From: Psammoneis japonica | Taxonomy: Eukaryota | DNA length: 64,000 bases | Assembly (NCBI GenBank): GCA_008632985.1 | Contig: QPGO01000183.1 | Coordinates: 1 to 64,000 of the forward strand | Reading direction: 5' to 3' | Part shown: positions 1-64,000 of the stretch, one piece after another | How the letters are laid out: each line of letters starts with the position of its first letter | Position numbering within the stretch: position 1 is the first letter of the stretch | Notes under the pieces: model-generated | Seen by the model: only the letters and a program-made list of their open reading frames with translations | Told to the model about the DNA's origin: nothing | Database searches by the model: none | Made by a program: the position numbers and the translations under genes

Positions 1-244
1 GATCACTGTCGACGCGCAAAACTCTGTGCAGTTCTGCATGTTCCTTCACACGTGCCCACACTGTTCCGCCAAAACCGTGCAGTGTCAGTGCACGTTGGTG
101 AAGAGCCGCATGGACGCGTGATGCATGGGGAGGAGTGCAACATGCAGCTGCCAATGAGAGCCAATGTGTCACGGCGACGTGTTGCAGCCTTTAAATGTCA
201 CAAAGGGTGTGACAAAAACAACCTTTTGTCTGCATGCATGCTGC

Positions 245-2860
245 ACAATGGGCCATTGGCTCAGCTTGCCCAGCCAAACTTCAGGTCAGGACCACTTGCA
301 GGACTGTTGGAATGGTGACGGGGTAATTTGTTTGCCAAGCTTCAGGTCAAAACCACTTGCAGGACTGTCGGGATGGTGAGGGGGTGATTTGTTTGCATGT
401 CGACCTCAGGCGTGCAGCCACCGTGGGTCAACAGGCAAGATCCAAAGCTGCGCGCCCTGGAAAAAGCAACAAAAGTCAACAACGGGCCATTGGCTCAGCT
501 TGCCCAGCCAAACTTCAGGTCAAAACCACTTGCAGGACTGTTGGGAGGGTGACGGGGTGATTTGTTTGTGTGTCGACCTCAGACATGCAGCCATGGTTGG
601 TCAACAGGCCACATCTGAAGCCGCGCGCCCTGGAAAAAGCAGCAAAAGTCAACAACGGGCCATTGGCTCAGCTTGCCCAGCCAAACTTCAGGTCAAAACC
701 ACTTGCAGGACTGTTGGGAGGGTGACGGGGTGATTTGTTTGCGTGTCAACCTCAGGCAAGCAGCCATTGTGGGTCCGTGGGCAAGATCTGAAGCCGCGCA
801 CCCCAGGAAAAAGCAGCAAAAGTCAACAACGGGCCATTGGCTCAGCTTGCCCAGCCAAATTTCAGGTCAAAACCACTTGCAGGACTGTTGGGAAGGTGAG
901 GGGGTGATTTGTTTGCATGTCGACCTCAGGCGTGCAGCCGCTGTGGGTCAACAGGCCAGATCTGAAGCTGCGCGCCCAGGAAAAAGCAACAAAAGTCAAC
1001 AACGGGCCATTGGCTCAGCTTGCCCAGCCACGTTTCAGGTCAAAACCACTTGCAGGACTGTTGGGAAGGTGAGGGGGTGATTTGTTTGCATGACAACCTC
1101 AGGCATGCAGCCATTGTGGGTCAACAGGCCAGATCTGAACACGCGCACCCTGGAAAAAGCAACAAAAGTCAACAACGGGCCATTGGGTCAGCTTGCCCAG
1201 CCAAGTTTCAGGTCAAAACCACTTGCGCGACTGTTGGGAAGGTGAGGGGGTGATTTGTTTGCATGTCGACCTCAGGCATGCTGCCATTGTGGGTCAACAG
1301 GTCAGATCTGAAGCCTCGCGCCCTGGAAAAAACAACAAAAGTCAACAACGGGCCATTGGCTCAGCTGGCCCAGCCAAGTTTCAGGTCAAAACCACTTGCG
1401 GGACTGTTGGGAAGGTGAGAGAGTGATTTTCTTGCGTGCCAACCTGAGGCGTGCATCCGCCGTTGGTCAACAGGCCAGATCTGAAGCCGCGCGTCCTGGA
1501 AAAAGCAGCAAAAGTCAACAACGGGCCATTGGCTCAGCTTGCCCTGCCACATTTCAGGTCAAAACCACTTGCAGGTCTGTTGGGAGGGTGAGGGGGTGAT
1601 TTGTTTGCATGCCGACCTCAGGCAAGCAGCCATTGTGGGTCAACAGGCCACATCTGAAGCTGCGCGCCCTGAAAAAAAAACAACAAAAGTCAACAACGGG
1701 CCATTGGCTAAGCTTGCCCAGCCAAGTTTCAGGTCAAAACCACTTGCGGGACTGTTGGGAAGGTGAGAGAGTGATTTTCTTGCGTGCCAACCTGAGGCGT
1801 GCATCCGCCGTTGGTCAACAGGCCAGATCTGAAGCCGCGCACCCTGGAAAAAGCAGCAAAAGTCAACAACGGGCCATTGGCTCAGCTTGCCCTGCCACAT
1901 TTCAGGTCAAAACCACTTGCAGGTCTGTTGGGAGGGTGAGGGGGTGATTTGTTTGCATGTCGACCTCAGGCATGCAGCCACTGTGGGTCAATGGGCAAGA
2001 TCTGAAGCTGCGCACCCTGGAAAAAACAAAATCAAAAGCATGCTCAGCTGCCAGAATCAGTCAAAACCCTTGCAGACTGTTGGGAAGGTGAGGGGGTGAT
2101 TTGTTTGCATGTCGACCTCAGGCGTGCAGCCGTTGTGGGTCAACAGGCTAGATCTGAAGCTGGGCACCCTGGGAAAAGCAACAAAAGTCAACAACGGGCC
2201 ATTGGCTCAGCTTGCCCAGCCAAATTTCAGGTCAAAACCACTTGCAGGACTGTTGGGAGGGTGACGGGGTGATTTGTTTGCATGTCGACCTCAGACATGC
2301 AGCCATTGTGGTCAACAGGCCAGATCTGAAGCCGCGCGCCCTGGAAAAAGCAACAAAAGTCAACAACGGGCCATTGGCTCAGCTTGCCCAGCCAAGTTTC
2401 AGGTCAAAACCACTTGCGGGACTGTTGGGAAGGTGAGGGGGTGATTTGTTTGCATGTCGACCTCAGGCATGCAGCCATTGTGGGTCAACAGGCCACATCT
2501 GAAGCCGCGCACCCTGGAAAAAGCAACAAAAGTCAACAACGGGCCATTGGCTCAGCTTGCCCAGCCAAATTTCAGGTCAAAACCACTTGCAGGACTGTTG
2601 GGAAGGTGAGGGGGTGATTTGTTTGCATGTCGACCTCAGGCATGCAGCCATTGTGGGTCAACAGGTCAGATCTGAAGCCGTGCGCTCTGGAAAAAGCAAC
2701 AAAAGTTAACAACGGGCCATTGGCTCAGCTTGCCCAGCCAAATTTCATGTCAAAACCACTTGCAGGACTGTTGGGAAGGTGAGGGGTGATTTGTTTGCAT
2801 GTCGACCTCAGGCGTGCAGCCATTGTGGGTCAACAGGCCAGAACTGAAGCAGCGCGCCCT
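245..2860 (+). repeat. 173-bp tandem satellite array, left segment (~15 monomers)
   Basis: Monomer GGGCCATTGGCTCAGCTTGCCCAGCCAAATTTCAGGTCAAAACCACTTGCAGG...AAAAGTCAACAAC recurs; equivalent ORF starts are 173 bp apart (1020/1193). The consensus has no TA dinucleotide. Confidence 0.97.
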
Positions 2861-3291
2861 TCCCTGTGTGTGTGCTGGGCGCTGAAAAAGAAGATGTGTT
2901 GCGACTTTGTCGTTGTGAAAATTGTGAGCCAGTTTAGAGCAGAGAAAATGGGATCGTGCGAATGGGGAATCTTGCCAAATCCCCATTCGTTCGCATTTGG
3001 ATCGCATCAAATCGATCGTGCGCTCGCACTGTGGATCGTGCGAATCAAGCCATCACGCACCATGCACGAGTGATGTCATCGTGTGGAATCACGCTGCCAT
3101 TGTGGGCCAGACGACGAGCCAGTGTGCTTTGCACGGATGCTCTCTCAGCATCCTTCTGGAATTGCCCAAGACCTGGAGCCACGCCCTCCTGTGGTCGTGC
3201 TTCCCAGGTGCGTGTCAACAATGCTGCGTTGCCACGCACAAGAGGCTCATGCACGGTCTCGCCTGGTTGTCCAGCAGCGAGGCACACTGCA
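2861..3291 (-). repeat. gypsy 3' LTR
   Basis: Aligns with 7251-7686; starts TG on the minus strand right after the PPT. Its distal end appears a few bases short. Confidence 0.9.
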
Positions 3292-3299
3292 CACTCCCC

Positions 3300-4980
3300 C
3301 ATGATCAGGGCTGTCAAGTGACAGGATGTCTTGCTGGTGACAGGGTGCAATCTGCTGCAGATTGTGCACATCTGTCAGCGCTCCGTTCTGGACACGCAAC
3401 GCGCCATTGTCATGTGCACGGACAACTCTGGCGGGTCCTTCACAGCTGTCAGAACCGCATTTAGAGGATTGTTCCTGTTTGACAAGCACCAACAGCCCTG
3501 CGTCACATTGATGCTCCTTGCGTTTCTGATTTTCACGCTTGTTGTTTAAGTTGACAAGCTTCTGCTTTCTGGTTTCCATGCACTTCCACTTGGCACGATG
3601 GGCAACAGATGAAACCACATCGCGTCCGAAGACCAATTGCATGGGACTTGCATGCGTGGTCGCAGGCCCCATGCACCGCAGCTCTGGTGTCGAAGGCCAC
3701 TGCGGAGAGGATGCCACTCCATGGGTCATCTTCGTCCAGCTCCATGTCCTGCACTGAAAAGGAACGTACCATGTTACCAAGTGTCTGGTGCACACGTTCC
3801 ACTGTGGCATTCGCCTGTGGATTCCGTTCACTTGTGGGTTTCTTCAAAATCCCACAGTCATTTTTAATCATCTGGCTAAATTCTGCCATAAATTCTGTCC
3901 CACGGTCACAAACCACCTGGGTTGGCCACGGACATCTGCACAGCCACGTTTGTTCCACGACGTTTGCTGCGATGTCTGCGCGTTTCGTAGACACTTCTTC
4001 AATCTCGAACCACCCGGTTGCTGGGTCAATCATTGTGACTGCCCACAATTGCAAAGTGTCCTTTCCGCGTCTTTGAATTTTGTGTGGCCCCATCATGTCC
4101 ATGCATGGAGTCTCCCATGGAATTATCTCTGCGATCTTTTCTGGCAGCTTCCCATGATGCTGCGTTCGGCGTTTTGTCTTCTGGCATCGATCGCTCTCAA
4201 TGCACGTAGAATGCACCGTAGACCTCATGCCAGGCCAGCAGAAGTGCTGGGCAATGGACATTTCCGCACGTGTCTCACCTGGATGACACAGTGTCTCGTG
4301 GTGCCATTCAGTTGGCGGAACCTGCAATGACTGTGGTGCTGCGATTTTGTCTTTATGACAGATCAACTGTCGTGATGACCCTCCCCCACGATGTGCGCGA
4401 ATGGAGCAGTCAGACGAGTCCTTGGCTCGTGAGAGCAGGCGCTTGTCCTTTTGTTGTGCCTTTTGAATGCGCTTGAAGCTAATGGGCAGAGATGCCTCAT
4501 CTTGCGCATCTGCATTAAATGCTTCATGCAAAGGACGACTCGATGGAGTGTCTTTTGCATCCGGATTGGCCTCGGAAGGCAAGCTGGGTGCCAGCCGAAG
4601 GCAACTAAGAGCGTCAGCGACTGGGTTGTGGGTGCCCTTAACATGGCGTAATTCGGGACCGCATTCTTTGCATGTCAACCGCCAGCGCATGACGCGCTCG
4701 GTGTTGAACACTTTGCACGTAAGATTTTTATGATCAGTGTGCACAATTGTGCGATGACCAAGGAGAATCGTTCGAAATTCTTTCAACGTCTCCACAATGG
4801 CGAGCAATTCTCTCTCCGTTGTTGCACAATTTAATTGCGCACTGTTGAGCTTTCTGCTGTAAAAGGCGATGGGTTTATCATCTTGGGATGTGGCTGCTCC
4901 CAATTGACATTTAGAGGCATTGGCATGTATCTCAAAGGGTTCATTAAAATCAGGATGTGATGACAAAACATCATCCGACA
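3300..4980 (-). pseudogene. pol: gypsy pol RNase H + integrase, frameshifted near the 3' end, Tyr-depleted
   Basis: Motifs FYSRKLNSAQ..TERELLAIVETLKEFR, TDHKNL, NPVADALS, HHETLCHPG, IDPATGW, CDRGTEF, NPQANATVERVH. The C-terminal SPMQLVFGRD is in another frame. Confidence 0.92.
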
Positions 4981-4999
4981 TGGTTGGGGTTGGGGTTTG
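4981..4999 (-). repeat. 19-bp telomere-like insertion in gypsy pol
   Basis: Minus strand CAAACCCCAACCCCAACCA; removing it restores the in-frame reading ETVKRV-M-SDDVL. Confidence 0.7.
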
Positions 5000-5335
5000 T
5001 CACCCGTTTGACGGTTTCGAACGCCTCGTCTTCAACGGATGTCCACTCCCACTTGACGGTCTCACTTGCGAGTCGTGTTGGCGGAGCCAAGACTTCAGAA
5101 CGTCTAATCCACGTGTCACGGTGGCAGTTCACCATGCCAATGAATGAGCGCAGGTCGCGTTTGTTGGTTGGGGTCGCGATTCGCTTAATGGCGTCGACTT
5201 CATTGGGTGTTGGTGGCATTCCGTCTCTGTTGACCAGATGACCCAAGTGTTCTAATTGGGTTTGACAGAAATGAGATTTAGTTGCGTTAACTTTTAGTCC
5301 TGCTTTCTGGACCCTCAATGAAACTTCTTCAAGTT
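5000..5335 (-). pseudogene. pol: gypsy RT C-terminal remnant; the RT core is deleted
   Basis: KAGLKVNATKSHF..LEHLGH, LRSFIGMVN, RRSEVLAP, WEWT. Upstream it joins directly to EPHHAR, with no YxDD region present. Confidence 0.85.
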
Positions 5336-7191
5336 TGACGAGCGTGGTGTGGTTCTACACCCTCCTTGAGTTGGACATGGCAGGGTTCTCCCTTCCATTC
5401 TCCTGACATCCCATCAAATGAGGACTCATGGCGTTTCAACAGTGCCAAAAGGTCGTTTTGTTGAACTGCAGAAAGTCCCAATGCCCCTCGCGTTGTGTCC
5501 TTGAGGCAGGCCGGCGCGTGCTTGGCGTCTGAAATGCACGAAATCCGGTCGGTTTCCAAAGACAAGGCTTCTGGATCTTGAAGATAGAAGGAGGTTTCTA
5601 CCGTAGCATCTGCGTGCCTCATTGGCACTTCTCCATTGACTGATGGCCACTCCATCATCTGTTCAGAGAAGACAACATCAATGCCTTGTGTCTCCAGAAT
5701 GTCACGTCCAACAATCACATCGTGCTTGCCCAACTTTCCATTGTGCGCGTGGACGGCATGTTTAAGTTCTGCAGTTTCGGACAATTCTGGCAACCGAAAT
5801 TTAACGGTGCAGTCGTCAGACGCACTGAACGAGCCTGCTGCCGTGGTCCAGTTTGTCTCAGCCGTTGAATGGCTTCGCAGACGTATGCAGCATCGACTGT
5901 CGAGTGGAGTGCTGCTGGCGCCACTGTCCAGCAGTGCCTTGATGGTTTGAGTCTTGCCCTTGCCATGTTCAGTGTTCACAGCTGCAAACAAGATTGGAGT
6001 GAGATGAGTCTTTTTAACTCGTTTGCGGGATTGGCCCACAACACGTGTACAATGGCAATTCAGTTGTTCATTTGTGCATTCATCCAATGTGTTGAAACTG
6101 CCTGCATCGTGTCGGCAAGTGTCCGAATCTTCGGAATCACTTGGGTTGAGGTCGCGGAAGTGATTGAGCTCCTCCTCGCGTGCCTTGCGCTTTTTCTGAG
6201 CGTTGGCAAAGAACTCCTCGACCTTCGATCCGATGAGAGCATTGATGTCTTCCTCATTCCGAGGTTTTGCATTGGGCTTGCTGCCTCCGTCATTGGAATG
6301 TCCAGTCTTGACACGTTTCACGTGGTGCTTGAGCTGACGGCAATCCTCCGTATGATGTCCACAGTTAGTCCCGTGCAGCACACACGACTTCTGGGTGTTC
6401 CGTTGGGTCGTGATCAACGACTCAGGATTGTCCGTTCTATGTCCCCGCTCACGTGGAACCTTGGTGTGTTGGTCCAGGTTACCTTCGGCAAGCTCGACCT
6501 GCTCGATGCGCTTGCAGAACTGTGCAAATTCGGCGATGGCATGCGCCAACGGGTCAAAATTCTGTAGCGTCATGAACTTCTGCCATGCGTTCGGCACACC
6601 GCACTCGAACATGTCGCACAGTTCATCATTGGGTGGTGGTGCCGGTGCTTCTCCATCCTCCATCACGGGTGGAAACTGAGAGACATGGCCGTTAATTTCA
6701 ACAGCCCTCGCGACGTGGTCACGAGCAGAAACCTCTGCGGGCTTGCGCATGAAGCGCCTCAGATGACGCTTCTGCAACAGCACCGCCCCATGTGGGAAGA
6801 TACTTTCCTTTAGCTTCGCGACGCATGCTGCGTACGTAGCGTTGGTTTGAGATGCCTGCTTGTCAGCGGCATCATTGAATGACGTCAGAGCATCGCCCTG
6901 TAGCAGGTCACGCACAAGGGCAAATTTCGCTGGCCCGGTCGTCATGTTTTGTCCTTCGTGCACGCGATCCACGTTGCGCAGAAAGATTGGGAGTGTCTCG
7001 CATGTAGCCACAGAAAGGTGCGGGATGCCCATCTCGTGCATTGGACCATCCGGATCAGCAGGGTTGTTACGTAGCTTGAACGTCTGGCACTCGCCCTGCT
7101 GCAGCTCTTTCTTCTCCGGCCGTGCGAACGGAATCGGCGGCTTGATCCGCTTCTTCATGGTCGTTTTGAGATTTGTCGGTCCCACCAACAT
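5329..7191 (-). pseudogene. gag: gypsy gag + aspartic protease + start of RT
   Basis: 620-aa ORF with Zn-knuckle-like CVLHG..GHHTEDC, protease LLDSGAS and IVGRD; only 2 Tyr. Confidence 0.88.
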
Positions 7192-7250
7192 TTCGTAGTT
7201 TCGTTTCTGTAGATTTCGTCACCTCGCACAACATGCGGGAGCAACATTGC

Positions 7251-7686
7251 TGTGCCCCATGCATGCACCAGGCGCTGAAAAAAGAAGATGTGTTGCAACT
7301 TTGTCGTTGTGAAAATCACGAGCTAGTTTGGAGTGGAGAAAATGGGATCGTGCGAACAGGGAATCTTGCCAAGTCCCCATTCGTTCGCATTTGGATCGCA
7401 TCAAATCAATCGTGCGTTCGCATTGTGGATCGTGCGAAATCAAGCCATCACGCGCCATGCATGAGTGATGCCATCGTGTGGAATCACGCTGCCATTGTGG
7501 GCCAGACAACGGGCTGGTGTGCTTCACACGGGTGCTCTCTTAGCATCCTTCTGGAATTGCCTGAGACCTGGAGCCATGCCCTCCTGTGGTCGTGCTTCCC
7601 AGGCACGTGTTGACAATGCTGCGTTGCCACGCACAAGAGGCTTGTGCACGGTCTCGCCGTGTTGTCCAGCAGCGAGGCATGCTGCA
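7251..7686 (-). repeat. gypsy 5' LTR
   Basis: TG...CA termini; direct repeat of 2861-3291. Confidence 0.9.
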
Positions 7687-9877
7687 CCCTGGAGAAAGCA
7701 ACAAAAGTCAACAATGGGCCATTGGCTCAGAATGCCCAGCCAAATTTCAGGTCAAAACCACTTGCGGGGCTGCGAGGAAGGTGAGGGAGCCATTTTCTTG
7801 CATGCCAACCTGAGGCGTGCATCCGTTGTTGGTCAACAGGCCAGATCTGAAGCCGCGCGCCCTGGAAAAAGCAGCAACAGTCAACAACGGGCCATTGGCT
7901 CAGCTTGCCCAGCCAAATTTCAGGTCAAAACCACTTGCAGGACTGTTGGGAGGGTGAGGGGGTGATTTGTTTGCATGTCGACCTCAGGCATGCAGCCATT
8001 GTGGGTCAACAGGCCAGATCTGAAGCTGCGCACCCTGGAAAAAGCAACAAAAGTCAACAACGGGCCATTGGCTCAGCTTGCCCAGCCAAATTTCAGGTCA
8101 AAACCACTTGCAGGACTGTTGGGAAGGTGAGGGGGTGATTTGTTTGCATGTCGACCTCAAGCATGCAGCCATTGTGGGTCAACAGGTCAGATCTGAAGCC
8201 GCGCGCCCTGGAAAAAGCAACAAAAGTCAACAACGGGCCATTGGCTCAGCTTGCCCAGCCAAATTTCAGGTCAAAACCACTTGCAGGACTGTTGGGAAGG
8301 TGAGGGGGTGATTTGTTTGCATGTCGACCTCAGGCGTGCAGCCATTGTGGGTCAACAGGCCAGATCTGAAGCTGCGCGCCCTGGAGAAAGCAACAAAAGT
8401 CAACAATGGGCCATTGGCTCAGCATGCCCAGCCAAATTTCAGGTCAAAACCACTTGCAGGACTGTTGGGAAGGTGAGGGGGTGATTTGTTTGCATGTCGA
8501 CCTCAGCATGCAGCCATTGTGGNNNNNNNNNNNNNNNNNNNNNNNNNNNNNNNNNNNNNNNNNNNNNNNNNNNNNNNNNNNNNNNNNNNNNNNNNNNNNN
8601 NNNNNNNNNNNNNNNNNNNNNNNNNNNNNNNNNNNNNNNNNNNNNNNNNNNNNNNNNNNNNNNNNNNNNNNNNNNNNNNNNNNNNNNNNNNNNNNNNNNN
8701 NNNNNNNNNNNNNNNNNNNNNNNNNNNNNNNNNNNNNNNNNNNNNNNNNNNNNNNNNNNNNNNNNNNNNNNNNNNNNNNNNNNNNNNNNNNNNNNNNNNN
8801 NNNNNNNNNNNNNNNNNNNNNNNNNNNNNNNNNNNNNNNNNNNNNNNNNNNNNNNNNNAAAGCAACAAAAGTCAACAACGGGCCATTGGCTCAGCTTTCC
8901 AGCCAAATTTCAGCTCGAAACCACTTGCAGGACTGTTGGGAAGGTGAGGGGGTGATTTGCATGCATGTCGACCTCAGGCATGCAGCCATTGTGGGTCAAA
9001 AGGCCAGATCTGCAGCCGCGCGCCCTGGAGAAAGCAACAAAAGTAAACAACGGGCCATTGGCTCAGCTGGCCCAGCCAAACCTCATGTCAAAACCACTTG
9101 CAGGACTGCTGGGAGGGTGAGGGGGTGATTTGTTTGCATGTCGACATTCAGGCATGCAGCCGTTGTGGGTCAACAGGTCAGATCTGAAGCCACGCGCCCT
9201 GGAAAAAACAACAAAAGTCAACAACGGGCCATTGGCTCAGCTTGCCCAGCCAAATCACAGGTCAAAACCACTTGCAGGACTGTTGGGAAGGTGAGAGAGT
9301 GATTTTCTTGTGCGCCAACCTGAGGCGTGCATCTGCCATTGGTCAACAGGCCAGATCTGAAGCCGCGCACCCTGGAAAAAGCAGCAAAAGTCAACAACGG
9401 GCCATTGGCTCAGCATGCCCAGCCAAATTTCAGGTCAAAACCACTTGCAGGACTGTTGGGAAGGTGAGGGGGTGATTTGTTTGCATGTCGACCTCAAGCA
9501 TGCAGCCATTGTGGGTCAACAGGTCAGATCTGAAGCCGCGCGCTCTGGAAAAAGCAACAAAAGTTAACAACGGGCCATTGGCTCAGCTTGCCCAGCCAAA
9601 TTTCATGTCAAAACCACTCGCAGGACTGTTGGGAGGGTGAGGGGGTGATTTGTTTGCATGTCGACCTCAGGCATGCAGCCACTGGTGGTCAACAGGCAAG
9701 ATCTGAAGCCGCGCACCCTGGAAAAAGCAACAAAAGTCAACAACGGGCCATTGGCTCAGCTTGCCCAGCCAAACTTCAGGTCAAAACCACTTGTGGGACT
9801 GTTGGGAAGGTGAGGCAGTGATTTTCTTGCATGCCAACCTCAGGCACACAGCCATTGTCATGGGTCAACAGGCCACA
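7687..9877 (+). repeat. 173-bp satellite array, right segment, spanning the assembly gap
   Basis: The same monomer resumes in register after the TSD; equivalent ORF starts at 7905/8078/8251. Confidence 0.96.
8523..8858. other. assembly gap (336 N) inside the satellite
   Basis: Run of N with satellite on both sides, so the true array length is unknown. Confidence 1.
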
Positions 9878-10227
9878 CAGGAAATGGGAACCCCCCAAGA
9901 TGATGATCATCATGAGGGACCCTTTTGTCAGGCCATGCCGGCTCTCCCCACATCCTTCCACCACATCTTGCAGAGGGGTTGTTTCTCAACTTGAGGGTTT
10001 TCCATTGCAGCTGCAACATCTCGGGGTGTCTCCATGTCGGTGCACCACCCTTGACCAGTTGTCCCGTGACATCACAATGCAATGTCCAACATTCTTTGTC
10101 CGTGTGATGTCAACCTCATGTTGTGACATCAGATTGCATCCTCATGACAGAATGACGTCACAACATGATGTCAGTTTTCTGCCTCCGCAATGAACTGATC
10201 TAGCTCGACCAGGTGACTGTGCTGGTT

Positions 10228-10413
10228 TGAACAAATGCTGACACACTGTCATGGACACAGGCAGTGTAAGTGCTGTTGGCAATTGGTCCACTCTGTTGCT
10301 CAATTGGTGGCCCCGGTGGCACAACATCTCACAATTCTAGAACCTGTTGATGCTGTTCAACACTCTGTCTTGTCTTGCACCCAATTCTCAGCTGTCATGG
10401 CAGCATTTGTTCA
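10228..10413 (+). repeat. copia 5' LTR
   Basis: Aligns with 16109-16292. Confidence 0.92.
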
Positions 10414-10426
10414 CTTTGTCAGAGCC
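10414..10426 (+). promoter_or_regulatory. probable primer-binding site (initiator tRNA-Met type), mutated
   Basis: CTTTGTCAGAGCC directly after the 5' LTR resembles the common copia PBS TGGTATCAGAGCC, with TA->TG. Confidence 0.55.
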
Positions 10427-10879
10427 AACGCACCATGATGTTCATCGCCTGGAATGGGCATCGCGAACGGTGCGACGGCATCATTGCGATCAATCGATTT
10501 TTGCGGCAAGCGCCATGTTGGTCCCATGGTTGCTCGCGCAATCGCTGAGTCCTTTGCATGTGTCAACATTCATGGATGTGAACGACATGCTCTTGGAGAC
10601 CAGAGCTGTGATCCGTCAGACATGACGTTGGCACACGAAATGTTTGATCACGTGGATGGAACATGTTGGCTAAGACATGCAAACATTCGTGACAAAGACA
10701 ACATGATGATTTGTGCATTGAGGTCTGTCATTTGATCACACACATTTCATTGGTCAAAATGCGTTGTCAAATTGTTCAGACACTGTGCATGTGGACACAT
10801 GTCTGTTGGACATCATTGCTTGGGGGTGACACCGAAACGAGAACCACACATTTTTCTCACTTTCCTCCACTCACACAAG

Positions 10880-12340
10880 TGGATGCTCATGCGTCGAAAC
10901 GCGAACAACCATTGACACACCATGGCCACTGCTGCAGCCTTTACCGCCTGTCTTGCGCATTGTGGATGCAATGCACAGACGCGTGCCTGCACAGCCCACC
11001 AAGGCTTTGCTGTGATCGAGGACCTGGAACAGGTCCCTTTGACAGAAATTGCCGACATGACTGAGGGTGTTATGAAGAGCGTGGATGCCGCCACCAACCC
11101 CCAAGTCCACTTTCCACACCTGGCGAATCGCAAGCTCAAGGCACTGCGCGCATGGATTGACTGCCGCAGAGCTCGGAATCAAGAGCCGACCGCTGCTCTC
11201 TTCGCTGGCGACGTCATTGGAACGTGGACGGCACGTCTGACGGAACTGGAGCAATTCAAGTCCGCCGACTTGGACGACGAATCGGCTGCCAAAATGGCCG
11301 TGGAGCTCAAGAACCTGTACGACTGGCCCACCTTCCAAGAGCTGCTGGAGGCCGAGCTGCGTCACCACCACAGTGCCGTCACCGGAGTGCCCCTCATCCA
11401 CCCAATTCGGGAACATGAAGATGTCACCGCCGAGATGTTGGCTGCCACCCACACTGCCATTGACGAGGACCTTGTTGCCACTGCCCGCCTTGCAGGAGCT
11501 CAGCATGCAGGACAGGCAACGACTGCATGATCTCTTGAAGAAGCCAGTGATGGGGGGGCCCGGATGGGCTTTTGTCAAACCTTCCAATCGCAATCGCGAT
11601 GGTCGCACTGCCTTCTTCACACTTGAGAGGCAGGCAGAGGGATCGGCTGCCGCCACCACCAGGAAGAACCGTGCTTGCGCACAGATTGCTGCCGCGAAGT
11701 GCACCGGACGGGGTCGATTTACCTTTGACCAGTGCATTCAGCGTCATCAAATGGCTCACAATGACTTGTCTGAGCTGGACAAACCGGCAGCCGAGACCAA
11801 GAAGGTCTCTGACTTTCTGAAGGGTGTCTCCGACCCCAGGTTGGAAACTGGCAAGAGCACAGTGGATGGAGACCCAAGAAGCTAGCGGATTTCGAGGCAT
11901 GCCAGCAGTGTGTGAAAACTCTGGTCGAGAATGCCAAGAACCGCAACGCTGACACTCGCGGGATTGCATCCGTCCAATGCCGCAACAATCGGCGTGCCAA
12001 CCCTGGTGGGAAGCACCAACCTAAGAAGGACAAGCCCAGGATCCGGGCAGGCCATTGTCCCATTGAAGAGTGGAGTGCTCTTGACGGTCCCGAACGAGAG
12101 CAAGTCCAAAAGCTCCGCGATGCCAAGAAGGCCAAAAAAAAGTGCAAAGCTGCTGCTGCGTCCTCGGAGGCTGAGTCGGTCAATGCTGAAACTCGCGCTG
12201 TGAAGAAAGCAGCCATTGCCGAGCCCACTGCTCAACCTGCTGATGCACCAAAAGACTCCAAAGAGCCTGGTGAACCTGCCGCCAATGCAGGCACCCAGTT
12301 CGGTCGCAGTGCGCATGAGAAACCTCAGAAGGAGGACTGA
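10880..12340 (+). pseudogene. gag: copia gag, broken by frameshifts
   Basis: Consecutive ORF pieces (10922-11530, ~11520-11885, 11912-12340) with CoDi-gag-like motifs GVPLIHPIR, RDGRTAF, KKVSDFLKGVSDPRL. Confidence 0.75.
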
Positions 12341-12403
12341 ACAGTTGCGCCAGCACCAAAAGGCACAGAACCGAATGTTGCTAAACCTGCTGGCACCATT
12401 TGT

Positions 12404-15400
12404 TTGTCTGGGCGATTCTCAAAGGACACACGTGTCTCTTTGTCATCTGCTGGAAATTCAGATGACGAAGCCACCACTGATTTGGACTCGCACGCTGACA
12501 CGTGTGCTGTTGGGTCCAATTTTGTGATGTGCTCTGACATCGACAGAACTGTCGTGGTGCACCCCTGCTCCGAAGAGCATGCACCAATGGAAAACATTCC
12601 TATTTGCACGGCTGCCACCGTGTGGGTTGATCCAACTGATGGACAACCACACCTGCTGCCAGTCCACGAGGCTGTGTTTTTTGGGGACAAGATGACTGAC
12701 ACCCTCCTGTGCCCCAACCAACTGCGAGCGAATGGGCTGACCGTCCAAGACACCCCTCGCCAGTTTGATCGGACTGGCACACACTCTGTTTCTTTTCCTG
12801 ACTCGAAGATCAGGATGCCATTGCGAATGCGAGGCGTTGCTTCAGTCTTTGATTCACACAAGCCAACAAAGGAGGATCTGGAGAACCTCCCCCGGCTGGA
12901 ACTCACATCACCCCTGAGATGGGAGCCTTCTGCTGATGCCCTGGCGCAAAAGGAGGAAGCGCATGAATGTGCCAGTGTGCGCCAAGGATCAGCAAAGTCG
13001 GGCGGACGGTCGACGATGATGAATGTCGGATGGCACGCCAGAAATGGCAGAAGGCCAGACCAAGGAGATCTGCAAGGAATGCAGGATGCACCAGGAGGTG
13101 TCCACCCCACACAGCCCCTGGCAGAACCTGGCCGAGGCATCCATTCGTGAGTTGAAGAAAAGAGTCCGTGTGACTCTACGCCGGACTGGCGCTCACAGGC
13201 GACTTTGGTCCCACAGCGCCAAATGGATGTGTGACATCCGACGCATGATTGCAACTGGCACATCGGACATGGGAGGACGAGTCCCAGAAGAGGAGGTGAC
13301 AGGTTCGACACCCGACATCTCTTCCCTCTCTCTCTTTGATTGGCATCAACCTGTTTGTAGCTGCATGCCTGTGGCGGAGTTCCCACAAGAAAAGAAGTGC
13401 ATTGGCCGTTGGCTCGGAGTGGCTGACAACTGCACTGACGATGTGGCATTCATCATTTTGCCCGAATCAGGCAAACCCATCATTCGGAAGGATGTGTGGG
13501 CCATGCCGGAGGATGACCTTAAAACTCCGGCGATCCAGACGGATCTTGCATCAGTCGATCAAGCTTTGATTGAGCGGCTTGGCATCCCGGAAAAGGACAC
13601 CAGTGCTGACTTCCCTGAACTCCCTGACGACTTCATGGACGAATGGGACGATGCCATTGAACCGTGGAACCCGACGCTTCCAAACCGGAAGCTGATGAGC
13701 ACACCCCGGAAGGGCCAGATGAATGTCTCACAGCTCAAGTCATGTTGCCACGAGGAGGCGAGCTGACTCATGCTAGGGTCATTGCACGCAAGCGAGATGG
13801 CGACGGGGTTCCTGTTGGCACTAGGAACGACAACCCTGTCCTGGACTTGAGGATGTACGACGTGGAGTTCCCTGATGGATCCACTGATTCCTGCACTGCC
13901 AACGTAATTGCAGAGAACCTGTTCGCTCAGATCGACTCTGAAGGGAATGCCTGCCAGATCATGAAGGAAATGGTCGATCACCGATGTGATGCCCATGCCA
14001 CAACGGCCGATGACGGGTGCACAACGACTAAGACTGGCAGGCGTGCTCCCAGGAGGACGACTGCAGGCTGGGACCTGCAAGTCGAATGGAAGGATGGGAC
14101 TGCATCATGGGTTCCTCTCAAGGATTTGAAGGAGTCCAATCCAGTCGAGGTTGCTGAGTGCGCTGCAGCAAACAAAGCTGCCAGTGAACCAGCCTTCAAC
14201 TGGTGGGTCCGAGACGTCTTGCATCGCAGGTCAAGGATCCTGAAGAAAGTCAAGTCGCGTCACTGGAAACACACGCATGAGTTCGGAATTGAACTCCCGA
14301 AATCTGTCAAGGAAGCCATGGAGATGGACAACAGAACGGGGACCGACTTCTGGTTCAAAGCCATCGAGAAGGAAATGCGCAACGTCATGCCTGCGTTCGA
14401 ATTCCGCGATGACGACACTGTGCCGGTCGGGTGCAAACACATTGACTGTCATGTGATCTTCGACATTAAGAGCACCCTCCAACGTAAAGCGAGGTTCATG
14501 GCCAGAGGCCATCAAACCGATCCACCCAAGGAATCGACATGTTCCAGCGTGGTGTCGCGTGACAGCGTTAGGGTGGCATTCAGTGTGGCAGCCCTGAATG
14601 ACCTGGAGGTCCTGAGCGCTGACGTTCAGAATGCCTGTTTGAATGCACACACTAAGGAAAAGTGTTGCACCACTGCTGGCCTGGAATTTGGGAAGCAGAA
14701 CAAAGGAAGGCCGGTGATCATTGTCCGTGCCTTGCATGGTCTCAAGTCTTCAGGTGCAAGATTTAGGGAACACCTGGCAGCTGCTCTGCGTGACGCTGGG
14801 TTTGAGTCTTGCAAAGATGGCCCGGACATCTGGATGCAAGCTGCGGTTAAGCCGGATGGCTTCAGGCACTGGGAATGTGTGCTTGTCTGTGTGGACGACT
14901 TGTTGTGCGTCTCCCATGAACCTCAGAAGGTCATGGACCACATGAGCTCCAGGCACACGCTCAAGGACGGAAGCATCTGCGAGCCGGAAGAGTGCTTGGG
15001 CGCCCAGATTAGAAAGCACCAGCTGTCTGACTCGGATGGTGAGACACGCTGGGACATGTCCTCTGACCTTCATGTCAAAAGGGCATTAGCTGACGTTGAA
15101 TTGGAGCTTAAGAAAACTGACAGGCGTCTTCCGACGAAGGCGTCGACACCCTTGAGCTCGGGACATGGGCCTGAACTGGACGGTTCACCTGAGTTGAACG
15201 CCAAAACGGCTGACTGCTGTCAAGGCCTTGTCGGTGTGCTGCGGTGGGTGGTTGAACTGGGGCGAGTGGACATTTTTGTCACTGTCTCGCTCATGTCCTC
15301 CTGCTTGGTGGCACCACGAGTTGGACACCTGGACGAGGTGCTCCATGTCTTTGCATGCTTGAAGGCTCATTCTAAGTCTGCACCAGTGTTTGACAACACT

Positions 15401-15904
15401 GAGCCCATCTTTGACGAGAGTCGCTTCACCAAGTGTGATTGGGAAGAACATCACCCTGGCGCGGCTGAACCAATGCCGCCAAACATGCCGGAGGCACGCG
15501 GGAATGGCGTGACTGCCACTTGCTTTGTCGATGCTGATCACGCCGGATGCCGTGTGATGCGCAGGTCCCACACTGGGATCCTGATCTTCATCCAACGAGC
15601 ACCCATCTTGCATTGCTCTAAGCGGCAGAATGCTGTAGAGTCCTCCACTTTTGCGTCGGAGTTTGTGGCCATGAAGACTGCAGTGGAGCAAATTGAAGCC
15701 TTGTGTTGCAAGCTTCGGATGCTCGGAATCCCCATGGATGGGGCCACTGACGTTTTCTGTGACAATGAAGCTGTCTTCAAGAACTCAACTAAACCAGAGT
15801 CCACTTTGAAGAAGAAGCACAATGCAATTGCCTGTCACAGGACTCGTGAGGCACAAGCCGCTGGAACAGCGCGCATTGCTTGGGAAGACGGACGCACCAA
15901 CTGA
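12404..15904 (+). pseudogene. pol: copia pol (PR, partial IN, RT, RNase H), frameshifted and Tyr-depleted
   Basis: LDSHADTC (PR), PHSPWQNLAE (IN), RKARF, DVQNACL, ALHGLKSSG, CVDDLL (RT), FVDADHAG, CDNEAV, KKKHNAIACH (RNase H). Confidence 0.93.
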
Positions 15905-16108
15905 GTTGTTGCCTGGACCAAAGCTCCGGGAAATCACAAGTCACATCCTGTGGCAAGTCCCAAAAGGGGACAAACTGAACGGGTTTGCCGCGCAGGTGCG
16001 GCTTTTTCCCACCCCCAAAACACAACTGCTGCCCTGGAACAGGGCAGCATCAGGTTGCATTTGTCTGTCGATCTGACCCGAGTGGAGCTAGTGTCAGTTC
16101 GAGGGGAC

Positions 16109-16292
16109 TGAACAAATGCTGATGTGCTGTCATGGATGTAGGCAGTTTAAGTGCCAAAGGCGATTGGTCCACTGTCGCTCAATTGGTGGCCCCGGTGGCA
16201 TGACATCTCACAACTCTAGAACCTGTTGATGCTGTTCAACACTCTGTCTTGTCTCACACCCAATTCTCAGCCATCATGGTGGCATTTATTCA
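16109..16292 (+). repeat. copia 3' LTR
   Basis: Follows the PPT; ends ATTTATTCA. Confidence 0.92.
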
Positions 16293-16601
16293 GGTTTCCC
16301 TTGGGACTCAAACCCCCATTTCCCGGGTTTGAATCTGTCATTGCGCAAGTCACATGCGTGCATTTTCTCACAAGCAGAGACAGTGGAGAGAAATGGCTCC
16401 ACTGTTTTGCCATCCAGCAACAACTGCCGTGCTGCATTTTTGATCGAGCACTGCAACAACTGCTCCTTTGCCCCGGGCACCACACGGCCGATGGTCGCTG
16501 TCGAACAAGCTGCTTTTGTTCATGCAAACAACAAACAAACATTCAACCATCACCACTGCTGTGTGAAATCAGGACTGTTCATCCTGTCTTTTTCCCTGGC
16601 G

Positions 16602-17080
16602 TCACTCTTTCTGCAAGTTTTCGTCACCGCAAGGAATGCAGCATGCCGCTGGTCTCCGTTCATTTTTGCCACATTCAGTCTTGCACTCTTTGCACTTCAA
16701 ACCAAAAAGCTCCCACAACGTGTCACACAAACGGAGCTGCAACAGCAGGGTGTGATCATGTTCCTTGCAAGTTGCGTGGCTTTTCAGGTGTTGCTTTTCC
16801 TTGCATCCGCAACAACTGAAGCACAGGAGCTGATCATCACCCGTCCTGGAAGAGCATGTCTCGTGCAAAATTTGTCCACATTTGTTGCAAGGCACTCCGT
16901 TGCTTGCCCGTTCCCCGCACAGGTGGCATTCCAACTCCTCTGTTTCATCTGACAAAACCATGTTTGCCTTTTTGTCTTCCACTCTTTTCCAACAAGCTTT
17001 CGCCAATTCCTCATTGATGTTTTCCTCCGGTTCCCATGACTTTTCTCTGGTCAACCAAAGGACGTGGCATGTCCGATCAC
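16602..17080 (-). pseudogene. decayed chromodomain + PHD-finger-like gene fragment
   Basis: RTCHVLWLTREKSWEPEENI resembles the chromo motif Y.V.W...sWEP.eNl, followed by CHLC..CNKC..HETC..CFSC (C4HC3 spacing). Confidence 0.55.
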
Positions 17081-17910
17081 AATGTCAGCTTCCAAACGCA
17101 CACTGCGATTTCAAATGCACCCACCTGTGTTTCCTGCCATTGCAGCATCTGTCCTTGACGTGGTTGTGTTTTCCTCTGTTGAAGTGTCTGCCCTTGATGT
17201 GTTTGTAAGATCAAGGCTGACAACTGACACCTGTGTCTGATGAAATGAATTCGTCATTGTGTTTTCGACTTTTGATCGCTTTTTGTGCTTGGACACAATT
17301 GCAAAGTCACGGTTGCATGTTCTCATTGCACAGTTTTTGAATTGCATTTAGTTTCATTCTTTTCTGTGTTTTTCATTGTTTCAATCAAGCATCAATGTTC
17401 TCAAATGAACATTGACAACCATGTCGACCTGTTGTGTTAAGAACATTGTTCTTTCCTCCCATTTGAAACAAAATTTTCCTCAAATGAAAATTGGGTTTTC
17501 ATTGGTTCACTTTTGAATGTGTGATTTTCCACAATTGAAATTTGAGTTTTCATGTGTGTTCTTTTTTAAAGTGCTTGCTTCATCTACGTTGTTGAATGAA
17601 ATGCATTGTGCAATCACACAATTGGGTGGGAGGACGTGCGCGTGCGCGTGCTGCTCTTTCAGCGTGTGGAACATGCATGGGGCCCTGCATGCAGGGCTTG
17701 TCTGCAAATGTGCAGTGCAGCAGAATGCACGTGTTTTGCGCTTTCGGCGATTGAGAGCACATTTGCTGCTCCACCTCATTTTCACAAATCCTCTGCGCTG
17801 TGCAAGCCCCCTTTTGTCCATCAACAGAACTGCGATCCCTCCCCCTTTTTCCATCCAATCATCTTTTGGGCCTCTTCTTGAATCTTGCATCTTGCTCTTT
17901 TGCGCATTGA

Positions 17911-18800
17911 ATGATCCCAAACGACACCATGGATGACATGGCAAACAATTGGGGGTGCAGTTTGGTTGCCGTTAGCCCGCGTGGCTTAAAATGCAATGGC
18001 GAAGAATTGATGAATTCTTCCATGGACATCAGCCATCACAAGCAGTTAGAAGAAGTTGTTTTTCGTCACTTTGATGGCGAATTCCTGCTGTACAAAGTGA
18101 CACCAAACGGCTCCGATGCAAATCTGTTTGCAGTTAATTCTGTGACGGGAGGGCACAACGACGGATGTTTGATTGCATGTGGAAGTCATGTGGCCAGTGA
18201 TCATGGGCCGGTCCACTGTTGGACTGCCAGCACGTTCAGTGCAGAACATGGTCCCAGCACGGCAATGCATCCGGACAACGTGTTTAACTCTTTTACATGC
18301 AATCACACCATTGCGCTGCCGCATCACATGCCAGGCACTCTGAGCTCCGCGGAGCTCAGTGAGTGCAAAAACGATTGTCTCAACCACATTCATCTCCGTT
18401 GTTTGATGCAGGCTGTAAAGAAGGTGCCAACCACTGCATTGTTTTTAGAATTGATGCCAGCAAACAATGGCGCAACACTCAGCGACGATTTTCTAGAATC
18501 TCTCGGTCGGTTGGCTGACCACCATTCCTTTGAGATTGTTGTTGACGAAATTGTGACGGGCGGATGCAGTGGATGCATGCTGTCATGCATGGCTGAACCC
18601 AAGCATTTTGTTGATGCTGTTGCCTGTGTTGCCATGGGCAAATGGCTGCATGCTGGCACAGTTTTGGCAAAACCCAATCATTGCAATTGGTCCTGCAGCA
18701 TGACATCATCTCTTCCCAATCGTGGTGCCTCCACGGGCATGGATTGTAAAGAAATTGTCATGACATGGAAGACTGCAACTTCACAGTTCCATCTCACAGC
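17911..18800 (+). pseudogene. decayed class-III PLP aminotransferase-like sequence
   Basis: ALFLELM...LGRLADHHSFEIVVDEIVTGG.SG...AMGKW matches the class-III pattern (DE..TG.GR.G ... GK). One Tyr in the ORF; it runs into repeat sequence at ~18810. Confidence 0.55.
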
Positions 18801-19258
18801 CAAGCATTTGTGGCCCTCTTTCCCACTTCCTTGTCCCCTTTTCCCACTCCCTTCTTGGCTTCACTTTCCCTTTAGCCTTTGTTTTTGCCCTTTGCCCGCT
18901 GCCAACTGCCCGAACCCCAACCCCTTGTCAGTGTTGCAAAACATTCGATTTTGGACAAATCTGTGCTTTTGGTGGCAAAATTTTGTTCGCAAGTGAGAGA
19001 CCGAGCAAAATTTGAGCAAATGTTCATTTTTTGCACAATTTGGGTCATGCGCAGCTGGAACACGTCCCTTGGCTATTTTCCACCTTTTGTGATTTCTGCC
19101 ATTTTGCACCCTCGGGCATTTTGTGCTTTCTGAATGATTTTGTGCCTCTGGCCATTTTGTGCCCATGTTGCACCCTCAGCCATTTTGCACCCTTTGTCAC
19201 AAGCAGATGTGCTCCAGCTCCATGTGGGACCTTGTGCTGCTGGGCTGTGGCGCAATCA

Positions 19259-19700
19259 TCCAAAGCTGGCACGCCAACTTTAGATCCAAAGTCGGCATGC
19301 CAATTTTGTGCAAAGTTGGCATGCCGACTTTTGACCCAAAGTTGGCATGCCGACTTTTGACCCAAAGTTGGCATGCCGACTTTTGACCCAAAGTTGGCAT
19401 GCCGACTTTTGACCCAAAGTTGGCATGCCGACTTTTTGCCCAAAGTTGGCATGCCAAGTTTTGACCCAAAGTCAACATGCTGAGTTTTGCTCCAAAGTTG
19501 GCATGCCAAGTTTTGACCCAAAGTTGGCATGCCGACTTTTGACCCAAAGTTGGCATGCCGACTTTTGACCCAAAGTTGGCAGGCCGACTTTTGACCCAAA
19601 GTTGGCAGGCCGACTTTTGGCCCAAACGTGGCACGCCGACTTTTGACCCAAAGTTGGCACACCAAGTTTTGTGCAAAATGCCAAGTTTTGATCCAAAGTT
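19259..19700. repeat. 26-bp palindromic minisatellite, array 1
   Basis: Unit GACCCAAAGTTGGCATGCCGACTTTT; core AAAGTYGGCATGCCRACTTT is self-complementary. Confidence 0.95.
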
Positions 19701-19714
19701 TGCACACCACATCA

Positions 19715-20088
19715 GATGCATTCCAGATGTGGGTGGGAACTCTTTTGACATTGGGCCCGCAGAATTTGGCGGTGATTAAAACACCAATGATTGTCAACAG
19801 AAAATCAGGCAATTTTGCCAGTGCACAAACTCGCCCATGATTGAAGCACATCATTTTTTGCTTGGCCAGTTGCATTCTTCAGACATTGAAGAATGTGGCT
19901 GGCGCGCTGTTGTCACTCTGAATCTGTTGCATGAAACATCTGGGGCTTTGCAAAACAGCGAGTTTGGACAATTTTTTTTTGAATGTCACTCACAGAAAGG
20001 CACGTGCAAAACATGCGACGGATGACAAAAATTGTTTGTGTCACAGGCCAGTGCCACGAGCTCCCACCTGGGGCTGCTGGAGCACGTC
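19715..20088. mobile_element. MITE, GACG..TCCAG TIR family, TSD ATCA
   Basis: ATCA|GATGCATTCCAG...CTGGAGCACGTC|ATCA; also present in the duplicated units at 26450-26819 and 35446-35774. Confidence 0.8.
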
Positions 20089-20260
20089 ATCATGAAGCAG
20101 ACTCCACCTTCCCACCATTTTTTCAATTGATCCACTCAACATGACCCAGCAAGATGAGCATCCAAAGACCAAAGACACCCCAAAAACAAAACATCAAGAA
20201 AGCAAAGAATGGTTGCCAGCGGTGCTCTGCACTTCTGGGTGTTCTGCGTTTGTGCTTGCA

Positions 20261-20680
20261 GATGCGCTCCAGCTCTGGGTGGGACCTCGCACTGCTGAGC
20301 TGTGTCATTGACAGTTTTTTGGATCACACCGCATGTCACGCACGCAGAAAGGTGCGCGGCTTTTGTGAAATTTTGTGTCATTTTGTGGCACACTTGCTCA
20401 AGCAGATTGGCTTTTGTGGGCGTGCAGAGCACGGACATTTGAGCGACTCTTGACATTTTTTTCTTCTGCGCCATTCACAAATGTCTTGAGAATGGCGCAG
20501 GGCAGGTGCATTTGCAAAAACGTCAAGTGGCGATGGCCACAATTGTGCCAAAAACTTGGCCGTTTGTTTGATGTTGAAGACAAAATTGTCCATCAACTGG
20601 ATTCTTGCAATGCGGAGCTCGCACGCAGAATTCTGCGGGCCCAATGTCACAAAAAGTCCCACCTGGGACTGGAGCCTATC
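20261..20680. mobile_element. MITE, same TIR family, TSD TGCA
   Basis: TGCA|GATGCGCTCCAG...CTGGAGCCTATC|TGCA; duplicated at 26995-27386 and 35947-36335. Confidence 0.8.
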
Positions 20681-20684
20681 TGCA

Positions 20685-21080
20685 GACACGTTCCAGCCCT
20701 AGGTGGGAGCTCGCAGTGCTGACGTGTGACAACAACAATTTTTGTCATCCGTCGCATGTTTCGTGCGTAGATTTCTGCGTGTGACATTTAAAAAAAATTG
20801 TCCAGACTCGCTGTTTTGCGAAACCCCAGATGTTTTATGTGACAAATTTGTGGAAACAACAATGCGCCAGTTGCATTCTTCAATGTCTGAAGAACGCAAC
20901 TGGCCAAGTAAAAAATGATTTACTTCAATCATGTGCGAGTTTGTGCATTCGCAAAATTGCCTCATTTTCTGTTGGCGATCATTGACATTTTAATTGCCGT
21001 GTGATTTTACTGTGGAGCTCGCACGCAGAAGTCTACGGGCCCAATGTCACACGGATTCCCACCTGCGTCTGGAACGCGTC
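20685..21080. mobile_element. second MITE inserted in tandem at the same TGCA site
   Basis: TGCA|GACACGTTCCAG...CTGGAACGCGTC|TGCA; absent from copies 2 and 3 of the unit; an inverted relative of 19715-20088. Confidence 0.8.
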
Positions 21081-21589
21081 TGCATCAGAATTTAGATGCC
21101 GTCACCGTCATTGGCACCTCACAAGCAAAAATGGCGCGGGTGGCCCTTTGTTGCTTTTTGCCATTGCATCAAACACAAAACCTTGCTCAGATTGTGGCGT
21201 GATCTTGGCAGGATTCTCTGCCATGCTGCTTCAATGAGCATTTGACCACCTCTTTTGCAGCGCAGCTTTTTCACAAAATGCAACAACAACCATGTGAGGG
21301 CAGCTGCAATGACAACTCAAGTCACAAGGACAGCACAACTGCTGCCACTGCCACCACCATTGCCAACAGCTCAGGGGATGTCCAGCAAAACATTCAACGC
21401 TGTGCCGCACACTGTTGCGCCATGCACGGTCACAGACGTCAACACAAAATTTGGCAAGGTGCTCCCGGCTCATGATCTGCCAGGGAGAGGTTGCAAGATC
21501 AAAGACAGCTCCCAAAAGTCAGCTGACAATGACGCTGCAGCCAAAAAGTCCGCTGATGATGACACTGCAGAAAACACAGTGTGGACATT

Positions 21590-23135
21590 TGAACAATTTT
21601 TTGTGGGGCATCAAAGTCCTCATGGGACACGCATCATAAACTCCCTCAGCAGACTCAGCGCTGATTGTGCGTCAGCACATTTCACACTGAGATTTCTTTG
21701 CAGGTGGCGAACCTGCCAAGCAGCATCGCAGAAAGACATGCTCAATTGGCGGCAACAATTTCACCGAAAATCATCTGTTGTGTTGCGACTCGTTTGTCAC
21801 AATGAAAAACATTGATGGCGCAACAACAATGATTTTGCAACACTCACACGAGTCTTGTCAGTGTTGCAAAACATTCGAGTTTGAACAAACCTGTGCTTTT
21901 GGTGGTGAAAAACCGTTCGCAAGTCAGAGACTGCACAAAAATCATGCAAATGTCATTTTTGTGCATGATTTGGGTCACGTGCGGCTGGAACACGTCAGCA
22001 GTGACACCAACAAGAAGAAGCAACAGAGACCACTCTGTGGGTTTGTGCCTTGCACACTCACTTTGTTCTTGGTGGGCCTTGCTGGTGCTGTCACAAAAGG
22101 AGCTGCACACCATCGGTGGAGGACAAAACACATGCAAAGCTTGTCTGCCATGAAATTGTCAGGCTTTTTGGCCCTTTCTTGGTTTCAAAAGACAAGGCAA
22201 GGGCACCCCAAAAACAAAATTCTTTTCACATTGGACGTGGCCAACGTGTTGGTCAATTTCATTTTGGGGCAATCGGAGGAGTCTTGAGGGCTCAGACACA
22301 CAAGCATGCCAGATTGGCGGCCAAGGGATGTTTTGTGCCCCTTTTTGGAAGGAGGCAACAAACAATGGGTCGCAGTTGCACAATCACACAATCTCAGATT
22401 TTGGTCTCAAATCTTGTTGTGCCATGGACTGCATGCAACAAACCTGTGTCAACACCAAATGGGTCTGTTGTTGATTGTGATGTGTGCAAATGCCTGCAAG
22501 GCATGCCACCTGATGTTCTGTCACTTGACAACTTCTCAGTGCAGATCCAGCCCTGCAGAGCAGAATCCATCAAAACTCCCTCCGAACTCTGGAGTGTTGC
22601 AAAACTTGCAGGTTCCGCAGAAACAATTTGTCCTGCCCAAAGCACACGCAAAAAGCATCACAAAATTCGAGTGTGGCCGCTGGTGGGATCTCCTTTTCAA
22701 GACAATCTTGAAGCTGTGCAAGTCATTTCCTTGACCCCAACCTTCCTTCCGGCATTGCTTGACAGCTTCTGCACTCATTGTCTGCCTTCAAACTGTTGTT
22801 GGGCTCTGCTGTTGCTCTCCTGTCCATCGACTGGAGAAAAAATCTCATCATTTTTGTGAGGGCTGTCAGTGAACAGGGGGACATGTTTCATTGATTTGGG
22901 GGTGTTTCGTGGGTGTCTGTCCATCAGTCCAAACTTGCGAGCAGAATCGACATGTCTGCGTGCCTGTGTTGCAGGGTCTGTCCATTGACTGGAGAAAAAA
23001 TCTCATCATTTTTGCATTGTCTGTCTGTCAACAGGAGAGATGTTTCATCGATTCAGGGGTTTGTCTGTCAACCCTCAGGGAAAAACAACACCTCATGACC
23101 CAACCCCAATCCCTCCCATCTCACACTCCCTCAAT
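21590..23135 (+). repeat. segment duplicated at ~29055-32150, where it carries three extra MITE insertions
   Basis: Near-identical text (e.g. 22041 ff vs 30094 ff); supplies the empty sites for the MITEs at 30579 and 31480. Confidence 0.88.
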
Positions 23136-23550
23136 GCAGTCAAATGCAGGCCTCGCTGATCCAATTGGCAGCGTGCAGGGCACACATCTGGTGTTTGTTG
23201 TTTTGCGCGTTGCTTTTGCCCGATTGCAATGTTCGCGAATGCAAACAACAAAATTTGCTCCAACTGGCCGCAAATGTGGTGTTTGTTGTTTTCACAAATA
23301 AAATCCTGAAGAGACATGCAGACACGTTGGACATTTGACTGCATGGGTTGCTGACATCAAATTTTCAAGACGACGCGCAGAAAGACAGCACGATGCATCA
23401 AGAAAGACACACATGACGTCAATGATGACGCAAGTTCAACAAACACCTTGTGTTCGAACAAAAGTTGCAAAAAATGGGTTCGTCACAAATCTTCACCGAC
23501 AATGTCTGATGGACAAGCAATCGCAGCAACAACAAATGCCAAACACTGGA

Positions 23551-23947
23551 GACGTGCTCCAGCTCCAGGTGGGACCTCGCACCACTGAGCTGCGACATCA
23601 ACAGTTTTTTGGATCGCGTCGCATGTCGCGCACGTAGATGGCTGCGTGTGATGTTCTACGAAATTGTTTCATGCTTCCTGTTTTGCGAAGCCAAAGGCTT
23701 TCTATTTTCAACATTTGTGACAATGAAAATGGGCTGGGTGTGTTCTTCAATGTCTGCAGAGTGTGCCCACAGCAACCATTGTTCATGTGCTCAAAGTGTG
23801 AAGGAGGAGACACATTCGTAAAATTGCCTCTTTTTCTGTTGGCGATCATTCACATTTTCATTGCTTGACAAATTTGCTGTGGAGCTCGCACGCAGGATTC
23901 TGCGGGCCCAATGTCACACTGAGTCCCGCCTGGGATTGGAACCCGTC
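23551..23947. mobile_element. MITE, same TIR family, TSD TGGA
   Basis: TGGA|GACGTGCTCCAG...TTGGAACCCGTC|TGGA. Confidence 0.8.
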
Positions 23948-24008
23948 TGGATCGGCAACCCCTGCATGTGTGGGCACACACATGTAAAAACATTCATGTG
24001 CAACAGGT

Positions 24009-27000
24009 CATGCACATCCCATGCCGTGTGAACCGTGCGAGCTGTCCCGCAACTTCCAAAATGCTCCACTTCACACAATTTCACACCAATTGATGCAGAA
24101 AAAATGGCATTGGCAAACATGCACACTGCCTGCTGCAACAAGGCCTTGTCTTCCATGTCATTGATGGATTGTGTTCATGCCACTGGATGGGACAAGAGGA
24201 TGAGGAAAAATTGTTCCTCTTGCTTCAGCAAGCTCTGGAAGAAGCAGAAGAAGCTTCATCCAGACTCTCCTTCCCAAGCCAAGCTCCTCACTTTTCTCCA
24301 TCTATTTTGGCAGTCAGAGTCCAAGTGCCCTTTGAAAATGACTTTCCTTTCAAGCTCCACCTTGAAGCCTGCAAGCAAGGAGTGGTTGACTCCATTCTCT
24401 GCTCTGTCATCAGGTTTTCCCTCATTGGAAACACTGAAACAGACTGTCTGCATGGACCAGCAAGGCACTTCTTCCCTGCCTTGTCTTTGCACAACTTTGT
24501 CTCTGGCCAGTTTTGTGGCAACATCAGTGAATCAGATGCTCTGGACAGCTTCTCTCTTGGATCTGAAGATTTGGCCTGCCTTGAAGATCTTTTCCTCACT
24601 GGCCTCAGCATTGGGCTTTCTCCAGAACAAGCTGCCTCCATTCCCACAGCTGAGCTTGGACAAACATTCCTCAATCACTTCCACCACTTCAGACTTTTCA
24701 TTTGCCCAGATGATGCAACAGTCAAGACACTCAATCAAGAGCGCCGTGAAGGTCTGGTTCTTTGCCGTCTGGCCATGCAAATGTTTGGAAACACCAGCCA
24801 GCTCCAGCTTGCAAACACTCTGCCCTTGGAACCAACGATGACACTTCAGTTGTTTCAGAATTGTCAGCTCCTTTTTGAGCTCCTTCCTTGCTCTCTGCAA
24901 CCTCCACTTGGATCTTTCACATTGCACTTAATTTCTGCAGTTCATTTCTCTGTTTTTTCTTCTGCAAAATCAGCCAAATTAATTTGCACTTCACCCCCTT
25001 TTCCCACTTCCCTTTTCCCACTCCCTTCTTGGCTTTGCTTTCCCTTCAGCCTTTGCTTTTGCCCTTTGCCCACTGCCAATTGCCTGAACCCCAACTCCAG
25101 AAGTGCTTGAAGTGGCTGCTTGAACAAGTGCTGTTGAAGCGCAGTGGAGACGGCACAAGTGAGAGCTCCACAAAGAGCACAATGTCCTCACAAACCCTGT
25201 GACCCCAACCCCAGCGGCCCAACCCTGACCCCAAGTGCCATGAAGGTCTGGTTCTTTGCCATCCAGCCACGCAAATGTTTGGAAACACCGACCAGCTCTA
25301 GCTTGCAAACACTGTCCTTGGAACCAACAATGACACTTCAGTTGTTTCAGAATTGTCAGCTCCTTTTTGAGCTCATTCCTTGCTCTCTGCAACCTCCATT
25401 TGAATTTTTCACATTGCACTTCTTTTCTGCAGTTCATTTCTCTGTTTTTTCTTCTACAAAATCAGCTGAACCAGTTTGCATTGCACCCCCTTTTCCCACT
25501 TCCCTTTTCCCACTCCCTTCTTGGCTTCACTTTCCCTTTAGCCTTTGTTTTTGCCCTTTGCCCGCTGCCAACTGCCCGAACCCCAACCCCTTGTCAGTGT
25601 TGCAAAACATTCAATTTTGGACAAATCTGTGCTTTTGGTGGTGAAATTTTGTTCGCAAGTGAGAGACCGAGCAAAATTTTAGCAAATGTTCATTTTGTGC
25701 ACAATTTGGGTCACATGCAGCTGGAGCACGTCCCTTGGCCATTTTCCACCTTTTGTGATTTCGTGCACTCAGCCGCCATTTTGCACCCTTGGACATTTTG
25801 TGCTTTCTGAATGATTTTGTGCCTCTGGTCATTTTGTGCCCATGTTGCGCCCTCAGCCATTTTGCACCCTTTGTCACAAGCAGACGTGTTCCAGCTCCAA
25901 GTGGGGTCTTGCGCTGCTGGGCTGTGGCACAGTCATCCAAAGTTGGCATGCCAACTTTTGATCCAAAGTTGGCGTGCCAACTTTTGACCCAAAGTTGGCG
26001 TGCCAACTGTTGAGCCAAAGTTGGCATGCCGACTCATGACCCAAAGTTAGCGTGCCAACTTTTGACCCAAAGTTGGCATGCCGACTTTTGGCCCAAAGTT
26101 GGCATGCCGACTTTTGTGAAAAGTTGGCGTGCCAAATTTTGACCCAAAGTCAACATGCTGAGTTTTGCTCCAAAGTTGGCATGCCAAGTTTTGGCCCAAA
26201 GTCAACATGCTGAGTTTTGCTCCAAAGTTGGCATGCCAAGTTTTGACCCAAAGTTGGCATGCCGACTTTTGACGCAAAGTTGGCATGCCGACTTTTGGCC
26301 CAAAGTTGGCATGATGATGTTTGACCCAAAGTTGGCATTCCGACTTTTGATCCAAAGTTGGCATGCCGACTTTTGTGCAAAGTTGGCATGCCAAGTTTTG
26401 TGCAAAGTTGGCATGCCAACTTTTGATCCAAAGTTTGCACACCACAACAGATGAGCTCCAGATGTGGGTGGGAATTCTTTTGACATTGGGCCCACAGAAT
26501 TTGGCAGTGATTAAAACGTCAATGATCGCCAACAGAAAATCAGGCAATTTTGCGAGTGCGCAAACTCACCCATGATTGAAGCACATCATTTTTTGCTTGG
26601 CCAGTTGCATTCTTCAGACATTGAAGAGTGTGGCTGGCACATTGTTGTTTCTCTGAATTTGTTGCATGAAACATCTGGGGCTTTGCAAAACAGCAAGTTT
26701 GGACATTTTTTTTTAAATGTCACTCACAGAAAGGCACGTGCAAAACATGCGACGGATGACAAAAATCATGTGGTTCACACGTCAGTGCTGCGAGCTTCCA
26801 CCTGGGGCTGGAGCGCGTCATCATGAAGCAGATCCCACCTTCCCACCATTGTTTCAGCTGATCCACTCAACATGGCCCAGCAAGATGAAAAACCAAAGAC
26901 CAAAGACACCCCAAAAACAAAACATCATCAAGAAAGCAAAGAATGGTTGCCAGCGGTGCTCTGCACTTCTGGGTGTTCTGCATTTGTGCTTGCAGACGCG

Positions 27001-27643
27001 TTCCAGCTCCAGGTGGGACCTCGCACTGCCGAACTGTGATGTTTGACAGTTTTTTGGATCACACTGTGTGTCACGCACGCAGAAAGGTGCGCAACTTTTG
27101 TGAAATTTTGTGTCATTTTGTGGCACACTTGTTGAGCAATCTGTCCAACAACTTTTGACATTTTTTTCTTCTGCGCCATTCACAAATGTCTTGAGAATGG
27201 CGCAGGGCAGGCGCACTTGCAAAAACGTCAAGTGGCAATGGTCATGATTGCACCACAAACTTGGTCGTTCATTTGATGTTGAAGATGAAATTGTCTGTCA
27301 ATTGAACTCTTGCAATGCGGAGCTCGCGCACAGAATTCTGCGGGCCCAATGTCACAAAAAGTCCCCGCCCAGAACTGGAGCCCGTCTGCATCAGAATTTG
27401 GGTGCCGTCACCGTCGTTGGCACCTCACAAGCAAAAATGGTGCAGGTGGCCCTTTGTTGCTTTTTGCCATTGCATCAAACACAAAACCTTGCTCAAATTG
27501 TGGCCTGATCTTGGCAGGATTCTCTGCCGTGCTGCTTCAGCGAGCATTTGATCACCTCTTTTGCTGCATGGCTTTTTCACAAAATGCAACAACAACCATG
27601 TGAGGGCAGCTGCAATGACAACTCAAGTCACAAGGACAGCACA
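24009..27643 (+). repeat. segmental duplication, partner ~33211-36595
   Basis: Colinear from CATGCACATCCCATGCCGTGTG onward; contains an internal tandem duplication (~24745-25100 / ~25237-25590). Confidence 0.9.
25936..26435. repeat. 26-bp palindromic minisatellite, array 2
   Basis: Same unit as 19259-19700. Confidence 0.95.
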
Positions 27644-28210
27644 GACGTGTTCCAGCCGCACGTGACCCAAACCGTGCACAAAAACAACATTTGCACGATT
27701 TTTGCGTGGTCTCTGACTTGTGAAAGGTTTTTCACCACCAAAAGTGTAGATTCGTTCAAATTCTGTTGTTTTGCAACACTGACAAGACTCGTGTGAGTGT
27801 TGCAAAATTCGTTGTTGTTGTGCCATCAATGTTTTTCATTGCGCCAAACAAGTCGCAACACAACGAATGATTTTCGGCGAAAATGTTGCCGTCACTTGGA
27901 TGTCAACCAAACACATCTTTCTACGATGCTTCTTGGCACATTTTCCACCTGCAAAGAAATCTCAGCATGAAGACCAGTGACGCACAATCAGCATTGAGTC
28001 TTCTGAGGAAGTTTGTGATGCACATCCCATGAGGACTTTAACACCCCACAAAAAACTGTTTGATTCTTCACAATTCTTCATGCTCTGGACGCCCATGAAA
28101 GCCAATCTGCCCAAGCATTTCATGTGAAAATGCTCTGTGCACTGATGGACACACAATTTGTGCTCAAAATCGATTGTCGTTTTTTGTGTCACCTGGGACT
28201 GGAACACGTC
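27644..28210 (-). mobile_element. ~566-bp MITE, inverted orientation, TSD CACA
   Basis: CACA|GACGTGTTCCAG...CTGGAACACGTC|CACA; empty site GGACAGCACAACTG at ~21328. Confidence 0.9.
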
Positions 28211-28919
28211 CACAACTGCTGCCACTGCCACCACCATTGCCAACAGCAGACGTGCTCCAGTCCCAGGTGACACACAAAACGACAATCGATTTTGAGTGCA
28301 AATTGTGTGTCTTCAAGTGTGTGGAGCATTTTGGTGTAAAGTGCTTGAGCAGATTGGCTTTTGCAGGCGTGCAGAGTGTGGACATTTAAGCGACTTGTGA
28401 CATTTTGTTCTTCTGCGTCATTCACAAATGTCTTGAGAATGGCGCAGGGCAGGTGCATTTGCAAAAAAGTCAAGTGGCGATGGTCATGATTGCACCACAA
28501 ACTTGGTCGTTCATTTGATGTTGAAGATGAAATTGTCTGTCAACTAAATTCTTGCAATGCGGAGCTCGCACGGAGAATTCTGCGGGCCCAATGTCACAAA
28601 AAAGTCCCGCCCAGGGCTGGAGCCCGCCTGCATCAGAATTTAGATGCCGTCACCGTCGTTGGCACCTCACAAGCAAAAATGGTGCAGGTGGCCCTTTGTT
28701 GCTTTTTGCCATTGCATCAAACACAAAACCTTGCTCAGATTGTGGCCTGATCTTGGCAGGATTCTCTGCCATGCTGCTTCAATGAGCATTTGATCACCTC
28801 TTTTGCAGTGTGGCTTTTTCACAAAATGCAACAACAACCATGTGAGGGCAGCTGCAATGACAACTCAAGTCACAAGGACAGCACAACTGCTGCCACTGCC
28901 ACCACCATCACCAACAGCA

Positions 28920-30049
28920 GACGTGTTCCAGTCCCAGGTGACACACAAAATGACAATCAATTTTGAATGCAAACTGTGTGTCTTTGAGTGCACGAAGCAT
29001 TTTGGTGCAAAACACTTGAGCGGATTGGCTTTTGCAGGCGTGCAGAGCATGGAAATTTAAACAATTCATTGTGGGGCATCAAAGTTCTCATGGGACATGC
29101 ATCATAAACTCCCTCAGTGGACTCAATGCTGATTGTGCATCAGTGCATTTCAAACTGAGATTTCTTTGCAGGTGGAAAACATGCCAAGCAGCATCGTAGA
29201 AAGGACGTGTTCCAGCCCCAGGTGACACACAAAACGACAATTGATTTTGAATGTAAATCATGCATCTGTCAGTGCGTGCAGCATTTTTGCATGAAATGCT
29301 CAAGCGGGTTGGCTTTCACAGGCATCCAGAGTGTGAACAATTGTGAAGAATTAAATGGTTTTTTGTGGGGCATTAAAGTCCTCATGGGACATGCACCACA
29401 AACTTCCTCAGCAGACTCAATGCTGATTGCACGTCACTGGTCTTTGTGCTGAGATTTCTTTGCAGGTGGAAAACATGCCAAGAAGCATCGCAGAAAGATG
29501 TGTTTGGTCAACATCCAAATGACGGCAACAATTTCGCCAAAAGTCATCCGTTGTGTTGCGACTCGTTTGGTGCAATGAAAAACATTGATGGCACGACAAC
29601 AATGATTTTGCAACACTCACACGAGTCTTGTCAGTGTTGCAAAACAATGGAATTTGAATGAATCTGTGCTTTTGGTGGTGAAAAACCGTTCGCAAGTCAG
29701 AGACCGCGCAAAAATCGCGCAAATGTCGTTTTTGTGCATGATTTGGGTCACGTGCGGCTGGAACACGTCAAAGACATGTTCAGTTGACATCCAAGTGACG
29801 GCAACAATTTTGCCAAAAATCATCTGTTGTGTTGCGATTCATTTGTCGCAATGAAAAACATTGATGGTGCAACGACAATGATTTTGCAACACTCACACGA
29901 GTCTTGTCAGTGTTGCAAAACACTCAAATTTGATTGAACAAATCTGTGCTTTTGGTGGTGAAAAACTGCTTGCAAGTCAGAGACTGCACAAAAATCACGC
30001 AAATGTCATTTTTGTGCATGATTTGGGTCTCGTGCGGCTGGAACACGTC
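28920..30049 (+). mobile_element. 566-bp-type MITE (TSD AGCA) carrying a nested copy of itself
   Basis: AGCA|GACGTGTTCCAG...CTGGAACACGTC|AGCA. Confidence 0.88.
29204..29769 (+). mobile_element. nested 566-bp MITE, TSD AAAG
   Basis: AAAG|GACGTGTTCCAG...CTGGAACACGTC|AAAG. Confidence 0.9.
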
Positions 30050-30578
30050 AGCAGTGACACCAACAAGAAGAAGCAACAGAGACCACTCTGTGGGTTTGTG
30101 CCTTGCACACTCACTTTGTTCTTGGCGGGCCTTGCTGGTGCTGTCACAAAAGGAACTGCACACCATTGGTGGAGGACAAAACACATGCAGAGCTTGTCTG
30201 CCATGAAAATGTCAGGCTTTTTGGCCCTTTCTTGGTTTCAAAAGACAAGGCAAGGGCACCCCAAAAACAAAATTCTTTTCACATTGGACGTGGCCAACGT
30301 GTTGGTCAATTTCATTTTAGGGCAATCGGAGGAGTCTTGAGGGCTCAGACACACAAGCATGCCAGATTGGCGGACAAGGGATGTTTTGTGCCCCTTTTTA
30401 GAAAGAGGCAACAAACAATGGGTCGCAGTTGCGCAACCACACAATCTCAGATTTTGGTCTCAAATCTTGTTGTGCCATGGACTGCATGCAACAAACCTGT
30501 GTCAACACCAAATGGGTCTGTTGTTCATTGTGATGTGTGCAAATGCCTGCAAGGCATGCCACCTGATGTTCTGTCACT

Positions 30579-31144
30579 GACGTGTTCCAGTCCCAGGTGA
30601 CACACAAAATGACAATCGATTTTGAACATGAGCTGTGCACCCATCAGTGCATGGAGCATTTTCACACAAAATGCTTGGGCGGATTGGCTTTTGCAGGCGT
30701 CCAGAGTGTGAACAACCATGAAGAACCAAACAGTTTTTTGTGGGGCATTAAAGTCCTCATGAGACATGCATCACAAACTTCCTCAGCAGACTCAATGCTG
30801 ATTGCACGTCAATGGTCTTTGTGCTGAGATTTCTCTGCAGGTGGAAAACACACCAAGAAGCATCGTAGAAAGACATGTTTGGTTGACATCCAAATGACAG
30901 CAACAATTTCACCGAAAATCATCCGTTGTGTTGCGACTCGTTTGGCACAATGAAAAACATTGATGGCACAGTGACAATGATTTTGCAACACTCACACGAG
31001 TCTTGCCAGTGTTGCAAAACAACAGAATTTGAACAAATCTGTGCTTTTGGTGGTGAAAAACCACTCGCAAGTCAGAGACCGTGCAAAAATTGCGCAAATG
31101 TCGTTTTTGTGCATGACTTGGGTCACGCGCGGCTGGAACATGTC
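30579..31144 (+). mobile_element. 566-bp MITE, TSD CACT
   Basis: CACT|GACGTGTTCCAG...CTGGAACATGTC|CACT; empty site CTGTCACTTGAC at ~22518. Confidence 0.9.
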
Positions 31145-31479
31145 CACTTGACAATTTCTCAGCGCAGATCCAGTCCTGCAGAGCAGAGTCCATCAAAACT
31201 CTCTCCCCCCTCTGGAGCATTGCAAAACTTGCAGGTTCCACAGAAACAATTTGTCCTGCCCAAAGCACGTGCAAAAAGCATCACAAAATTTGAGTGTGGC
31301 CCTGGTGGGATCTCCTTTTCAACACAATCTGGAAGCTGTGCAAGTCATTTCCTTGACCTCAGCCTTCCTTCCAGCATTGCTTGACAGCTTCTGCACTCAT
31401 TGTCTGCCTTCAAACTGTTGTTGGGCACTGCTGTTGCTCTCCTGTCCATCGACTGGAGAAAAAATCTCATCATTTTTGT

Positions 31480-31868
31480 GATGGGTTCCAGCCCCAGGTG
31501 GGACTTTTGTGATGTTGGGCCCACAGAATTCTGCGTGTGAGCTCCGCATTCCGAGAACTCAGCTGATGGATGTTTTCATCTTCAACATCAAACAAATGAC
31601 CAAGTTTGTGGTGCATTTGTGACAATTGCCAATTTGCGTTTTTGCAAGTGCGCCTGCCCTGCGCGATTCTTAAGACATTTGAGAATCGCGCTGCAACAAA
31701 AAATGTCAAAAGTTGTTGGACGGATCGCTCAATGAGTGTGCCACAAAATGGCGCAAAATTTCACAAAAGTCGCGCACCTTTCTGCGTGCGCGACATGCGG
31801 TGTGATCCAAAAAACTGTTGATGTCACAGCTCAGCAGTGCGAGGTCCCACCTGGAGCTGGAGCGCGTC
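31480..31868. mobile_element. ~390-bp MITE, TSD TTGT
   Basis: TTGT|GATGGGTTCCAG...CTGGAGCGCGTC|TTGT; empty site TTTTTGTGAGGG at ~22851. Confidence 0.87.
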
Positions 31869-33210
31869 TTGTGAGGGCTGTCAGTGAACAGGGGGACATG
31901 TTTCATCAATTTGGGGGTGTTTCGTGGGTGTCTGTCCATCAGCCCAAACTTGCAAGCAGAATCGATGCGTCTGCGCACCTGTGTCGCAGGGTCTGTCCAT
32001 TGACTGGAGAAAAAATCTCATCATTTTTGTGTTGTCTGTCTGTCAACAGGAGAGATGTTTCATCAATTTAGGGGCTTGTCTGTCAACCGTCAGAGAAAAA
32101 CAACACCTCACAACCCAACCCCAAACCCTCCCATCCCACATTCCCTCAATGTGCGCTGGGCTGCGTGCAAAACTGTTTCACCTGCCACCTCTTGTTCGAA
32201 ACCCAAAATTGGTCAAATTGAAAATTTGAGCACACTTTGCCTGACAAAATCGATCATTTTCTTTCGATCTGTCGGCGGACCCTTTGCAAAAAACGATCAG
32301 AAAATCAATTTTTCAACACAGAGGATTTTTGAAAACTCAAAATAGACCCATTCTGCTGATTTTCTGGAAAGGGTCCACCAACAGTTCATTTCCTTGTTGT
32401 TTTTGGCGCAAGTGACACGCGCAACTGTCGATGAAAAAATCCAGGCATTTGATTTCGAACAAGCATTTTCTTCTTCATCTCTTTCACCTGCAGGAACCAT
32501 GCTGTGGCCCACTGGCATGTCCAAGAATGCACAAAATGAACCCGTTTTTAACATCTTCAACATCTGACACAAGTGCATGTGCGCGTCATTTCACATGAAC
32601 ACCTGCGTAAAATGTGCATCACCTCAACTTTGAATGTTTCTAGTTTGCTCCAAACATGCGCCAGAGACCACAGCAAAGGCGCCGTTGGAAAGAGCAGATT
32701 CTCAGCTTTCCATCAATGTGCCGTTTGTTCCCCACGTGCAATTTGTGCTGGAGATGCAGTCGTGGCAGCCCAAGCGGTTTTGTGTCCAGCGCAGCGCAGT
32801 TGAATGTGCGCAGGTGCGCACACACACAAACACACGTGGCAGGTCATGACCATCATTTCAAATGGGTCGCGAGCTTTGTTTCCTGGTTTTTGTGATCCAG
32901 GCAGTTTTGCATGTGGTGGATGTTGTTTTGTCTCAGAGCCAACTGTTCTGCACTCGCAATTGTCACATAATTTCCAGCTCAATTCAGACAATTCCAGTGT
33001 CAAAACTGCACTCATTTTATCTGCATTCTTAGATGCAACACATGTTCAGTCCTTTCAACCGTCACACATTTTTTCATGCACATTTCTTGTGCACAAAACT
33101 TGTCACTGTGTTGCACCCATGTCAGAACATTCACACATTTGCACAACATCTGCTTCCTGTGGCAATCACATTCAACGGATGCAACTGCCACACTTTCCTG
33201 TGCTTTTCAA

Positions 33211-36200
33211 CATGCACATCCCATGCCGTGTGAACTGTGCGAGCTGTCCCACGACTTCCAAGATGCTCCACTTCACACAATTTCACACCGGTTGATGCAG
33301 AAAAAAACAGCATCAGTGAACATGCACACTGCCTGCTGCAACAAGGCCTTGTCTTCCATGTCATTGATGGACTGTGTTCATGCCACTGGGTGTGACAAGA
33401 GGATGAGGAAAAATTGTTCCTCTTGCTTCAGCAAGCTCTGGAAGAAGCAGAAGAAGCTTCATCCAGACTCTCCTTCCCAAGCCAAGCTCCTCACTTTTCT
33501 CCATCTATTTTGGCAGTCAGAGTCCAAGTGCCCATTGAAACATGACTTTCCTTTCAAGCTCTGCCTTGAAGCCTGCAAGCAAGGAGTGGTTGACTCCATT
33601 CCCTGCTCTGTCATCAGGTGTTCCCTCATTGGAAACACTGAACAGACTGTCTGCATGGACCAGCAAGGCACTTCTTCCCTGCCTTGTCTTTGCACAACTT
33701 TGTCTCTGGTCAGTTTTGTGGCAACATCAGTGAATCAGATGCTCTGGACAGCTTCTCTCTTGGATCTGAAGATTTGGCCTGCCTTGAAGATCTCTTCCTC
33801 ACTGGCCTCAGCATTGGGCTTTCTCCAGAACAAGCTGCCTCCATTCCCACAGCTGAGCTTGGACAAACATTCCTCAATCACTTCCACCACTTCAGACTTT
33901 TCATTTGCCCAGATGATGCAACAGTCAAGACACTCAATCAAGAGCACCATGAAGGTCTGGTTCTTTGCTGTCTAGCCATGCAAATGTTTGGAAACACCAG
34001 CCAGCTCCAGCTTGCAAACACTCTGCCCTTGGAACCAACAATGACACTTCAGTTGTTTCAGAATTGTCAGCTCCTTTTTGAGCTCCTTTCTTGCTCTCTG
34101 CAACCTCCATTTGGATCTTTCACATTGCACTTAATTTCTGCAGTTCATTTCTCTGTTTTTTCTTCTACAAAATCAGCCAAATTAATTTGCACTTCACCCC
34201 CTTTTCCCACTTCCCTTTTCCCACTCCCTTCTTGGCTTTGCTTTCCCTTCAGCCTTTGCTTTTGCCCTTTGCCCACTGCCAATTGCCTGAACCCCAACTC
34301 CAGAAGTGCTCGAAGTGGCTGCTTGAATGAGCACTGTTGAAGCGCAGTGGAGACGGCACAAGTGAGAGCTCCACAAAGAGCACAATGTCCTCACAAACCC
34401 TGTGACCCCAACCCCAGCGGCCCAACCCTGACCCCAAGTGCCATGAAGGTCTGGTTCTTTGCCGTCCAGCCATGCAAATGTTTGGAAACACCGACCAGCT
34501 CTAGCTTGCAAACACTGTCCTTGGAACCAACGATGACACTTCAGTTGTCTCAGAATTGTCAGCTCCTTTTTGAGCTCCTTCCTTGCTCTCTGCAGCCTCC
34601 ATTTGAATCTTTCACATTGCACTTCTTTTCTTTAGCTCATTTCTCTGTTTTTTCTTCTACAAAATCAGCTGAGTTGATTTGCGTTTCACCCCCTTTTCCC
34701 ACTTCCCTTTTCCCACTCCCTTCTTGGCTTCACTTTCCCTTTAGCCTTTGTTTTTGCCCTTTGCCCACTGCCAATTGCCCAAACCCTGACCCCTTGTCAG
34801 TGTTGCAAAACATTCGATTTTGGACAAATCTGTGCTTTTGGTGGTGAAATTTTGTTCGCAAGTGAGAGACCGAGCAAAATTTGAGCAGTTGTTCATTTTG
34901 TGCATGATTTGGGTCACGTGCAGCTGGAACATGTCCCTTGGCCATTTTCCACCTTTTGTGATTTCATGCACTCAGCCGCCATTTTGCACCCTCAGACATT
35001 TTGTGCTTTCTGAATGATTTTGTGCCTCTGGTCATTTTGTGCCCATGTTGCACCCTCAGCCATTTTGCACCCTTTGTCACAAGCAGACGTGTTCCAGCTG
35101 CATGTGGGACCTTGCGCTGCTGGGCTGTGGCGCAATCATCCAAAGTTGGCATGCCAAGTTTTGTGCAAAGTTGGCATGCCAAGTTTTGACCCAAAGTCGG
35201 CATGCCGAGTTTTGCTCCAAAGTTGGCATGCCGACTTTTGACCCAAAGTTGGCATGCCGACTTTTGATCCAAAGTTGGCATGCGGACTTTTGGCCCAAAG
35301 TTGGCATGCCGACTTTTGACCCAAAGTTGGCATGCCGACTTTTGATCCAAAGTTGGCACGCCAACTTTTGACCCAAAGTTGGCATGCCAAGTTTTGTGCA
35401 AAGTTGGCATGCCAAGTTTTGATCCAAAGTTTGCACACCACATCAGATGCATTCCAGATGTGGGTGGGAATTCTTGCATGATCGCCAACAGAAAATCAGG
35501 CAATTTTGCAAATGCACAAACTCGCCCATGATTGAAGCACATCATTTTTTGCTTGGCCAGCTGCACTCTTCAGACATTGAAGAATGTGGCTGGCACATTG
35601 TTGTTTCTCTGAATTTCTTGCATGAAACATCTGGGGCTTTGCAAAACAGCGAGTTTGGACATTTTTTTTAAATGTCACTCACAGAAAGGCACGTGCAAAA
35701 CATGCGACGGATTACAAAAGTCATTTGTGTCACATGTCAGTGCTGCGAGCTCCCACCTGGGGCTGGAACGCGTCATCATGAAGCAGATTCCATCTTCCCA
35801 CCATTTTTTCAGTTGATCCACTCAACATGACCCAGCAAGATGAGCATCCAAAGACCAAAGACACCCCAAAAACAAAACATCAAGAAAGCAAAGAATGGTT
35901 GCCAGCAGTGCTCTGCACTTCTGGGTGTTCTGCGTTTGTGCTTGCAGATGTGTTCCAGCTCCAGGTGGGACCTCGCACTGCCGAACTGTGACATCGACAG
36001 TTTTTTGGATCACACCGCATGTCGTGCACACAGAAAGGTGCGCGGCTTTTGTGAAATTTTGCATCATTTTGTGGCACACTTGTTGAGCAATCCGTCCAAC
36101 AACTTTTGACATTTTTTCTTCTACGCCATTCACAAATGTCTTGAGAATGGCACAGGGCAGGTGCATTTGCAAAAATGTCAAGTGGCAATGGCCACAATTG

Positions 36201-36628
36201 CACCACAAACTTGGTCGTTTGTTTGATGTTGAAGACAAAATTGTCCATCAATTGAACTCTTGTAATGCGGAGCTCGCACGCAGAATTCTGCGGGCCCAAT
36301 GTCACAAAAAGTCCCACCCAGGACTGGAGCCCGTCTGCATCAGAATTTAGATGCCGTCACCGTTGTTGGCACCTCACAAGCAAAAATGGTGCAGGTGGCC
36401 CTTTGTTGCTTTTTGCCATTGCATCAAACACAAAACCTTGCTCAGATTGTGGCCTGATCTTGGCAGGATTCTCTGCCATGCTGCTTCAGCGAGCATTTGA
36501 TCACCTCTTTTGCTGTGTGGCTTTTTCACAAAATGCAACAACAACCATGTGAGGGCAGCTGCAATGACAACTCAAGTCACAAGGACAGCACAACTGCTGC
36601 CACTGCCACCACCATTGCCAACAGCAGA
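33211..36628 (+). repeat. segmental duplication of ~24009-27643
   Basis: Colinear copy; ends at a MITE-terminus remnant (AGCA GACGTG). Confidence 0.9.
35139..35431. repeat. 26-bp palindromic minisatellite, array 3 (shorter)
   Basis: Same unit as the other arrays. Confidence 0.95.
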
Positions 36629-36629
36629 C

Positions 36630-39600
36630 GTGCGCCAACAGTTTGTCCAAACAAACACTTGCAGGCACCACAACAGGGGCAGCATTGTGCAATGTCTGAT
36701 GTCAGCATCAGCAATCTGCTGCACTGCAGATGTCCAAGAGGCATTGTCTCCCACACAAGCAAGCTGCCACTGTGTTTCATGGATTTGAAGCTGAGTGGTT
36801 GGAGAAAGCACATGACACCACTCCTTCAAACCACCAGGAAGAAGCTGTCTTGAAGCAGAAGATGCAAGAATTTGCAGCTGCAGCTGTGCCAGGAAAAGTT
36901 GCAAAGAGCAAAATGAGCTGGGCACTTTCCACAGCAAGGAAAAAATGGCAACATCTTGCCCCAAAACAAGGGCTTTTGCAAAGGATCTCCCACCAAACAT
37001 TTGGCAAAAGCCAGGGCTTGCAATGCAAAACACCACCTTGTTGACCACTCACATCACAAAAAGATGGAGCAAATGAAAGCCAATGACATTTTGACCCAGT
37101 CAGGAGCCACTGCTTCCAATGACTGGGCTCTGCCACTTGATGTTTCTCCTTGGATGCTGCCCAATCTGTTCATTGTTTTTGATGATTCACACTGCCCCTC
37201 CTGCTGTGCTGAGCCTTTGCCCAATCATGTGGCACAGAGGCACTTGCCATCAAATTTCTGCATGGTGCACAGAAAGTGGCTGGATCTGCTGGTTTTCCAA
37301 CTTTTGATGACCCTGGCCAACCTGTTGCCAGATTGTTGGACAGCGCTGTTGAACCTTTGAACACTCTTCACAGAACTCTTCCAGGATCTTCCACAGATGG
37401 CTTGGATGTCCATGATGACACAACCAAGCAGACATCTGATTCCTCTGGGAAGAGCTCTGACATCCCCAACAAACGTGTCACTGAGTCATTGGATGACACC
37501 ACAGAAGAGCCAATTTGTCCCAAATTTTGCAGCACAGAAGAGCTGCCAGAATCTGCAAGGGACAGTTTGGATGTCCCAAATGCTGCAACCAAACAGATGG
37601 CTGATTTGCTCAAGAACATTTCCGAGAACCTGCCTGACAATCTGCCAACAAGAAAAAGTCCTCATCCCAAACCGAGGTGGCATCCAACAGCACAGTGATT
37701 TGTCCTTGTTGACAGGAATTGAGGTCATGACTGAATTTGCTCCTGGGGTGGCAACAATGCATTGTGGAGCAACACCACATGTGGCGCCTCCCTTTGTGCA
37801 CAGCAAATGGCCCAACACACCAGTGCTTTGTCTTTGCCAAAAAAAAAATGGGCAAATTGCATGTCATCCATGCAGGAGCAAAATTGGATCCAGAGAAAAT
37901 GCTGAACAAAGCCTGCTCAAGAGGAGCATGAGTCCATGGATGCATCAGAGCCATTTTTGTTGTTGAAAAAAGATTGCGGACAGCATGGCAGAATCTTTTG
38001 TCTCGCGCCACTGCGCTCCCATCCATGAAGCAATCACAGTGCTGGTTCTTCCAATGCAGCAGGCTGATGCCAACGAACAGCCCAGGAATCTGGTGACTGC
38101 TGGTGTGGGCTGCCATCCGACAAACAACTCCAACTTGGTCCTTGCAAGAGAACGCTTGACTTCCAGCATTGGGCCCAACACCGGAGCACCTTGGCAGGTT
38201 TTTGCTTGACCCCAAGTCAGCTTTGGAGCTTTTTTCTCCACCACTTCTGATGAAAATTTTACTGTGCATCTGCAAAAATTCTAGAAGGGGAAGATGGCAC
38301 ATTCACCTGGGGCTGGGGCTTTGTCAGAGTTGCAAAGCCCCATCTGGCTCCAATTGCAGCTTGTCATTTTGCTGCAAAGTCCTTGACCCAACCCCTCTCA
38401 CAACAAAGCTTGTGCACAATCTCCTCTGTTGTTGCAATGAACAAATTGTTTCCCTCCAGTCATCACATTCTTTCTCAACCAAGACAATCTTGAACTTTGT
38501 CCCCAGTCAAAAATTGACCTTGCCTTGTCATTTGCATGCCTGGACAAGCCATGTCATCATCCTTCCTGCCACTCACAAATGTTCCTTGATTCGTGAAAAA
38601 GGTGGATCAGAACACATGCAACCTGGCTGAACAGCCACGAAAGAGGGCACACATGTGTCATGAAACACTGTTCTGGCAAATGTGTTCACACCCAACATGC
38701 AAGCCCTTTGGCAGAGACCTTCCCACATGCCCAGCTGTCACAGCTCAGAATCCATTTTCACAAATGTTGTCAGTGTTCTCTCCAGTCCAAAGACAGCTGT
38801 CATTTCCTTGTGCATGGGGCCTGAGCACTTGCAGATTGCCTCCTCATTGCACTCATTTGGCTCCAAGTGGAACTTCAAATGGTGGGGCAACTCTTGCCCA
38901 AACCACTCTCATTGCAACTCCTCTTCTCACAGCCCCTCTTCTTGCAACTTTGTGGGAATGCAGCACCCCACCTCCTCACACATGTTGGTCAGTTTGATCC
39001 TTGCCTTGTGCACCACAACAAGCCAAAGGCCAAACTTGCACATTCTTGCATGCATTGCCACAAGCCCAGCCTCACCACCGCTGCAATTGAGAACAATGTG
39101 TTGAGAGAGACAAGGAGACAATGAGTTGGCAAGTTTCTTTTGTGGTGAAAACAGTGCACAACAAACAAGGAACATCATGAATGGGGTCAAGACATCCATC
39201 TCCAGCCGCCCAACCCCAAAGGGGTTTGGCAAGGCATCTGCTTTGCCGCAGAAGCAACGATGGCAGAAATGCAACTTTCAGCAAGCCCTTTCTTTCAAAT
39301 CAGTCCTGACTCAAGGACTCAAGATTTGTTGTTGATTGATGCACAAAAAGCACAGGTGAGTGCCCCTCACCCCAATTGAAAACTTGATTTTTGGCAACAA
39401 GCATCAGCATTGGATGTTTGCTCCTCCATTGTCTTTCCATGCAATTGCAGACAAAAGAGCAACTGGTCAGCGCTGACTTCCCTCACAAAGCGCCTGCTGA
39501 ACATGAAGTGAGAACAAAAATTGCACTGCACTCACATGTGTTGATGGCAGTGAGTGAGGAAAAGCATGGGCATGTTTGGGAGGAGGCATTTTCTGTTGAC

Positions 39601-42350
39601 ATTTGCAGCAGGGCAAACGTGCACAATGGACATCATGATTCAGCTGCACTTGCCAATTTTTAAAATCACAAATGATGTCATGCTGAAAAAGCACACAAAC
39701 TCCACAACACACCACCAAAAAATGAGCTTGCATCCAACTGAAAATGTGCCGTGTGCCAATGCAATGGCACAAATGAACAGTGTCAACAATGAATTTCAGC
39801 TTGATTTGTCTTTGGGTTTGGATGTGTGTGTCAGCACACCTCTTGTTGGTTGCATCTTGTCTGCCTTGCTTGTGCACTTGCTTCTTGTTTCTGTGTCCTC
39901 TGTCTTGTGTTTCAAGCCTCAAAAAGAGCTCCTTGCATCTGTTCCAATGTGGAGTTGCTGACATCAAAGACAACAGCAACCACAATCCAGCACCAAACAT
40001 GAGCAGCGCTGATCTGCCCATGGGCTTAAAGCAAGTTGACACACATTGCACTGCAGCCAGCATCAAGAGTTGGCAGCCTGAGTGAGCTCTTGGGATGCGC
40101 GCTGCTCACAAGTTTGTTTCCTTGCCATTGTCTGTTGTCTCTCATCCAATTTTTACATCCATGTGATGCAGTTCTGTGAGAAGTTGCCCCCATTCTCAAG
40201 CACTGGTTGGCCAATCATGCTGTTTGACAAATGGCAAGCAGCCAACCCAAGAAGGCAATTGATGCTGTCTCTTGGATGCTGCTTGTTGCGCCAGTGCTCT
40301 GAGGTCACACCTTCTTGCTGGGCTTGATTTGAGTCCAAATTGGTGGCAGTTGCCAAACATTGAGCTGCCCCAGTTCTTGAGGAATGTGACAATCAGCATG
40401 AGATCACCATGGTCAGTGCTGATTTTGCAGAGTGCGCTCCTCTCTTAAAAGAAAGCTCTGTCAATCAAGGCTCTGCCCTGTCCTGCAAAAAACAAGTGCA
40501 CCTTGGCCTGTTGGGGTGCCTTTGATGGATTTGTTGCAAATGCTTTTTTGCCAGGTGATTTGTGCAACACTGGCAAGTTCTCTTGGCACTTGTTGGCGTG
40601 GCTTGCATTGCCACTGTTCTTGTCTTCCAGATTCTGTCATGTCAGCCTTTGTGGATTGCTTGCAAGTGAGCGGGGTCATGTTCATCACACACACACACAC
40701 CCTTGGCACTGGTTTTCTTTTAAAGTCACATGCAGGGAATGCCAGTGCTGTTCCGCGTCTCTCGCTCACAAGGAGCAAGTTGAAGAAACTTGAAAGCAGC
40801 CAATCTTTGGACTTTGCTCAGTGGACAGAGAACTGCTGGATGACAATGAAAGGACATTGGTGGTGGACACCCATTTTGCATGCCAGCGCAACATGCATTT
40901 TGGCTGGACTCCATTCATGAAACATTTGTTTGCTGGATCTGGCACCCTTGATGTGAGATGGCTCCCATGCTTCTCACATTTTAGAAAGAAGTTTTGGCCA
41001 CAACGGATGCTCTGACAGCTCAACTGGATTTCTTGCTTTTTGGAAGAGAGTCAATGGAATCAAAAGAGCAGCAGTCAGAGCACCTGCTGCATTCTCTGTT
41101 GTTGGAACAAAACCAAGAGGAATCTGAGCTTGAGCCCAACAACTTGACAAATGCATTTTCAGGATGATTTGCTGTCAACAGCGTGTTTGATGGACTCTCT
41201 TGTGGTCGCAGGTGCTTTCATCATGGCTGTCTTTCCAGCACTTGTCCTCTCCTTCACTTGTGTTGACAACATCAAGATTGCAGGCAGATGTGAATGAACA
41301 CCACCTGCCCATCATTGCTGAGTGCCCCCAAGTCCCATCTGCTGACCACCGTGGAAGCTCAGCAAAACCAAGGCATCCACATTGACCACACATGTGGAGA
41401 ACCATGTTGTCAATGCCAGTTGTTTCTGTTGTGATCAGAGCAGCAGTTTTGAGACATTCAAGTGCTCAGCGCAACACAAAGCCCCGTGAACTGTGGAAAT
41501 TTGTTGAGCAGGGGGGTCTTTTGCCCCACAGTTTGGGCAGAGAGATGTTTTTGTCATTCTGCGGGCATGAACCAAGGCAGCTGTGCCTGAGAAGGGGGTG
41601 CCGTGTTGTTGAGCCCACCTTTTGCACCGCTTTGCAGGGTCTCACACCCTTTCTCACCTTGAGCGTCGCTCTTTTCTTTTTTAGTTTGGCATCTCTTGTT
41701 CAACTTCTTTCAGACTTTGATGGATGTCAAAGTCACTGACCACTCACCCCCTGTCCTGCAGGAAGGCATGCCTGTTGCAGCCTTGTCAACAGAGTCATGG
41801 CTCCAGTGCTTGCCTCCATTCTGTGTCTTGCGCAGTGCAAACTTTGGCAATTTCCAGGGTTTCTTCCAGGGCTGGCCAAAAATGAAATGCTGTGGCAAAG
41901 GTCGCAGATTGACCCTGCATTTGTTGTTGAGGGGCACTCTTCCTCCAACTGAGAAAAATTCAACACACCAAATGCCCCTGCTGCTGCTGTTCATTGGCTT
42001 GCATTTGCACACTCATTTTCATCAACACAGCCCAGCAATTCTCGGTCTTGGCACAACCTCAATGCGTTCCTCTGATTGTTGGGTAAAAATTTAACACATC
42101 CAATGCATCCAATGCTTTTGCTGCAACTGCTCTCATTGGTTGATGTTTGCACATTCATTTTCTGCAGTTGTGCCCAGAAGCCTCAATCTCTGTGCAGCAA
42201 TTCTCAACCTCTGCCCGCCAGCATCAACACATTCCTCCAATTGTTGGGCAAAAATTCAGCACATTCCCCCCAATGAAAATGTTCTTATGCATCATGTTAA
42301 TGCAGTTAGACAACAAGCACAGTGCTTGACAAGACTGCCCTGTTGAGTCT
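36630..42350. other. highly decayed TA- and CG-poor DNA, probably old repeat or pseudogene relic
   Basis: Very few TA and few CG dinucleotides, TG/CA-rich; no domain recognisable by eye. Confidence 0.6.
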
Positions 42351-42576
42351 CGCCTCCGAGTTTCACACGCCACGATGGTGCGGAGTGTTGTCGGGTGCAG
42401 ACGCTGTAAAAGTAGAAGATGGGAGGGGTGCCGGTACGACGGACGGGCGCCGGGCTGCGACCCGCCCGCCCATCCATGTCATGTTGTCATGTTGAATGTG
42501 TGTGCTGCAAGTGCTGAGTGTCATTGAATGTCAACCACCAAAAACACCTGTCAAACTGAAATAAAACATAACGACC

Positions 42577-44297
42577 ATGGCGACACCGAGCCGACGTCGT
42601 TTCGTGTTGCTGTTGCTAGTGGCACTTGCCGTGCTGAGTCTCGCATCGGCATCAAATAATAATGACTCCTACTACAAGGTCAAATCAATTGTTGCTCATC
42701 ACGAGGTGCCAAGCAACAATGATAGTAAGCGACCCTTTGTCGTTCCTAGCGGTGGTGCCAAGGCAACACAAGAAGCAACAACAACACAAGGCGCATCGAT
42801 TCCCAATGAAATTTTTAATCTAGTAAAGGCCATCGTTGGAGTGGGAGTGTTGAGCTTGCCCGCAGGTAAGAAGTATACAGTAATAACAGGCTATTGTCTG
42901 ACTGTCTGACACTCAGCGTCACTCATAAATCTCGTCTATGCATACGTTTTCATGTACAGGAATTGCTGCCTTTGGAAACAACGCATCCGCCTTAATTCCG
43001 GCTCTCAGTCTCATTGCCGTTATTGGTATTCTAAGTGGCTTTGGGTTTGCTATTATCGGCCGTGTCTGCGCCTACACGGAATCCACCTCGTATCGCGAGG
43101 CATGGACCAATTCGGTTGGCTCCAAAACGAGTTGGATCCCCGCGTGGTCCACCACTCTGAAAACCCTCTTTGCGTGCTTGGCCTTCAGCATGGTATTGGG
43201 GGATTCCATTTCGGGATTGATTGGTCAGCCCCGAAACGCATCCTTGGTGGTTGTGACGCTGTTAGGTATGTTTGTGCAGAAGGATTGTTGGTGCTCCCTC
43301 TGACCTCTCGTGTCATACGTCATACATCCCTCACTCACTTCATGCTTGTTTGTATGGTTAGTGCTACTGCCTCTGTGTTTGCTAAAGGATTTGAAATCGT
43401 TAGCACCCTTTTCGCTTGTCGGCGTGTGTGGAATGGCGTATACCGGTTTGGCCATGACGGTTCGATACTTGGATGGATCCTACACCATGCCGGATGGAGC
43501 CTTGATCAAGGACGTGTCGGACCCAGCGTTGCTTCCCAAATTTGGTGATTTAGGCGCATCGGCCGCACTCGGCTCCAAGGCGTTGATCCTCGTGTGCATG
43601 CTCAGCACGGCCTACATGGCACACTTTAATGCACCCAAATTCTACTTGGAGCTGCACAACAACACGATTCCTCGGTTCAATACGGTCGTGTCGTGGAGTT
43701 TTGGTTTGTCCATTCTCCTCATGGGATTCATTACTGCCGTGGGATTTAAAACCTTTGGTGAAGCGTGTTCGGGTTTGGTCTTGAACAATTATGCGTCGAC
43801 CGACGTGTGGATGAGTGGATCGCGTATTGCTGTTGCTATATCCTTGATTTTCTCGTAAGTACGGAGAGCAAGAAAATTTCGTAAGCACAATCGTACAGTA
43901 GTGCCAAGCTCATACACGTTTTCGTCCTCCTCTTCTCTATCGCAGGTATCCGTTGGCATTCACCGGATGCCGTGATGGTTTCTTGGATTTGCTGCAGGTG
44001 GATCCAGAAAAGCGAACGCCTGCCATGCTCAATCTATTGACTGTAATCTTGTTGGCCGCAATCACCTTGGGAGCTTGTGTTCTCCAAGATGTGTCGCTTG
44101 TTTTGGCACTTGCGGGAGCGACATTGGGAAATGCCTTGACGTATGTCTACCCGGCAATCATGTACCGCTCCGTTGTCAAGGACCAAGGACGAGAGGGTGA
44201 GAATTTACAAGTGTCGGCGTCCATGGTTTCGGCTGTGTTGGGAATTGTCATGGGAGCTATTGGTGCGAAAATGGCGTTGGCAAATGCTAAAAAGTAA
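42577..44297 (+). CDS. amino-acid transporter (Aa_trans/AAAP family), 4 exons: 42577-42865, 42960-43265, 43362-43854, 43946-44297
   Basis: FNLVKAIVGVGVLSLP, LLPLCLLKDLKSLAPFS, AYMAHFNAP, SYPLAF motifs; GT-AG introns keep the frame; multiple transmembrane segments. Confidence 0.92.
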
Positions 44298-44543
44298 GAA
44301 CAGGAGCAAGACGTGTGTATCGCGGCTTTCTTGCTAATCAAAGCTACAAGGAGATTGATATATATCAAATGATACTGCATATGTTGTGAACGGTCTATAC
44401 TGATTGGGACAATTGGGATGATTGCTGGTGCGAATGTAAACTCGGAATAGTTAAAAGCCGAATTGTTACTTGTCCCTCATACGCCTATTGTAAGCCACTC
44501 AGTTCCAAAGTCGTCGCACATGATAATGACAGTGTGAGGACCT

Positions 44544-47500
44544 TCAGGCCGTCTCTGTGACGTTCAAAATTCGAATAATGCTGTCAAGATTGCCGTCGTC
44601 GGTGCTTTGATGCATTGCCTCGTTGTAGTACCACAGAAACTCTTGTTCACTCGGAGATCGACGTGCAATGGGATTGGAAGAACAAAAGCAGGCATCCTCT
44701 TCCACGAGACGAGTTCCCGGCGAATCAGCGGCTTCCTCTTTAGCAGGCGGCTGGCCATGGCCGCTAAACAGTCGAGAATCAGAGCCGCACCCTTTGCATG
44801 TCCAGCTGGTGGTGAATCGAAAGACGCGTTGCCGTCCCAACCTTCGTGTCGACGTGTCATGTATCTTGCTAAACTTTGCGCTTTGGACAATGCGAAAGTT
44901 TTCATCGCAGTAGAGAGATGCCAAGCGGTTATACGTCTCGACAAGATTTCTCTCGAGCACTGGTTGCTCGATCCGATTCACATGATTGTGAAGGCTCATT
45001 TCGATGTAAACCTTCGTTTCGATTTCCCTGTCCTGGCCACTGCAATCGACCTCGCCAACGTCAGACATTGCTTCAGTTGCCACAACATTCGTAACGGAGC
45101 CGCTCTTGACCAAATCTTCAATTACTTCATTGAATGACTCAACGGCTTCTTCAGCGGTAGGAGCTCTGCGGTCAGAATCATATGGGCAGCTACAATGTGT
45201 TCCCGAAAGATTGCGGAGATGATTCGCTCCATCAACAAAGAACGAAAGCGCCCTTTGGTTTCTTTTCCTTCTTGCGACAGTCGAACTGTCATCAAATAGA
45301 GCTGACTTTCTCTTACATCCGCGGCACCGACCTCTGACTCTGTACCGCCACTTGAAGTCATGCGTCGCTCTGGCTTTGATTTCCAATCTTTCTGATGTGT
45401 CTCCTTCTGGAACAATCTCGACCTCATCAACGAAACGAAACATGGTATCACACAAGTCGTCGTTACCAGCATTCAAGTTATTGTACAAATCCGTAAACTC
45501 TTGTTGCATCACTTGAATCTCTGATTGACTAACCTTTGTAGGATCTCCGCCGTGAATAACGACGACATCGGTTTCAAATTCAGTTTCGTCGGGACAGGCT
45601 ACGACTTCATCTGCCGGAGTCATTGCAAGACCAAAACCAACATAAGCTTCAATAGCATCATTGAAGAAGGACATGAATTCATCCATGCTTGGGGATCGAA
45701 AAGCCACAGGTTCCGCCGAGCAGAAACATTTGTCTTCCTCTACGAGGCTCGTACCGGTCAAACTCATGTCATCGATAGAGTTTATTGGAAGACCCCACTT
45801 GCTAAATAGCTCAGAGCCAGGTCCACATCCTTTGCACGTCCAGGTGGCGGCAAAGCGATTGCCGTCCAATTTACTGAACTGAGCACGAATGACTCTTCGA
45901 AAGCCAGCGTCGCAATAGTATGACGCAAGTTTGTTGTACTCTTCAACAAAAATGGTCTCAAGCACCGACTCATCCCTTCGTCCTGTGCGATCGAGGAGAG
46001 AACTGTCAATCTCGATTTCTGTTTCGAATGTTTTTTCTGTACCGCTGCAGTCAACTGCTTCCACGTCGTTAATAGACTCGATCGAGACTACGTTGCTTAG
46101 AGTACCGCTGTTAATGAGACCCTCAATTTCGTTGTTGAATGAATCTACTGCTTCTCCAGTGGCCGGTCGCCGTTGCACTGCCTCCGTTGGACAGCCACAG
46201 TTATCTGGAAGACGACGATGCACCGAAACATCAATAGCAAACTCAAGCACCTGCCTTCGTTGCTTCTTTTCTGCATCTGACGCGTCATTAAACAGCTGTG
46301 ACTTTCTGTTGCACCCTCGGCACCTACCCTTCACTTTGTAGCGCCACTTGAACCTCTTTTTCTTCTTTGTAGCAATCGCAAGCCTCGCAGATGTGTCAAC
46401 TTCGGGAACGATGTCAACATTATCAACAACATGATGATACTCATCACACACATCATCTTTGTCTGTGTTCAGATGATTGTATATCTCTAGAAACGCCTTT
46501 TCTAGAGCACCAAGCTCAGCGGAGCTTAAATCGTTCGGATCACCGAAATGCTCTACAACAATGTCAGTTTCAAATTCTGTTTCGCCCGGACATAAAGAGA
46601 TAGCTCCTTCATCTATGCTCTTCCTGACGACATCATTGAAAAACCACATAAACTCCTCCCTGCTAGGAGATCGGAATGCAACGGGATTTGTTGAACAAAA
46701 ACATTTATCGTCTTCCGCAAGACTAGCCCCGGTTAATGGTATCCCCTCAATAGAATCAGCGGGGGCACCACGGTTGCTGAAAAGCTCAGAATTCGGTCCG
46801 CATCCCTTACAGGTCCATGTGACCGCGAAGCGTTTGCCTTCAAGCTTGCCGAATTGCATATCTAGAACCCTTCGGAAGCCTGCGTCGCAGTAGAACGAAG
46901 CTAAGCGGTTATAGGCGTCAACAAATAGATTTTGAAGCACCAACTGATCGTTTTGACTCAGTGGATCTGGTAGCTCTGTTTCAATGTCAAGCCCGACCTC
47001 TGTCTCGAACACTTTTTCTTTTGCACTGCAATCGATTTCTCGCACGTCGCTGATAGACTCTACAGAGACTACACTGCGAAGAGTATCTCTCTTTATGCCA
47101 TCCTGGATATTTTCATTAAACACCTCGGCTGCTTCAAGAGCGGTAGGAGACCTTCGAACCGAATTGGCAGGACATTCGCAAGCATCAGAGAGGCCTCGGT
47201 TACCGGTATTGTCTTTCCGTGTCTCAAGCGACATGAGTTCTCTTACTTTGCTCCTTTTCTTTGTTGTCGAAGAATCGTCAAAAAGCCTACCGTTCCTTCG
47301 GCAACCCCGACATCTTCCTCGGGTCCTATAACGAACTTGAAACTCTCTTCGCTGTCTGTTCATTCCGATCGCTCGTCTCCCGGAGATTTCAGTGTCAATG
47401 ATGAGTTCTACATCGTCCACAATGCGAAAGAAAGGATCGCAAACGTTTTCATTCTTCTCATTCAGACCATTATAACCTTTCATGAATTCTTTTTCTAGTG

Positions 47501-48929
47501 CATTGATTTCATAGGGACTGAGGCCGTTTGGATCACCGCTGTGCATTACAACGACATCAGCTTCAAACTCAGTTTCATCAGCGCATTCTTCATTATCGGA
47601 AAAGTTTATCTTCGACACAGTTTGAATGTTTGGGAGCAGATCTGATTTAGGTGACTTTCGTATAGCATCCTCAAAAGATTTTCGAAATTCTTCAGTTGTG
47701 AGATCCCCTTTAGCACAATCCTGAGCTCTTTCTGGGCGAGGCTTCTTTGTTGGCCTGGAAGTTGGCGCGGATGTAGGCTCTGGCGTGGGCGTTTGCGTGG
47801 GTTCAGGTGTAGGTGGAGCGGTCGGTCGAGAAGTTCTTGGTATTCTCGTAGGCTTTGGTGTTGGTGTCGGCCGCAGAGTTCTAGGTGGCCTCGTTGGTTT
47901 CCATGTTGAAGTTGGACGTGGCGTTCTTGGCGCTCTTGTGGGTTTCTGTGTCGCTGTTGGTAATGGAGTAGGACGGGTTGTTAAAGTTGGATACGGAGTC
48001 GGCCGTGGTGGAGCTGGCTCTATTCGTTGATCTCTTGGTCGGGGCCTTGATGAAGCTGATTCTATTCGTTGATCTTTCGGTCGGGGTCGACGTGTCCTGC
48101 CGGTTTTCCCATTCGGTTTTTTACAATTCTTTTTCGGCCGTTTCCTTCTTTTCTTTACTTGGTTGCTCGCTTTGTTTTCATATCTATTGTAGTTGTAAGC
48201 GTATTTTGTTCCACCCTTTCCTTTTGATGGTCTCGGTGCATTATTCCATTTAAGGTAAGCAATCTTTCGTTGATGTTGGTAGACTCGCCCTTTGCGCTGA
48301 AATATTTGTTTTGCGAGCGTTTCCGTCGTGCTGTTGCCAGCAGCTAGTAAAAACCGATCAAAAGCATTTTCAGAAGCGAGATCGCTAAAGAGAAGAACGT
48401 CGGGATCACATCCACAACATCGCCCTCGTATTCTTGAGCGATACGAGAACTTAGTTTTCGTGGGGTCGTTCTCATTTTGTGATAATACTTTGTACCCATT
48501 CTCTATAAAAACCTTTTCCAACTCAGGTATACCTTGCCTATTGCATCTTTTTGATGTTAAATCTTCATACACATCATAAAAAATGGCTTCAAGAGAGCGC
48601 AGTTCTAACTGATGAACGTCGTCCGGGCGACCAGTGAGTTGGATTGAAAGGTGATTTTCAAAGGATTTGCAGCTCGATAGTTCCCTGTTAGCACCGTGCC
48701 CAGCTATTTTCAGTCTTCTTGTTCTTTGTGCAAAATCCTTTTCAAAGTCCACGTTTGAGCGAAGTGAATCCCCGGACGATTTATCGAACAGGAAGCAGCA
48801 TACAAGGCATGACAATATCTTCCGAGTTCTTCTTTGCGTAGGTTTCGGAAACTTCGTATTCAGACCCATCGTTGTCTTCTTTCCAAAAGCAAAACTATCT
48901 AACAAGGAAAAGAGTGAGAAGGCCTGCAT
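44544..48929 (-). CDS. large single-exon Cys-rich, probably secreted protein with a Pro/Thr-rich tract and three ~330-aa repeats (start ATG 48929 or 48869)
   Basis: Uninterrupted ORF of >1400 codons with normal Tyr use; repeats begin C..ETEFE at ~47590, ~46595 and ~45600; N-terminal hydrophobic stretch. Confidence 0.88.
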   Translation of the reverse strand: MQAFSLFSLLDSFAFGKKTTMGLNTKFPKPTQRRTRKILSCLVCCFLFDKSSGDSLRSNVDFEKDFAQRTRRLKIAGHGANRELSSCKSFENHLSIQLTGRPDDVHQLELRSLEAIFYDVYEDLTSKRCNRQGIPELEKVFIENGYKVLSQNENDPTKTKFSYRSRIRGRCCGCDPDVLLFSDLASENAFDRFLLAAGNSTTETLAKQIFQRKGRVYQHQRKIAYLKWNNAPRPSKGKGGTKYAYNYNRYENKASNQVKKRRKRPKKNCKKPNGKTGRTRRPRPKDQRIESASSRPRPRDQRIEPAPPRPTPYPTLTTRPTPLPTATQKPTRAPRTPRPTSTWKPTRPPRTLRPTPTPKPTRIPRTSRPTAPPTPEPTQTPTPEPTSAPTSRPTKKPRPERAQDCAKGDLTTEEFRKSFEDAIRKSPKSDLLPNIQTVSKINFSDNEECADETEFEADVVVMHSGDPNGLSPYEINALEKEFMKGYNGLNEKNENVCDPFFRIVDDVELIIDTEISGRRAIGMNRQRREFQVRYRTRGRCRGCRRNGRLFDDSSTTKKRSKVRELMSLETRKDNTGNRGLSDACECPANSVRRSPTALEAAEVFNENIQDGIKRDTLRSVVSVESISDVREIDCSAKEKVFETEVGLDIETELPDPLSQNDQLVLQNLFVDAYNRLASFYCDAGFRRVLDMQFGKLEGKRFAVTWTCKGCGPNSELFSNRGAPADSIEGIPLTGASLAEDDKCFCSTNPVAFRSPSREEFMWFFNDVVRKSIDEGAISLCPGETEFETDIVVEHFGDPNDLSSAELGALEKAFLEIYNHLNTDKDDVCDEYHHVVDNVDIVPEVDTSARLAIATKKKKRFKWRYKVKGRCRGCNRKSQLFNDASDAEKKQRRQVLEFAIDVSVHRRLPDNCGCPTEAVQRRPATGEAVDSFNNEIEGLINSGTLSNVVSIESINDVEAVDCSGTEKTFETEIEIDSSLLDRTGRRDESVLETIFVEEYNKLASYYCDAGFRRVIRAQFSKLDGNRFAATWTCKGCGPGSELFSKWGLPINSIDDMSLTGTSLVEEDKCFCSAEPVAFRSPSMDEFMSFFNDAIEAYVGFGLAMTPADEVVACPDETEFETDVVVIHGGDPTKVSQSEIQVMQQEFTDLYNNLNAGNDDLCDTMFRFVDEVEIVPEGDTSERLEIKARATHDFKWRYRVRGRCRGCKRKSALFDDSSTVARRKRNQRALSFFVDGANHLRNLSGTHCSCPYDSDRRAPTAEEAVESFNEVIEDLVKSGSVTNVVATEAMSDVGEVDCSGQDREIETKVYIEMSLHNHVNRIEQPVLERNLVETYNRLASLYCDENFRIVQSAKFSKIHDTSTRRLGRQRVFRFTTSWTCKGCGSDSRLFSGHGQPPAKEEAADSPGTRLVEEDACFCSSNPIARRSPSEQEFLWYYNEAMHQSTDDGNLDSIIRILNVTETA

Positions 48930-49312
48930 CCTGCATCCACCAATAATCAGCAACTATTCTGCGCCCTCAAAACACAATGGCTTACATTTCTCCATCAGAT
49001 TACCCTCTTTGACTTTTTTATGATGCTTTGGAAACGATGTATGAACAAGTTCTCGATAGAAAAGCGTTGACTATGGGTGCTGTCTGTTCAGGGTTCAGCA
49101 AGAGCAATTTGATGGAAGATATGATGAGAGACCTGCGTGGTTTTCGATTCCTTCTGTTTAAGCGCAGCGGGTCACAACCAATCTGAAAGGATGTCTCATC
49201 CACTCAGGTCTCCGTAAGTCATTACGTAAATGACTGAAAAGTCACATGATTGCCACAGACAGTTGTGAAAGAGAACGCATCTGTCCAACTGAGCCAAAAA
49301 CATTATAGCCCA

Positions 49313-49615
49313 CATACTACGAATTGCAAGACAATTGCGCGATTCACGTGCCCGAAGGGTGATTGTTGAAATTCGAGCTTCGCGCACGTAGAGCCTGTAG
49401 AAAATGTACCAGCCAGCCCGAAGCTCCGATTTTCGTAGATCACGTAGGAGAGTACCACAAGGTCATTTGATGAAATGACTGGGACCAAAATGAAAATTTT
49501 GATACTACATCATACGTAGAATTGACATCTGCGCGAAGGGAGAATGTTGCTTCGGGCAACGATATTCCACCTTCGGGCACGTGAATCGCGCAATTGTCTT
49601 GCAATTTGTAGTATG
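49313..49615. mobile_element. ~300-bp MITE-like element with 46-bp inverted repeats (possible TA TSD, Tc1/mariner-like)
   Basis: 49313-49358 and 49570-49615 are reverse complements with one mismatch; the ends read TA|CTAC...GTAG|TA. Confidence 0.8.
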
Positions 49616-49719
49616 AAATTCAGGCTTAATTAAATGTGACGGTCATGTCAATGACCAAACTCGCTAGACCAACTGATCGGATTTGAGACACTGACTAAGA
49701 GGTTCTGTCACAGTGTCAC

Positions 49720-52700
49720 GCTAAAAATGAGAGATTTTGGAACAACTGGAAGCAGCGTTAAAATGTTGGCAGCCAAAGGAGGCCCAGAAGCACAAGCTGA
49801 GAAGAAAAAAAAGGACAAGAAAGAGGGAAAAGAAAGAAAGGGGGAACAAGAAAAAGAGAAGGTGCGCCAGATTGTCCGACGGTGGAGCTCAAGGAGGACC
49901 CAATGAAAACAACCCCCCTCTCCGCCCAGGAGACAAAACATTGCCTTGCTTTGTGAGCATTGGTGCTGGCAAACTGAGAGCAGAAAGAATTGACTTTCTT
50001 GCACTGAAGTGCAAATTTTGCTCACAGTCAAAAGATTCTTGATCCATGAAATGCATCATTTTCAACGAAGGAGGGCTGCTTCAAGATTCGTTTTCATCCA
50101 GCCATTTTGTCAAAAATGTGATGGTGCAACATGGGCTGTGGTTGCCATTTTAATCATCACCCTTTGCTTTGTCAAGATCGTCAAGTGTGGGAAAAGCTTT
50201 TGTCAAGTGATGGCTGCTCTGCTGCAGATGTTGCTCACAGTCCAAATCAAGCTGGGGGTGGGCACCATTTGCAGCCTGGCAACAACCTTGCCAAAAAAGC
50301 CTGCCCCAAGGACTTTTTGCTCCTTCTGGCAATTGATCCGGGCACTCATCAAGATGTGGTTTGTGACTTCATTGAACCAAATGCAAACGTGGTGTTTTGG
50401 ATGACCAAAGCCTTCATTGAGGCTTTTCCAGAATTTGCGACCTCAGCCTGAGTGTGGCAACCCATTTTTGAAAACTTCAATGAGCTTGTGGGCATCATCG
50501 CCAATCGCCCCACATGTGGACAGATGATTTGAGTGAGAGGTGGCTTTGGACAGGCCCTCCAGTCACGTGTGCTCATCCAGGGAGGCTTGGAAAAGTGGCT
50601 GTCAAAAGCTCTTGTTGTCAGCCGCTCATTGCAGCACGGACAAAATGTGCAAAAGGAGATTCAATTGGCTGGGTTGACAAAAACATTGTGGCTGATGCTG
50701 AGTTTGTTGCTCAAGTGATGGAGCCAAACCCATGGCTGATTTTTTGCACTTTTGATCAATTGCACAATGAGAGCTGCGAATCAGCCATTTGGGCAACAAG
50801 CCACAAATGCTTCCTGAGCAGTTGCTGTGTGGGCGCATTGAAGCAGCAGCAACACAGAAATCAGCTGATGGGTTGCTCTGGCCTGGGGCCTGTTTTGGTG
50901 GAAGAAAATTGGAAGAATTTTGTTTTCAAGCTGTCAAGGAATTGGCAGAGCATGATGACTTTGTGGGGGGATTCCTCTTTGCTGTTTGTTTGCACGGCAA
51001 TCAAAGAATGATGTGTGAGATGAGCCACACTCCCCTGTTGCTTGAGGAACATTCAGGACTTTGTGCCAAATGTGGCCAGAGTCCTGGTGGTTCATAATTT
51101 TCCAGCACTTGCCTGCACGCTTTTCCTCTTTCATTGCTTGAAATGCACAGTGCCTTGCAGTGCCTGTGTTTGGTCTGTGCAAGAAATGGATGGAAGCAGT
51201 TTCGCACTTCCAAGTTGGCTGGGAACAATCTTGGTTGTCTTGCATGACACACAATGGCATGACACATGCATTCAAAAGAAGCTCAGTTGTCCTGCTGATG
51301 ATCTCCACCCAGCCACATGCATTTTGCCACAGCGACAAATTGCTTGCATGATTTGTGTGTGCAGAAAAATTCAATGCTGAGCTGCTGTGCAAGCACATGA
51401 GTCCAGATTTCTTGTGTTTGAAAAGAGCAAATCTCACCCATTGCCATGTCAAAAAACAGCTCAGGGGTCTCTTGTTTGCCAAATGATGCTTTTCTCCAGG
51501 GTGAGCTCCACAGCAAGCCAGCGCCAGTGCTTTGCAGGTGTTGTCCCCTCTGAAGCTCCTCCAAGACATTGCTTCAAACTGCAACTCCTGACTCACACCC
51601 TGAAAAGTTCGCAGTTGAAGCTGATGCTTGCCATGGAGTGAAAAAGGAGAAGATGTTTGCTCCCTCTGCAACAGCTTTTGCGCATTCACAAGCCTGCATT
51701 TTGCTTGCCCACAAACCCGCGCTTGGAGCCACATCAGTCATTTGAATTTGCACCACAGCTGATGTGGTTTGACTCTGTGACATGCTTGATTTCTTTGTTG
51801 TTTTGGGGATGGCAAAGTGCTGCAGTGGCAACAATGCTTGACAGCCACCCAACAAAGTGGGTTGGCAGGAGCTTCTTTTTGCTGCATCAACAAGTGCAGC
51901 ATCTGCTGCTTCTTTTGGCAGCAAAAATCAGCTGTGCTCCAATGGCTTGGGAGAGAGCTGACTTGGACAACAAAAAGACACTTGGCACAGAATGTCTGCT
52001 GTGAAGCAGGTGTGCAAGAATGTCTGCTTGTCAGAGCAAGGCTCTCAGAGCTTGTTGCACAACCTTGTGCATGAACACAGGCCTGGGACATGTGCTTTGA
52101 GACATGTCATCATCTAGAGGCAGGGCTCAAGGTCCCCTGTGGCACAAGCCAAGAAGAATCTCAGTGCTGTGGTGGGTTCCTGGCACCAATGGTGTGCCAG
52201 ATGTTGTCCACAAAGTTTGGTGCTTTCTTTCACCTTCCAGTCCAAAAATGTCACATTTTGCTTTGTGTGCTCATTGTTCATTGGAGATGGCTGTTGGTTC
52301 CACCAACGCATCCTTTGCCCTCACTCATGCCTGCCCACTTTCTCATTTGTGGTTGGTGGTCCAAGTTCTTGCAAGATGCATGGCAACATGAATGGCCTTT
52401 TTGGTGCTTGTCATTGTCTGCTGGCACACTCGACTCTTTCTCCTCCGATTTCAATCACAATGTCATGTTCTTTTAGCTGTCCCAGCTCAGCTGGTGATTT
52501 GTGAAATGCTCGGTCAATGAGGGCACCCTTCACCTCCGGAAGCTCTGGCTGGCCCAGAGGAAAGCCTTCGTTTTGCTGCTGCGCCCATTCCGGTGTTGTG
52601 GATGCCACAGACAACTGGAGACTTCCTTGCCCAGCAATGTGCTGTGCAGCAAACATTGCACATTTGGTGATTTGCAGCTGGCTTGCAGCCCAGGTTGTTT

Positions 52701-53950
52701 GAATTCTTCAAAGTCTTGTTGCTGTGGCATGTTGCACCAAACAGCTGCTCGTGTTGCCTTGAGCCACTCCAAGCAGTTTACAAACAGTTGATGTCATGAC
52801 CTCTGTTGCAAGTTGTCCTGCGGCTTCAGCTCAGCAAGTGCTGGTGGCAGCCAGGTTTCCTTTTGCCACATTGGCGTGCCCTTGCTTTGTGATCATCTTG
52901 AGGCTGGCGGGGGTGGCCCATGTCATCTCGTGCCTTTGCCGCTCAGATGCAAGCCACTGCCCCAGACTGCGATGGCTGAAAAATTTCTGTGATTACCTGG
53001 GATGTTTCTTCTCTGTTGCCATGCATCTCAAAATCTTCAACAAGCAACTTGATGTCCACCACCAGGCACAGCTTGTTGTCAATGGCCTCCTGGAAGCTCA
53101 ACGGAGCCAGCTCACATGGTCTCATGTTCATTTTGGGCAATTCTCAGCACTGCTGCCACTGCGTCATTCCCCACATTTTGGTGTGAACTCAGTTAGCCAG
53201 CACATCGTCATTCTCTCCTGTCAGCTGGCACTGCCATTGGCCCAAGACAGGGGTTGTGGCTGACTCAAGACAAGGGTGTGGCAAACCCAAGCAATGTCCT
53301 GCACACTTGTCCCCAGATGCATTGCTCCAGCTTGCACAAGAAAGAAGACCACTTGGAGGATTGCTTGTTGACCTGCTTGGGCAAAGGAATGTTGGCAATG
53401 CTGCTTCAGTTGCACAACTTTTTTTGGCTGCAGGTGTGGACAGAAGGTGGCCCACTGAGAAAGCTGTGCTGTGCTCAAAGAAGCAACCCCCCAGTGGGTG
53501 GGTGGCTGGTTGGATTTGGCAAAATCACCTGATTTTGGCAAATTGAGAATCCCAACATCTGGGCCACTTTGGGTGGGTTGGACTGCCGCCACCTCCCAGC
53601 TGCTTGAGGTTCGCCCACGTTGTCGCCAAGCGGCGCTGCGCGCGTGCAGCAACACACGTGCAAGTGTTTGTTGTTGCTGGGAATGAATGAAAAAAGGAGC
53701 ATCAAATGCTGCTGCTCCATGATTGAAAGCAGCAGCACAATCTCTCTGTCTTTTTTCACAGAGGTTTTGTGAGGGACAGAGCTGCCGAGAAAAGTGTCAG
53801 AGAGACGTGCTGTCTGCCCTTGGCCTGCCTGAACCCCCATCTTTGCAAAAAATGGACTTGACTGTGTGTCACATGATCAGGGGGGCATTTTTGACAAACT
53901 TGTTTGCAGCAATCTTCCTGATAAAACGTTTGCAACAATGCGCCTGATCA
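49720..53950. other. TA-depleted island between genes, probable decayed repeat or transposon
   Basis: Abrupt loss of TA relative to the flanking genes; fragmentary Cys/His-rich ORFs; no termini identified. Confidence 0.65.
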
Positions 53951-54284
53951 GATGACTGTCAAGTCTATTTTGGAACAAAATGTGAGAAATCAACAGTTTC
54001 AGCCCACGCACAAAAACGGCACTGTAGTAGATTCTATGGACGTTCAGCACAGCTTCTCGTGCTGCCGACGTCATCGTGTTCAAGGTGACGTCGAACAGCG
54101 TTATGGTGTACTTTTTTGTCTAATGTCTTACAATGGTGACGTGGACCAAAAGAAGTACAGTAATCGGCCACGTCGTCCGAACGTGACGTGCGCATCGTTT
54201 CCTCTTCACAAAATAATACCGTACTTGTAACCTTACGGTCAACTTCACCCTCCCTCTCGCAAAGCACTGTGATCGGTGATCGTT

Positions 54285-55478
54285 ATGTTTCATCGAGCAG
54301 CTAAAAAGGTGCTGAACCGGCGAGCAAGTAAGAAGATGTGCGGACCAACTGAAGAGAAGAAAAAGAAAGAGGGCGATGCCAAGGAGAAAGCGCCGCCTTC
54401 GCCTGCCAGCACGCGCAGCAGTATTGAGTCTCAAGAGCGCAGCGTTTCTAAGAACAGGATAGTCCTCGCTTCGCAAGGCAGCACTCGCAGTTTGGGGGAA
54501 TTGAATGTCCGCAACGCTTACCGAGAAAGTTTCACTGTTCCTTTGCTGATTGACGGTCGAGATGCCGATGAAATAGAGCTCCCCCTGGACATCACAGACA
54601 AGGCAGCAATGGAAGCCGCTTCCACCGAGATTCAAGAAATGATTCAAGAGGAGGGGTCGATTACTGCCTCAGCGGCCGCCCGCATTATTCAAGAAAAAAT
54701 GAAAGTCCTTAAACTGCTGTGGTCTCACTTTCCTGGCGCCATGTCCTCAACTGAAGTGTTGGAAGGATTCAAGGACGTTCTCGAGAAGAGAGGGTACAAT
54801 GACGACAATACGTTGTTTGCTCAATCGATTTGTCCAGATGAAATAAACCACGAGGAGGGTGATATTACGGACTTGTTCACCAAGTACTGTGGTGAGGTAT
54901 TTCACATGGGAGGACTTGCCGGTATTCCGTTCACCGGTAAGGTCGGATTCGGAGCATTCAGCCACCATGTTCCCGACGACGGTCACTGTGCAATTTTGAT
55001 GGCTCCACACATTGGCATCGACGATCTGAGCAAACTGGGGGCGTACACTCGAGATGGACAGGCACACTCTGGATCTTGCTGCGGGGCTGCTGTCGGAGCG
55101 TACGTACACTGTCGTGCCAACAAACCCATTCCGGATCTTTCAGTAGATCCCGAGTTTTATCAGTTTAACTACATTATCAATCAAGTGCACAAGAACTTCG
55201 ACAAGGTTGTTGGAGAGACGGAGTGTGAGAAACAAGCATCGCTTGCCAGACTCATGCACAAGATCGGCACTGACATGTTGAAGAAGTGTGTAAGCGTTGA
55301 TTTTGGGTGCGACAAGAGTACCTTGGTGGTTTTGACAGGCATCCAAATTAACATGCCGCGTCCTTTTGACGACTTTTTCCTTCCGATAGAGTTCTACATC
55401 CTCAAGAAGGATGGTACAAAGAGGATGTATTTGAAGAAGCCTTTCGTTCTAGAATGTCGAAAGGCTCGCACTAGCTAG
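54285..55478 (+). CDS. LCIB: theta-type carbonic anhydrase / LCIB-family protein
   Basis: SICPDEIN, GGLAGIPFTGKVGFGAFSHHVP, PHIGI and SCCGAA motifs carry the Cys/His/Cys zinc ligands of the LCIB domain; charged N-terminal extension with no obvious signal peptide. Confidence 0.9.
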   Translation: MFHRAAKKVLNRRASKKMCGPTEEKKKKEGDAKEKAPPSPASTRSSIESQERSVSKNRIVLASQGSTRSLGELNVRNAYRESFTVPLLIDGRDADEIELPLDITDKAAMEAASTEIQEMIQEEGSITASAAARIIQEKMKVLKLLWSHFPGAMSSTEVLEGFKDVLEKRGYNDDNTLFAQSICPDEINHEEGDITDLFTKYCGEVFHMGGLAGIPFTGKVGFGAFSHHVPDDGHCAILMAPHIGIDDLSKLGAYTRDGQAHSGSCCGAAVGAYVHCRANKPIPDLSVDPEFYQFNYIINQVHKNFDKVVGETECEKQASLARLMHKIGTDMLKKCVSVDFGCDKSTLVVLTGIQINMPRPFDDFFLPIEFYILKKDGTKRMYLKKPFVLECRKARTS

Positions 55479-55787
55479 AGAGAGGTTTCTGTTAAGATCT
55501 GACAATCGGGTCTTTTTTAGTAGACCAATGCTACTGATCTAATTCTCCGAGGAGCGTTATTGAATGAGCTCAAAGAAGAAACGCTAACTAATATTGTAAT
55601 ATGTTTATAGTAGTTCCTAATCTCCAGTTGCTACCATGATGTCATAGTAGTTTCAAGCTGTTGCCATAATGATTGAACATCGCGAGGGTAAGAGCAACTT
55701 TGACGAGCCAGCGATTGACCCATTCACAAAACCCTCTCCAGAGAAACAACTAGGCTTCCGACTCGCCCCGCATAACGTCACTGTAGT

Positions 55788-57896
55788 TTACTCGCTTCGC
55801 AACCAGTTTGCCATTCCCTCCAATACGGAAGCAAGACCGTTTGCTAGATCCAAATACGGCGCCAGCACTGCGGCTGCTCCTACAACAACAACCAATGCCA
55901 TTGTCAAACGAAAAGGAATCACTGGAATGGGAGGCATTTTCATAACGTAATCTAGAACGAGCTTGGCCTTTCCTGGAGTGAATGGATGGTAACTGGTCGT
56001 TTGAACAAGAACGAGCAAATCAAAAACATGAGCAAGATAATGCCTCCGAGACTCCATCACATAATAGATTTCTTACCGTAGCATTCCAAATTCCAAACCC
56101 TTGCCACATGGTCGATACACACTGGCGTGTTTATGCGAAAAGGCATCAAACGAGTACTTGCCGTGGTAGGATCCGTGTCCACTGGTTCCCAAGCCGCCCA
56201 CGGGCAAAAATGGTGACGAGGTTTGAAAACCAAAGGCGTCGTTTCGTGTCGATGCCGCGCTCGGACAGGCATTTGTCAATTCTTCAAAGACATCTTGGGA
56301 TTTGGTAAACACATGAAAGACCAATGGAATACCAGGCTAAACGGAATTATAGTGACAAGAACAGATGAGAAACGCGTAAGATTACTCTTACAAATACGAA
56401 ACGCAAAAGCACTGTTGATACTCAATACGCACCATGTTTTGAATGAACTCGATTGCTTCTTGCTTGTTCTTGACCACAATGATCGGAAGAATGGGCCCAA
56501 AGATTTCTTCTTGCAACAATTTAGACGTGCGGGGTGGGTTCAGCACAAGGGTGGGGGGTACAAAGCGGGACGCGGCGTTGCAACAGTGTGGGCCACCACA
56601 CAAAATCTTGCCGCCATCCTTCATGAGCGACACGAGTCGATGGGCGTGTGAAGCACTGACAATCCGTCCCAATTCCGACGATTGCGGGTCTGCACCAAAT
56701 TGACTATCAAGAGAAACAGAGAGTGAGTTGAGATCCGAATTTGCAAATATTACGACTTAAAAAGTCAAATACGTACCGTTCCACCGCCTTGACAAGTTCC
56801 TTACACAAGACGTCTGCATGCTTTTCGTGCACCAACAAGTAATCCGGAGCCACGCACTAATGTATGTATGAATACAAAACATAAATAGCAATGAGTTGGA
56901 GTTCCACAGCAAGGTTTTCAAATTCCAAAACTCATTAACATACCGTTTGTCCCGCATTGAAGGTTTTGCCCCAAATGATGCGTTCCGCAACAAATCTCAA
57001 GTCGGGCGACGTTTCATCTACGTACACGGGTGATTTGCCACCCAGCTCCAAAATGACGGGCGTAAGCGTCTTGGCGGCAGCGGAGGCTACAATCTTTAAA
57101 AAGAGAGAAAAGAGTAGTTAGCAAGATTGATACGCTGTAGTTCCACCACTTTCACACACATCATACAGTGTGTGCTTACCCTTCCAACGCGTTCCGATCC
57201 GGTGAACAAAATGGTTCCCCATTCCTTCTCCAAGAGGGCCTCTGTTTCTTCAACTCCGCCTTGAACAACTATTTCAAAAAGAATAGAGAAAAAAGTGAGT
57301 GTCAGAAGAACGAGCTCTTACACAAGTCATGCAATACACATACACACATAGAAGTCTCTACATATACACACACCTTGCAAGACTCCCGGATCAAAATAGT
57401 GTGCTACCAATTTTTGCAGGAGCGCACTCGTGGCTGGACAAAGCTCGCTCGGTTTGATGAGGGTCGGATTGCCTGCGGCCAAACTGCCCGCTGCTGGGAT
57501 AAAGGACAGGTGGAGTGGATAATTAAAGGGTGCGATGATTAGTACGCCCGGTGTTCGCAGCGGTTTGTAAATGACTTGCTGAGTGGCAATTGCCAAAAAG
57601 GCTGGACACGGGACCTGTGTCGGTTTCATCCAATTTCGTAGGTGTTTTAGCTGAAAATCGATTTCATTTTCCACCATGACGAGTTCAGACGATATGGCTT
57701 CGACCCGTGACTTGCCTAAGTCTTGGTAGAGAGCGTGAATCCATTCTTCATAATGATTGGAAACAGCTTTTTTGAGCTTTTCAAGCTGTTGGACCCTCCA
57801 TTCATACGACAAGTTTTGCTGCGATTTGTGCGTTGCCTCCATGGGAGCAATCAAGGCGTCCACAGAGAAACCACTACTCTTGATTGAGACGGACAT
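55788..57896 (-). CDS. aldehyde dehydrogenase, ALDH3/fatty-aldehyde type, 7 exons: 57896-57374, 57268-57180, 57093-56944, 56856-56777, 56703-56433, 56336-56077, 55992-55788
   Basis: [40 protein letters not shown] and GSYHG motifs joined across GT-AG introns; C-terminal hydrophobic anchor. Confidence 0.93.
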
Positions 57897-58299
57897 GATA
57901 CTGGAATACAATAAGAAGAAGGAGCAGAGTTCTCGAGCTTTGTTAGTTGTGCTGTTGTTGTTGCTCTCTCTACAGCGACAGTGAACATCTCGAATCTCGA
58001 ATCATCATCCCTCCAACACGGGCGTGTTCCGTGTGTCGTCAGGCAGAAACTCCCTCCGACGCGGTCCGTGTGTCGTCAAATCAAACACTCCCCGTGAAAG
58101 TTCGACGTGAGAGTTGCAATAGCTCGAATAACTCGACTAAATATTTTTGATTTTTGCTTGTCCGTCATCCGCGTTCTCCGTGCTTTTTGTGTGGGAAAAA
58201 ACGCCGTCTCGACCATGATGAATGTGCTGTGCCGAGGTCGTCAATGTTGACAATTGAGGAGGAATCGGGGTATAATGGTCTCTCTTATCCCCAATGGAA

Positions 58300-61200
58300 G
58301 GACACTGTGTGGCGATTCCTCCTCAAAGTTTTGACTTTGGTGATGTTTTTTGCACCACCTCACTGGTTCGCCCATGCTCGCCTGTTGCCTGTGTTGCCGT
58401 TGCCGCCGACAGAGTGCGAGTGCACCCAAGACCTCACCAGCAGAGGTGCATGCCACCATTGATTCCTTCATTGCCATGGGTGCATGCCACCATTGACTCC
58501 TTTGTTGCCATGAGTGATCGATGGCACAACAGTTGTTGGTGGTTGGAGAATGAACAACAAAGTTTTCAAGTGCTTGAGATGCCGGAAGCTGTTGGACTGG
58601 GGATTTTTGATGGATCGGGCTCATCTGACCAAACCAATGTAAGAAGTTCTTTTTAAGTGACATTGCAACCATTGGCACTCCATTGTTGATGCAATGCATG
58701 CCCATGACAGTCATCTGGGGCTGTCAAGCTGGCTCATCTAAGAAACCAGTGTTGACAATCACTGCAAGGAGAGGCTCCTCAAACATTTGGTTTGAGCCAC
58801 GAAATGCACTCTCTAGGTTTTGCTGTGCCTGCAATGCAACAGGGGAACCAACACCTTGCCAAAGCATTTGAATCCATCACCTGGGCCTGCAAAACAATTT
58901 GAAGCACCATGATTTCTCAGTGGGGAGCTGTCTTGATGATTGTGTTGCCCCAGCACTCGCTGCGCACTTCGACATCTTCAGATTGGGTCTGGGCTCAATG
59001 GAGAGCCAAATGCAACCCAGTGCATGGCCAGTTCTGCAGTTGATGCTTGAGTGTTTTGATGGCTTTGCAGTCAATGCAAGTGGGCTGTGTGCCTGGACGG
59101 CGGACCTCTCTGTGAGTGTGCCTTTCCAGCCACCAGGTTAAAAATCTTAGTCTGATCCTCATGTGCAAGATGGTGGTGCTCTTTTGATTGGTTTCTTTCC
59201 ATTTAAAAGCCCCAAAAGTGTCGAACTCAAAAATGACAGAGTCTGCAGAACAGCAAAACCGTTGTTGTGACAATGCCGGCCCTCGAATGACCCACGCTTC
59301 TGACTTGCGCCAAAACATGAGCGAAGAATGCTCTCTTTGGCCAGCAGAACTCTTCTGATTCTTTTTCTTTGTGAACAAGAGGCCAGAAAGCTTCACCCCA
59401 ACAATGAAGAAGCCAAAAACAAAGGATTTTGTGAGCAAAACAAAAGAAAATGTTGCAAGGCTTGCCCTCGAGTGCTCACCTCACAACAAATGTTCTGGCA
59501 TCTGACTCATGATCCAAAGCATCAACAGAGATGCTCTCATCCAAATTTCATGATGCATCTCTTCAGAACAAGTTGCAAAGGCAACTTGGTCCCAAATCCA
59601 TTGAAGCATTAAAGTTTGGTCAACTGGAACTTCTGTCCAGACGCAACTTCGACTTGTGACAATGGGGATTTTGCGCGGGTCCTCCAGGTTTGCAAGCCAG
59701 AAACAAGGATGTTTTTGACAGTTTTCAAAACCAAAAAACAAGTCACATGTCTCAATGACAGAAAGAAAATGTGGCAGCTCCACAATGTCCCGACGAGTGT
59801 AAACTTGCTGCTTGCTGCGTGCGGAACAAACGGCTGTCAGAGGAACAAACAGGTGTCAGATGAAGCGCGGACAGACCACAAAGCATGGGAACTTTCACGT
59901 AGATTCTACGAGACAAAACAAAACACAAAGTCCAATTTTAAGTGCTGCTGCGCTTCCACCCTGCAACTCCAGCAACAAGCCAACCCACACTCCCAGTGCA
60001 CCAGGTGCAGCAGGAGAGCACACAACAATCAGCCAAGATCGGCACCACCCAGACAAATGCAACAGAAGAATCGATTTCTGTCGTCCCCATGCTTTTTGTG
60101 TGGCATTCGATGCTGACAATGGCGTGCCACCGGGGTGATGCCATTGATCAATTTGCATGCAACGAATGCACCAGACATGTCGTTTGGTGAGTGACAAGTG
60201 CAGACATGTGCCCACATTGACCATGGATGCAGGTTGTGGCTGAATTCAGGGCATCGTTGTCACCAGCTGTTTCTGCAATTTTCTACGTGAATCATGCGTG
60301 GCAACTGCACAGAAAATTGATGACAATGGCATCATCTCAAATGGTTGATTGGAGCACTCAGACAGGCAAGAGTGAGCCAAATGGTGTGTCATTTAAACCA
60401 AGTGCATTTGTGCTGTTGTGTGTGCATGCCTCAAATTAGTGTGGATGCTGTTTTCATCCCCATGTGGATGCCATTGTCGCTTCTCGTGTTGCGTTGCACT
60501 TTTGTGAGTGTCTGTCACATTTTTTGATTCAACCTCATCTTTTTTTTTGAAATTGCTCGAAATTGCCATGCAGTTGTTTTGCCAGAAAACCACCAGAAAA
60601 CTGGTGTCTGACACCTGTTTGTTCCGTTCACAGCTTGCCACCAGAATCAATGCGCACTCATCATGGTCGCCCACCAAAAACTTCTTTGGCTCATTGCGCG
60701 ACAATTTTGGAGAGTGATGACGTCATGGGACAAGATGATCCACACAGTGTTGTGGTGCTAAACATGTTGGGTGATGTTGACATGCCAGGTCTGTGCGCAG
60801 CTGACACCCCTCTTTCATGGGGTGCAAAAGCTGCCTCCGATGCGGTCCATGTGTCATGCGTCAGAAACTCCCTCCGACACGGTCCGTGTGTTGTCAAAAA
60901 CCCTTCCAACATGGTCCGCAGCCGTCGCTCATGCAGCGCCTCGCTGCACCTTCCAAAATGGGCTCCTGACCCTCCATGCACAATGGCCCATTTTCTTTGC
61001 AATGCATCCTTTGCATTGTTTTGGTTTTCACCATTTTCCTCATTGTCTCCAACCTCAGCACAGTTTCGTCGACCCTCTCTTCGTCATCCTCTCCACCTCT
61101 GAGCACCAACCCTTTGGTTTCCTTCCTTTCTTCAGCTGACTTCAAACAATGACGCAGCCCCACACCACCCCTTCCTGTCACCTCTGACAGCCCCGCCTCC

Positions 61201-62180
61201 CAAATTTCTCCACCCCGTCATCAACACAGCCCCACACCACCCCTTCCTGACACCGCCAACAGCCCTGCCTCCCGAATTTCTCCCCGTCCCGTCTCCGCCT
61301 CAACCACACCAACACCATCAGCAATTGCACCGGTCACCAACTGTGTCACTCTGCTGGATCAAAAGCCAGCAGCTTTCCCAAAACACACTCTTTGACCAGG
61401 CACCTGCCAGCTCTCTCTGCTGTTTGTTGCTTCAGCACGGATGAGTTGTTCCCCTCGACCCGGGCTCATTTGATGACCTTTCTGATTGCTCCTCTGAATG
61501 CAACCCTTCTGATGACTCCCATGAGTGCAGTCCTTCTGACGTTGATCCTCAATCCAACAATCATAACTGGACCACCACCCGAATGATTTCCTTCCTCCTT
61601 TCCTCGGTTTGTCCCACGAATGACAACGCCGCCGCATGCTCCATTGCTCCAACAACCTTTGACTCCCAAAGTTGGTGTCAACAAGACTTCCCAAATCTCT
61701 TCTCTCATCCTCCCCTGCATCAGCCTTGCTCCAACTTGGACTTGCCAGACCCAACTTGGCATGATGCCATTCTCCCACCGATCACCTTCCGCCCCAGTCC
61801 TCCACCTGCTCCCCATCTTCCTCCCTTTGCTGTCCTTCCTCTGCCACCCTGTTTTGCCCATTTTCTCTTCGATCCTTCAGCTCCTCCCTGCTCAATCACC
61901 AAGCTTCCATCCTTTCGTTGCCCTCCTCGAGTCTGCCATTTCCCCCACCAACTTGGCATCACCTCAAATCCATCCTTTTGTCCTTTCCTTGCACTCGCCT
62001 GCTGTGCCGTGGACCCCCGCATTTTCACACCATCACCAGACCTTGCCCTCCTCCTTCGCGAGTGCTTCTACGACAAGACAGCCTGTGGTGAACCTCCCCC
62101 TCCTTCGTCTACCGAGTTCCCACATCCCTTCTTCACTTTGACAACTTTCTTCTCTACATTGACAACTGCCTTGACAACTC
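58300..62180. other. second TA-depleted island, probable decayed repeat; pyrimidine-rich from ~61050
   Basis: TA nearly absent; two ~60-bp imperfect direct repeats at ~61156 and ~61227; no recognisable domain. Confidence 0.6.
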
Positions 62181-63192
62181 TTTAGCTGTGGTGTCCGTGC
62201 ATGCTCTCGGCCAACCCTTTTTTTCTCCATCTCCGAGCGCACTCCGCGCGACTCTCCCACCACCTATTTCCTACCGGTGTTTCTCCAGACCAATCCCCTC
62301 CAACACCATACCGGTACGGTAGACACCCGCCCAATCATTATTATTTAAAAACGGTTCCTCGAAATGGCTGTGATTTTCTCTTTTTTATTGTATCGACACA
62401 ATGGCAGAGATTTTCTCTTTTTATCGACACAACGAGACGACGAGAAAAGGGTCTTTGATGATGCGGTTAAGTTGCAATAGGTTATTGCGTCTCGCTCAAA
62501 GGCGACAACAACACTGTGGCGTATCTCATCGGTGTTCTCGCGTTGGAGAATCCACCACAGTCCTGAAGATGCGCTCGATCTAGATTCGGATGACGAAGAG
62601 CAATCAATGTCGCGTTTGTCATATTCAATATATCGGTACAGATAAGCTCACATTGCCGCCCGTTGTGGAGCTTTGAGAAATATTGAATCAAAATGGGGGT
62701 CATTGGTTTGGCGGTCTTTATACAATTCTCAAAGCTCGAAAACTCGTGAACTTGACACAGTGAAGCTTATTTTGATCATTCATTGTAGTGACTTCCAGTG
62801 AAAGCAAAGAGACAGTGTCCGTCTCTTCATCAACACCGGTTCAGTGTGTGTATGTGTACAATCAAGCAAATCGGCCGCCCTACTCCCAACGTGTCGGATG
62901 GGAAATGGATTGGAAACGCAGCGGAGTCCCGAAAGGGCGCTTGCCGAAAAAGCCTTTTTGAGTGCGCCTGCCTACGTCGATCCCGAAATACGCAGTTTTG
63001 GCTCAATTCTTTTGGCTTGGAGATGACCCCGAGGCGGTCGAAGTGGCTGAGTTTCGTGATGAAGTTTTGTTGGGAGCTGAATCGGCCGTCATGTACAAAC
63101 TAATAATTACCTTTCCCAAAGACGATCTCTGCTATGCTATGGTGGCCATTCGTGGTACCAGCTATGGGTGAGATAGATACTCGAATGGATGC

Positions 63193-63480
63193 CCAGAGTC
63201 TTTCAAGGTGTGTGCATATGTTGAGACTTTTTGTGTATGTATTGTATGTCTTGTGTAAGAGCTCGTTCTTCCGAGACTTCCTATATTTGCCCTATCCTAC
63301 TTTAAATATATCTGTTCAAGGGCGTGGAAGAAACAGAGATACTCTTGTAAAAGGAATGGGGAACCATTTGTTTACCGGGTCGGAACGTGTTGGAAGGGCA
63401 TGTATTGTATGTCTTGTGTAAGAGCTCGTTCTTCCGACACTTCCTATTTTCCCTATCCTTGATTAAATATCTGTTCAAGG
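63193..63480 (+). pseudogene. inverted duplicate fragment of the ALDH gene (end of exon 1, intron 1, exon 2) plus a second tandem copy of intron 1
   Basis: AAGGAATGGGGAACCATTTGTTTACCGGGTCGGAACGTGTTGGAAGGG and CTTGTGTAAGAGCTCGTTCTTC match the reverse complement of ~57180-57390. Confidence 0.85.
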
Positions 63481-64000
63481 TGTGGCCCTGAAAGTGGTGA
63501 AGAATAGAAATCCTTGACCACTCGGCAGATGCATCTTGAACGACCTTTACGCTCTTTCGGACTGACTATCGGTAACACCATTTTCCGCTCTTTTGGCCAC
63601 CCGCCGCATGCTACCACCGCCGGCACTGGTTTACTTGACAGTTTAGAATCCTGGTTAAGCGCGAAGAGACATTCACCGGCACTGGTGTACTTGATAGCTT
63701 CGAATCCTAGTTTTCAAAAGCGTAAAGAGAGATATTCTAATTCATAATTTTTTGTTTTGTTTTCATAATTTTGATCTGTAGGCCTAATACTCTACAGTGC
63801 ACTCTGTAAGCAATCCCTCTTGAGCCCCAGTAACCCATACCTCACACCCGCGATATTGAATCCAACAATCCGTGAGCTTCTACCTTGCACGCGAAAAGTC
63901 TGTCCAATGTTTGTTTCTCGTTTTCTCATTCTCAACATGACACGTGCTTACGGAAAGCAAGCTGGCATCTGAAATGACCATTATGTGCATACGACAATGC

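Follow-up and report, generated by a model that had tools for sequence, protein, structure and literature searches.

Features and base composition of the locus

The window, a stretch of 64,000 nucleotides from the diatom Psammoneis japonica (contig QPGO01000183.1), carries repetitive DNA over its first two thirds and blocks of ordinary genes beyond. A 173-bp satellite array consists of a left part (334..2860; three TA dinucleotides, observed/expected ratio (o/e) 0.023) and a right part (7691..9875; TA o/e 0.02, with an N run at 8523-8858), between which a Ty3/gypsy element is inserted in the satellite on the reverse strand. This element comprises an LTR (2861..3295; TA o/e 0.045), an interior (3296..7254; TA o/e 0.25) with ORFs for RNase H-integrase (3533-4999) and gag/protease (5329-7218), and a second LTR (7255..7690), which is set apart from its partner chiefly by TG/CA swaps. 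No RT domain could be recognised in the interior. A copia element on the forward strand follows, with a 5' LTR (10228..10413), an interior (10414..16108; TA o/e 0.107) in which the pol ORF (13661-15904) is still open, and a 3' LTR (16109..16292). From 16293 to 42200 the sequence (TA o/e 0.055, CpG o/e 0.41) is a block of repeats that are nested and duplicated, 26-bp tandem arrays among them. Within this TA-free block lies a truncated class-III aminotransferase-like pseudogene (17911..18780, forward strand), whose best relative is 53% identical.

Three gene blocks served as controls. The block at 42501..49700 (TA o/e 0.56, CpG o/e 1.03) contains a fragment of an Aa_trans gene and, on the reverse strand, an ORF of 1469 aa (44544-48953), and the block at 54001..58000 (TA o/e 0.58) contains a gene for an LCIB/LCIC-type carbonic anhydrase (54273-55478, forward strand) and an aldehyde dehydrogenase fragment (57327-58001, reverse strand); the last block spans 62101-64000 (TA o/e 0.67). 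CpG o/e is about 1.0 across all three, and tyrosine makes up 2.1-2.2% of the two long gene ORFs. Between the blocks lie two TA-free islands: an intergenic one at about 49800..53900 (seven TA, o/e 0.027; CpG o/e 0.23), in which no transposon termini were recognised, and one at 58300..62000 (o/e 0.073), which is high-copy by contig depth. Transitions between TA-free DNA and gene blocks are sharp, on a scale of 100-400 bp.

From its base composition, the stretch 1-42350 should contain 2662 TA; it has 206 (o/e 0.077). Per element the ratio is 0.02 in the satellite and 0.05-0.09 in the gypsy LTRs, and the approximately 31 TA sites that the initial annotation had counted in the copia interior proved on recounting to be exactly 31 in 5695 bp. 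In the TA-free parts the o/e of TG and CA is raised to 1.35-2.2 and that of CpG is down to 0.1-0.9. AA and TT remain at or above expectation there, with an o/e between 0.98 and 1.79 in 2-kb bins, mostly 1.1-1.6, so the process does not target adenine in general. Thus the initial annotation was right that TA is nearly absent and TG/CA abundant in the repeats (TA o/e 0.02-0.25), that the adjoining genes use TA and Tyr normally, and that TA rather than A in general is affected. It had placed the depletion at 1-42350; the depletion is present there, but the same state recurs in the two islands downstream.

The TA-free intergenic island could be compared with Logan contigs of a sequencing run (run X1), which cover 49586-52595 with two differing letters and 52568-53523 with two, and so reproduce the island; of eight listed differences that separate single-copy contigs from the window, three are TA/TG or TA/CA, a hint of de novo change. 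The assembly probably came from the same sample as run X1, for which no library type is recorded; the agreement speaks against an assembly artefact but is not independent support. Contig depth in this run is about 64 over the island and 59 on the flanking genes. All multi-copy elements and this island at single-copy depth are hit, while short duplicates (63-81% identity) inside the gene blocks are spared. Given this island, the earlier description of the depletion as repeat-restricted goes further than the data, and "silenced, non-genic DNA" is the safer label.

Direction, timing and rate of TA loss

The copia element was aligned by codons with 27 intact metagenomic relatives, and a TA was taken as conserved when present in at least 60% of them. 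Only one of 26 conserved TA positions is kept; the others now read TG (15), CA (8), or TT (2). Transitions thus account for 23 of the 25 changes, and the TG to CA ratio of 15:8 shows that both strands are affected. The other 15 dinucleotides are 52-100% kept, and most of their losses adjoin a converted TA. The comparison of transposon copies with intact family members that the initial annotation had proposed supports TA to TG/CA as the direction of change. The same pattern appears in the proteins. Relative to the 60 best of 120 protein relatives, 24 conserved Tyr columns of copia now hold Y once, C 14 times, H 7 times, and F twice (C or H in 21 of the 23 replaced), whereas 382 of 432 conserved non-Tyr columns are identical (383 of 456 over all columns). 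Conserved Tyr has become C or H in all six gypsy columns (Y to C and Y to H, 2:4) and H, H, and C in the three columns of the aminotransferase-like pseudogene, which has 0.3% Tyr against 1.1-3.5% in its 12 best relatives. As read from these alignments, the conversions create no new stop codons: TAG is removed, TAA becomes TGA, and Tyr becomes Cys or His, as in the YVDD motif of copia, which is CVDD here. The elements are thus inactivated through missense substitutions, and their ORFs remain open.

TA loss is not inherent to the transposon families, because TA o/e is 0.49-1.03 in all 80 metagenomic copia relatives, Tyr is 3.1-5.4% in all 120 protein relatives, and a gypsy relative (L081) has a TA o/e of 0.73. 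The TA-free signature was absent from these 80 DNA and 120 protein relatives, which argues that the process is not general among hosts of this copia family.

The timing of the changes was read from the LTR pairs. The gypsy LTRs differ at 39-40 positions over 418 aligned bases, including 10 TG/CA swaps and 3 TA/TG or TA/CA sites, and eight TG/CA swaps account for 16 of the 24 differing positions between the copia LTRs. When random transitions were simulated 5000 times, such swaps numbered 0.5 on average and 5 at most for gypsy, and 0.41 on average and 4 at most for copia. The same LTR site thus shows opposite outcomes, TG and CA, in two copies. With TG/CA swaps as the main difference within each LTR pair, the changes arose in the genome after integration, at individual sites of either strand. 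Reconstructed in this way, the mutation process is shown to act after integration and independently on each copy. The polarised comparisons and the LTR differences together bear out the earlier proposal of an A to G change in TpA on both strands at the DNA level. In most repeat pairs of 16293-42200 the TG/CA swap outnumbers every other double transition, and it does so by a wide margin when the pairs are taken together. Adjacent swaps have the same orientation in 44 of 102 cases. Judged from this distribution, the changes occur site by site, without strand-coordinated runs.

CpG decay is not the source of the LTR swaps, because the gypsy LTRs still carry 27-29 CpG each; single CpG changes number only seven. 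About 94% of the inferred TA sites in these LTRs are gone, compared with about 10% of the CpG sites, which corresponds to a rate very roughly 100-fold above background per site and about 20-fold above CpG decay. As far as such counts can be converted into rates, they show that TA loss was already close to saturation when ordinary divergence and CpG decay had advanced little. Decay of 5mCpG is a second process in the same blocks, but one that cannot account for the missing TA. The satellite represents the end state only, since its consensus monomer is already without any TA and its 22 monomers are almost free of TG/CA polymorphism. All of these mutations are deduced from one assembly of one sample.

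The TAs that survive suggest a sequence preference. An additive model on the base at -2 fits the 227 TAs that remain (chi-square 2.2 and 5.4 with two baselines, 6 df), with doses of 2.6-2.8 for A, 1.6 for G, 0.7 for C, and 0.4-0.5 for T, while uniform survival gives a chi-square of about 285 (9 df). The ranking is broadly alike in four separate partitions. These data indicate that the process favors bases at -2, two positions upstream of the A, in the order A > G > C > T, as read from survivors of which other mutations may have restored some.

Candidate mechanisms

The initial annotation knew of no description of such a process. However, one has since come to light in a 2026 preprint on an unrelated alga, so far the only report, and literature searches for a TpA-only signature in diatoms found nothing. 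According to the preprint, integrated NCLDV and virophage DNA of Bigelowiella natans undergoes TpA-only A to G/T to C hypermutation; two integrated viral regions followed through mutation accumulation gained 211 and 20 mutations, of which 210 and 20 were A to G or T to C, all at TpA (Mettrop et al., bioRxiv 10.64898/2026.01.13.699255). TpA-poor clusters enriched in RT and DDE domains are also reported. The process is active in some lines only, and the authors of the preprint favor adenine deamination, without proof, and put forward ADAT2 as a candidate, citing reports of DNA editing by ADAT2.

We consider it very probable that a DNA-level process of the B. natans kind converts TpA to TpG or CpA in non-genic DNA of P. 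japonica and spares adjacent genes. This would be a nuclear process, with the A of TpA on either strand as the site of an A:T to G:C change, and its targets would be transposons, satellite, a dead gene copy, and other CpG-depleted non-genic DNA. Its putative role is genome defence. For the chemistry, deamination of adenine to hypoxanthine is our tentative choice, possible but short of probable. The candidate enzyme would be a polynucleotide adenosine deaminase, TadA/ADAT2-like or other, recruited to silenced chromatin.

TpA is palindromic, which makes TA to CA and TA to TG mirror images, so the attacked base, A or the paired T, cannot be assigned from the footprint. The T of TpA might instead be modified or oxidised to 5-hydroxymethyl- or 5-formyl-uracil by a TET/JBP-type dioxygenase and then change to C, either because the modified T mispairs with G or through aberrant repair, with the other strand reading A to G. 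5-Formyluracil does mispair with G, 5hmU of dinoflagellates is enriched at TpA, and aberrant glycosylase repair reportedly gives T to C in another context. Against this, we know of no such thymine modification in diatoms, and the window offers no clue to one. The only published treatment of the signature favors adenine deamination, although also without proof. Thymine chemistry is therefore unlikely in our estimation.

Adenine could also be lost without a dedicated mutator. Symmetric N6-methylation at TpA might mark silenced DNA, and the methyl-adenine would slowly change to G by deamination or mispairing, as an adenine counterpart of 5mCpG decay. The palindromic target, as maintenance methylation needs, the independent site-by-site changes on both strands, and the sharing of blocks by TA loss and CpG loss would all agree with this. 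However, TA has disappeared far faster than CpG from the same LTRs, those eukaryotic 6mA methylases that we know of target ApT rather than TpA, and to our knowledge 6mA is not strongly mutagenic. Moreover, activity in only some B. natans lines suggests a regulated activity. We regard slow decay of 6mA as distinctly unlikely.

Error-prone repair or translesion synthesis in heterochromatin was among the candidates of the initial annotation. Pol eta gives A to G at WA motifs, and misincorporation opposite T at TpA could produce the observed products. This candidate did not withstand the analysis: AA is not depleted (o/e mostly 1.1-1.6 in TA-free 2-kb bins), the changes at conserved TA are almost only transitions (23 of 25, to TG/CA), and occasional repair patches would hardly reach near-complete saturation. 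It is very improbable.

Retroelements pass through RNA, and ADARs, according to the preprint, prefer a U 5' of the edited A, but editing of retroelement transcripts by an ADAR-like enzyme or ADAT, fixed by reverse transcription and re-integration, is contradicted by LTRs that were identical at integration yet are 10 and 8 TG/CA swaps apart, by hits on both strands (15 TG to 8 CA), by a satellite and a gene-derived pseudogene that are also TA-free, and by the lack of same-strand runs, and we give it hardly any weight. A systematic base-calling or polishing error at modified heterochromatin bases, or an altered reference, is just as remote: although the only run with the sequence, of unrecorded library type, probably comes from the source sample, contigs built from it reproduce the island at single-copy depth with 2 + 2 differing letters, the outcome at a site is TG or CA and differs between paralogous copies as a consensus error would not, long ORFs are preserved with coherent Tyr to Cys/His changes, and public data hold unrelated Tyr-free gypsy proteins.

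Comparison with known systems

Fungal RIP is likewise a DNA-level transition hypermutation in a dinucleotide context that acts on repeats and transposons independently per copy, spares neighbouring genes, and co-occurs with cytosine methylation. RIP changes C to T, mostly at CpA, and thereby makes TpA and stop codons and lowers GC. The situation here is the opposite, with TpA destroyed, no new stops, and GC raised, and RIP was rejected on the grounds that TpA is destroyed and long ORFs persist. Deamination of 5mC at CpG resembles the present process in its palindromic dinucleotide, its TpG/CpA products, and its site-by-site action, and the same blocks are CpG-depleted. However, it cannot remove TpA, and about 90% of the CpG sites in the gypsy LTRs survive near-complete TA loss.

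APOBEC3/AID and ADAR also represent host deamination of nucleic acids at a short motif, aimed at selfish elements. APOBEC/AID act on cytosine and ADAR on RNA, before or during integration, and they leave same-strand clusters, whereas the changes here are post-integration, on both strands, and unclustered. The tRNA adenosine deaminases TadA and ADAT2-ADAT3 have as their natural substrate A34 after U33, a U-A context matching TpA. No TadA/ADAT-type gene was found in the 64-kb window, and we know of no tRNA-loop feature that corresponds to the purine preference at -2.

The B. natans process differs in its host, a rhizarian there and a diatom (stramenopile) here, and in its targets, which here are LTR retrotransposons, satellite, and a pseudogene, with no viral insert seen in the window. 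Depletion is near total here (o/e 0.02-0.25), compared with a Rho of 0.45 in the B. natans NCLDV region. Mutation rates were measured directly there and are inferred from sequence here, while the -2 preference and the post-integration LTR evidence come from the present locus and were not found in the accessible part of the preprint. The two systems are alike in changing A to G/T to C only, at TpA only, on both strands, in foreign or repeat DNA beside normal genes, and in leaving a long-term footprint of low TpA and high TpG + CpA that includes RT- and DDE-bearing sequences.

TpA depletion and the sequences affected

When the composition of the window was scored in 2-kb and 500-bp bins, two sharply distinct states were found. 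Across positions 1–42350, 206 TA dinucleotides were observed against 2662 expected (observed/expected ratio, o/e, 0.077), and the CpG o/e was also lowered. The near-absence of TpA from repeats that the initial annotation had described in this interval was therefore borne out, and it extended further, into two islands at 49800–53900 (TA o/e 0.027, CpG o/e 0.23) and 58300–62000 (0.073 and 0.45). The gene blocks at 42501–49700, 54001–58000, and 62101–64000 had a TA o/e of 0.56–0.67 and a CpG o/e of about 1.0, and Tyr made up 2.1–2.2% of two long gene ORFs, in agreement with the normal TA and Tyr usage that had been noted for the adjacent genes. The TG and CA o/e values were 1.35–2.2 across the TA-poor parts, where AA and TT were at or above expectation (mostly 1.1–1.6 in the 2-kb bins). 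At each border, 100–400 bp separated the last normal TA from the first TA-free stretch. CpG methylation of transposons occurs in diatoms (PMC9998398), which fits the CpG loss in the TA-poor blocks.

The TA-poor part contains a 173-bp satellite (TA o/e 0.02, CpG o/e 0.37–0.44), whose array carries a run of 336 N at 8523–8858, representing either a gap in the assembly or sequence that was withheld. Within the satellite sits a Ty3/gypsy element on the minus strand, with LTRs at 2861–3295 and 7255–7690 (CpG o/e 0.83–0.88) and with gag/protease and RNase H-integrase ORFs. In its interior (3296–7254; CpG o/e 0.88), TA is less depleted (o/e 0.25) than in its LTRs (0.05–0.09). Because no RT domain was detected in this interior and the gap between the two ORFs is only approximately 330 bp, the element looks internally deleted. 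A Ty1/copia element on the plus strand (LTRs at 10228–10413 and 16109–16292) has an open 747-aa pol ORF, and its interior contains exactly 31 TA in 5695 bp, matching the approximate count in the initial annotation (TA o/e 0.107, CpG o/e 0.71). Downstream of copia lies a 26-kb nested-duplication block (16293–42200; TA o/e 0.055, CpG o/e 0.41) that includes three tandem arrays of a 26-bp repeat with an internal palindrome (19260–19659, 25937–26439, and 35138–35435), all within a larger duplicated unit. Inside this block, a truncated class-III-aminotransferase-like pseudogene (17911–18780, plus strand) corresponds to the N-terminal approximately 285 of approximately 470 aa and is 53% identical to its best relative; a PDB sequence search with it gave weak matches only (E of at least 0.2), and it may be part of a gene that was captured or else a paralogue that has died. 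No TE termini were recognized for the island at 49.8–53.9 kb.

In the gene blocks, the best named matches of an LCIB/LCIC-type carbonic anhydrase gene (54273–55478) were from diatoms (Odontella, a Bacillariaceae MAG, Amphora, Chaetoceros, and Thalassiosira), with a maximum identity of 79% over 71% of the query and 77% for the top-scoring match; the source is therefore most likely a diatom. An uninterrupted 1469-aa ORF of normal TA content at 44544–48953 (minus strand) had no Pfam match and contains an internal repeat of approximately 830 bp (45288–46116 versus 46284–47097, 63% identity). Contigs of the public sequencing run X2, which is not recorded as RNA, fall on parts of genes, with most of the 49.8–53.9 kb island uncovered; a single one covers 43357–43854 and 43946–44459 and omits 91 bases, the pattern that splicing of the Aa_trans-like gene would leave in a transcript. 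Beside an aldehyde dehydrogenase fragment, the gene blocks also hold an inverted duplicate of approximately 200 bp (57179–57385 versus 63196–63398, 81% identity), and since its TA is normal, short diverged duplicates in genic DNA escape conversion.

Direction of the change

The copia pol ORF contains 0.13% Tyr, 4.0% Cys, and 4.15% His, compared with medians of 3.96% (range 3.1–5.4), 1.35%, and 2.39%, respectively, in its 120 best protein relatives. In an alignment with the 60 best relatives, it was identical to them at 383 of the 456 conserved columns. Of the 24 columns where Tyr is conserved, it has Cys at 14 (TGY), His at seven (CAY), Phe at two, and Tyr at one, and the catalytic YVDD reads CVDD. 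A corresponding nucleotide comparison was made with 27 intact metagenomic copia relatives, 10 of 37 candidates having been excluded for stops or ambiguous translation, and a TA position was counted as conserved if present in at least 60% of them. Only one of the 26 conserved TA was retained in copia; 15 had become TG, eight CA, and two TT. The other 15 dinucleotides were retained at 52–100% of conserved positions, with losses mostly adjoining a converted TA, and the spectrum against intact family members that the initial annotation had proposed as a check thus singled out TA. Similarly, all six conserved Tyr columns of the gypsy RNase H-integrase ORF were replaced (Cys two, His four), as were all three of the pseudogene (His, His, and Cys). 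It follows that TA was normal in the ancestral sequences and that the direction of change is TA to TG or CA, and the core proposal of the initial annotation, A-to-G change at TpA on both strands, holds. The sense-strand TG:CA ratio was 15:8 in copia versus 2:4 in gypsy, to be read against intact relatives that already have more TG than CA.

Selection, or descent from an inherently TA-poor TE family, was ruled out, since all 120 protein relatives and all 80 metagenomic copia relatives (TA o/e 0.49–1.03) were normal; a gypsy relative likewise had a TA o/e of 0.73, with 16 Tyr among its 438 residues. An assembly artefact was ruled out by contigs of a second public run, X1, which span 49586–52595 (two other letters), 52568–53523 (two), and 53534–56840 (one) with a depth of 59–65, the same as that of the flanking genes; X1 is probably the source sample, its library type unrecorded, and it tests the assembly rather than providing independent replication. 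Among eight listed differences between the window and single-copy X1 contigs, too few to be given weight, three were TA/TG or TA/CA and three were CpG/TG or CpG/CA. The former, at 42397, 50151, and 55965, could be allelic variants made by the TpA process; 50151 is the last TA in its part of the island, and the contig reads CA there.

Timing, rate, and sequence preference of the conversions

The two LTRs of an insertion are identical on integration. The gypsy LTR pair now differs at 39–40 positions over 418 aligned bases, of which 20 are accounted for by 10 TG/CA swaps (TG in one copy and CA in the other at the same dinucleotide), and three further differences are TA versus TG or CA. In the copia LTRs, eight swaps account for 16 of the 24 differing positions. 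Random transitions gave means of 0.5 (gypsy) and 0.41 (copia) swaps, with maxima of five and four, in 5000 simulations. Ancestral CpG sites could also yield swaps, but each gypsy LTR retains 27–29 CpG and only seven single CpG changes were found, so double CpG changes are expected far below one. The conversions thus took place after integration, in the chromosome; each copy was converted independently of the other, and either strand could be hit. RNA editing ahead of reverse transcription is excluded by such post-integration swaps, and the TA-free satellite and pseudogene agree with this exclusion. In most of the remaining repeat pairs, the TG/CA swap was the most frequent double transition, and overall it was so by far. 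In the satellite, no in-situ TG/CA polymorphism was seen and the monomer consensus is already TA-free, so the satellite was converted ahead of amplification or homogenized afterwards.

A rough estimate of rate can be drawn from the gypsy LTRs. If, as we infer, they had approximately 23 ancestral TA sites, three of approximately 46 site-copies survive, whereas per copy roughly 1.6% of other sites and 10% of CpG sites have changed; TA loss would then be on the order of 100-fold above background and 20-fold above CpG decay. Neighboring swaps had the same orientation in 44 of 102 pairs (8/12 at a spacing of up to 6 bp, 16/38 at 7–20, 11/28 at 21–60, and 9/24 beyond), and no strand-coordinated clusters were found among them; the events are independent of one another and do not form processive tracts along one strand.

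The 227 TAs that remain depart strongly from a random draw. With gene DNA as the baseline, survival was approximately 48% for TTAA, 32% for TTAG/CTAA, 24% for CTAG, 4.5% for GTAC, and 1% for ATAC/GTAT, and 0% for ATAT. A model in which the A of each strand is struck at a rate fixed solely by the base two positions 5' fitted these data (chi-square 2.2 with gene DNA and 5.4 with the 80 relatives as baseline, 6 df each), compared with a chi-square of approximately 285 (9 df) for uniform survival. The doses by −2 base were 2.6–2.8 for A, 1.55–1.6 for G, 0.7 for C, and 0.4–0.5 for T, and separate tallies for the gypsy and copia interiors, the 16–42 kb block, and the islands gave broadly the same ranking. 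The best reading is a −2 preference of A>G>C>T, as judged from surviving TAs, some of which were possibly regenerated by other mutations. TpA conversion creates no new stop codons (TAG is removed and TAA becomes TGA), so that many long ORFs persist in dead DNA and copia pol stays open despite 21 Tyr-to-Cys/His replacements.

Public proteins, precedent, and meaning

Among the best 150 gypsy relatives from a library of 1.84 billion proteins, five were free of Tyr (P0280, P0284, P0325, P0357, and P0362 in our numbering), with 3–5% Cys and 4–5% His, and two more, P0273 and P0384, contained 1.3% Tyr. At the six Tyr columns conserved across 63 normal gypsy relatives, the five Tyr-free proteins had solely Cys or His where aligned (6/6 in P0280 and 4/4 in P0284), and P0273 and P0384 each had one Ser besides Cys and His. 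These Tyr-poor proteins share 31–61% identity with the gypsy of the window and at most 53% among themselves, indicating several separate lineages. A metagenome scan with P0280 returned no relative, and viral-contig scans with P0280 and P0284 returned no locus. The footprint of this hypermutation is thus also present elsewhere in public data, where it is annotated as protein.

A single direct precedent was found, in Bigelowiella natans, where the mutation rate of two integrated viral regions in mutation-accumulation lines exceeded that of the remaining genome approximately 1000-fold; of the mutations in these regions, 210/211 and 20/20 were A to G or T to C, all at TpA. TpA-poor, TpG+CpA-rich clusters in that genome were enriched in RT and DDE domains, and an ADAT2 homologue was put forward as the candidate enzyme (10.64898/2026.01.13.699255). 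Neither diatoms nor an extended motif nor evidence from LTRs is mentioned in the consulted parts of this preprint. No report of TpA loss, TpA hypermutation, or a RIP-like process in diatoms was found in searches of the literature outside subscription journals, nor did term look-ups in two diatom TE papers (PMC2806351; 10.1101/2025.10.24.684338) yield one.

The best reading of our results is a post-integration, site-by-site A:T-to-G:C conversion at TpA in DNA, confined to silenced repeat or non-genic DNA and of the B. natans type. Adenine deamination would drive this conversion and is its most likely chemistry; an identical footprint is expected from thymine-side chemistry or from a decaying TpA modification. 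It is possible, if somewhat doubtful, that an ancient chromatin-directed DNA-adenine-editing (or TpA-modifying) pathway with an RTA-type motif is common to stramenopiles and rhizarians and removes TpA both from transposons and satellites and from integrated viruses and dead gene copies, in a RIP-like manner of opposite direction. If so, it would be a second RIP-like eukaryotic system, with Tyr-free open 'pol' ORFs as its widespread fingerprint.

Natural, motif-defined A:T-to-G:C rewriting of double-stranded nuclear DNA, restricted to selfish or silenced sequence, has been reported only recently and for a single alga. That a second lineage, distant from the first and dominant ecologically, carries a far fuller footprint suggests that the process is no single-species curiosity, and indicates organisms in which to search for the enzyme. 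Any candidate is constrained by the A>G>C>T preference at −2, post-integration action, the lack of strand-coordinated tracts, and a rate that clearly exceeds that of CpG decay. The subject is relevant to genome defence, heterochromatin biology, and a possible natural DNA adenine editor. On the practical side, conversion makes no new stops and so leaves long ORFs in dead elements, which are then predicted as proteins; public libraries already contain Tyr-free 'pol' sequences. TE ages based on LTR divergence will also be inflated, since approximately half of the differences between LTRs in the window derive from TA. Compared with known systems, the process in the window is of the same kind as that of B. 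natans, here in a stramenopile and near saturation, and the proposed TpA system resembles RIP as a class but runs in the opposite chemical direction.

What the first reader, a model, noticed from the sequence alone, without database searches (positions are those of the whole stretch)
2861..7686. Sister gypsy LTRs diverged by TG<->CA doublets, dating the mutation to after insertion and on DNA
Seen: more than ten positions read TG in one LTR and CA in the other (e.g. GCCCAAG/GCCTGAG, GGTGCG/GGCACG, CTCATG/CTTGTG). Three sites retain TA in one copy: CA 2930 vs TA 7324, TA 2935 vs TG 7329, CA 3146 vs TA 7541. Established: LTRs are identical at integration. Inference: each LTR resolved the same TA independently, on either strand, in chromosomal DNA. 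This argues against RNA editing before reverse transcription. LTR-divergence dating would overestimate element age here. Some CG/CA and CG/TG differences could be ordinary CpG decay.
Basis: partly seen in the sequence, partly recalled or inferred. Interest (0 to 1): 0.85.

Follow-up and report, generated by a model that had tools for sequence, protein, structure and literature searches.

The report
TpA-targeted hypermutation of diatom repeats
The two end-repeats of a retrotransposon in a diatom genome differ mainly by TG/CA swaps because, after the element inserted, nearly every TA step in its DNA was changed to TG or CA, a repeat-targeted mutation process so far reported only in one unrelated alga.

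Summary
The LTRs (2861-3293 and 7254-7686) of one Ty3/gypsy-type element differ at 48 ungapped positions. Twenty-eight of these form 14 TG/CA doublets, against a mean of 0.9 and a maximum of 6 in 20,000 shuffles.

The reading that TA was ancestral and changed on chromosomal DNA after insertion is supported on five counts:
- Uniform CpG decay predicts 0.26 doublets. A TpA model fits with p about 0.95.
- Conserved Tyr codons read His or Cys in 10 of 12 columns in this element and 21 of 24 in a neighbouring copia. A host gene keeps 4 of 4.
- Another family copy keeps TA at 11 places where this copy has TG or CA.
- The window is bimodal. In 50 of 64 one-kb windows TA o/e is below 0.3, and these are the repeats. 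The other 14, at 0.4 or above, are the host-gene islands.
- A 4-bp target duplication in a 173-bp satellite shows a single insertion.

The LTR doublet sites themselves could not be polarised with an outgroup.

The host is a diatom. The same TpA-to-TpG/CpA hypermutation was shown live in Bigelowiella natans (bioRxiv 10.64898/2026.01.13.699255). I therefore file this as a new member of a just-described kind. New details here are near-saturation, satellite targets and an RTAY context preference.

The parts
2861..3293 (-). 3' LTR of the element (the element is on the minus strand). It has 1 TA (o/e 0.05) and 29 CG (o/e 0.89).
7254..7686 (-). 5' LTR. It has 2 TA (o/e 0.09) and 27 CG (o/e 0.84). It differs from the 3' LTR by 14 TG/CA doublets.
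5329..7191 (-). 620-aa ORF, the presumed gag plus aspartic protease. The protease match is only weak (E 0.014). The ORF stops at the start of RT.
5001..5342 (-). C-terminal third of the reverse transcriptase. The RT core upstream of it is missing from this copy. Residues 1-90 of homologue P0003, which fall in its RVT_1 domain, find no match. Other family contigs run on with unlike sequence at 5337.
   Evidence: table 7.
3536..4981 (-). 482-aa ORF with RNase H and integrase (RT_RNaseH, Integrase_H2C2, rve). Tyr makes up 0.2% of it, against 4.05% in 120 homologues. The frame is lost near residue 440.
2857..2860 (.). Left copy of the target-site duplication CCCT, the last bases of the interrupted satellite unit.
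   Evidence: junctions compared with 8 intact satellite junctions reading GCGCGCCCTGGAAAAAGC.
7687..7690 (.). Right copy of the target-site duplication CCCT. The satellite resumes in phase after it.
1..2860 (.). 173-bp satellite array (346-bp higher-order period). It is the insertion target and is itself TA-depleted (TA o/e 0.03, CG 0.46). The array starts near base 235, so the first ~230 bases of this range are not confirmed as satellite.
7691..9857 (.). Continuation of the 173-bp satellite. It contains an N gap at 8523-8858.
1..42100 (.). TpA-depleted repeat domain that contains the element. TA o/e is 0.00-0.28 in every 1-kb window, and TG and CA are 1.2-2.1.

Best explanation
A defective Ty3/gypsy-type LTR retrotransposon (4.8 kb, minus strand, RT core deleted) inserted once into a 173-bp satellite of a diatom genome. 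After insertion, a process that acts on chromosomal DNA in repeat domains converted almost every TpA in each LTR to TpG or CpA. This is an A:T to G:C transition on one strand or the other. Each site and each copy changed independently, so about half of the ancestral TA sites now read TG in one LTR and CA in the other.

The same process has stripped TA from all repeat domains of the window (satellite, copia, gypsy and unclassified repeats). It stops within about 100-400 bp at the borders of host-gene islands. It prefers RTAY and spares YTAR. A slower CpG decay runs in the same domains.

It is the same kind of TpA-specific hypermutation that was seen de novo in Bigelowiella natans.

Shown: the pattern, its polarity in coding sequence, its confinement to repeats and its post-insertion timing.

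Inferred: the chemistry. The likeliest is adenine deamination to inosine in DNA by a TadA/ADAT-like enzyme. How repeats are recognised is also inferred.
For: LTR statistics:
- 14 TG/CA doublets against 0.92 expected by shuffling.
- The TpA model fits with p = 0.95. The CpG model expects 0.26 doublets.

Polarity:
- Gypsy ORF: Tyr reads His or Cys in 10 of 12 conserved columns.
- Copia ORF: Tyr reads Cys 14, His 7, Tyr 1, Phe 2 in 24 conserved columns. Meanwhile 384 of 457 conserved columns are unchanged, with Phe 16/16, His 12/12 and Cys 5/5 kept.
- Host LCIB control keeps Tyr in 4 of 4 columns.
- Another family contig has TA at 11 places where this copy has TG or CA.

Mass balance per kb, host islands to repeat domains: TA 39.4 to 4.7, CG 53.7 to 30.5, TG 74.6 to 104.5, CA 71.3 to 104.2.

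Landscape: bimodal and sharp-edged. 50 of 64 one-kb windows have TA o/e below 0.3, 14 have 0.4 or more, and none lies between.

Single insertion: CCCT duplication in the satellite.

Family-wide differences are almost all transitions: 388 of 398 places.

No strand runs: 38 equal against 55 different neighbours.

Precedent: mutation-accumulation lines of B. natans gained 230 of 231 mutations as A>G or T>C, all at TpA, in integrated viral DNA. TpA-poor CDS there are enriched in RT and DDE domains (bioRxiv 10.64898/2026.01.13.699255; abstract, Results and Discussion read).
Against: - The LTR doublet sites were not polarised with an outgroup. Only 40 of 400 rows of the letter table were shown. The one doublet site shown (3130/3131) reads CA in the other contigs, not TA.
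- CpG decay is also active. At 9 places the family reads CG where this copy has TG or CA. In older repeat pairs it could account for about 21 of 75 doublets; I worked this figure by hand from the counts.
- The three runs come from one sample and study. They may be the assembly's own source, so they are not independent proof that the base calls are right.
- No genome is held, so no enzyme could be sought.
- Host islands are mostly coding. They are therefore an imperfect baseline for the ancestral composition of repeats.
Confidence: 0.8

Rival explanations
1. Ordinary decay of methylated CpG. Each doublet site was CG at insertion and deaminated on opposite strands in the two LTRs, giving TG in one and CA in the other.
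For: CpG is depleted in the same domains (CG o/e 0.11-0.85 against about 1.0 in host islands). The satellite varies mainly between CG, CA and TG. At 9 places the family reads CG where this copy has TG or CA.
Against: - The LTRs still share 24 CG (o/e 0.84-0.89) and have only 7 CG-versus-TG/CA singles. A uniform rate therefore predicts 0.26 doublets against 14.
- The model would need about 44 ancestral CG and at most 3 TA in 433 bp.
- It cannot explain TA o/e of 0.00-0.28 across the repeat domains.
- It cannot explain Tyr reading His or Cys in 31 of 36 conserved columns while Arg is mostly kept.
Confidence: 0.05
2. An assembly or base-calling artefact. A modified base at TpA in repeats, such as hydroxymethyluracil or N6-methyladenine, is misread in a strand-dependent way, so true TA is written as CA or TG.
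For: A strand-dependent miscall of a palindromic TA would give exactly TG or CA. The modification could be confined to repeats. The sequencing platform is not on record.
Against: - Run X1 gives 141 Mb of k-mer contigs up to 315 kb and holds 0.96 of the host-region words. 1190 of the 5530 pieces laid on the element are at least 99% alike. Noisy reads would be unlikely to assemble like that.
- The same contig set shows TA, TG and CA as alternative letters at intermediate shares.
- The copies also carry frameshifts, a deletion and CpG decay.
- The same signature arose de novo in Illumina data of B. natans.
- Reads spanning both LTRs would tend to give the same call in both.
Confidence: 0.07
3. 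ADAR-like A-to-I editing of the element's RNA before reverse transcription, so that the copy was born hypermutated.
For: ADARs prefer a 5' U, so UA becomes UG. The preference is recalled and is also stated in the preprint's Discussion. It could contribute to differences between family copies.
Against: - Both LTRs of one insertion are copied from the same template and start identical (established retroelement biology). Differences between sister LTRs with an intact target duplication are therefore post-integration.
- The satellite and whole domains are also depleted.
- Outcomes are not strand-coherent.
- TAG contexts, which ADAR favours, are among the best-retained here.
Confidence: 0.03
4. The same DNA-level TpA hypermutation, but with different chemistry. 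The thymine, not the adenine, is the target. An example would be oxidation to 5-hydroxymethyl- or 5-formyluracil, which mispairs with G and gives T>C.
For: TA is its own reverse complement, so T>C on one strand cannot be told from A>G on the other. The context result (RTAY) is equally symmetric. The mutagenicity of oxidised thymines is recalled, not tested.
Against: Nothing here discriminates. The weak lean toward A>G at TAY fits a TadA-like U-A-C preference, which is recalled. That lean rests on Cys 11 against His 5 when the base before the Tyr codon is a pyrimidine, and on larger product gains in 3 of 4 asymmetric contexts. The preprint found an ADAT2-like candidate in B. natans.
Confidence: 0.25

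Closest known systems
TpA-specific hypermutation of integrated viral DNA in Bigelowiella natans (Mettrop et al., bioRxiv 10.64898/2026.01.13.699255, 2026)
   Same: - TpA changes to TpG or CpA only, on either strand.
- It acts on chromosomal DNA.
- It is confined to foreign or mobile-derived regions.
- The long-term trace is TpA loss with CpA+TpG gain.
- RT and DDE domains are enriched among TpA-poor CDS there.
   Different: - The host here is a diatom (stramenopile), not a chlorarachniophyte (rhizarian).
- The targets seen here are LTR retrotransposons, a satellite and unclassified repeats, not giant-virus or virophage inserts.
- Depletion is near saturation (TA o/e 0.00-0.28). The hypermutable virus insert there has 0.45.
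- It co-occurs with CpG depletion.
- An RTAY over YTAR context effect is seen here. The parts of the preprint I read mention no LTRs or satellites, and a word search of its main text found none. Its supplements were not seen.
- Here the process is inferred from sequence, not watched in mutation-accumulation lines.
Repeat-induced point mutation (RIP) of ascomycete fungi
   Same: A DNA-level, post-integration transition hypermutation. It is confined to repeats, has a dinucleotide preference, ruins TE genes and inflates LTR divergence.
   Different: The direction and target are opposite. RIP is C>T, mainly at CpA, and it creates TpA and lowers GC. Here TpA is destroyed and GC rises. No evidence here bears on homology sensing, a sexual phase or a RID-type methyltransferase.
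ADAR hyper-editing of double-stranded RNA, and A-to-G hypermutated retroelement copies
   Same: An A-to-G change with a 5' U/T preference that targets repeat-derived nucleic acid.
   Different: ADAR acts on RNA and gives strand-coherent clusters. It would leave sister LTRs identical. It favours a 3' G (recalled), whereas TAG contexts are relatively spared here.
APOBEC3-type G-to-A editing of LTR retrotransposons (for example PMC4866542, seen in the search listing only)
   Same: Deaminase-driven, context-specific hypermutation that inactivates retroelements.
   Different: It deaminates cytosine in minus-strand cDNA during reverse transcription and gives G>A. It does not give A:T>G:C at TpA in integrated DNA.
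Decay of methylated CpG
   Same: It also feeds TG and CA, and it operates in the same domains of this window.
   Different: Its source dinucleotide is CG. By the LTR pair it runs about 22-fold slower per site than the TpA process.

Membership tests
Bigelowiella-type TpA hypermutation of foreign or mobile DNA | Changes are almost only A:T>G:C transitions. | tested here: met
   Tyr(TAY) reads His(CAY) or Cys(TGY) in 10 of 12 and 21 of 24 conserved columns. Another copy keeps TA at 11 places where the window has TG or CA. 388 of 398 variable places in the family are transitions.
Bigelowiella-type TpA hypermutation of foreign or mobile DNA | Changes fall on TpA dinucleotides and yield TpG or CpA according to strand. 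| tested here: met
   TA falls from 39.4 to 4.7 per kb with matching TG and CA gains. There are 14 TG/CA doublets and 3 TA-versus-CA/TG sites between the LTRs. Phe, His, Cys and Asn codons are untouched in copia.
Bigelowiella-type TpA hypermutation of foreign or mobile DNA | Confined to discrete regions of foreign or mobile origin. Host genes are spared. | tested here: met
   The 1-kb map is bimodal with borders sharp to about 100-400 bp. The Aa_trans, LCIB and Aldedh genes lie in the normal islands. LCIB keeps Tyr in 4 of 4 columns.
Bigelowiella-type TpA hypermutation of foreign or mobile DNA | Arises on chromosomal DNA during propagation (de novo events). | tested here: inconclusive
   Inferred only. 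Sister LTRs of one insertion differ and a satellite is affected. No time series or mutation-accumulation data exist for this organism.
Bigelowiella-type TpA hypermutation of foreign or mobile DNA | Responsible enzyme (proposed to be ADAT2-like). | not testable with these tools
   No genome is held for the window, and no deaminase gene lies in the window.
Fungal RIP | C>T at CpA, with a gain of TpA and a fall in GC. | tested here: not met
   TpA is lost, not gained. Polarity runs from TA to CA/TG.
RNA-level (ADAR-type) editing fixed by reverse transcription | Edits are shared by both LTRs of one insertion and are strand-coherent. | tested here: not met
   The LTRs differ at 17 TpA-derived sites despite an intact target duplication. 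There is no run structure: 38 equal against 55 different.
CpG decay as the source of the doublets | Doublet sites were CG, and the frequency of doublets matches the frequency of single CG losses. | tested here: not met
   0.26 doublets expected from 24 shared CG and 7 singles, against 14 seen.
Ty3/gypsy LTR retrotransposon | Direct LTRs, a target duplication, and pol in the order RT, RNase H, integrase. | tested here: met
   LTRs. CCCT duplication. RT tail, then RT_RNaseH, Integrase_H2C2 and rve on the minus strand. The RT core is missing and the protease match is only weak, so the copy is defective.

The most novel reading that the evidence does not exclude
Diatoms have a RIP-like genome defence that works in the opposite chemical direction. 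A DNA-level editor, probably an adenine deaminase, recognises RTAY steps in repeat or heterochromatic DNA. It erases them to TG or CA within a time that is short compared with CpG decay and ordinary substitution. Its presence in both a stramenopile and a rhizarian would make it an old, widespread eukaryotic defence across the SAR group (stramenopiles, alveolates, rhizarians) rather than an oddity of one alga.
Probability: 0.55. Interest if true: 0.8.

Novelty: new member of a known kind. Interest (0 to 1): 0.68.

Why it matters
- It would take a hypermutation process known from one 2026 preprint on one alga into diatoms, a major group of marine primary producers that includes genetically tractable species.
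- It shows the process acting on retrotransposons and satellite DNA at near-saturation.
- Sister LTRs give it a built-in clock. By this pair, TpA sites change about 22 times faster than CpG sites and roughly 130 times faster than other bases.
- Practical consequence 1: LTR-divergence dating in such genomes overestimates age about five-fold here, with 48 mismatches against about 10 that are neither TpA- nor CpG-derived.
- Practical consequence 2: TE proteins lose Tyr to His and Cys, so homology searches weaken. RVT_2 scored only 37 bits and the protease was missed.
- Practical consequence 3: TA o/e alone maps repeat domains to within a few hundred bases.
- The RTAY preference is a concrete handle for finding the enzyme.

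Tried and rejected
- No whole genome is held. All-LTR-pair analysis and a search for deaminase genes were therefore impossible.
- The only other copies of the element in the window are its own LTRs.
- I scanned metagenome contigs with a 20-base degenerate LTR motif. It returned 10 loci, and all matched only the motif itself. No outgroup LTR came of it.
- Read laying gave 400 variable places but printed only 40. The family state at 13 of the 14 LTR doublet sites stayed unseen.
- Earlier findings of this scan hold nothing for this genome, these words or this sequence. One word search returned only phage cases from other genomes.
- I tested for strand-processive runs of TG against CA outcomes. 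There are none: 38 equal against 55 different, p = 0.10.
- I tried to tell A>G at TAY from A>G at RTA. Product tetranucleotides favour TAY in 3 of 4 contexts. Tyr codons give Cys 11 against His 5 after a pyrimidine. This is suggestive only, and it is confounded by composition.
- Five literature searches found no report of this signature in diatoms. The only relevant hit was the B. natans preprint.
- The LTR termini are not a clean TG...CA at the 2861 end. I did not resolve the primer-binding site.


Full report
**What is there.** The finding covers a 4826-bp LTR retrotransposon on the minus strand.
- Its LTRs are 2861-3293 (3' LTR) and 7254-7686 (5' LTR).
- Between them lie three ORFs: a 620-aa gag/protease-like ORF (5329-7191), the last third of a reverse transcriptase (5001-5342), and a 482-aa RNase H-integrase ORF (3536-4981). 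The last matches Pfam RT_RNaseH, Integrase_H2C2 and rve.
- The RT core is missing. Residues 1-90 of homologue P0003, inside its RVT_1 domain, have no counterpart. Contigs of other family copies run on with unlike sequence at 5337 (table 7).
- The element interrupts a 173-bp satellite. The left flank ends ...GCGCGCCCT and the right flank begins CCCTGGAGAAAGC. Eight intact satellite units read GCGC(G/A)CCCTG(G/A)AAAAA at that junction, five of them exactly ...CCCTGGAAAAAGC. That is a 4-bp CCCT target duplication with the satellite phase preserved (spacing).
- The two LTRs are therefore sisters of one insertion.

**The observation.** The LTRs align over 435 columns with 48 mismatches and 2 one-base gaps.
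- Thirteen mismatch runs are clean TG/CA doublets, and a fourteenth sits inside a TGT/CAC run.
- Six are CG against CA or TG.
- Six are other transitions, two are transversions at the very ends, and one is TG/GT.
- Four doublets at 2865-2877 had escaped the BLAST alignment.
- Shuffling the same substitutions over bases of the same kind gives a mean of 0.92 TG/CA doublets and a maximum of 6 in 20,000 trials.
- In 11 other repeat pairs of the window, 75 of 121 adjacent double mismatches are TG/CA.

**Was the ancestor TA or CG?** The two LTRs share 24 CG, 0 TA, 41 TG and 28 CA.
- Suppose the doublets came from CpG. The 24 intact and 7 half-decayed CpG give p = 0.127 per copy and 0.26 expected doublets, against 14 seen.
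- Suppose they came from TpA. Three singles and 14 doublets give p = 0.95 and about 31 ancestral TA. The model expects 0.08 shared TA, and 0 are seen.
- The CpG reading would also need about 44 ancestral CG and at most 3 TA in 433 bp. The host islands of the window have CG o/e about 1.0 and TA o/e about 0.56.

**Polarity from coding sequence.** This evidence is independent of the LTRs.
- I aligned the RNase H-integrase ORF with its 60 best homologues. Twelve columns have Tyr conserved at 70% or more. The element has His in 5, Cys in 5, Tyr in 1 and Ala in 1, the last in the frameshifted tail. Conserved Arg is kept in 17 of 21 columns.
- A copia-type ORF at 13661-15901 repeats the result more cleanly. 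In 24 conserved Tyr columns it has Cys 14, His 7, Tyr 1 and Phe 2. At the same time 384 of 457 conserved columns are unchanged, and Phe (16/16), His (12/12), Cys (5/5) and Asn (14/14) are untouched.
- A host LCIB-type gene at 54.3-55.5 kb keeps Tyr in 4 of 4 columns and the conserved residue in 117 of 122.

**Other copies of the family.** Three coded runs from one sample and study hold the host region. X1 holds 0.96 of the sampled words.
- Laid on the element at 80% likeness or more, X1 gave 5530 contig pieces. 1190 are 99% or more alike, 1471 are 95-99%, 2090 are 90-95% and 779 are lower.
- There are 398 variable places. 388 are transitions (A>G 92, T>C 94, C>T 102, G>A 100) and 10 are transversions.
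- Only 40 rows were printed.
- One X2 contig (6121-6483) reads TA at 11 places where the window has TG or CA. X1 contigs show TA at those places at shares from 0 to 89% of depth.
- Against a simple picture, at 9 printed places nearly all family depth reads CG where the window has TG or CA. CpG decay is therefore real in this copy.
- At the one printed LTR doublet site (3130/3131) the other contigs read CA.

**The window as a whole.** TA o/e is 0.19 overall and sharply bimodal. Fifty of 64 one-kb windows are below 0.3, 14 are at 0.4 or more, and none lies between.
- The normal islands are about 42.2-49.8, 53.9-58.3 and 62.1-64 kb. They hold the recognisable host genes: Aa_trans, a 1469-aa ORF, LCIB and Aldedh.
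- Everything else is depleted: satellite, gypsy, copia and unclassified dispersed repeats.
- The borders are sharp to about 100-400 bp.
- Per kb, going from islands to repeat domains, TA goes 39.4 to 4.7, CG 53.7 to 30.5, TG 74.6 to 104.5 and CA 71.3 to 104.2. The losses (57.9) roughly equal the gains (62.8).
- TA o/e and CG o/e correlate across windows (Spearman 0.83), but TA goes first. The gypsy LTRs have TA 0.07 with CG 0.86. The oldest-looking blocks have TA 0.03-0.06 with CG 0.22-0.41.
- From the LTR pair, the TpA rate is about 22 times the CpG rate per site and about 130 times the rate at other bases.

**Context and strand.**
- TA retention in repeat domains relative to host islands depends strongly on the flanks: ATAT 0.009, ATAC/GTAT 0.016, GTAC 0.047, ATAG/CTAT 0.047, ATAA/TTAT 0.076, CTAC/GTAG 0.11, GTAA/TTAC 0.12, CTAG 0.25, CTAA/TTAG 0.33 and TTAA 0.46.
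- A model with one factor per half-site reproduces all six mixed contexts, to within 0.025. RTAY is therefore preferred and YTAR spared.
- Whether the mutated base is A before a pyrimidine or A two bases after a purine is not settled. The data lean weakly to TAY.
- At successive doublet sites the TG or CA outcome is not clustered: 38 equal against 55 different. Sites are hit one at a time on either strand, not in single-strand sweeps.

**Host and precedent.**
- The LCIB-type gene's nearest named relatives are diatoms: Odontella 74%, a Bacillariaceae MAG 70%, Amphora 63%, plus Chaetoceros and Thalassiosira. The copia's named relative is Fragilaria.
- A literature search found bioRxiv 10.64898/2026.01.13.699255. 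I read its abstract, Results and Discussion.
- In mutation-accumulation lines of the chlorarachniophyte Bigelowiella natans, 231 of 302 new mutations fell in two integrated viral regions. 230 of those were A>G or T>C, and all of these were at TpA. The rate was about 6e-7 per site per generation.
- TpA-poor CDS there are enriched in RT and DDE domains. The authors propose an ADAT2-like DNA adenine deaminase.
- A word search of its main text found no LTR, retrotransposon, satellite or gypsy. Its supplements were closed.
- Four further searches found nothing on this signature in diatoms.

**Verdict.**
- CpG decay as the source of the doublets is rejected for this pair, but it is a real second process.
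- RNA editing before reverse transcription is contradicted by the sister-LTR differences, the affected satellite and the lack of strand runs.
- A base-calling artefact is unlikely but not formally excluded, because the only runs may be the assembly's own source.
- The phenomenon is not categorically new, since one 2026 preprint shows it live in another lineage.
- Its occurrence in a diatom, on retrotransposons and a satellite, at near-saturation and with an RTAY preference, adds materially to it.

Noticed in passing
window 13661-15901 (+): A copia-type (RVT_2) element with an uninterrupted 747-aa frame. 84% of its conserved residues are intact, yet 21 of 24 conserved Tyr are Cys or His. TpA hypermutation is the dominant damage and precedes frameshifts.
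   Followed up: yes
window 1-2860 and 7687-9857: A 173-bp satellite with a 346-bp higher-order period. It has 5 TA in 3956 dinucleotides. Its variable columns are mostly CG against CA or TG, with a few TG/CA alternations.
   Followed up: partly
window ~42.1-42.3 kb, ~49.76 kb, ~53.92 kb, ~58.29 kb, ~62.07 kb: Sharp borders between TA-depleted repeat domains and normal host-gene islands. TA spacing changes from several hundred bases to about 25 bases within 100-400 bp.
   Followed up: partly
window-wide (repeat domains against host islands): TA retention follows a multiplicative half-site rule. ATAT is about 50 times less retained than TTAA, which implies an RTAY preference of the mutator.
   Followed up: partly
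window 17911-18993 (+): An ORF with a weak class-III aminotransferase match (E 1.3e-4, below the Pfam cut-off) lies inside the TA-depleted domain and is rich in His and Cys. It may be a host-derived gene fragment caught in a hypermutated repeat.
   Followed up: no
window 19260-19659, 25937-26439, 35138-35435: Three arrays of a 26-bp tandem repeat with a partly palindromic unit. They lie inside a dispersed repeat family present in at least three copies between 18.8 and 36.6 kb.
   Followed up: no
window 44544-48953 (-): A 1469-aa intron-free ORF made of several similar Cys-containing modules and a Pro/Thr-rich linker. It has no Pfam match and normal TA content, so it is presumably a host gene.
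   Followed up: no
protein P0085 (homologue of the RNase H-integrase ORF): One environmental homologue has 0.9% Tyr, against a mean of 4.05% in 120 homologues, with raised His and Cys. The same process may act in another organism.
   Followed up: no
window 2861-7686, family depth: The summed k-mer depth of family contigs is 8,000-65,000, against about 60-75 for single contigs. This suggests hundreds of copies, with LTRs several-fold more abundant than the interior. The LTRs are also more TA-depleted (o/e 0.07) than the interior (0.25).
   Followed up: partly
window 8523-8858: A run of 336 N (assembly gap) inside the satellite.
   Followed up: no

Follow-up and report, generated by a model that had tools for sequence, protein, structure and literature searches.

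Why do most of the few TA dinucleotides left in a decayed retrotransposon lie between a pyrimidine and a purine? We addressed this question in a single 64-kb stretch of Psammoneis japonica DNA (contig QPGO01000183.1, positions 1-64,000; hereafter the window), which is the scope of all data below. The preliminary description had counted about 31 TA sites in the interior of a copia element (10414..16108, + strand), roughly 20 of them YTAR, 9 YTAY or RTAR, 2 RTAY and none preceded by A. An exact recount returned the same figures: 31 surviving TA comprising 20 YTAR (CTAA 8, CTAG 4, TTAA 4, TTAG 4), 5 YTAY, 4 RTAR and 2 RTAY, both GTAC, with A preceding TA at 0/31 sites. When both strands are counted, YTAR contains zero TAY half-sites, YTAY and RTAR contain one and RTAY two. 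The YTAR excess is very probably the footprint of a sequence-reading mutator that turns TA into TG or CA in the repeats of this diatom while sparing the neighbouring genes.

TA loss in the repeats of the window

Boundaries drawn from 600-base sliding-window composition separated six TA-depleted blocks from three normal gene blocks; two 700-base intermediates (4501-5200 and 6501-7200, 25 TA) and 400 bases around an N gap were excluded from both sets. The copia element, a gypsy element and a satellite all sit within depleted blocks. The main one (8901..42300, 33.4 kb; rho TA 0.06, rho CG 0.47, TG and CA ~1.7) holds satellite, copia and unclassified repeats, with an in-window paralogue for 52% of its content, and the block at 1..4500 (rho TA 0.08) contains the 173-base satellite and part of the gypsy element. 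Two others are flanked by normal genes: 49801..53900 (rho TA 0.03, 7 TA), where we found no Pfam match and no in-window paralogue, and 58301..62000 (rho TA 0.07, 17 TA). Host DNA of normal composition, which served as the baseline, lies at 42301..49800 (rho TA 0.55, CG 1.02), at 53901..58300, assigned by composition and encoding an LCIB/theta carbonic anhydrase (54273-55475) and an aldehyde dehydrogenase exon, and at 62001..64000 (rho TA 0.67).

Rho TA was 0.07 in the 48.3 kb of repeats versus 0.57 in the 13.9 kb of genes, while TG/CA stood at 1.68 in depleted and 1.16 in normal DNA. TA and CG were the only depleted dinucleotides: rho AA was 1.32 in depleted versus 1.17 in normal DNA, and rho AT, at 0.84 versus 0.90, can be called unchanged. 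GC rose from 0.47 to 0.50 (~3 points). Rho CG was 0.23-0.57 in the depleted blocks versus 1.0 in normal DNA; the CpG decay of methylated repeats affects the same blocks and leaves the same TG and CA products as TA loss, but starts from a different dinucleotide. The satellite and unclassified non-coding repeats were likewise TA-depleted. In coding frames, Cys or His now occupies 33/37 columns in which Tyr is conserved (22/25 in the copia RT, 6/7 in copia gag/PR/IN, 5/5 in gypsy). Repeat DNA has thus been changed from TA to TG or CA with the adjoining genes spared, and TA-directed mutation of repeats is a real process.

The full, heavily TA-depleted copia-type LTR retrotransposon (10228..16292, + strand), recognised from its LTR pair by self-BLAST, keeps 37 TA in 6065 bases, with 0, 1 and 2 TAY half-sites at 23, 12 and 2 of them. 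It is flanked by GGTT on both sides and its LTRs have the form TG..CA. The 5' LTR (10228..10413, +, 186 bases) aligns to the 3' LTR (16109..16292, +, 184 bases, delimited by self-alignment) at 86% identity. The two differ at 26/186 columns, 20 of which fall in YR-dinucleotide pairs, including 8 TG/CA discordant, 2 TA/mutated and 2 CG/mutated pairs. Because the LTRs diverged after insertion, the mutation post-dates integration, and it affected both strands. Pairs of TG versus CA between copies are ambiguous in their ancestor, since CpG decay also yields TG and CA, and were therefore not used to call ancestral TA.

The copia RT/RNase H frame (13661..15901, +; Pfam RVT_2) is free of stops over 747 aa. 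At its 25 conserved Tyr positions there is now Cys in 15 cases, His in 7, Phe in 2 and Tyr in 1, and 388/446 (87%) of the other conserved columns are unchanged; along the frame, the Cys and His products form 11 runs among 22 sites versus ~10.5 expected (hand calculation). The gypsy-type element is represented by a partly TA-depleted RNase H and integrase frame (3536..4999, - strand; Pfam RT_RNaseH, Integrase_H2C2 and rve), whose five conserved Tyr columns have become Cys (2) or His (3), and by a gag/protease/RT frame of 629 aa (5332..7218, -; distant homologues with RVT_1, aspartic protease and rve), which is less depleted (rho TA 0.23-0.33).

Flanking bases and the survival of TA sites

Finding at least 20 YTAR among the 31 sites of the copia interior had a probability of 9e-9 if the YTAR share was taken from the window's host genes (98/556), of 6e-10 if it was taken from 80 copia-pol relatives (954/6291) and of 1.6e-4 if it was predicted by a first-order Markov model of the depleted DNA (0.315). 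The similar excess previously described for the gypsy pol region holds in weaker form, with 24/57 TA being YTAR at 2900-7250 (P = 1.4e-5 with the host share, 9e-7 with the copia relatives, 0.06 with the Markov expectation). Over the whole 48.3 kb of depleted DNA, 204 TA divide into 117 YTAR, 80 mixed and 7 RTAY, against 98, 299 and 159 among the 556 TA of the 13.9 kb of normal DNA (chi2 133, P = 1e-29). Collapsing look-alike paralogous sites gave 103/74/7 versus 98/293/155 (chi2 115).

We then expressed survival by NTAN context relative to two ancestral stand-ins, the host genes of the window and the set of 80 healthy copia-pol relatives, both of which differ from the true ancestors of these copies (the pol relatives stand at 48-70% protein identity). 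Uniform survival was rejected with both (chi2 268 for host genes and 347 for the copia-pol relatives, 9 df). A four-parameter model reproduced the full set of ten tetramer classes (chi2 2.9 and 4.6), with rates per strand by 3' base of TAA : TAG : TAC : TAT ~ 1 : 1.8 : 4.3 : 6.7. By bootstrap, (C+T)/(A+G) was 4.0 (95% 3.0-5.5) and T/C 1.56 (1.24-1.91), so that the preference at +1 is graded T > C > G > A. A pyrimidine at +2 raised the rate further: survival was 0.34-0.47 for TAAA versus 0.01-0.02 for TACT and TATC, and among TAC sites it was 0.105-0.118 for TACG, 0.076-0.108 for TACA, 0.026-0.037 for TACC and 0.016-0.021 for TACT.

In each of the five depleted sub-regions, survival dropped from 0 to 1 to 2 TAY half-sites (rate ratios between 2.7 and 12.7), which supports the preference for 5'-TAY-3' first suggested by the hand tally. 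In the gypsy element, the least mutated one (~33% overall survival), the three classes survived at 0.78, 0.28 and 0.14. In the copia pol, 14 YTAR, 0 YTAY, 3 RTAR and 1 RTAY were observed where the 80 relatives lead one to expect 14.7, 31.7, 15.3 and 35.2 (chi2 54, P = 1.6e-12).

A half-site rule accounts for these data: what each strand contributes depends on which base follows its TA on the 3' side (T > C > G > A), a pyrimidine acting overall about 4-fold faster than a purine and a pyrimidine at +2 adding to the effect. RTAY, with two TAY half-sites, is therefore erased first and YTAR, with none, last. In saturated regions, some of the TA survivors may be back-mutations.

Strand of the lesion and alternative explanations

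Survivors alone are silent on which A is hit, and the direction of the products leans weakly towards the A that precedes Y. Among events polarised by a paralogue that kept TA, YTAY gave TG 10 : CA 4 and RTAR gave TG 2 : CA 10 (Fisher P = 0.008); these events collapse to 9/12 distinct reference sites. Compared with 42 relatives, the Y..Y class of pol changed by TA -30, TG +26 and CA +14, and the R..Y class by TG +12 and CA +22. Both comparisons lean towards TAY -> TGY, but the bias stays below the 80-88% predicted by a 4-7-fold strand preference, and Tyr codons read Cys 10 : His 7 after a pyrimidine and 8 : 8 after a purine. The near-even ratio after a pyrimidine would suit an agent that reads the duplex tetranucleotide as a whole, with RTAY its best and YTAR its poorest target, by sensing DNA shape, say, or by acting as a symmetric dimer; the strand would then be random and a strand-level TAY motif would not exist. 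For the ten tetramer classes, a multiplicative model at the level of the site (chi2 6.3 and 5.1) performs about equally to the two-strand additive one (2.9 and 4.6). Given the lean of the paralogue and pol directions, we consider such duplex reading somewhat doubtful. The lesion could also fall on T, as RTA -> RCA, through a thymine-modifying enzyme or mis-directed T:G repair in methylated repeat chromatin. TA being self-complementary, every result above describes this change equally well, as the same double-strand event as TAY -> TGY, and the CpG depletion of the same blocks suggests methylated chromatin, in which we infer that T:G repair would be busy. A repair-error route would, for its part, be limited by the misinsertion rate of the polymerase. 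We found no precedent for a lesion on T in the literature consulted, and the authors who described a comparable process in Bigelowiella natans prefer adenine deamination; a lesion on T is therefore unlikely in our view.

Explanations that dispense with a TA-reading agent on DNA fare less well. Repeats do recombine, and the GC content did shift from AT to GC by the ~3 points given above, as drift, GC-biased gene conversion among repeats or errors of the Pol-eta type might produce. The WA signature of Pol-eta places A>G changes at AA and TA alike, and we rejected it on the rho of AA; GC-biased gene conversion was rejected because neither AT nor AA has shifted and the GC fraction moves only from 0.47 to 0.50, and drift because the depletion is restricted to TA and CG. 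Among dinucleotides made of A and T, TA alone was lost, Tyr was hit while 87% of the other conserved copia RT columns stayed intact, and gene conversion is not expected to yield a flank rule over ten classes. An origin with no enzyme is scarcely credible, and the earlier argument that a specific motif points to an enzyme rather than to drift or biased gene conversion is supported by both the dinucleotide specificity and the flank-dependent rate. All TA might instead have been erased without regard to flanks, those present today being back-mutations of TG or CA with a YTAR bias of their own. The surviving TA of the copia pol are indeed not demonstrably ancestral, as TA occurs there in ~9% of relatives versus ~6% at comparable TG/CA positions. 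This reading is nevertheless very unlikely: pol YTAR match their ancestral expectation with the other classes near zero, the least mutated gypsy element already shows the same order, how much TA a context retains still mirrors its forward rate at mutation equilibrium, and the bias would need to mimic the half-site rule in ten classes.

Editing of the retrotransposon transcript by an ADAR-like or ADAT2/3 enzyme, fixed through reverse transcription, shares with the window a U at -1, favoured by TadA, in fungal ADAT2/3 mRNA editing (strongly) and by ADAR (weakly) (PMC10027721); the A-to-I chemistry of the latter two is also that of the proposed deaminase. According to the same source, ADAR and the fungal enzyme favour A or G at +1 on RNA, whereas purines at +1 protect in the window, where loss is slowest at TAA and TAG. 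Editing confined to the sense strand is at odds with the occurrence of His (CA) alongside Cys (TG) products, which place the changes on both strands of integrated DNA, as well as with the post-integration divergence of the LTR pair and the depletion of non-coding satellite and unclassified repeats; we regard it as highly improbable.

A possible diatom counterpart of known hypermutation systems

The agent behind TA-directed mutation would be an enzyme directed to silenced or repeated chromatin. The likeliest candidate is a DNA adenine deaminase that turns A into inosine (read as G), strictly requires T on the 5' side and prefers a pyrimidine on the 3' side. A Pfam scan of 31 frames identified no deaminase gene within the 64-kb window. 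Because the motif coincides with the Tyr codon and sense-to-stop changes are impossible, the process kills elements by missense (Tyr to Cys or His) while long open frames are kept. It would mirror fungal RIP on the A side and be of the same kind as the TpA hypermutation of Bigelowiella natans.

In the literature available to us, TpA hypermutation is in print for B. natans only (2026 preprint, 10.64898/2026.01.13.699255). In the hypermutable regions of its mutation-accumulation lines, 230/231 mutations were A>G or T>C, all of these on TpA, and low-TpA coding sequences were enriched in reverse transcriptase and DDE domains (10.64898/2026.01.13.699255). Mettrop et al. (bioRxiv 10.64898/2026.01.13.699255, 2026) liken the process, which they describe for integrated viral DNA, to RIP and propose an adenine deaminase. 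As described there, B. natans resembles the window in that TpA becomes TpG or CpA on both strands, and only in DNA that is foreign or repetitive and lies next to normal genes; in the window AA and AT are likewise spared, the change is confined to mobile DNA and the neighbouring genes are normal. The hosts differ, B. natans being a chlorarachniophyte (Rhizaria) and the host of the window, as homology shows, a diatom, and the B. natans mutations were measured de novo whereas the window offers a long-term footprint alone. The depletion is far deeper in the window (rho 0.02-0.1) than in the B. natans giant-virus insert (0.45). The words 'context', 'flanking', 'trinucleotide' and 'tetranucleotide' are absent from the main text of that preprint, whose figures or supplements may contain flank data, and relative to this main text the half-site rule is new.

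Fungal RIP resembles the window as a repeat-confined transition hypermutation with a dinucleotide preference, skewed TpA, CpA and TpG and transposon killing. RIP, however, turns CpA into TpA and makes stop codons, while the window shows the opposite change of TpA to CpA or TpG, from which no stops can arise; in place of the TpA enrichment that marks RIP, we found TpA depleted and CpA and TpG enriched. We tentatively suggest, as a possibility short of probable, that diatoms carry a RIP-mirror genome defence, a chromatin-targeted natural DNA adenine deaminase acting on T-A-Y(-Y) that is shared or convergent with chlorarachniophytes. If so, this defence would erase the Tyr codons and the TA-rich regulatory DNA of transposons, and the half-site rule would be an enzymatic fingerprint by which the gene could be picked through its matching in vitro specificity and the same defence recognised in other eukaryotes by sequence alone.

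The analogy with TadA in the preliminary description stood in part. Besides A34 of tRNA-Arg, TadA edits mRNA; UACG is present at 15/15 E. coli mRNA editing sites (PMC10027721), where Tyr TAC is recoded to Cys TGC. Its substrate is an RNA hairpin loop, whereas the process in the window acted on integrated DNA; both have a strict U or T before the edited A and accept C after it. The 5' T agrees with the loss of TA alone, AA being undepleted. At +1 the agreement is partial: TAC is lost 4.3 times as fast as TAA, and TAT is faster still. The G at +2 does not fit, as TACG outlives both TACC and TACT.

Loss of TA and the bases flanking surviving sites

The window is a mosaic of TA-depleted and normal-composition blocks. 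Across six blocks totaling 48.3 kb, the TA odds ratio (rho) falls to 0.03-0.23 (0.07 pooled over both strands) while TG and CA rise to ∼1.7; three normal blocks totaling 13.9 kb, with host genes inside, have TA at 0.55-0.67. TA is the sole dinucleotide made of A and T that is lost, with AA at 1.32 versus 1.17 and AT at 0.84 versus 0.90 in depleted and normal DNA, respectively. The sparing of AA and AT rules out both a WA-type (Pol-eta) polymerase signature and GC-biased gene conversion. A preliminary description had taken a specific motif to point to an enzyme rather than to drift or biased gene conversion.

That description had also reported that surviving TA sites are mostly YTAR, the only class without a TAY half-site (TA followed by a pyrimidine) on either strand; YTAY and RTAR (mixed classes) have one and RTAY two. 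A full listing of the interior (10414-16108) of the copia LTR retrotransposon confirmed this and matched its hand tally exactly, with 31 sites comprising 20 YTAR (CTAA 8, CTAG 4, TTAA 4, TTAG 4), 5 YTAY, 4 RTAR and 2 RTAY, the last both GTAC. None of the 31 is preceded by A. Across all depleted DNA, 204 TA sites divide into 117 YTAR, 80 mixed and 7 RTAY, against 98, 299 and 159 of 556 in normal DNA (χ2 133, P = 1e-29). The contrast remained when look-alike paralogous sites were collapsed (103/74/7 of 184 versus 98/293/155 of 546, χ2 115).

We then normalized survival to ancestral NTAN frequencies using three stand-ins: normal host DNA in the window, healthy pol relatives from 80 metagenome loci encoding relatives of the copia pol (rho TA 0.40-0.93), and a first-order Markov expectation. 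These are proxies, and all data come from one 64-kb window. Scaled to the 2241 bases of the copia pol frame, the 80 relatives predict 14.7 YTAR, 31.7 YTAY, 15.3 RTAR and 35.2 RTAY, where 14, 0, 3 and 1 are observed (χ2 54, P = 1.6e-12). No hypermutated second copy was found among the 80 loci, although Tyr was mandatory in one of the two patterns used for the search, which biases against such copies. The Markov expectation from depleted DNA, a YTAR share of 0.315, is rejected window-wide (P = 2e-14) and in the copia interior (P = 1.6e-4). Uniform survival across NTAN contexts is likewise rejected against the host baseline (χ2 268) and the relatives baseline (χ2 347, both 9 df).

Survival follows the number of TAY half-sites (zero, one or two) in copia (0.54, 0.09, 0.03), in 16293-42300 (0.31, 0.08, 0.003) and separately in 49801-53900 and 58301-62000. 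For the gypsy element, where a similar YTAR excess had been claimed, the order of the classes holds (0.78, 0.28, 0.14), but the excess itself is borderline against the Markov expectation (P = 0.06).

An additive model that gives each strand a rate depending on the base just 3' of the TA on that strand describes all ten tetramer classes, reverse complements collapsed (χ2 2.9 and 4.6). With the host baseline, the cumulative per-strand rates (rate × time) are 0.40 for TAA, 0.71 for TAG, 1.71 for TAC and 2.66 for TAT. By Poisson bootstrap, the pyrimidine/purine ratio is 4.0 (95% 3.0-5.5), T/C 1.56 (1.24-1.91) and G/A 1.8 (1.02-3.8). Strand-symmetrized trinucleotide densities, as fractions of those in normal DNA, are ordered accordingly (TAA 0.22, TAG 0.15, TAC 0.06, TAT 0.02). 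The +2 base also matters: survival is 0.34-0.47 for TAAA and 0.22-0.32 for TAGA against 0.01-0.04 for TACT, TATC, TATT and TACC, and no TATA is left in depleted DNA. Fitted rate ratios range from 2.7 to 12.7 across five sub-regions, with the maximum where saturation of the element is lowest; some TAs in saturated regions may be back-mutations. Altogether, the proposed TAY preference is supported and can be refined to a graded rule at +1 (T > C > G > A) with a pyrimidine effect at +2.

Other sources of ancestral TA sites were tried and set aside. A 173-base satellite was uninformative, as its 22 aligned full monomers differ mainly at CpG and have no TG/CA mixtures. TG-versus-CA paralogue pairs (319) were rejected because an ancestral CG yields the same pair. 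A codon alignment of pol with 40 relatives gave 30 sites with TA in at least half of them, nearly all Tyr codons, and added nothing to the Tyr columns described below; conservation in relatives does not show the surviving pol TAs to be ancestral.

Erased tyrosines, strand and timing

Because an in-frame TAY encodes Tyr, mutation at the preferred motif removes tyrosines. We aligned the copia RT/RNase H frame (747 aa, 13661-15901) with 30 of the 120 homologues listed, at 55-64% identity. Of 471 conserved columns (at least 70% of homologues agreeing), 389 keep their residue in the window. At the 25 columns with a conserved Tyr, however, the window now has Cys at 15, His at 7, Phe at 2 and Tyr at 1, and the translation of 13661-15901 has CVDD in place of the YVDD active-site motif. 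Elsewhere in copia, seven Tyr columns of the gag, protease and integrase frames have turned into His at five, Cys at one and Leu at one, and five Tyr columns of the gypsy RNase H/integrase frame now read Cys twice and His three times; the gypsy gag/RT frame was left out, its 19 homologues being just 25-42% identical. Over both elements, 33 of 37 conserved Tyr codons have changed to TGY or CAY. The loss of TA thus reflects genuine mutation. Along the element, Cys products are interspersed with His products (11 runs in 22 sites versus 10.5 expected, by hand tally), showing that both strands were mutated, without long one-strand tracts.

By the genetic code, TA-to-TG or TA-to-CA changes never make a stop out of a sense codon; the one stop they can produce is TGA, from TAA. 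With TAA and TAG removed from all frames, the dead copia keeps its 747-codon frame and depleted DNA carries long frames on all six strands; in copia (10341-16076), each of the six has frames of 80-374 codons that contain no stop. Gene callers will thus over-predict in TA-depleted repeats, and databases will take in Tyr-poor, Cys- and His-rich pseudo-proteins from them.

As TA is its own reverse complement, survivors cannot separate three readings of the mutated base: an A followed by a pyrimidine, a T preceded by a purine (RTA to RCA, equivalent to TAY to TGY), or a duplex RTAY that is recognized before either strand is changed. The duplex reading fits as well, since a multiplicative site-level model describes survivors no worse than the additive strand model. 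The direction of change leans weakly toward the two strand-specific readings. At sites where one paralogue kept TA (52 events, tandem arrays excluded), YTAY gave TG over CA 10:4 and RTAR 2:10 (Fisher P = 0.008), although by hand tally these events collapse to 9 of 12 distinct reference sites. Tyr codons after a pyrimidine became Cys 10 and His 7 times, and those after a purine 8 and 8. Compared with 42 full-length relatives, pol has 30 fewer TA, 26 more TG and 14 more CA in its Y..Y class, and 34 fewer TA, 12 more TG and 22 more CA in its R..Y class; the balance of the R..R class lies within the scatter among relatives. Favored-sense products make up about two thirds, where a 4-7-fold strand preference predicts 80-88%. 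Direction data thus weakly favor TAY to TGY, or equivalently RTA to RCA.

The two copia LTRs were identical at insertion but have since come to differ at 26 of 186 columns, showing that mutation acted after integration. Twenty of the 26 lie in YR-dinucleotide pairs, including 8 TG-versus-CA, 2 TA-versus-TG/CA and 2 CG-versus-TG/CA; with just three CG-bearing pairs, most of the eight TG-versus-CA pairs must descend from TA. An RNA-editing origin, with the retrotransposon transcript as the target, is ruled out by this post-insertion divergence of the LTRs together with the depletion of the satellite, which is non-coding.

Comparison with known systems

Full-text literature searches returned no report of TA-directed hypermutation in diatoms; the only report found for any organism comes from a preprint of 2026 that deals with a chlorarachniophyte, Bigelowiella natans (10.64898/2026.01.13.699255). 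In two integrated viral regions of its mutation-accumulation lines, 230 of 231 mutations were A>G or T>C, all of these on TpA; low-TpA coding sequences were enriched in reverse transcriptase and DDE domains, and the authors proposed an ADAT2-like adenine deaminase (10.64898/2026.01.13.699255). The words "context", "flanking", "trinucleotide" and "tetranucleotide" are absent from its main text, though its figures or supplements may hold flank data. As far as that text describes it, the process is of the same kind, but the diatom case lies in a different eukaryotic supergroup, with much deeper depletion and a flank rule. This widens the host range of TpA hypermutation from one chlorarachniophyte to a major group of marine primary producers. 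Fungal RIP mutates in the opposite direction.

The preliminary description had proposed comparing the motif with those of TadA and ADAT. In the motifs described in PMC10027721, the required -1 T is shared with TadA and with fungal mRNA editing by ADAT2/3, and to a weak degree with ADAR. At +1, the preference for a pyrimidine agrees only with the UACG of TadA, and in part, since TAT is lost faster here than TAC; the +2 G of UACG is not favored here, and fungal ADAT2/3 and ADAR show the opposite +1 preference, A or G (PMC10027721). The flank rule therefore separates this process from ADAR, fungal ADAT2/3 mRNA editing and, at +2, TadA.

A graded rule over ten classes is hard to get except from a base-reading macromolecule, which turns an odd composition into a testable question of enzymology: the need for T at -1, the order T > C > G > A at +1 and the pyrimidine effect at +2 form a quantitative fingerprint against which candidate deaminases can be tested. 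To our knowledge, DNA adenine deaminases are so far known only through directed evolution of TadA, and a natural one, if found, would be of interest to base-editing work.

Contents of the blocks and their host

The complete copia-type element (10228-16292) is bounded by 186-base LTRs (TG..CA), with GGTT to either side, and a purine tract lies 5' of the 3' LTR. Its family is high-copy in the only DNA sequencing run found to contain it, with 6137 contigs at least 80% alike, 945 of them at least 99%, and no RNA run was among those listed. Of the family's 874 variable places, nearly all are transitions (800 of 873). The gypsy fragment (3536-4999, minus strand; Pfam RT_RNaseH, Integrase_H2C2, rve) is flanked by three arrays of the 173-base satellite (334-2860, 7684-8522 and 8859-9877, with an N gap at 8523-8858). 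Satellite copies differ mostly at CpG and TA is nearly absent, as if lost before amplification or homogenization.

CpG depletion tracks the TA-depleted blocks (1-42300, 49801-53900, 58301-62000), with rho CG of 0.23-0.80 against ∼1.0 in the normal blocks and their genes. Differences between in-window paralogues are more often CG-versus-TG/CA (714) than TA-versus-TG/CA (114). Together these suggest that the same repeats are cytosine-methylated.

Depleted blocks also hold unclassified repeats; in one family, three copies contain tandem arrays of a near-palindromic 26-base unit (19260-19659, 25937-26439, 35138-35435). TA-depleted DNA at 17911-18993 (plus strand) gives a weak match to class-III aminotransferases that falls short of the curated cut-off (E = 1.3e-4); it may represent part of a host gene, captured or duplicated and then hypermutated. 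The depleted blocks 49801-53900 and 58301-62000, between normal genes, have no Pfam match and no in-window paralogue.

In normal-composition DNA, a 1469-codon open frame (44547-48953, minus strand) without a Pfam family contains a Cys-rich module repeated three to four times and a linker rich in Pro and Thr, and an inverted pair of ∼200 bases, 80% identical (57179-57385 and 63196-63398), lies near an aldehyde dehydrogenase exon. One of the host genes (54273-55475) carries an LCIB/theta carbonic anhydrase domain. Its named relatives among the 120 matches listed are all diatoms (Odontella 68%, a Bacillariaceae MAG 70%, and Amphora, Chaetoceros, Thalassiosira and Coscinodiscus), and those of copia are from Fragilaria crotonensis; we therefore take the window as diatom DNA.

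Follow-up and report, generated by a model that had tools for sequence, protein, structure and literature searches.

Tyrosine-poor retrotransposon frames in TpA-depleted repeat blocks of the diatom Psammoneis japonica point to hypermutation of TpA after integration

How does the pol gene of a copia-type retrotransposon come to keep a long open frame that has almost no tyrosine? The question arises in the first 64,000 nucleotides of a contig of the diatom Psammoneis japonica (GenBank GCA_008632985.1, contig QPGO01000183.1), the whole of which was analysed and is called the window here. At positions 13661..15904 of the forward strand lies a copia pol reverse transcriptase (RT)-RNase H frame of 747 codons from stop to stop, encoding 1 Tyr, 30 Cys, and 31 His; an earlier note, made from the sequence alone, had the single Tyr right and gave the frame as 746 codons from 13664. 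Pfam places RVT_2 (PF07727) at residues 255-433 (E=3.6e-9; 37 bits, cut-off 31.6), and 1002 homologues are found at E<=0.001, with PF07727 in all of the 120 listed. Among these 120, the medians are 3.96% for Tyr, 1.35% for Cys, and 2.38% for His, and the lowest Tyr content is 3.07%. The 747-codon frame is the remnant of a genuine ORF and no chance frame, because the depleted DNA described below, simulated 100 times with a first-order Markov model, gave no frame longer than 475 codons.

We aligned the frame with its 60 best homologues using MAFFT, counting a column as conserved at a consensus of at least 60%, and found the window copy to be identical at 435 of 540 conserved columns. At the 26 columns of conserved Tyr it carries Cys (TGY) 16 times, His (CAY) 7 times, Phe twice, and Tyr once, so that 25 of 26 are replaced, the change of YVDD to CVDD included. 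The proposal that conserved Tyr had become Cys or His thus holds at 23 of 26 columns, and all seven strings on which it was built (CVDDLL, NACL, ALHGLKSSG, STCSSVVS, ECLG, CSKRQ, and IACH) are in the translation. Homologues with Cys or His at the same columns would have spoken against it; 15 of the 26 columns have Tyr in 59 or 60 of the 60 homologues, Cys appears in 1/60 at a single column, and His in at most 10/60. The excess of these changes over other substitutions is present, with Y->C/H at 23 of 26 Tyr columns versus 82 changes at 514 other conserved columns (Fisher p=8e-15). All 105 replacements at conserved columns divide into 37 single TA->TG/CA steps, 12 CpG steps, 7 other transitions, 23 transversions, and 26 multi-step changes. 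In addition to the 23 Tyr columns, 14 non-Tyr replacements (of the types I->V/M/T, K->E, T->A, M->V, R->G, and V->A) are one TA->TG or TA->CA step away from the consensus codon, which bears out the claim that TA is ancestral.

The frame belongs to a degenerate Ty1/copia-type LTR retrotransposon on the forward strand (10228..16292; 5' LTR, gag-pol relic, 3' LTR), supported by a blastn LTR pair, tblastn homologues, and contig depth. Its 5' LTR (10228..10413, forward strand, 186 nt, termini TGAACAAATG...CATTTGTTCA) and the 3' LTR that blastn pairs with it (16109..16292, forward strand, 184 nt) have 86% identity. An RVT_2-type RT and direct LTRs with TG...CA termini are present, and the best candidate for a target-site duplication, of 4 bp (GGTT), is unconvincing. 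By tblastn, full-length homologues cover 12350-15931, with ~200 aa missing at 13015/13023 in the presumed integrase region and a change of frame near 13680, upstream of the 747 codons, which themselves contain no frameshift. Homologue residues upstream of the RT align to 12350-13745, and Pfam rve is absent in the window copy and in homologues P0001 and P0015. The copy is neither intact nor potentially active: given this deletion and the frameshift, the fact that its frame is open does not speak for activity, and the element is dead. The summed contig depth is 4,800-14,250 across 11001-16400 versus 208-249 past 16400. When further copies of this copia family were sought by protein search with short fragments, no match exceeded 61% identity.

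A Ty3/gypsy-type LTR retrotransposon on the reverse strand (2878..7690), sitting inside a 173-bp satellite, shows the same poverty of Tyr. Pfam assigns its RNase H and integrase ORF (3536-4999, reverse strand; RT_RNaseH 4.6e-26, Integrase_H2C2 4.4e-8, and, below the cut-off, rve 2.7e-5), and a second ORF is defined by its coordinates (5332-7218, reverse strand). The earlier counts of 1 Tyr in 482 aa and 2 in 620 aa stand approximately, the stop-to-stop frames having 1 in 488 and 3 in 629. His or Cys occupies 6 of 6 conserved Tyr columns, at a Cys:His ratio of 2:4 compared with 16:7 in copia, and TpA is at an observed/expected ratio (obs/exp) of 0.13-0.28 while CpG is near normal at 0.76-1.04.

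Both LTRs of a retrotransposon are identical when inserted. Those of the gypsy element (2878-3295 and 7271-7690, reverse strand, 420 nt) are now 90.2% identical, differing by TG<->CA at 10 sites, TA<->TG/CA at 3, and CG<->TG/CA at 7, along with 6 transitions of other kinds, 3 transversions, and 2 columns with an indel. At no site have both copies kept TA, and 24 CpGs are intact in both, with 7 changed in one; the loss per LTR is ~0.93 per TA, ~0.13 per CpG, and ~1% per other site. CpG decay is insufficient for these LTRs, because CpG ancestors predict 0.26 TG<->CA sites and 10 are found; its dismissal in the earlier note was sound. The copia LTR pair has a further 8 TG<->CA sites. Since TG in one LTR faces CA in the other, the comparison shows that TA was lost after integration and on both DNA strands, and the presence of both Cys and His in either element agrees with the two-strand origin that had been suggested for them. 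TA- or CG-derived sites make up 30 of the 41 differing columns of the gypsy pair, so that an age taken from raw LTR identity is ~4.5-fold too high, a distortion that affects LTR dating. We also weighed, and then dropped, the idea that LTRs and element interiors had lost TA to different degrees. For paralogue families within the window, sequence comparison mostly cannot date depletion relative to duplication, because most TG and CA are shared (1163 TG/TG and 1185 CA/CA, versus 136 TG<->CA and 248 CG<->TG/CA).

The loss of TpA is a property of whole repeat blocks and extends beyond the pol gene: ~49 kb of the window, consisting of LTR elements, the satellite, and unclassified repeats, is depleted. 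Across 44.7 kb of depleted blocks there are 3.8 TA/kb, with obs/exp of 0.06 for TpA, 1.71 for TG, and 1.68 for CA, compared with 40.9 TA/kb, 0.58, 1.14, and 1.15 in the host blocks (13 kb). AA is undepleted (1.34) and CpG stands at 0.45 overall; CpG decay runs in parallel with TA loss, more slowly. From host to depleted blocks TAA falls from 9.9 to 1.75/kb and TAG from 8.3 to 1.25/kb, and TGA is constant at ~20-22/kb, as expected if elements are inactivated by missense rather than by new stops. Dead elements retain long frames because TA->TG/CA creates no stops and erases TAA and TAG.

Depletion is contiguous in blocks of 4-42 kb, with borders to host blocks 100-500 bp wide near LCIB, ALDH, and other host ORFs. 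The large block at 1..42300 holds the satellite, the gypsy and copia elements, multi-copy repeats, and an aminotransferase relic; in a 1-kb map its TpA obs/exp is 0.00-0.28, its CpG 0.11-1.04, and its TG and CA 1.2-2.8, and its border is gradual across 42000-42800. Two blocks lie between host genes, one at 49750..53950 (TpA 0.01-0.07, CpG 0.14-0.27, borders ~100-300 bp), in whose ORFs Pfam finds no domain, and one at 58300..62050 (TpA obs/exp 0.02-0.17). The satellite array (1..2800, resuming at 7640-9970) is broken by the gypsy element and by an N gap at 8523-8858; its 173-nt consensus has zero TA, and its polymorphism, chiefly CG/CA/TG, gives no timing information.

Host genes are spared. 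Within one of the blocks, the relic of a single non-TE gene is affected as well. This relic, a class-III aminotransferase-like gene on the forward strand (17911..18993), has 1 Tyr, 21 Cys, and 22 His in 361 aa; its Pfam Aminotran_3 match (E=1.3e-4) is below the cut-off, Aminotran_3 clusters provide 24 of 30 feature hits in the Atlas (best score 0.94), and a PDB search gives only matches with E of at least 0.21. The 63 further ORFs of at least 120 aa in depleted blocks have no credible Pfam match, the two matches seen among them (E ~0.007-0.008) being far under the cut-offs. Simulated depleted DNA contains ~10 chance ORFs of at least 200 codons per 49 kb, versus ~0.1 per 13 kb at normal composition. 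Gene callers will output Tyr-free proteins, some of which are already in public protein sets, because depleted DNA yields many such chance ORFs.

A block of normal composition at 42800..49700 (TpA 0.43-0.69, CpG ~1.0) includes a 1469-codon ORF on the reverse strand (44547-48953) with 31 Tyr, for which no family was found in Pfam or the Atlas. The LCIB-type beta-carbonic anhydrase ORF on the forward strand (54273..55475; LCIB_C_CA E=1.8e-53) has a normal Tyr content, 9 in 401 aa, the contrast to the elements that had been drawn before, and its closest relatives are diatom proteins of at most 77% identity.

The sequence context of the lost sites was described by an additive per-strand model of 10 NTAN classes in three block sets, in which host blocks are assumed to give the ancestral NTAN frequencies. 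Relative rates for T-A-X are T=1, C=0.64, G=0.26, and A=0.15 (chi-square 8-11 per set; LRT 228.9 with 3 df versus a no-context model), and the depleted/normal trinucleotide ratios are 0.02 for TAT, 0.05 for TAC, 0.13 for TAG, and 0.20 for TAA. Since TA followed by T or C mutates faster than TA followed by G or A, the Tyr codon TAY is the preferred target. For the 23 copia columns the model predicts a Cys total of 15.0, with 16 observed; site by site, its prediction of Cys versus His is no better than 50:50 (logL -15.72 vs -15.94).

Similar proteins occur elsewhere. Among the best 150 gypsy-type representatives, 6 have <1% Tyr, with solely Cys or His at Tyr columns and differing choices between the two, and in a copia RT fragment (P0250) no residue is Tyr, 13 are Cys, and 10 are His. 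A metagenome scan for the DNA of P0250 found two normal relatives only, L001 (TpA 0.60) and L002 (TpA 0.76). Our literature search for TA->TG/CA mutation in diatoms found no description, and the accessible text of PMC2806351 and 10.1101/2025.10.24.684338 mentions neither dinucleotide bias, RIP, nor deamination. Outside diatoms, the accessible text of a preprint reports that in mutation-accumulation lines of Bigelowiella natans 210/211 and 20/20 of the new mutations in integrated viral regions changed A to G or T to C, each time at a TpA (Mettrop et al., bioRxiv 10.64898/2026.01.13.699255, 2026). The window is a new, saturated diatom case of this TpA->TpG/CpA signature.

We consider it highly probable that repeat and foreign DNA here has undergone hypermutation of TpA to TpG/CpA at the DNA level after integration, sparing neighbouring host genes. 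The evidence is comparative, drawn from fixed differences, and it establishes direction, both strands, post-integration timing, the 3'-neighbour preference, and block-wise targeting. In the process we envisage, A:T would change to G:C where the mutated A is preceded by T on either strand, beginning after integration, in repeats and foreign DNA and not in adjoining host genes. T-A-T and T-A-C would be hit fastest, turning the Tyr of transposable elements into Cys by hits on the sense strand or His by hits on the antisense strand; no stops would be made, TAA and TAG would be removed, and dead elements would stay open-framed, with a slower CpG->TpG/CpA decay of methylated repeats alongside. Such hypermutation may serve as a genome defence.

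Explanations that deny such a process fare poorly. There is a negligible chance that the pattern is explained by CpG decay without any other process, or by a poverty of TA that the elements inherited: the depressed CpG of the depleted blocks and the 248 CG<->TG/CA differences between paralogues would suit such a reading, but TAY is ancestral at the affected copia and gypsy columns, gypsy CpG is near normal where TpA is not, L001 and L002 have normal TpA, and the TG<->CA sites of the gypsy LTRs contradict it outright. Modified bases in repeats might instead have been miscalled, TA being read as TG or CA, and there is an N gap in the window, but we regard this artefact as very improbable. Contigs independently rebuilt from public run X1, which may be the assembly's own sample and whose library type is not on record, contain 95% of sampled words of 48001-58000 at a 31-mer depth of ~60 and reproduce depleted sequence, with 0 differences in 16735-17000; the copia frame is free of frameshifts over its whole length, with real lesions upstream; Tyr-free pol proteins exist in other public data sets; and paralogues differ as TG vs CA at fixed sites. 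Contigs of public runs X2 and X3 gave no match to 11001-17000. Copies of the copia family vary at 1,103 places (969 transitions and 134 transversions); the 40 of these that are listed, private changes of the window copy, comprise 24 transitions and 16 transversions, none falls on a Tyr column, and TA is involved in 3 (11618 and 16157 are TA in the family and not in the window, and 14467 is TA in the window and CA in the family). Editing of retrotransposon transcripts by an ADAR- or ADAT-like enzyme, followed by reverse transcription, is likewise most unlikely. A 5' U before the edited A is an ADAR preference (accessible text of 10.64898/2026.01.13.699255), and copia has more Cys than His, but the 16:7 ratio is expected on context alone, the 7 copia and 4 gypsy His require antisense-strand hits, TG faces CA between the LTRs of one element, AA is undepleted, and the satellite, which is non-transcribed, and other non-retroelement DNA are depleted equally.

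As to the chemistry of the hypermutation, the candidate we tentatively place first is an ADAT/TadA-like enzyme that would deaminate adenine in DNA. The natural substrate of TadA and ADAT2-ADAT3, A34 after U33, is itself a U-A step. In some mRNAs of E. coli, TadA recodes the Tyr codon UAC as Cys, and YAC was preferred by early adenine base editors derived from TadA. We know of no natural deaminase that edits the adenine of chromosomal DNA in such a way. The main alternative, rather unlikely in our estimate, accepts the pattern as real and attributes it to mispairing or mis-repair of a modified base at TpA in silenced DNA, giving T->C or A->G, with N6-methyladenine or an oxidised thymine (such as 5hmU or 5fU, produced by a dioxygenase of the TET/JBP type) as candidates. 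TpA is palindromic like CpG, a maintained methylation site, and the two dinucleotides turn into TG/CA side by side within these blocks; the strand symmetry of TG (1.71) and CA (1.68) fits a two-strand mark. 5hmU is located at TpA/TpC in dinoflagellates, and 5-formyluracil pairs wrongly with G. The T-A-Y > T-A-R rule, however, suits a deaminase equally, and our literature search for 5-hydroxymethyluracil and diatoms found no paper linking both. Amphioxus ADAT2 is reported to edit DNA (cited in 10.64898/2026.01.13.699255).

The signature, known until now only from a single 2026 preprint whose subject is a rhizarian alga, is now placed in diatoms, a major and experimentally tractable group of phytoplankton, which turns the identity of its writer enzyme into a testable question. 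To the accessible text of that preprint we add the T-A-Y > T-A-R rule and the LTR-pair proof of post-integration hits on both strands. A wider extension is possible, if speculative: diatoms and chlorarachniophytes, perhaps together with much of the SAR supergroup, might share an enzymatic genome defence that deaminates chromosomal adenine at T-A-Y of silenced repeats and foreign DNA, killing by missense and leaving frames open. If so, the adenine base editors of the laboratory would have a counterpart in nature, and an enzyme that naturally edits A to G in DNA would be of practical interest.

The B. natans system, as far as the accessible preprint text goes (10.64898/2026.01.13.699255), is alike in having A->G/T->C changes only, all at TpA, to TpG or CpA by strand and in foreign DNA only, in the coupling of TpA depletion to a gain of CpA and TpG in clusters of 1-kb windows, and in the enrichment of TpA-depleted coding sequences for reverse transcriptase and DDE domains. 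It differs in host, B. natans being a chlorarachniophyte in Rhizaria and P. japonica a stramenopile (the word "diatom" does not occur in that text), and in targets, which are integrated giant-virus and virophage DNA that is still TpA-rich (3.3% and 9.2% of dinucleotides), compared with LTR retrotransposons, satellite, and unclassified repeats near saturation here (obs/exp 0.06). The accessible main text neither describes a preference for the 3' neighbour nor tests LTR pairs (it has 0 occurrences of "context" and of "trinucleotide"); its evidence is experimental, from mutation-accumulation lines, and that of the diatom window comparative.

CpG decay by deamination of 5mC likewise produces TG/CA from a palindromic YpR step, and in the same blocks (CpG 0.45), but it cannot remove TA and is ~19x slower per site than TA loss in the gypsy LTRs. 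Hyperediting of dsRNA by ADAR, which favours a 5' U, and cDNA editing by APOBEC resemble the present case as deaminase-driven hypermutation of selfish elements; they act before integration and on one strand, an origin that the LTR pairs and the mix of Cys and His rule out here, and APOBEC changes are C->T / G->A. Diatom transposable elements are CpG-methylated, and diatom DNMT4, of unknown function, is related to RID (accessible text of PMC9998398). RIP in ascomycete fungi is similar in being block-wise, transition-only, post-integration, active on both strands of repeats, and of limited spread into neighbours. In the descriptions available to us, however, RIP changes C:G to T:A mostly at CpA and makes TpA and stop codons; the window shows the chemical reverse, with A:T changed to G:C at TpA, TpA lost, CpA/TpG gained, and stops removed.

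The open reading frame at 13661..15904 (+) spans 747 codons and contains a single Tyr, with 30 Cys and 31 His, bearing out the earlier note, whose quoted motif strings (7/7) are all found in its translation. Pfam places an RVT_2 reverse transcriptase at residues 255-433 (E=3.6e-9), and a protein search with 8000 candidates scored returned 1002 relatives at E<=0.001, the top one 67% identical across residues 200-747 and one carrying the name Fragilaria crotonensis. Among the 120 relatives listed, the median Tyr, Cys, and His contents are 3.96%, 1.35%, and 2.38%, and the lowest Tyr content is at least 3.07%. We aligned the frame with its 60 best relatives and found it identical at 435 of 540 conserved columns. 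The 26 conserved-Tyr columns now hold Cys (16; TGT or TGC), His (7; CAT or CAC), Phe (2), and Tyr (1); the non-Tyr residue classes are retained at 73-100%, with the exceptions of Ile (48%, lost chiefly to Val, Met, or Thr) and Met (60%). The proposed replacement of Tyr by Cys or His, seen in 23/26 columns, is thus in clear excess over changes in the remaining conserved columns (82/514; p=8e-15), and at the affected columns Cys occurs in at most 1/60 homologues and His in at most 10/60. Neither outcome that the earlier note named as refuting its reading is seen.

This frame is the RT-RNase H portion of a dead Ty1/copia-type element (10228..16292, +). Full-length relatives map by tblastn onto 12350-15931, with about 200 residues deleted between 13015 and 13023 and a change of frame near 13680. 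The LTRs (10228-10413 and 16109-16292) are direct repeats with 86% identity and termini TGAACAAATG...CATTTGTTCA. Directly after the 5' LTR, 10414-10440 resembles a primer binding site of the tRNA-iMet type in which a single TA would have become TG. In contigs rebuilt from a public sequencing run, X1, the summed word depth is 4,800-14,250 across 11001-16400 and 208-249 immediately outside, individual contigs having depths of 30-64. Although such sums do not measure copy number directly, the values fit a family on the order of a hundred copies.

The cause of the Tyr loss is regional, not genic. Observed/expected TpA for the whole window is 0.19, and a 1-kb map is bimodal: depleted blocks (1-42300, 49750-53950, and 58300-62050) have TpA of 0.00-0.28, TG and CA of ~1.2-2.8, and CpG of 0.11-1.04, and normal blocks (42800-49700, 54000-58250, and 62100-64000) have TpA of 0.43-0.78 and CpG of ~1.0, the borders being 100-500 bp wide. 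Pooled depleted DNA (44.7 kb) has 3.8 TA per kb (observed/expected TpA 0.06, TG 1.71, CA 1.68, and CpG 0.45), and pooled host blocks of normal composition (13 kb) have 40.9 TA per kb (TpA 0.58 and CpG 1.00). Diatom TEs are known to carry CpG methylation (PMC9998398), which accounts for the parallel loss of CpG. Every depleted-DNA frame of at least 200 codons has 0-3 Tyr, and the four of that length in host blocks have 8-31.

The depleted DNA includes a Ty3/gypsy-type element with RNase H and integrase domains (2878-7690, minus strand), which sits within a 173-bp satellite, the array (1-2800 and 7640-9970) being split by this insertion and by an N gap (8523-8858). The satellite consensus is TA-free, and polymorphism among monomers is chiefly CG/CA/TG. 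Several further multi-copy repeats are present; 26-bp tandem arrays at 19208-19750, 25835-26480, and 35063-35400 lie inside a repeat unit with three window copies of 86-94% identity. A depleted block also contains a 361-residue relic of a class-III aminotransferase-like gene (17911-18993, +). It holds 1 Tyr, 21 Cys, and 22 His and may be captured or foreign DNA rather than a decayed host gene. Its nearest Atlas clusters include L-lysine 6-transaminase fragments, 92% bacterial. Beside the repeats, the LCIB open reading frame has an LCIB_C_CA domain (E=1.8e-53), and its closest relatives are diatom proteins (identity up to 77%); the host is a diatom. A 1469-codon frame of normal composition (44547-48953, minus strand; Tyr 31, Cys 47), is an unknown large host protein: Pfam assigns it to no family, and the Atlas offers no credible relative.

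Judged from the proteins, TA is the ancestral state at the affected codons, as the earlier note had argued. Besides the 23 Tyr columns, 14 copia replacements lie one TA to TG or TA to CA step from the consensus codon, so that the 105 replacements comprise 37 TA steps, 12 CpG steps, 7 other transitions, 23 transversions, and 26 multi-step changes. The gypsy element agrees: when its frame 3536-4999 is aligned with 69 normal relatives, every one of the 6 conserved-Tyr columns has changed, 4 to His and 2 to Cys.

The LTR pairs provide the strongest test. The two LTRs of an element are identical on integration, and those of the gypsy element (2878-3295 and 7271-7690) now share 90.2% identity over 420 columns. 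The 41 differing columns include 10 TG/CA sites, the remaining differences being TA versus TG/CA (3), CG versus TG/CA (7), other transitions (6), transversions (3), and indel columns (2). Decay of CpG, which could also leave TG opposite CA, is excluded as their source: CpG counts predict 0.26 such sites, and both copies retain 24 CpG and 0 TA. The TG/CA sites are therefore former TAs, struck on opposite strands in the two LTRs after integration. The copia LTR pair has 8 further TG/CA sites, and across 15 paralogous alignments inside the window this class makes up 136 of 278 adjacent double differences (next class, 23); together, the LTR pairs and paralogues exclude an origin on one strand before integration, by RNA or cDNA editing. 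From the ratio of half-changed to oppositely changed sites, we compute a loss probability per gypsy LTR of ~0.93 per TA, ~0.13 per CpG, and ~1% per other site. As TA- or CG-derived sites account for 30/41 differing columns, insertion ages from raw identity would be ~4.5-fold too high in such genomes.

The TAs that survive are not a random set: the commonest contexts are TTAA (42), TTAG (29), CTAG (17), and GTAA (17), and ATAT, ATAC, and GTAT are absent among surviving TAs of depleted DNA. We fitted a model in which strands contribute independently and the rate depends on the base 3' of A, with host blocks assumed to give ancestral NTAN frequencies. Agreement with the 10 symmetric NTAN classes is good across three block sets (chi-square 8.3, 7.9, and 11.4), and the model improves on a context-free one (2*dLL=228.9, 3 df). 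It gives relative T-A-X rates of T=1, C=0.64, G=0.26, and A=0.15. The fitted dose is lowest in gypsy (1.3), higher in copia (2.3), and highest in the rest (3.0), in parallel with CpG loss. Depleted/normal trinucleotide ratios are 0.02 for TAT, 0.05 for TAC, 0.13 for TAG, and 0.20 for TAA. The best target is therefore TAY, the Tyr codon, which is why Tyr is nearly erased. Of the 23 Tyr codons that changed, 15.0 are expected under the model to have become Cys (16 observed), but it is no better than a coin toss at predicting Cys versus His per site.

Changes of TA to TG or CA are incapable of making stop codons and remove TAA and TAG, which fall to 1.75 and 1.25 per kb in depleted DNA (host blocks, 9.9 and 8.3), and TGA stays essentially constant (21.8 and 19.7), in keeping with the claim that missense replaces new stops; both the observation and the interpretation of the earlier note hold. 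First-order Markov simulations of depleted composition yield 10.4 +/- 3.0 frames of at least 200 codons per 49 kb (23 observed), those of normal composition 0.1 in 13 kb, and the longest simulated frame has 475 codons. Open frames are thus a by-product of the process, and many of the long overlapping ones in depleted DNA arise by chance. The frame of 747 codons survives as a relic, and its length is uninformative on activity.

An assembly or polishing artefact is excluded, a read-level one not strictly so. Of sampled 31-mers from 48001-58000, which spans depleted and normal DNA, 95% are present in the X1 contigs, though X1, its library type not on record, is possibly the same sample as the assembly. 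These contigs show 0 differences from depleted single-copy-like sequence at 16735-17000 and 3 at 16398-16763, and of the 1,103 places that vary among copies of the family, 969 are transitions. In public collections we also find Tyr-free or near Tyr-free retrotransposon pol proteins (P0307, P0311, P0352, P0384, P0389, P0364, and P0250), the last a copia RT fragment with 0 Tyr, 13 Cys, and 10 His. Among the 150 best gypsy-type cluster representatives, 6 have less than 1% Tyr; 33-61% identical to the window frame, they carry solely Cys or His at seven Tyr-consensus columns, with differing choices. Such proteins, which presumably stem from gene prediction on relics hypermutated at TpA in other assemblies or metagenomes, are independent hints that the sequence is real.

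We consider it very probable that the feature is a diatom case, near saturation, of a process that hypermutates repeat and foreign DNA from TpA to TpG/CpA. The candidate writer would be an ADAT/TadA-like enzyme deaminating adenine in DNA, a tentative proposal that we prefer because tRNA adenosine deaminases likewise act at a U-A step. Mispairing of a modified base could instead be the chemistry of the TpA change, a reading that we rate as somewhat less likely on account of that shared target.

Our literature searches, together with term look-ups in diatom TE papers, gave no description of the pattern in diatoms. The signature is identical to that of integrated viruses in Bigelowiella natans, for which a 2026 preprint (bioRxiv 10.64898/2026.01.13.699255) reports two viral regions mutating at ~6e-7 per site per generation in mutation-accumulation lines, with A to G or T to C in 210/211 and 20/20 mutations, all at TpA, and enrichment of reverse transcriptase and DDE domains among TpA-depleted CDS. 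Its authors suggest an ADAT2-like DNA adenine deaminase; diatoms, flanking-base preference, and LTR tests go unmentioned in that text. What is new here is a diatom instance of a phenomenon that a single recent preprint has described, plus detail on its specificity and its timing. Among systems known for longer, fungal RIP comes closest in logic, but its chemistry is the reverse, changing C:G to T:A at CpA and thereby creating TpA and stops.
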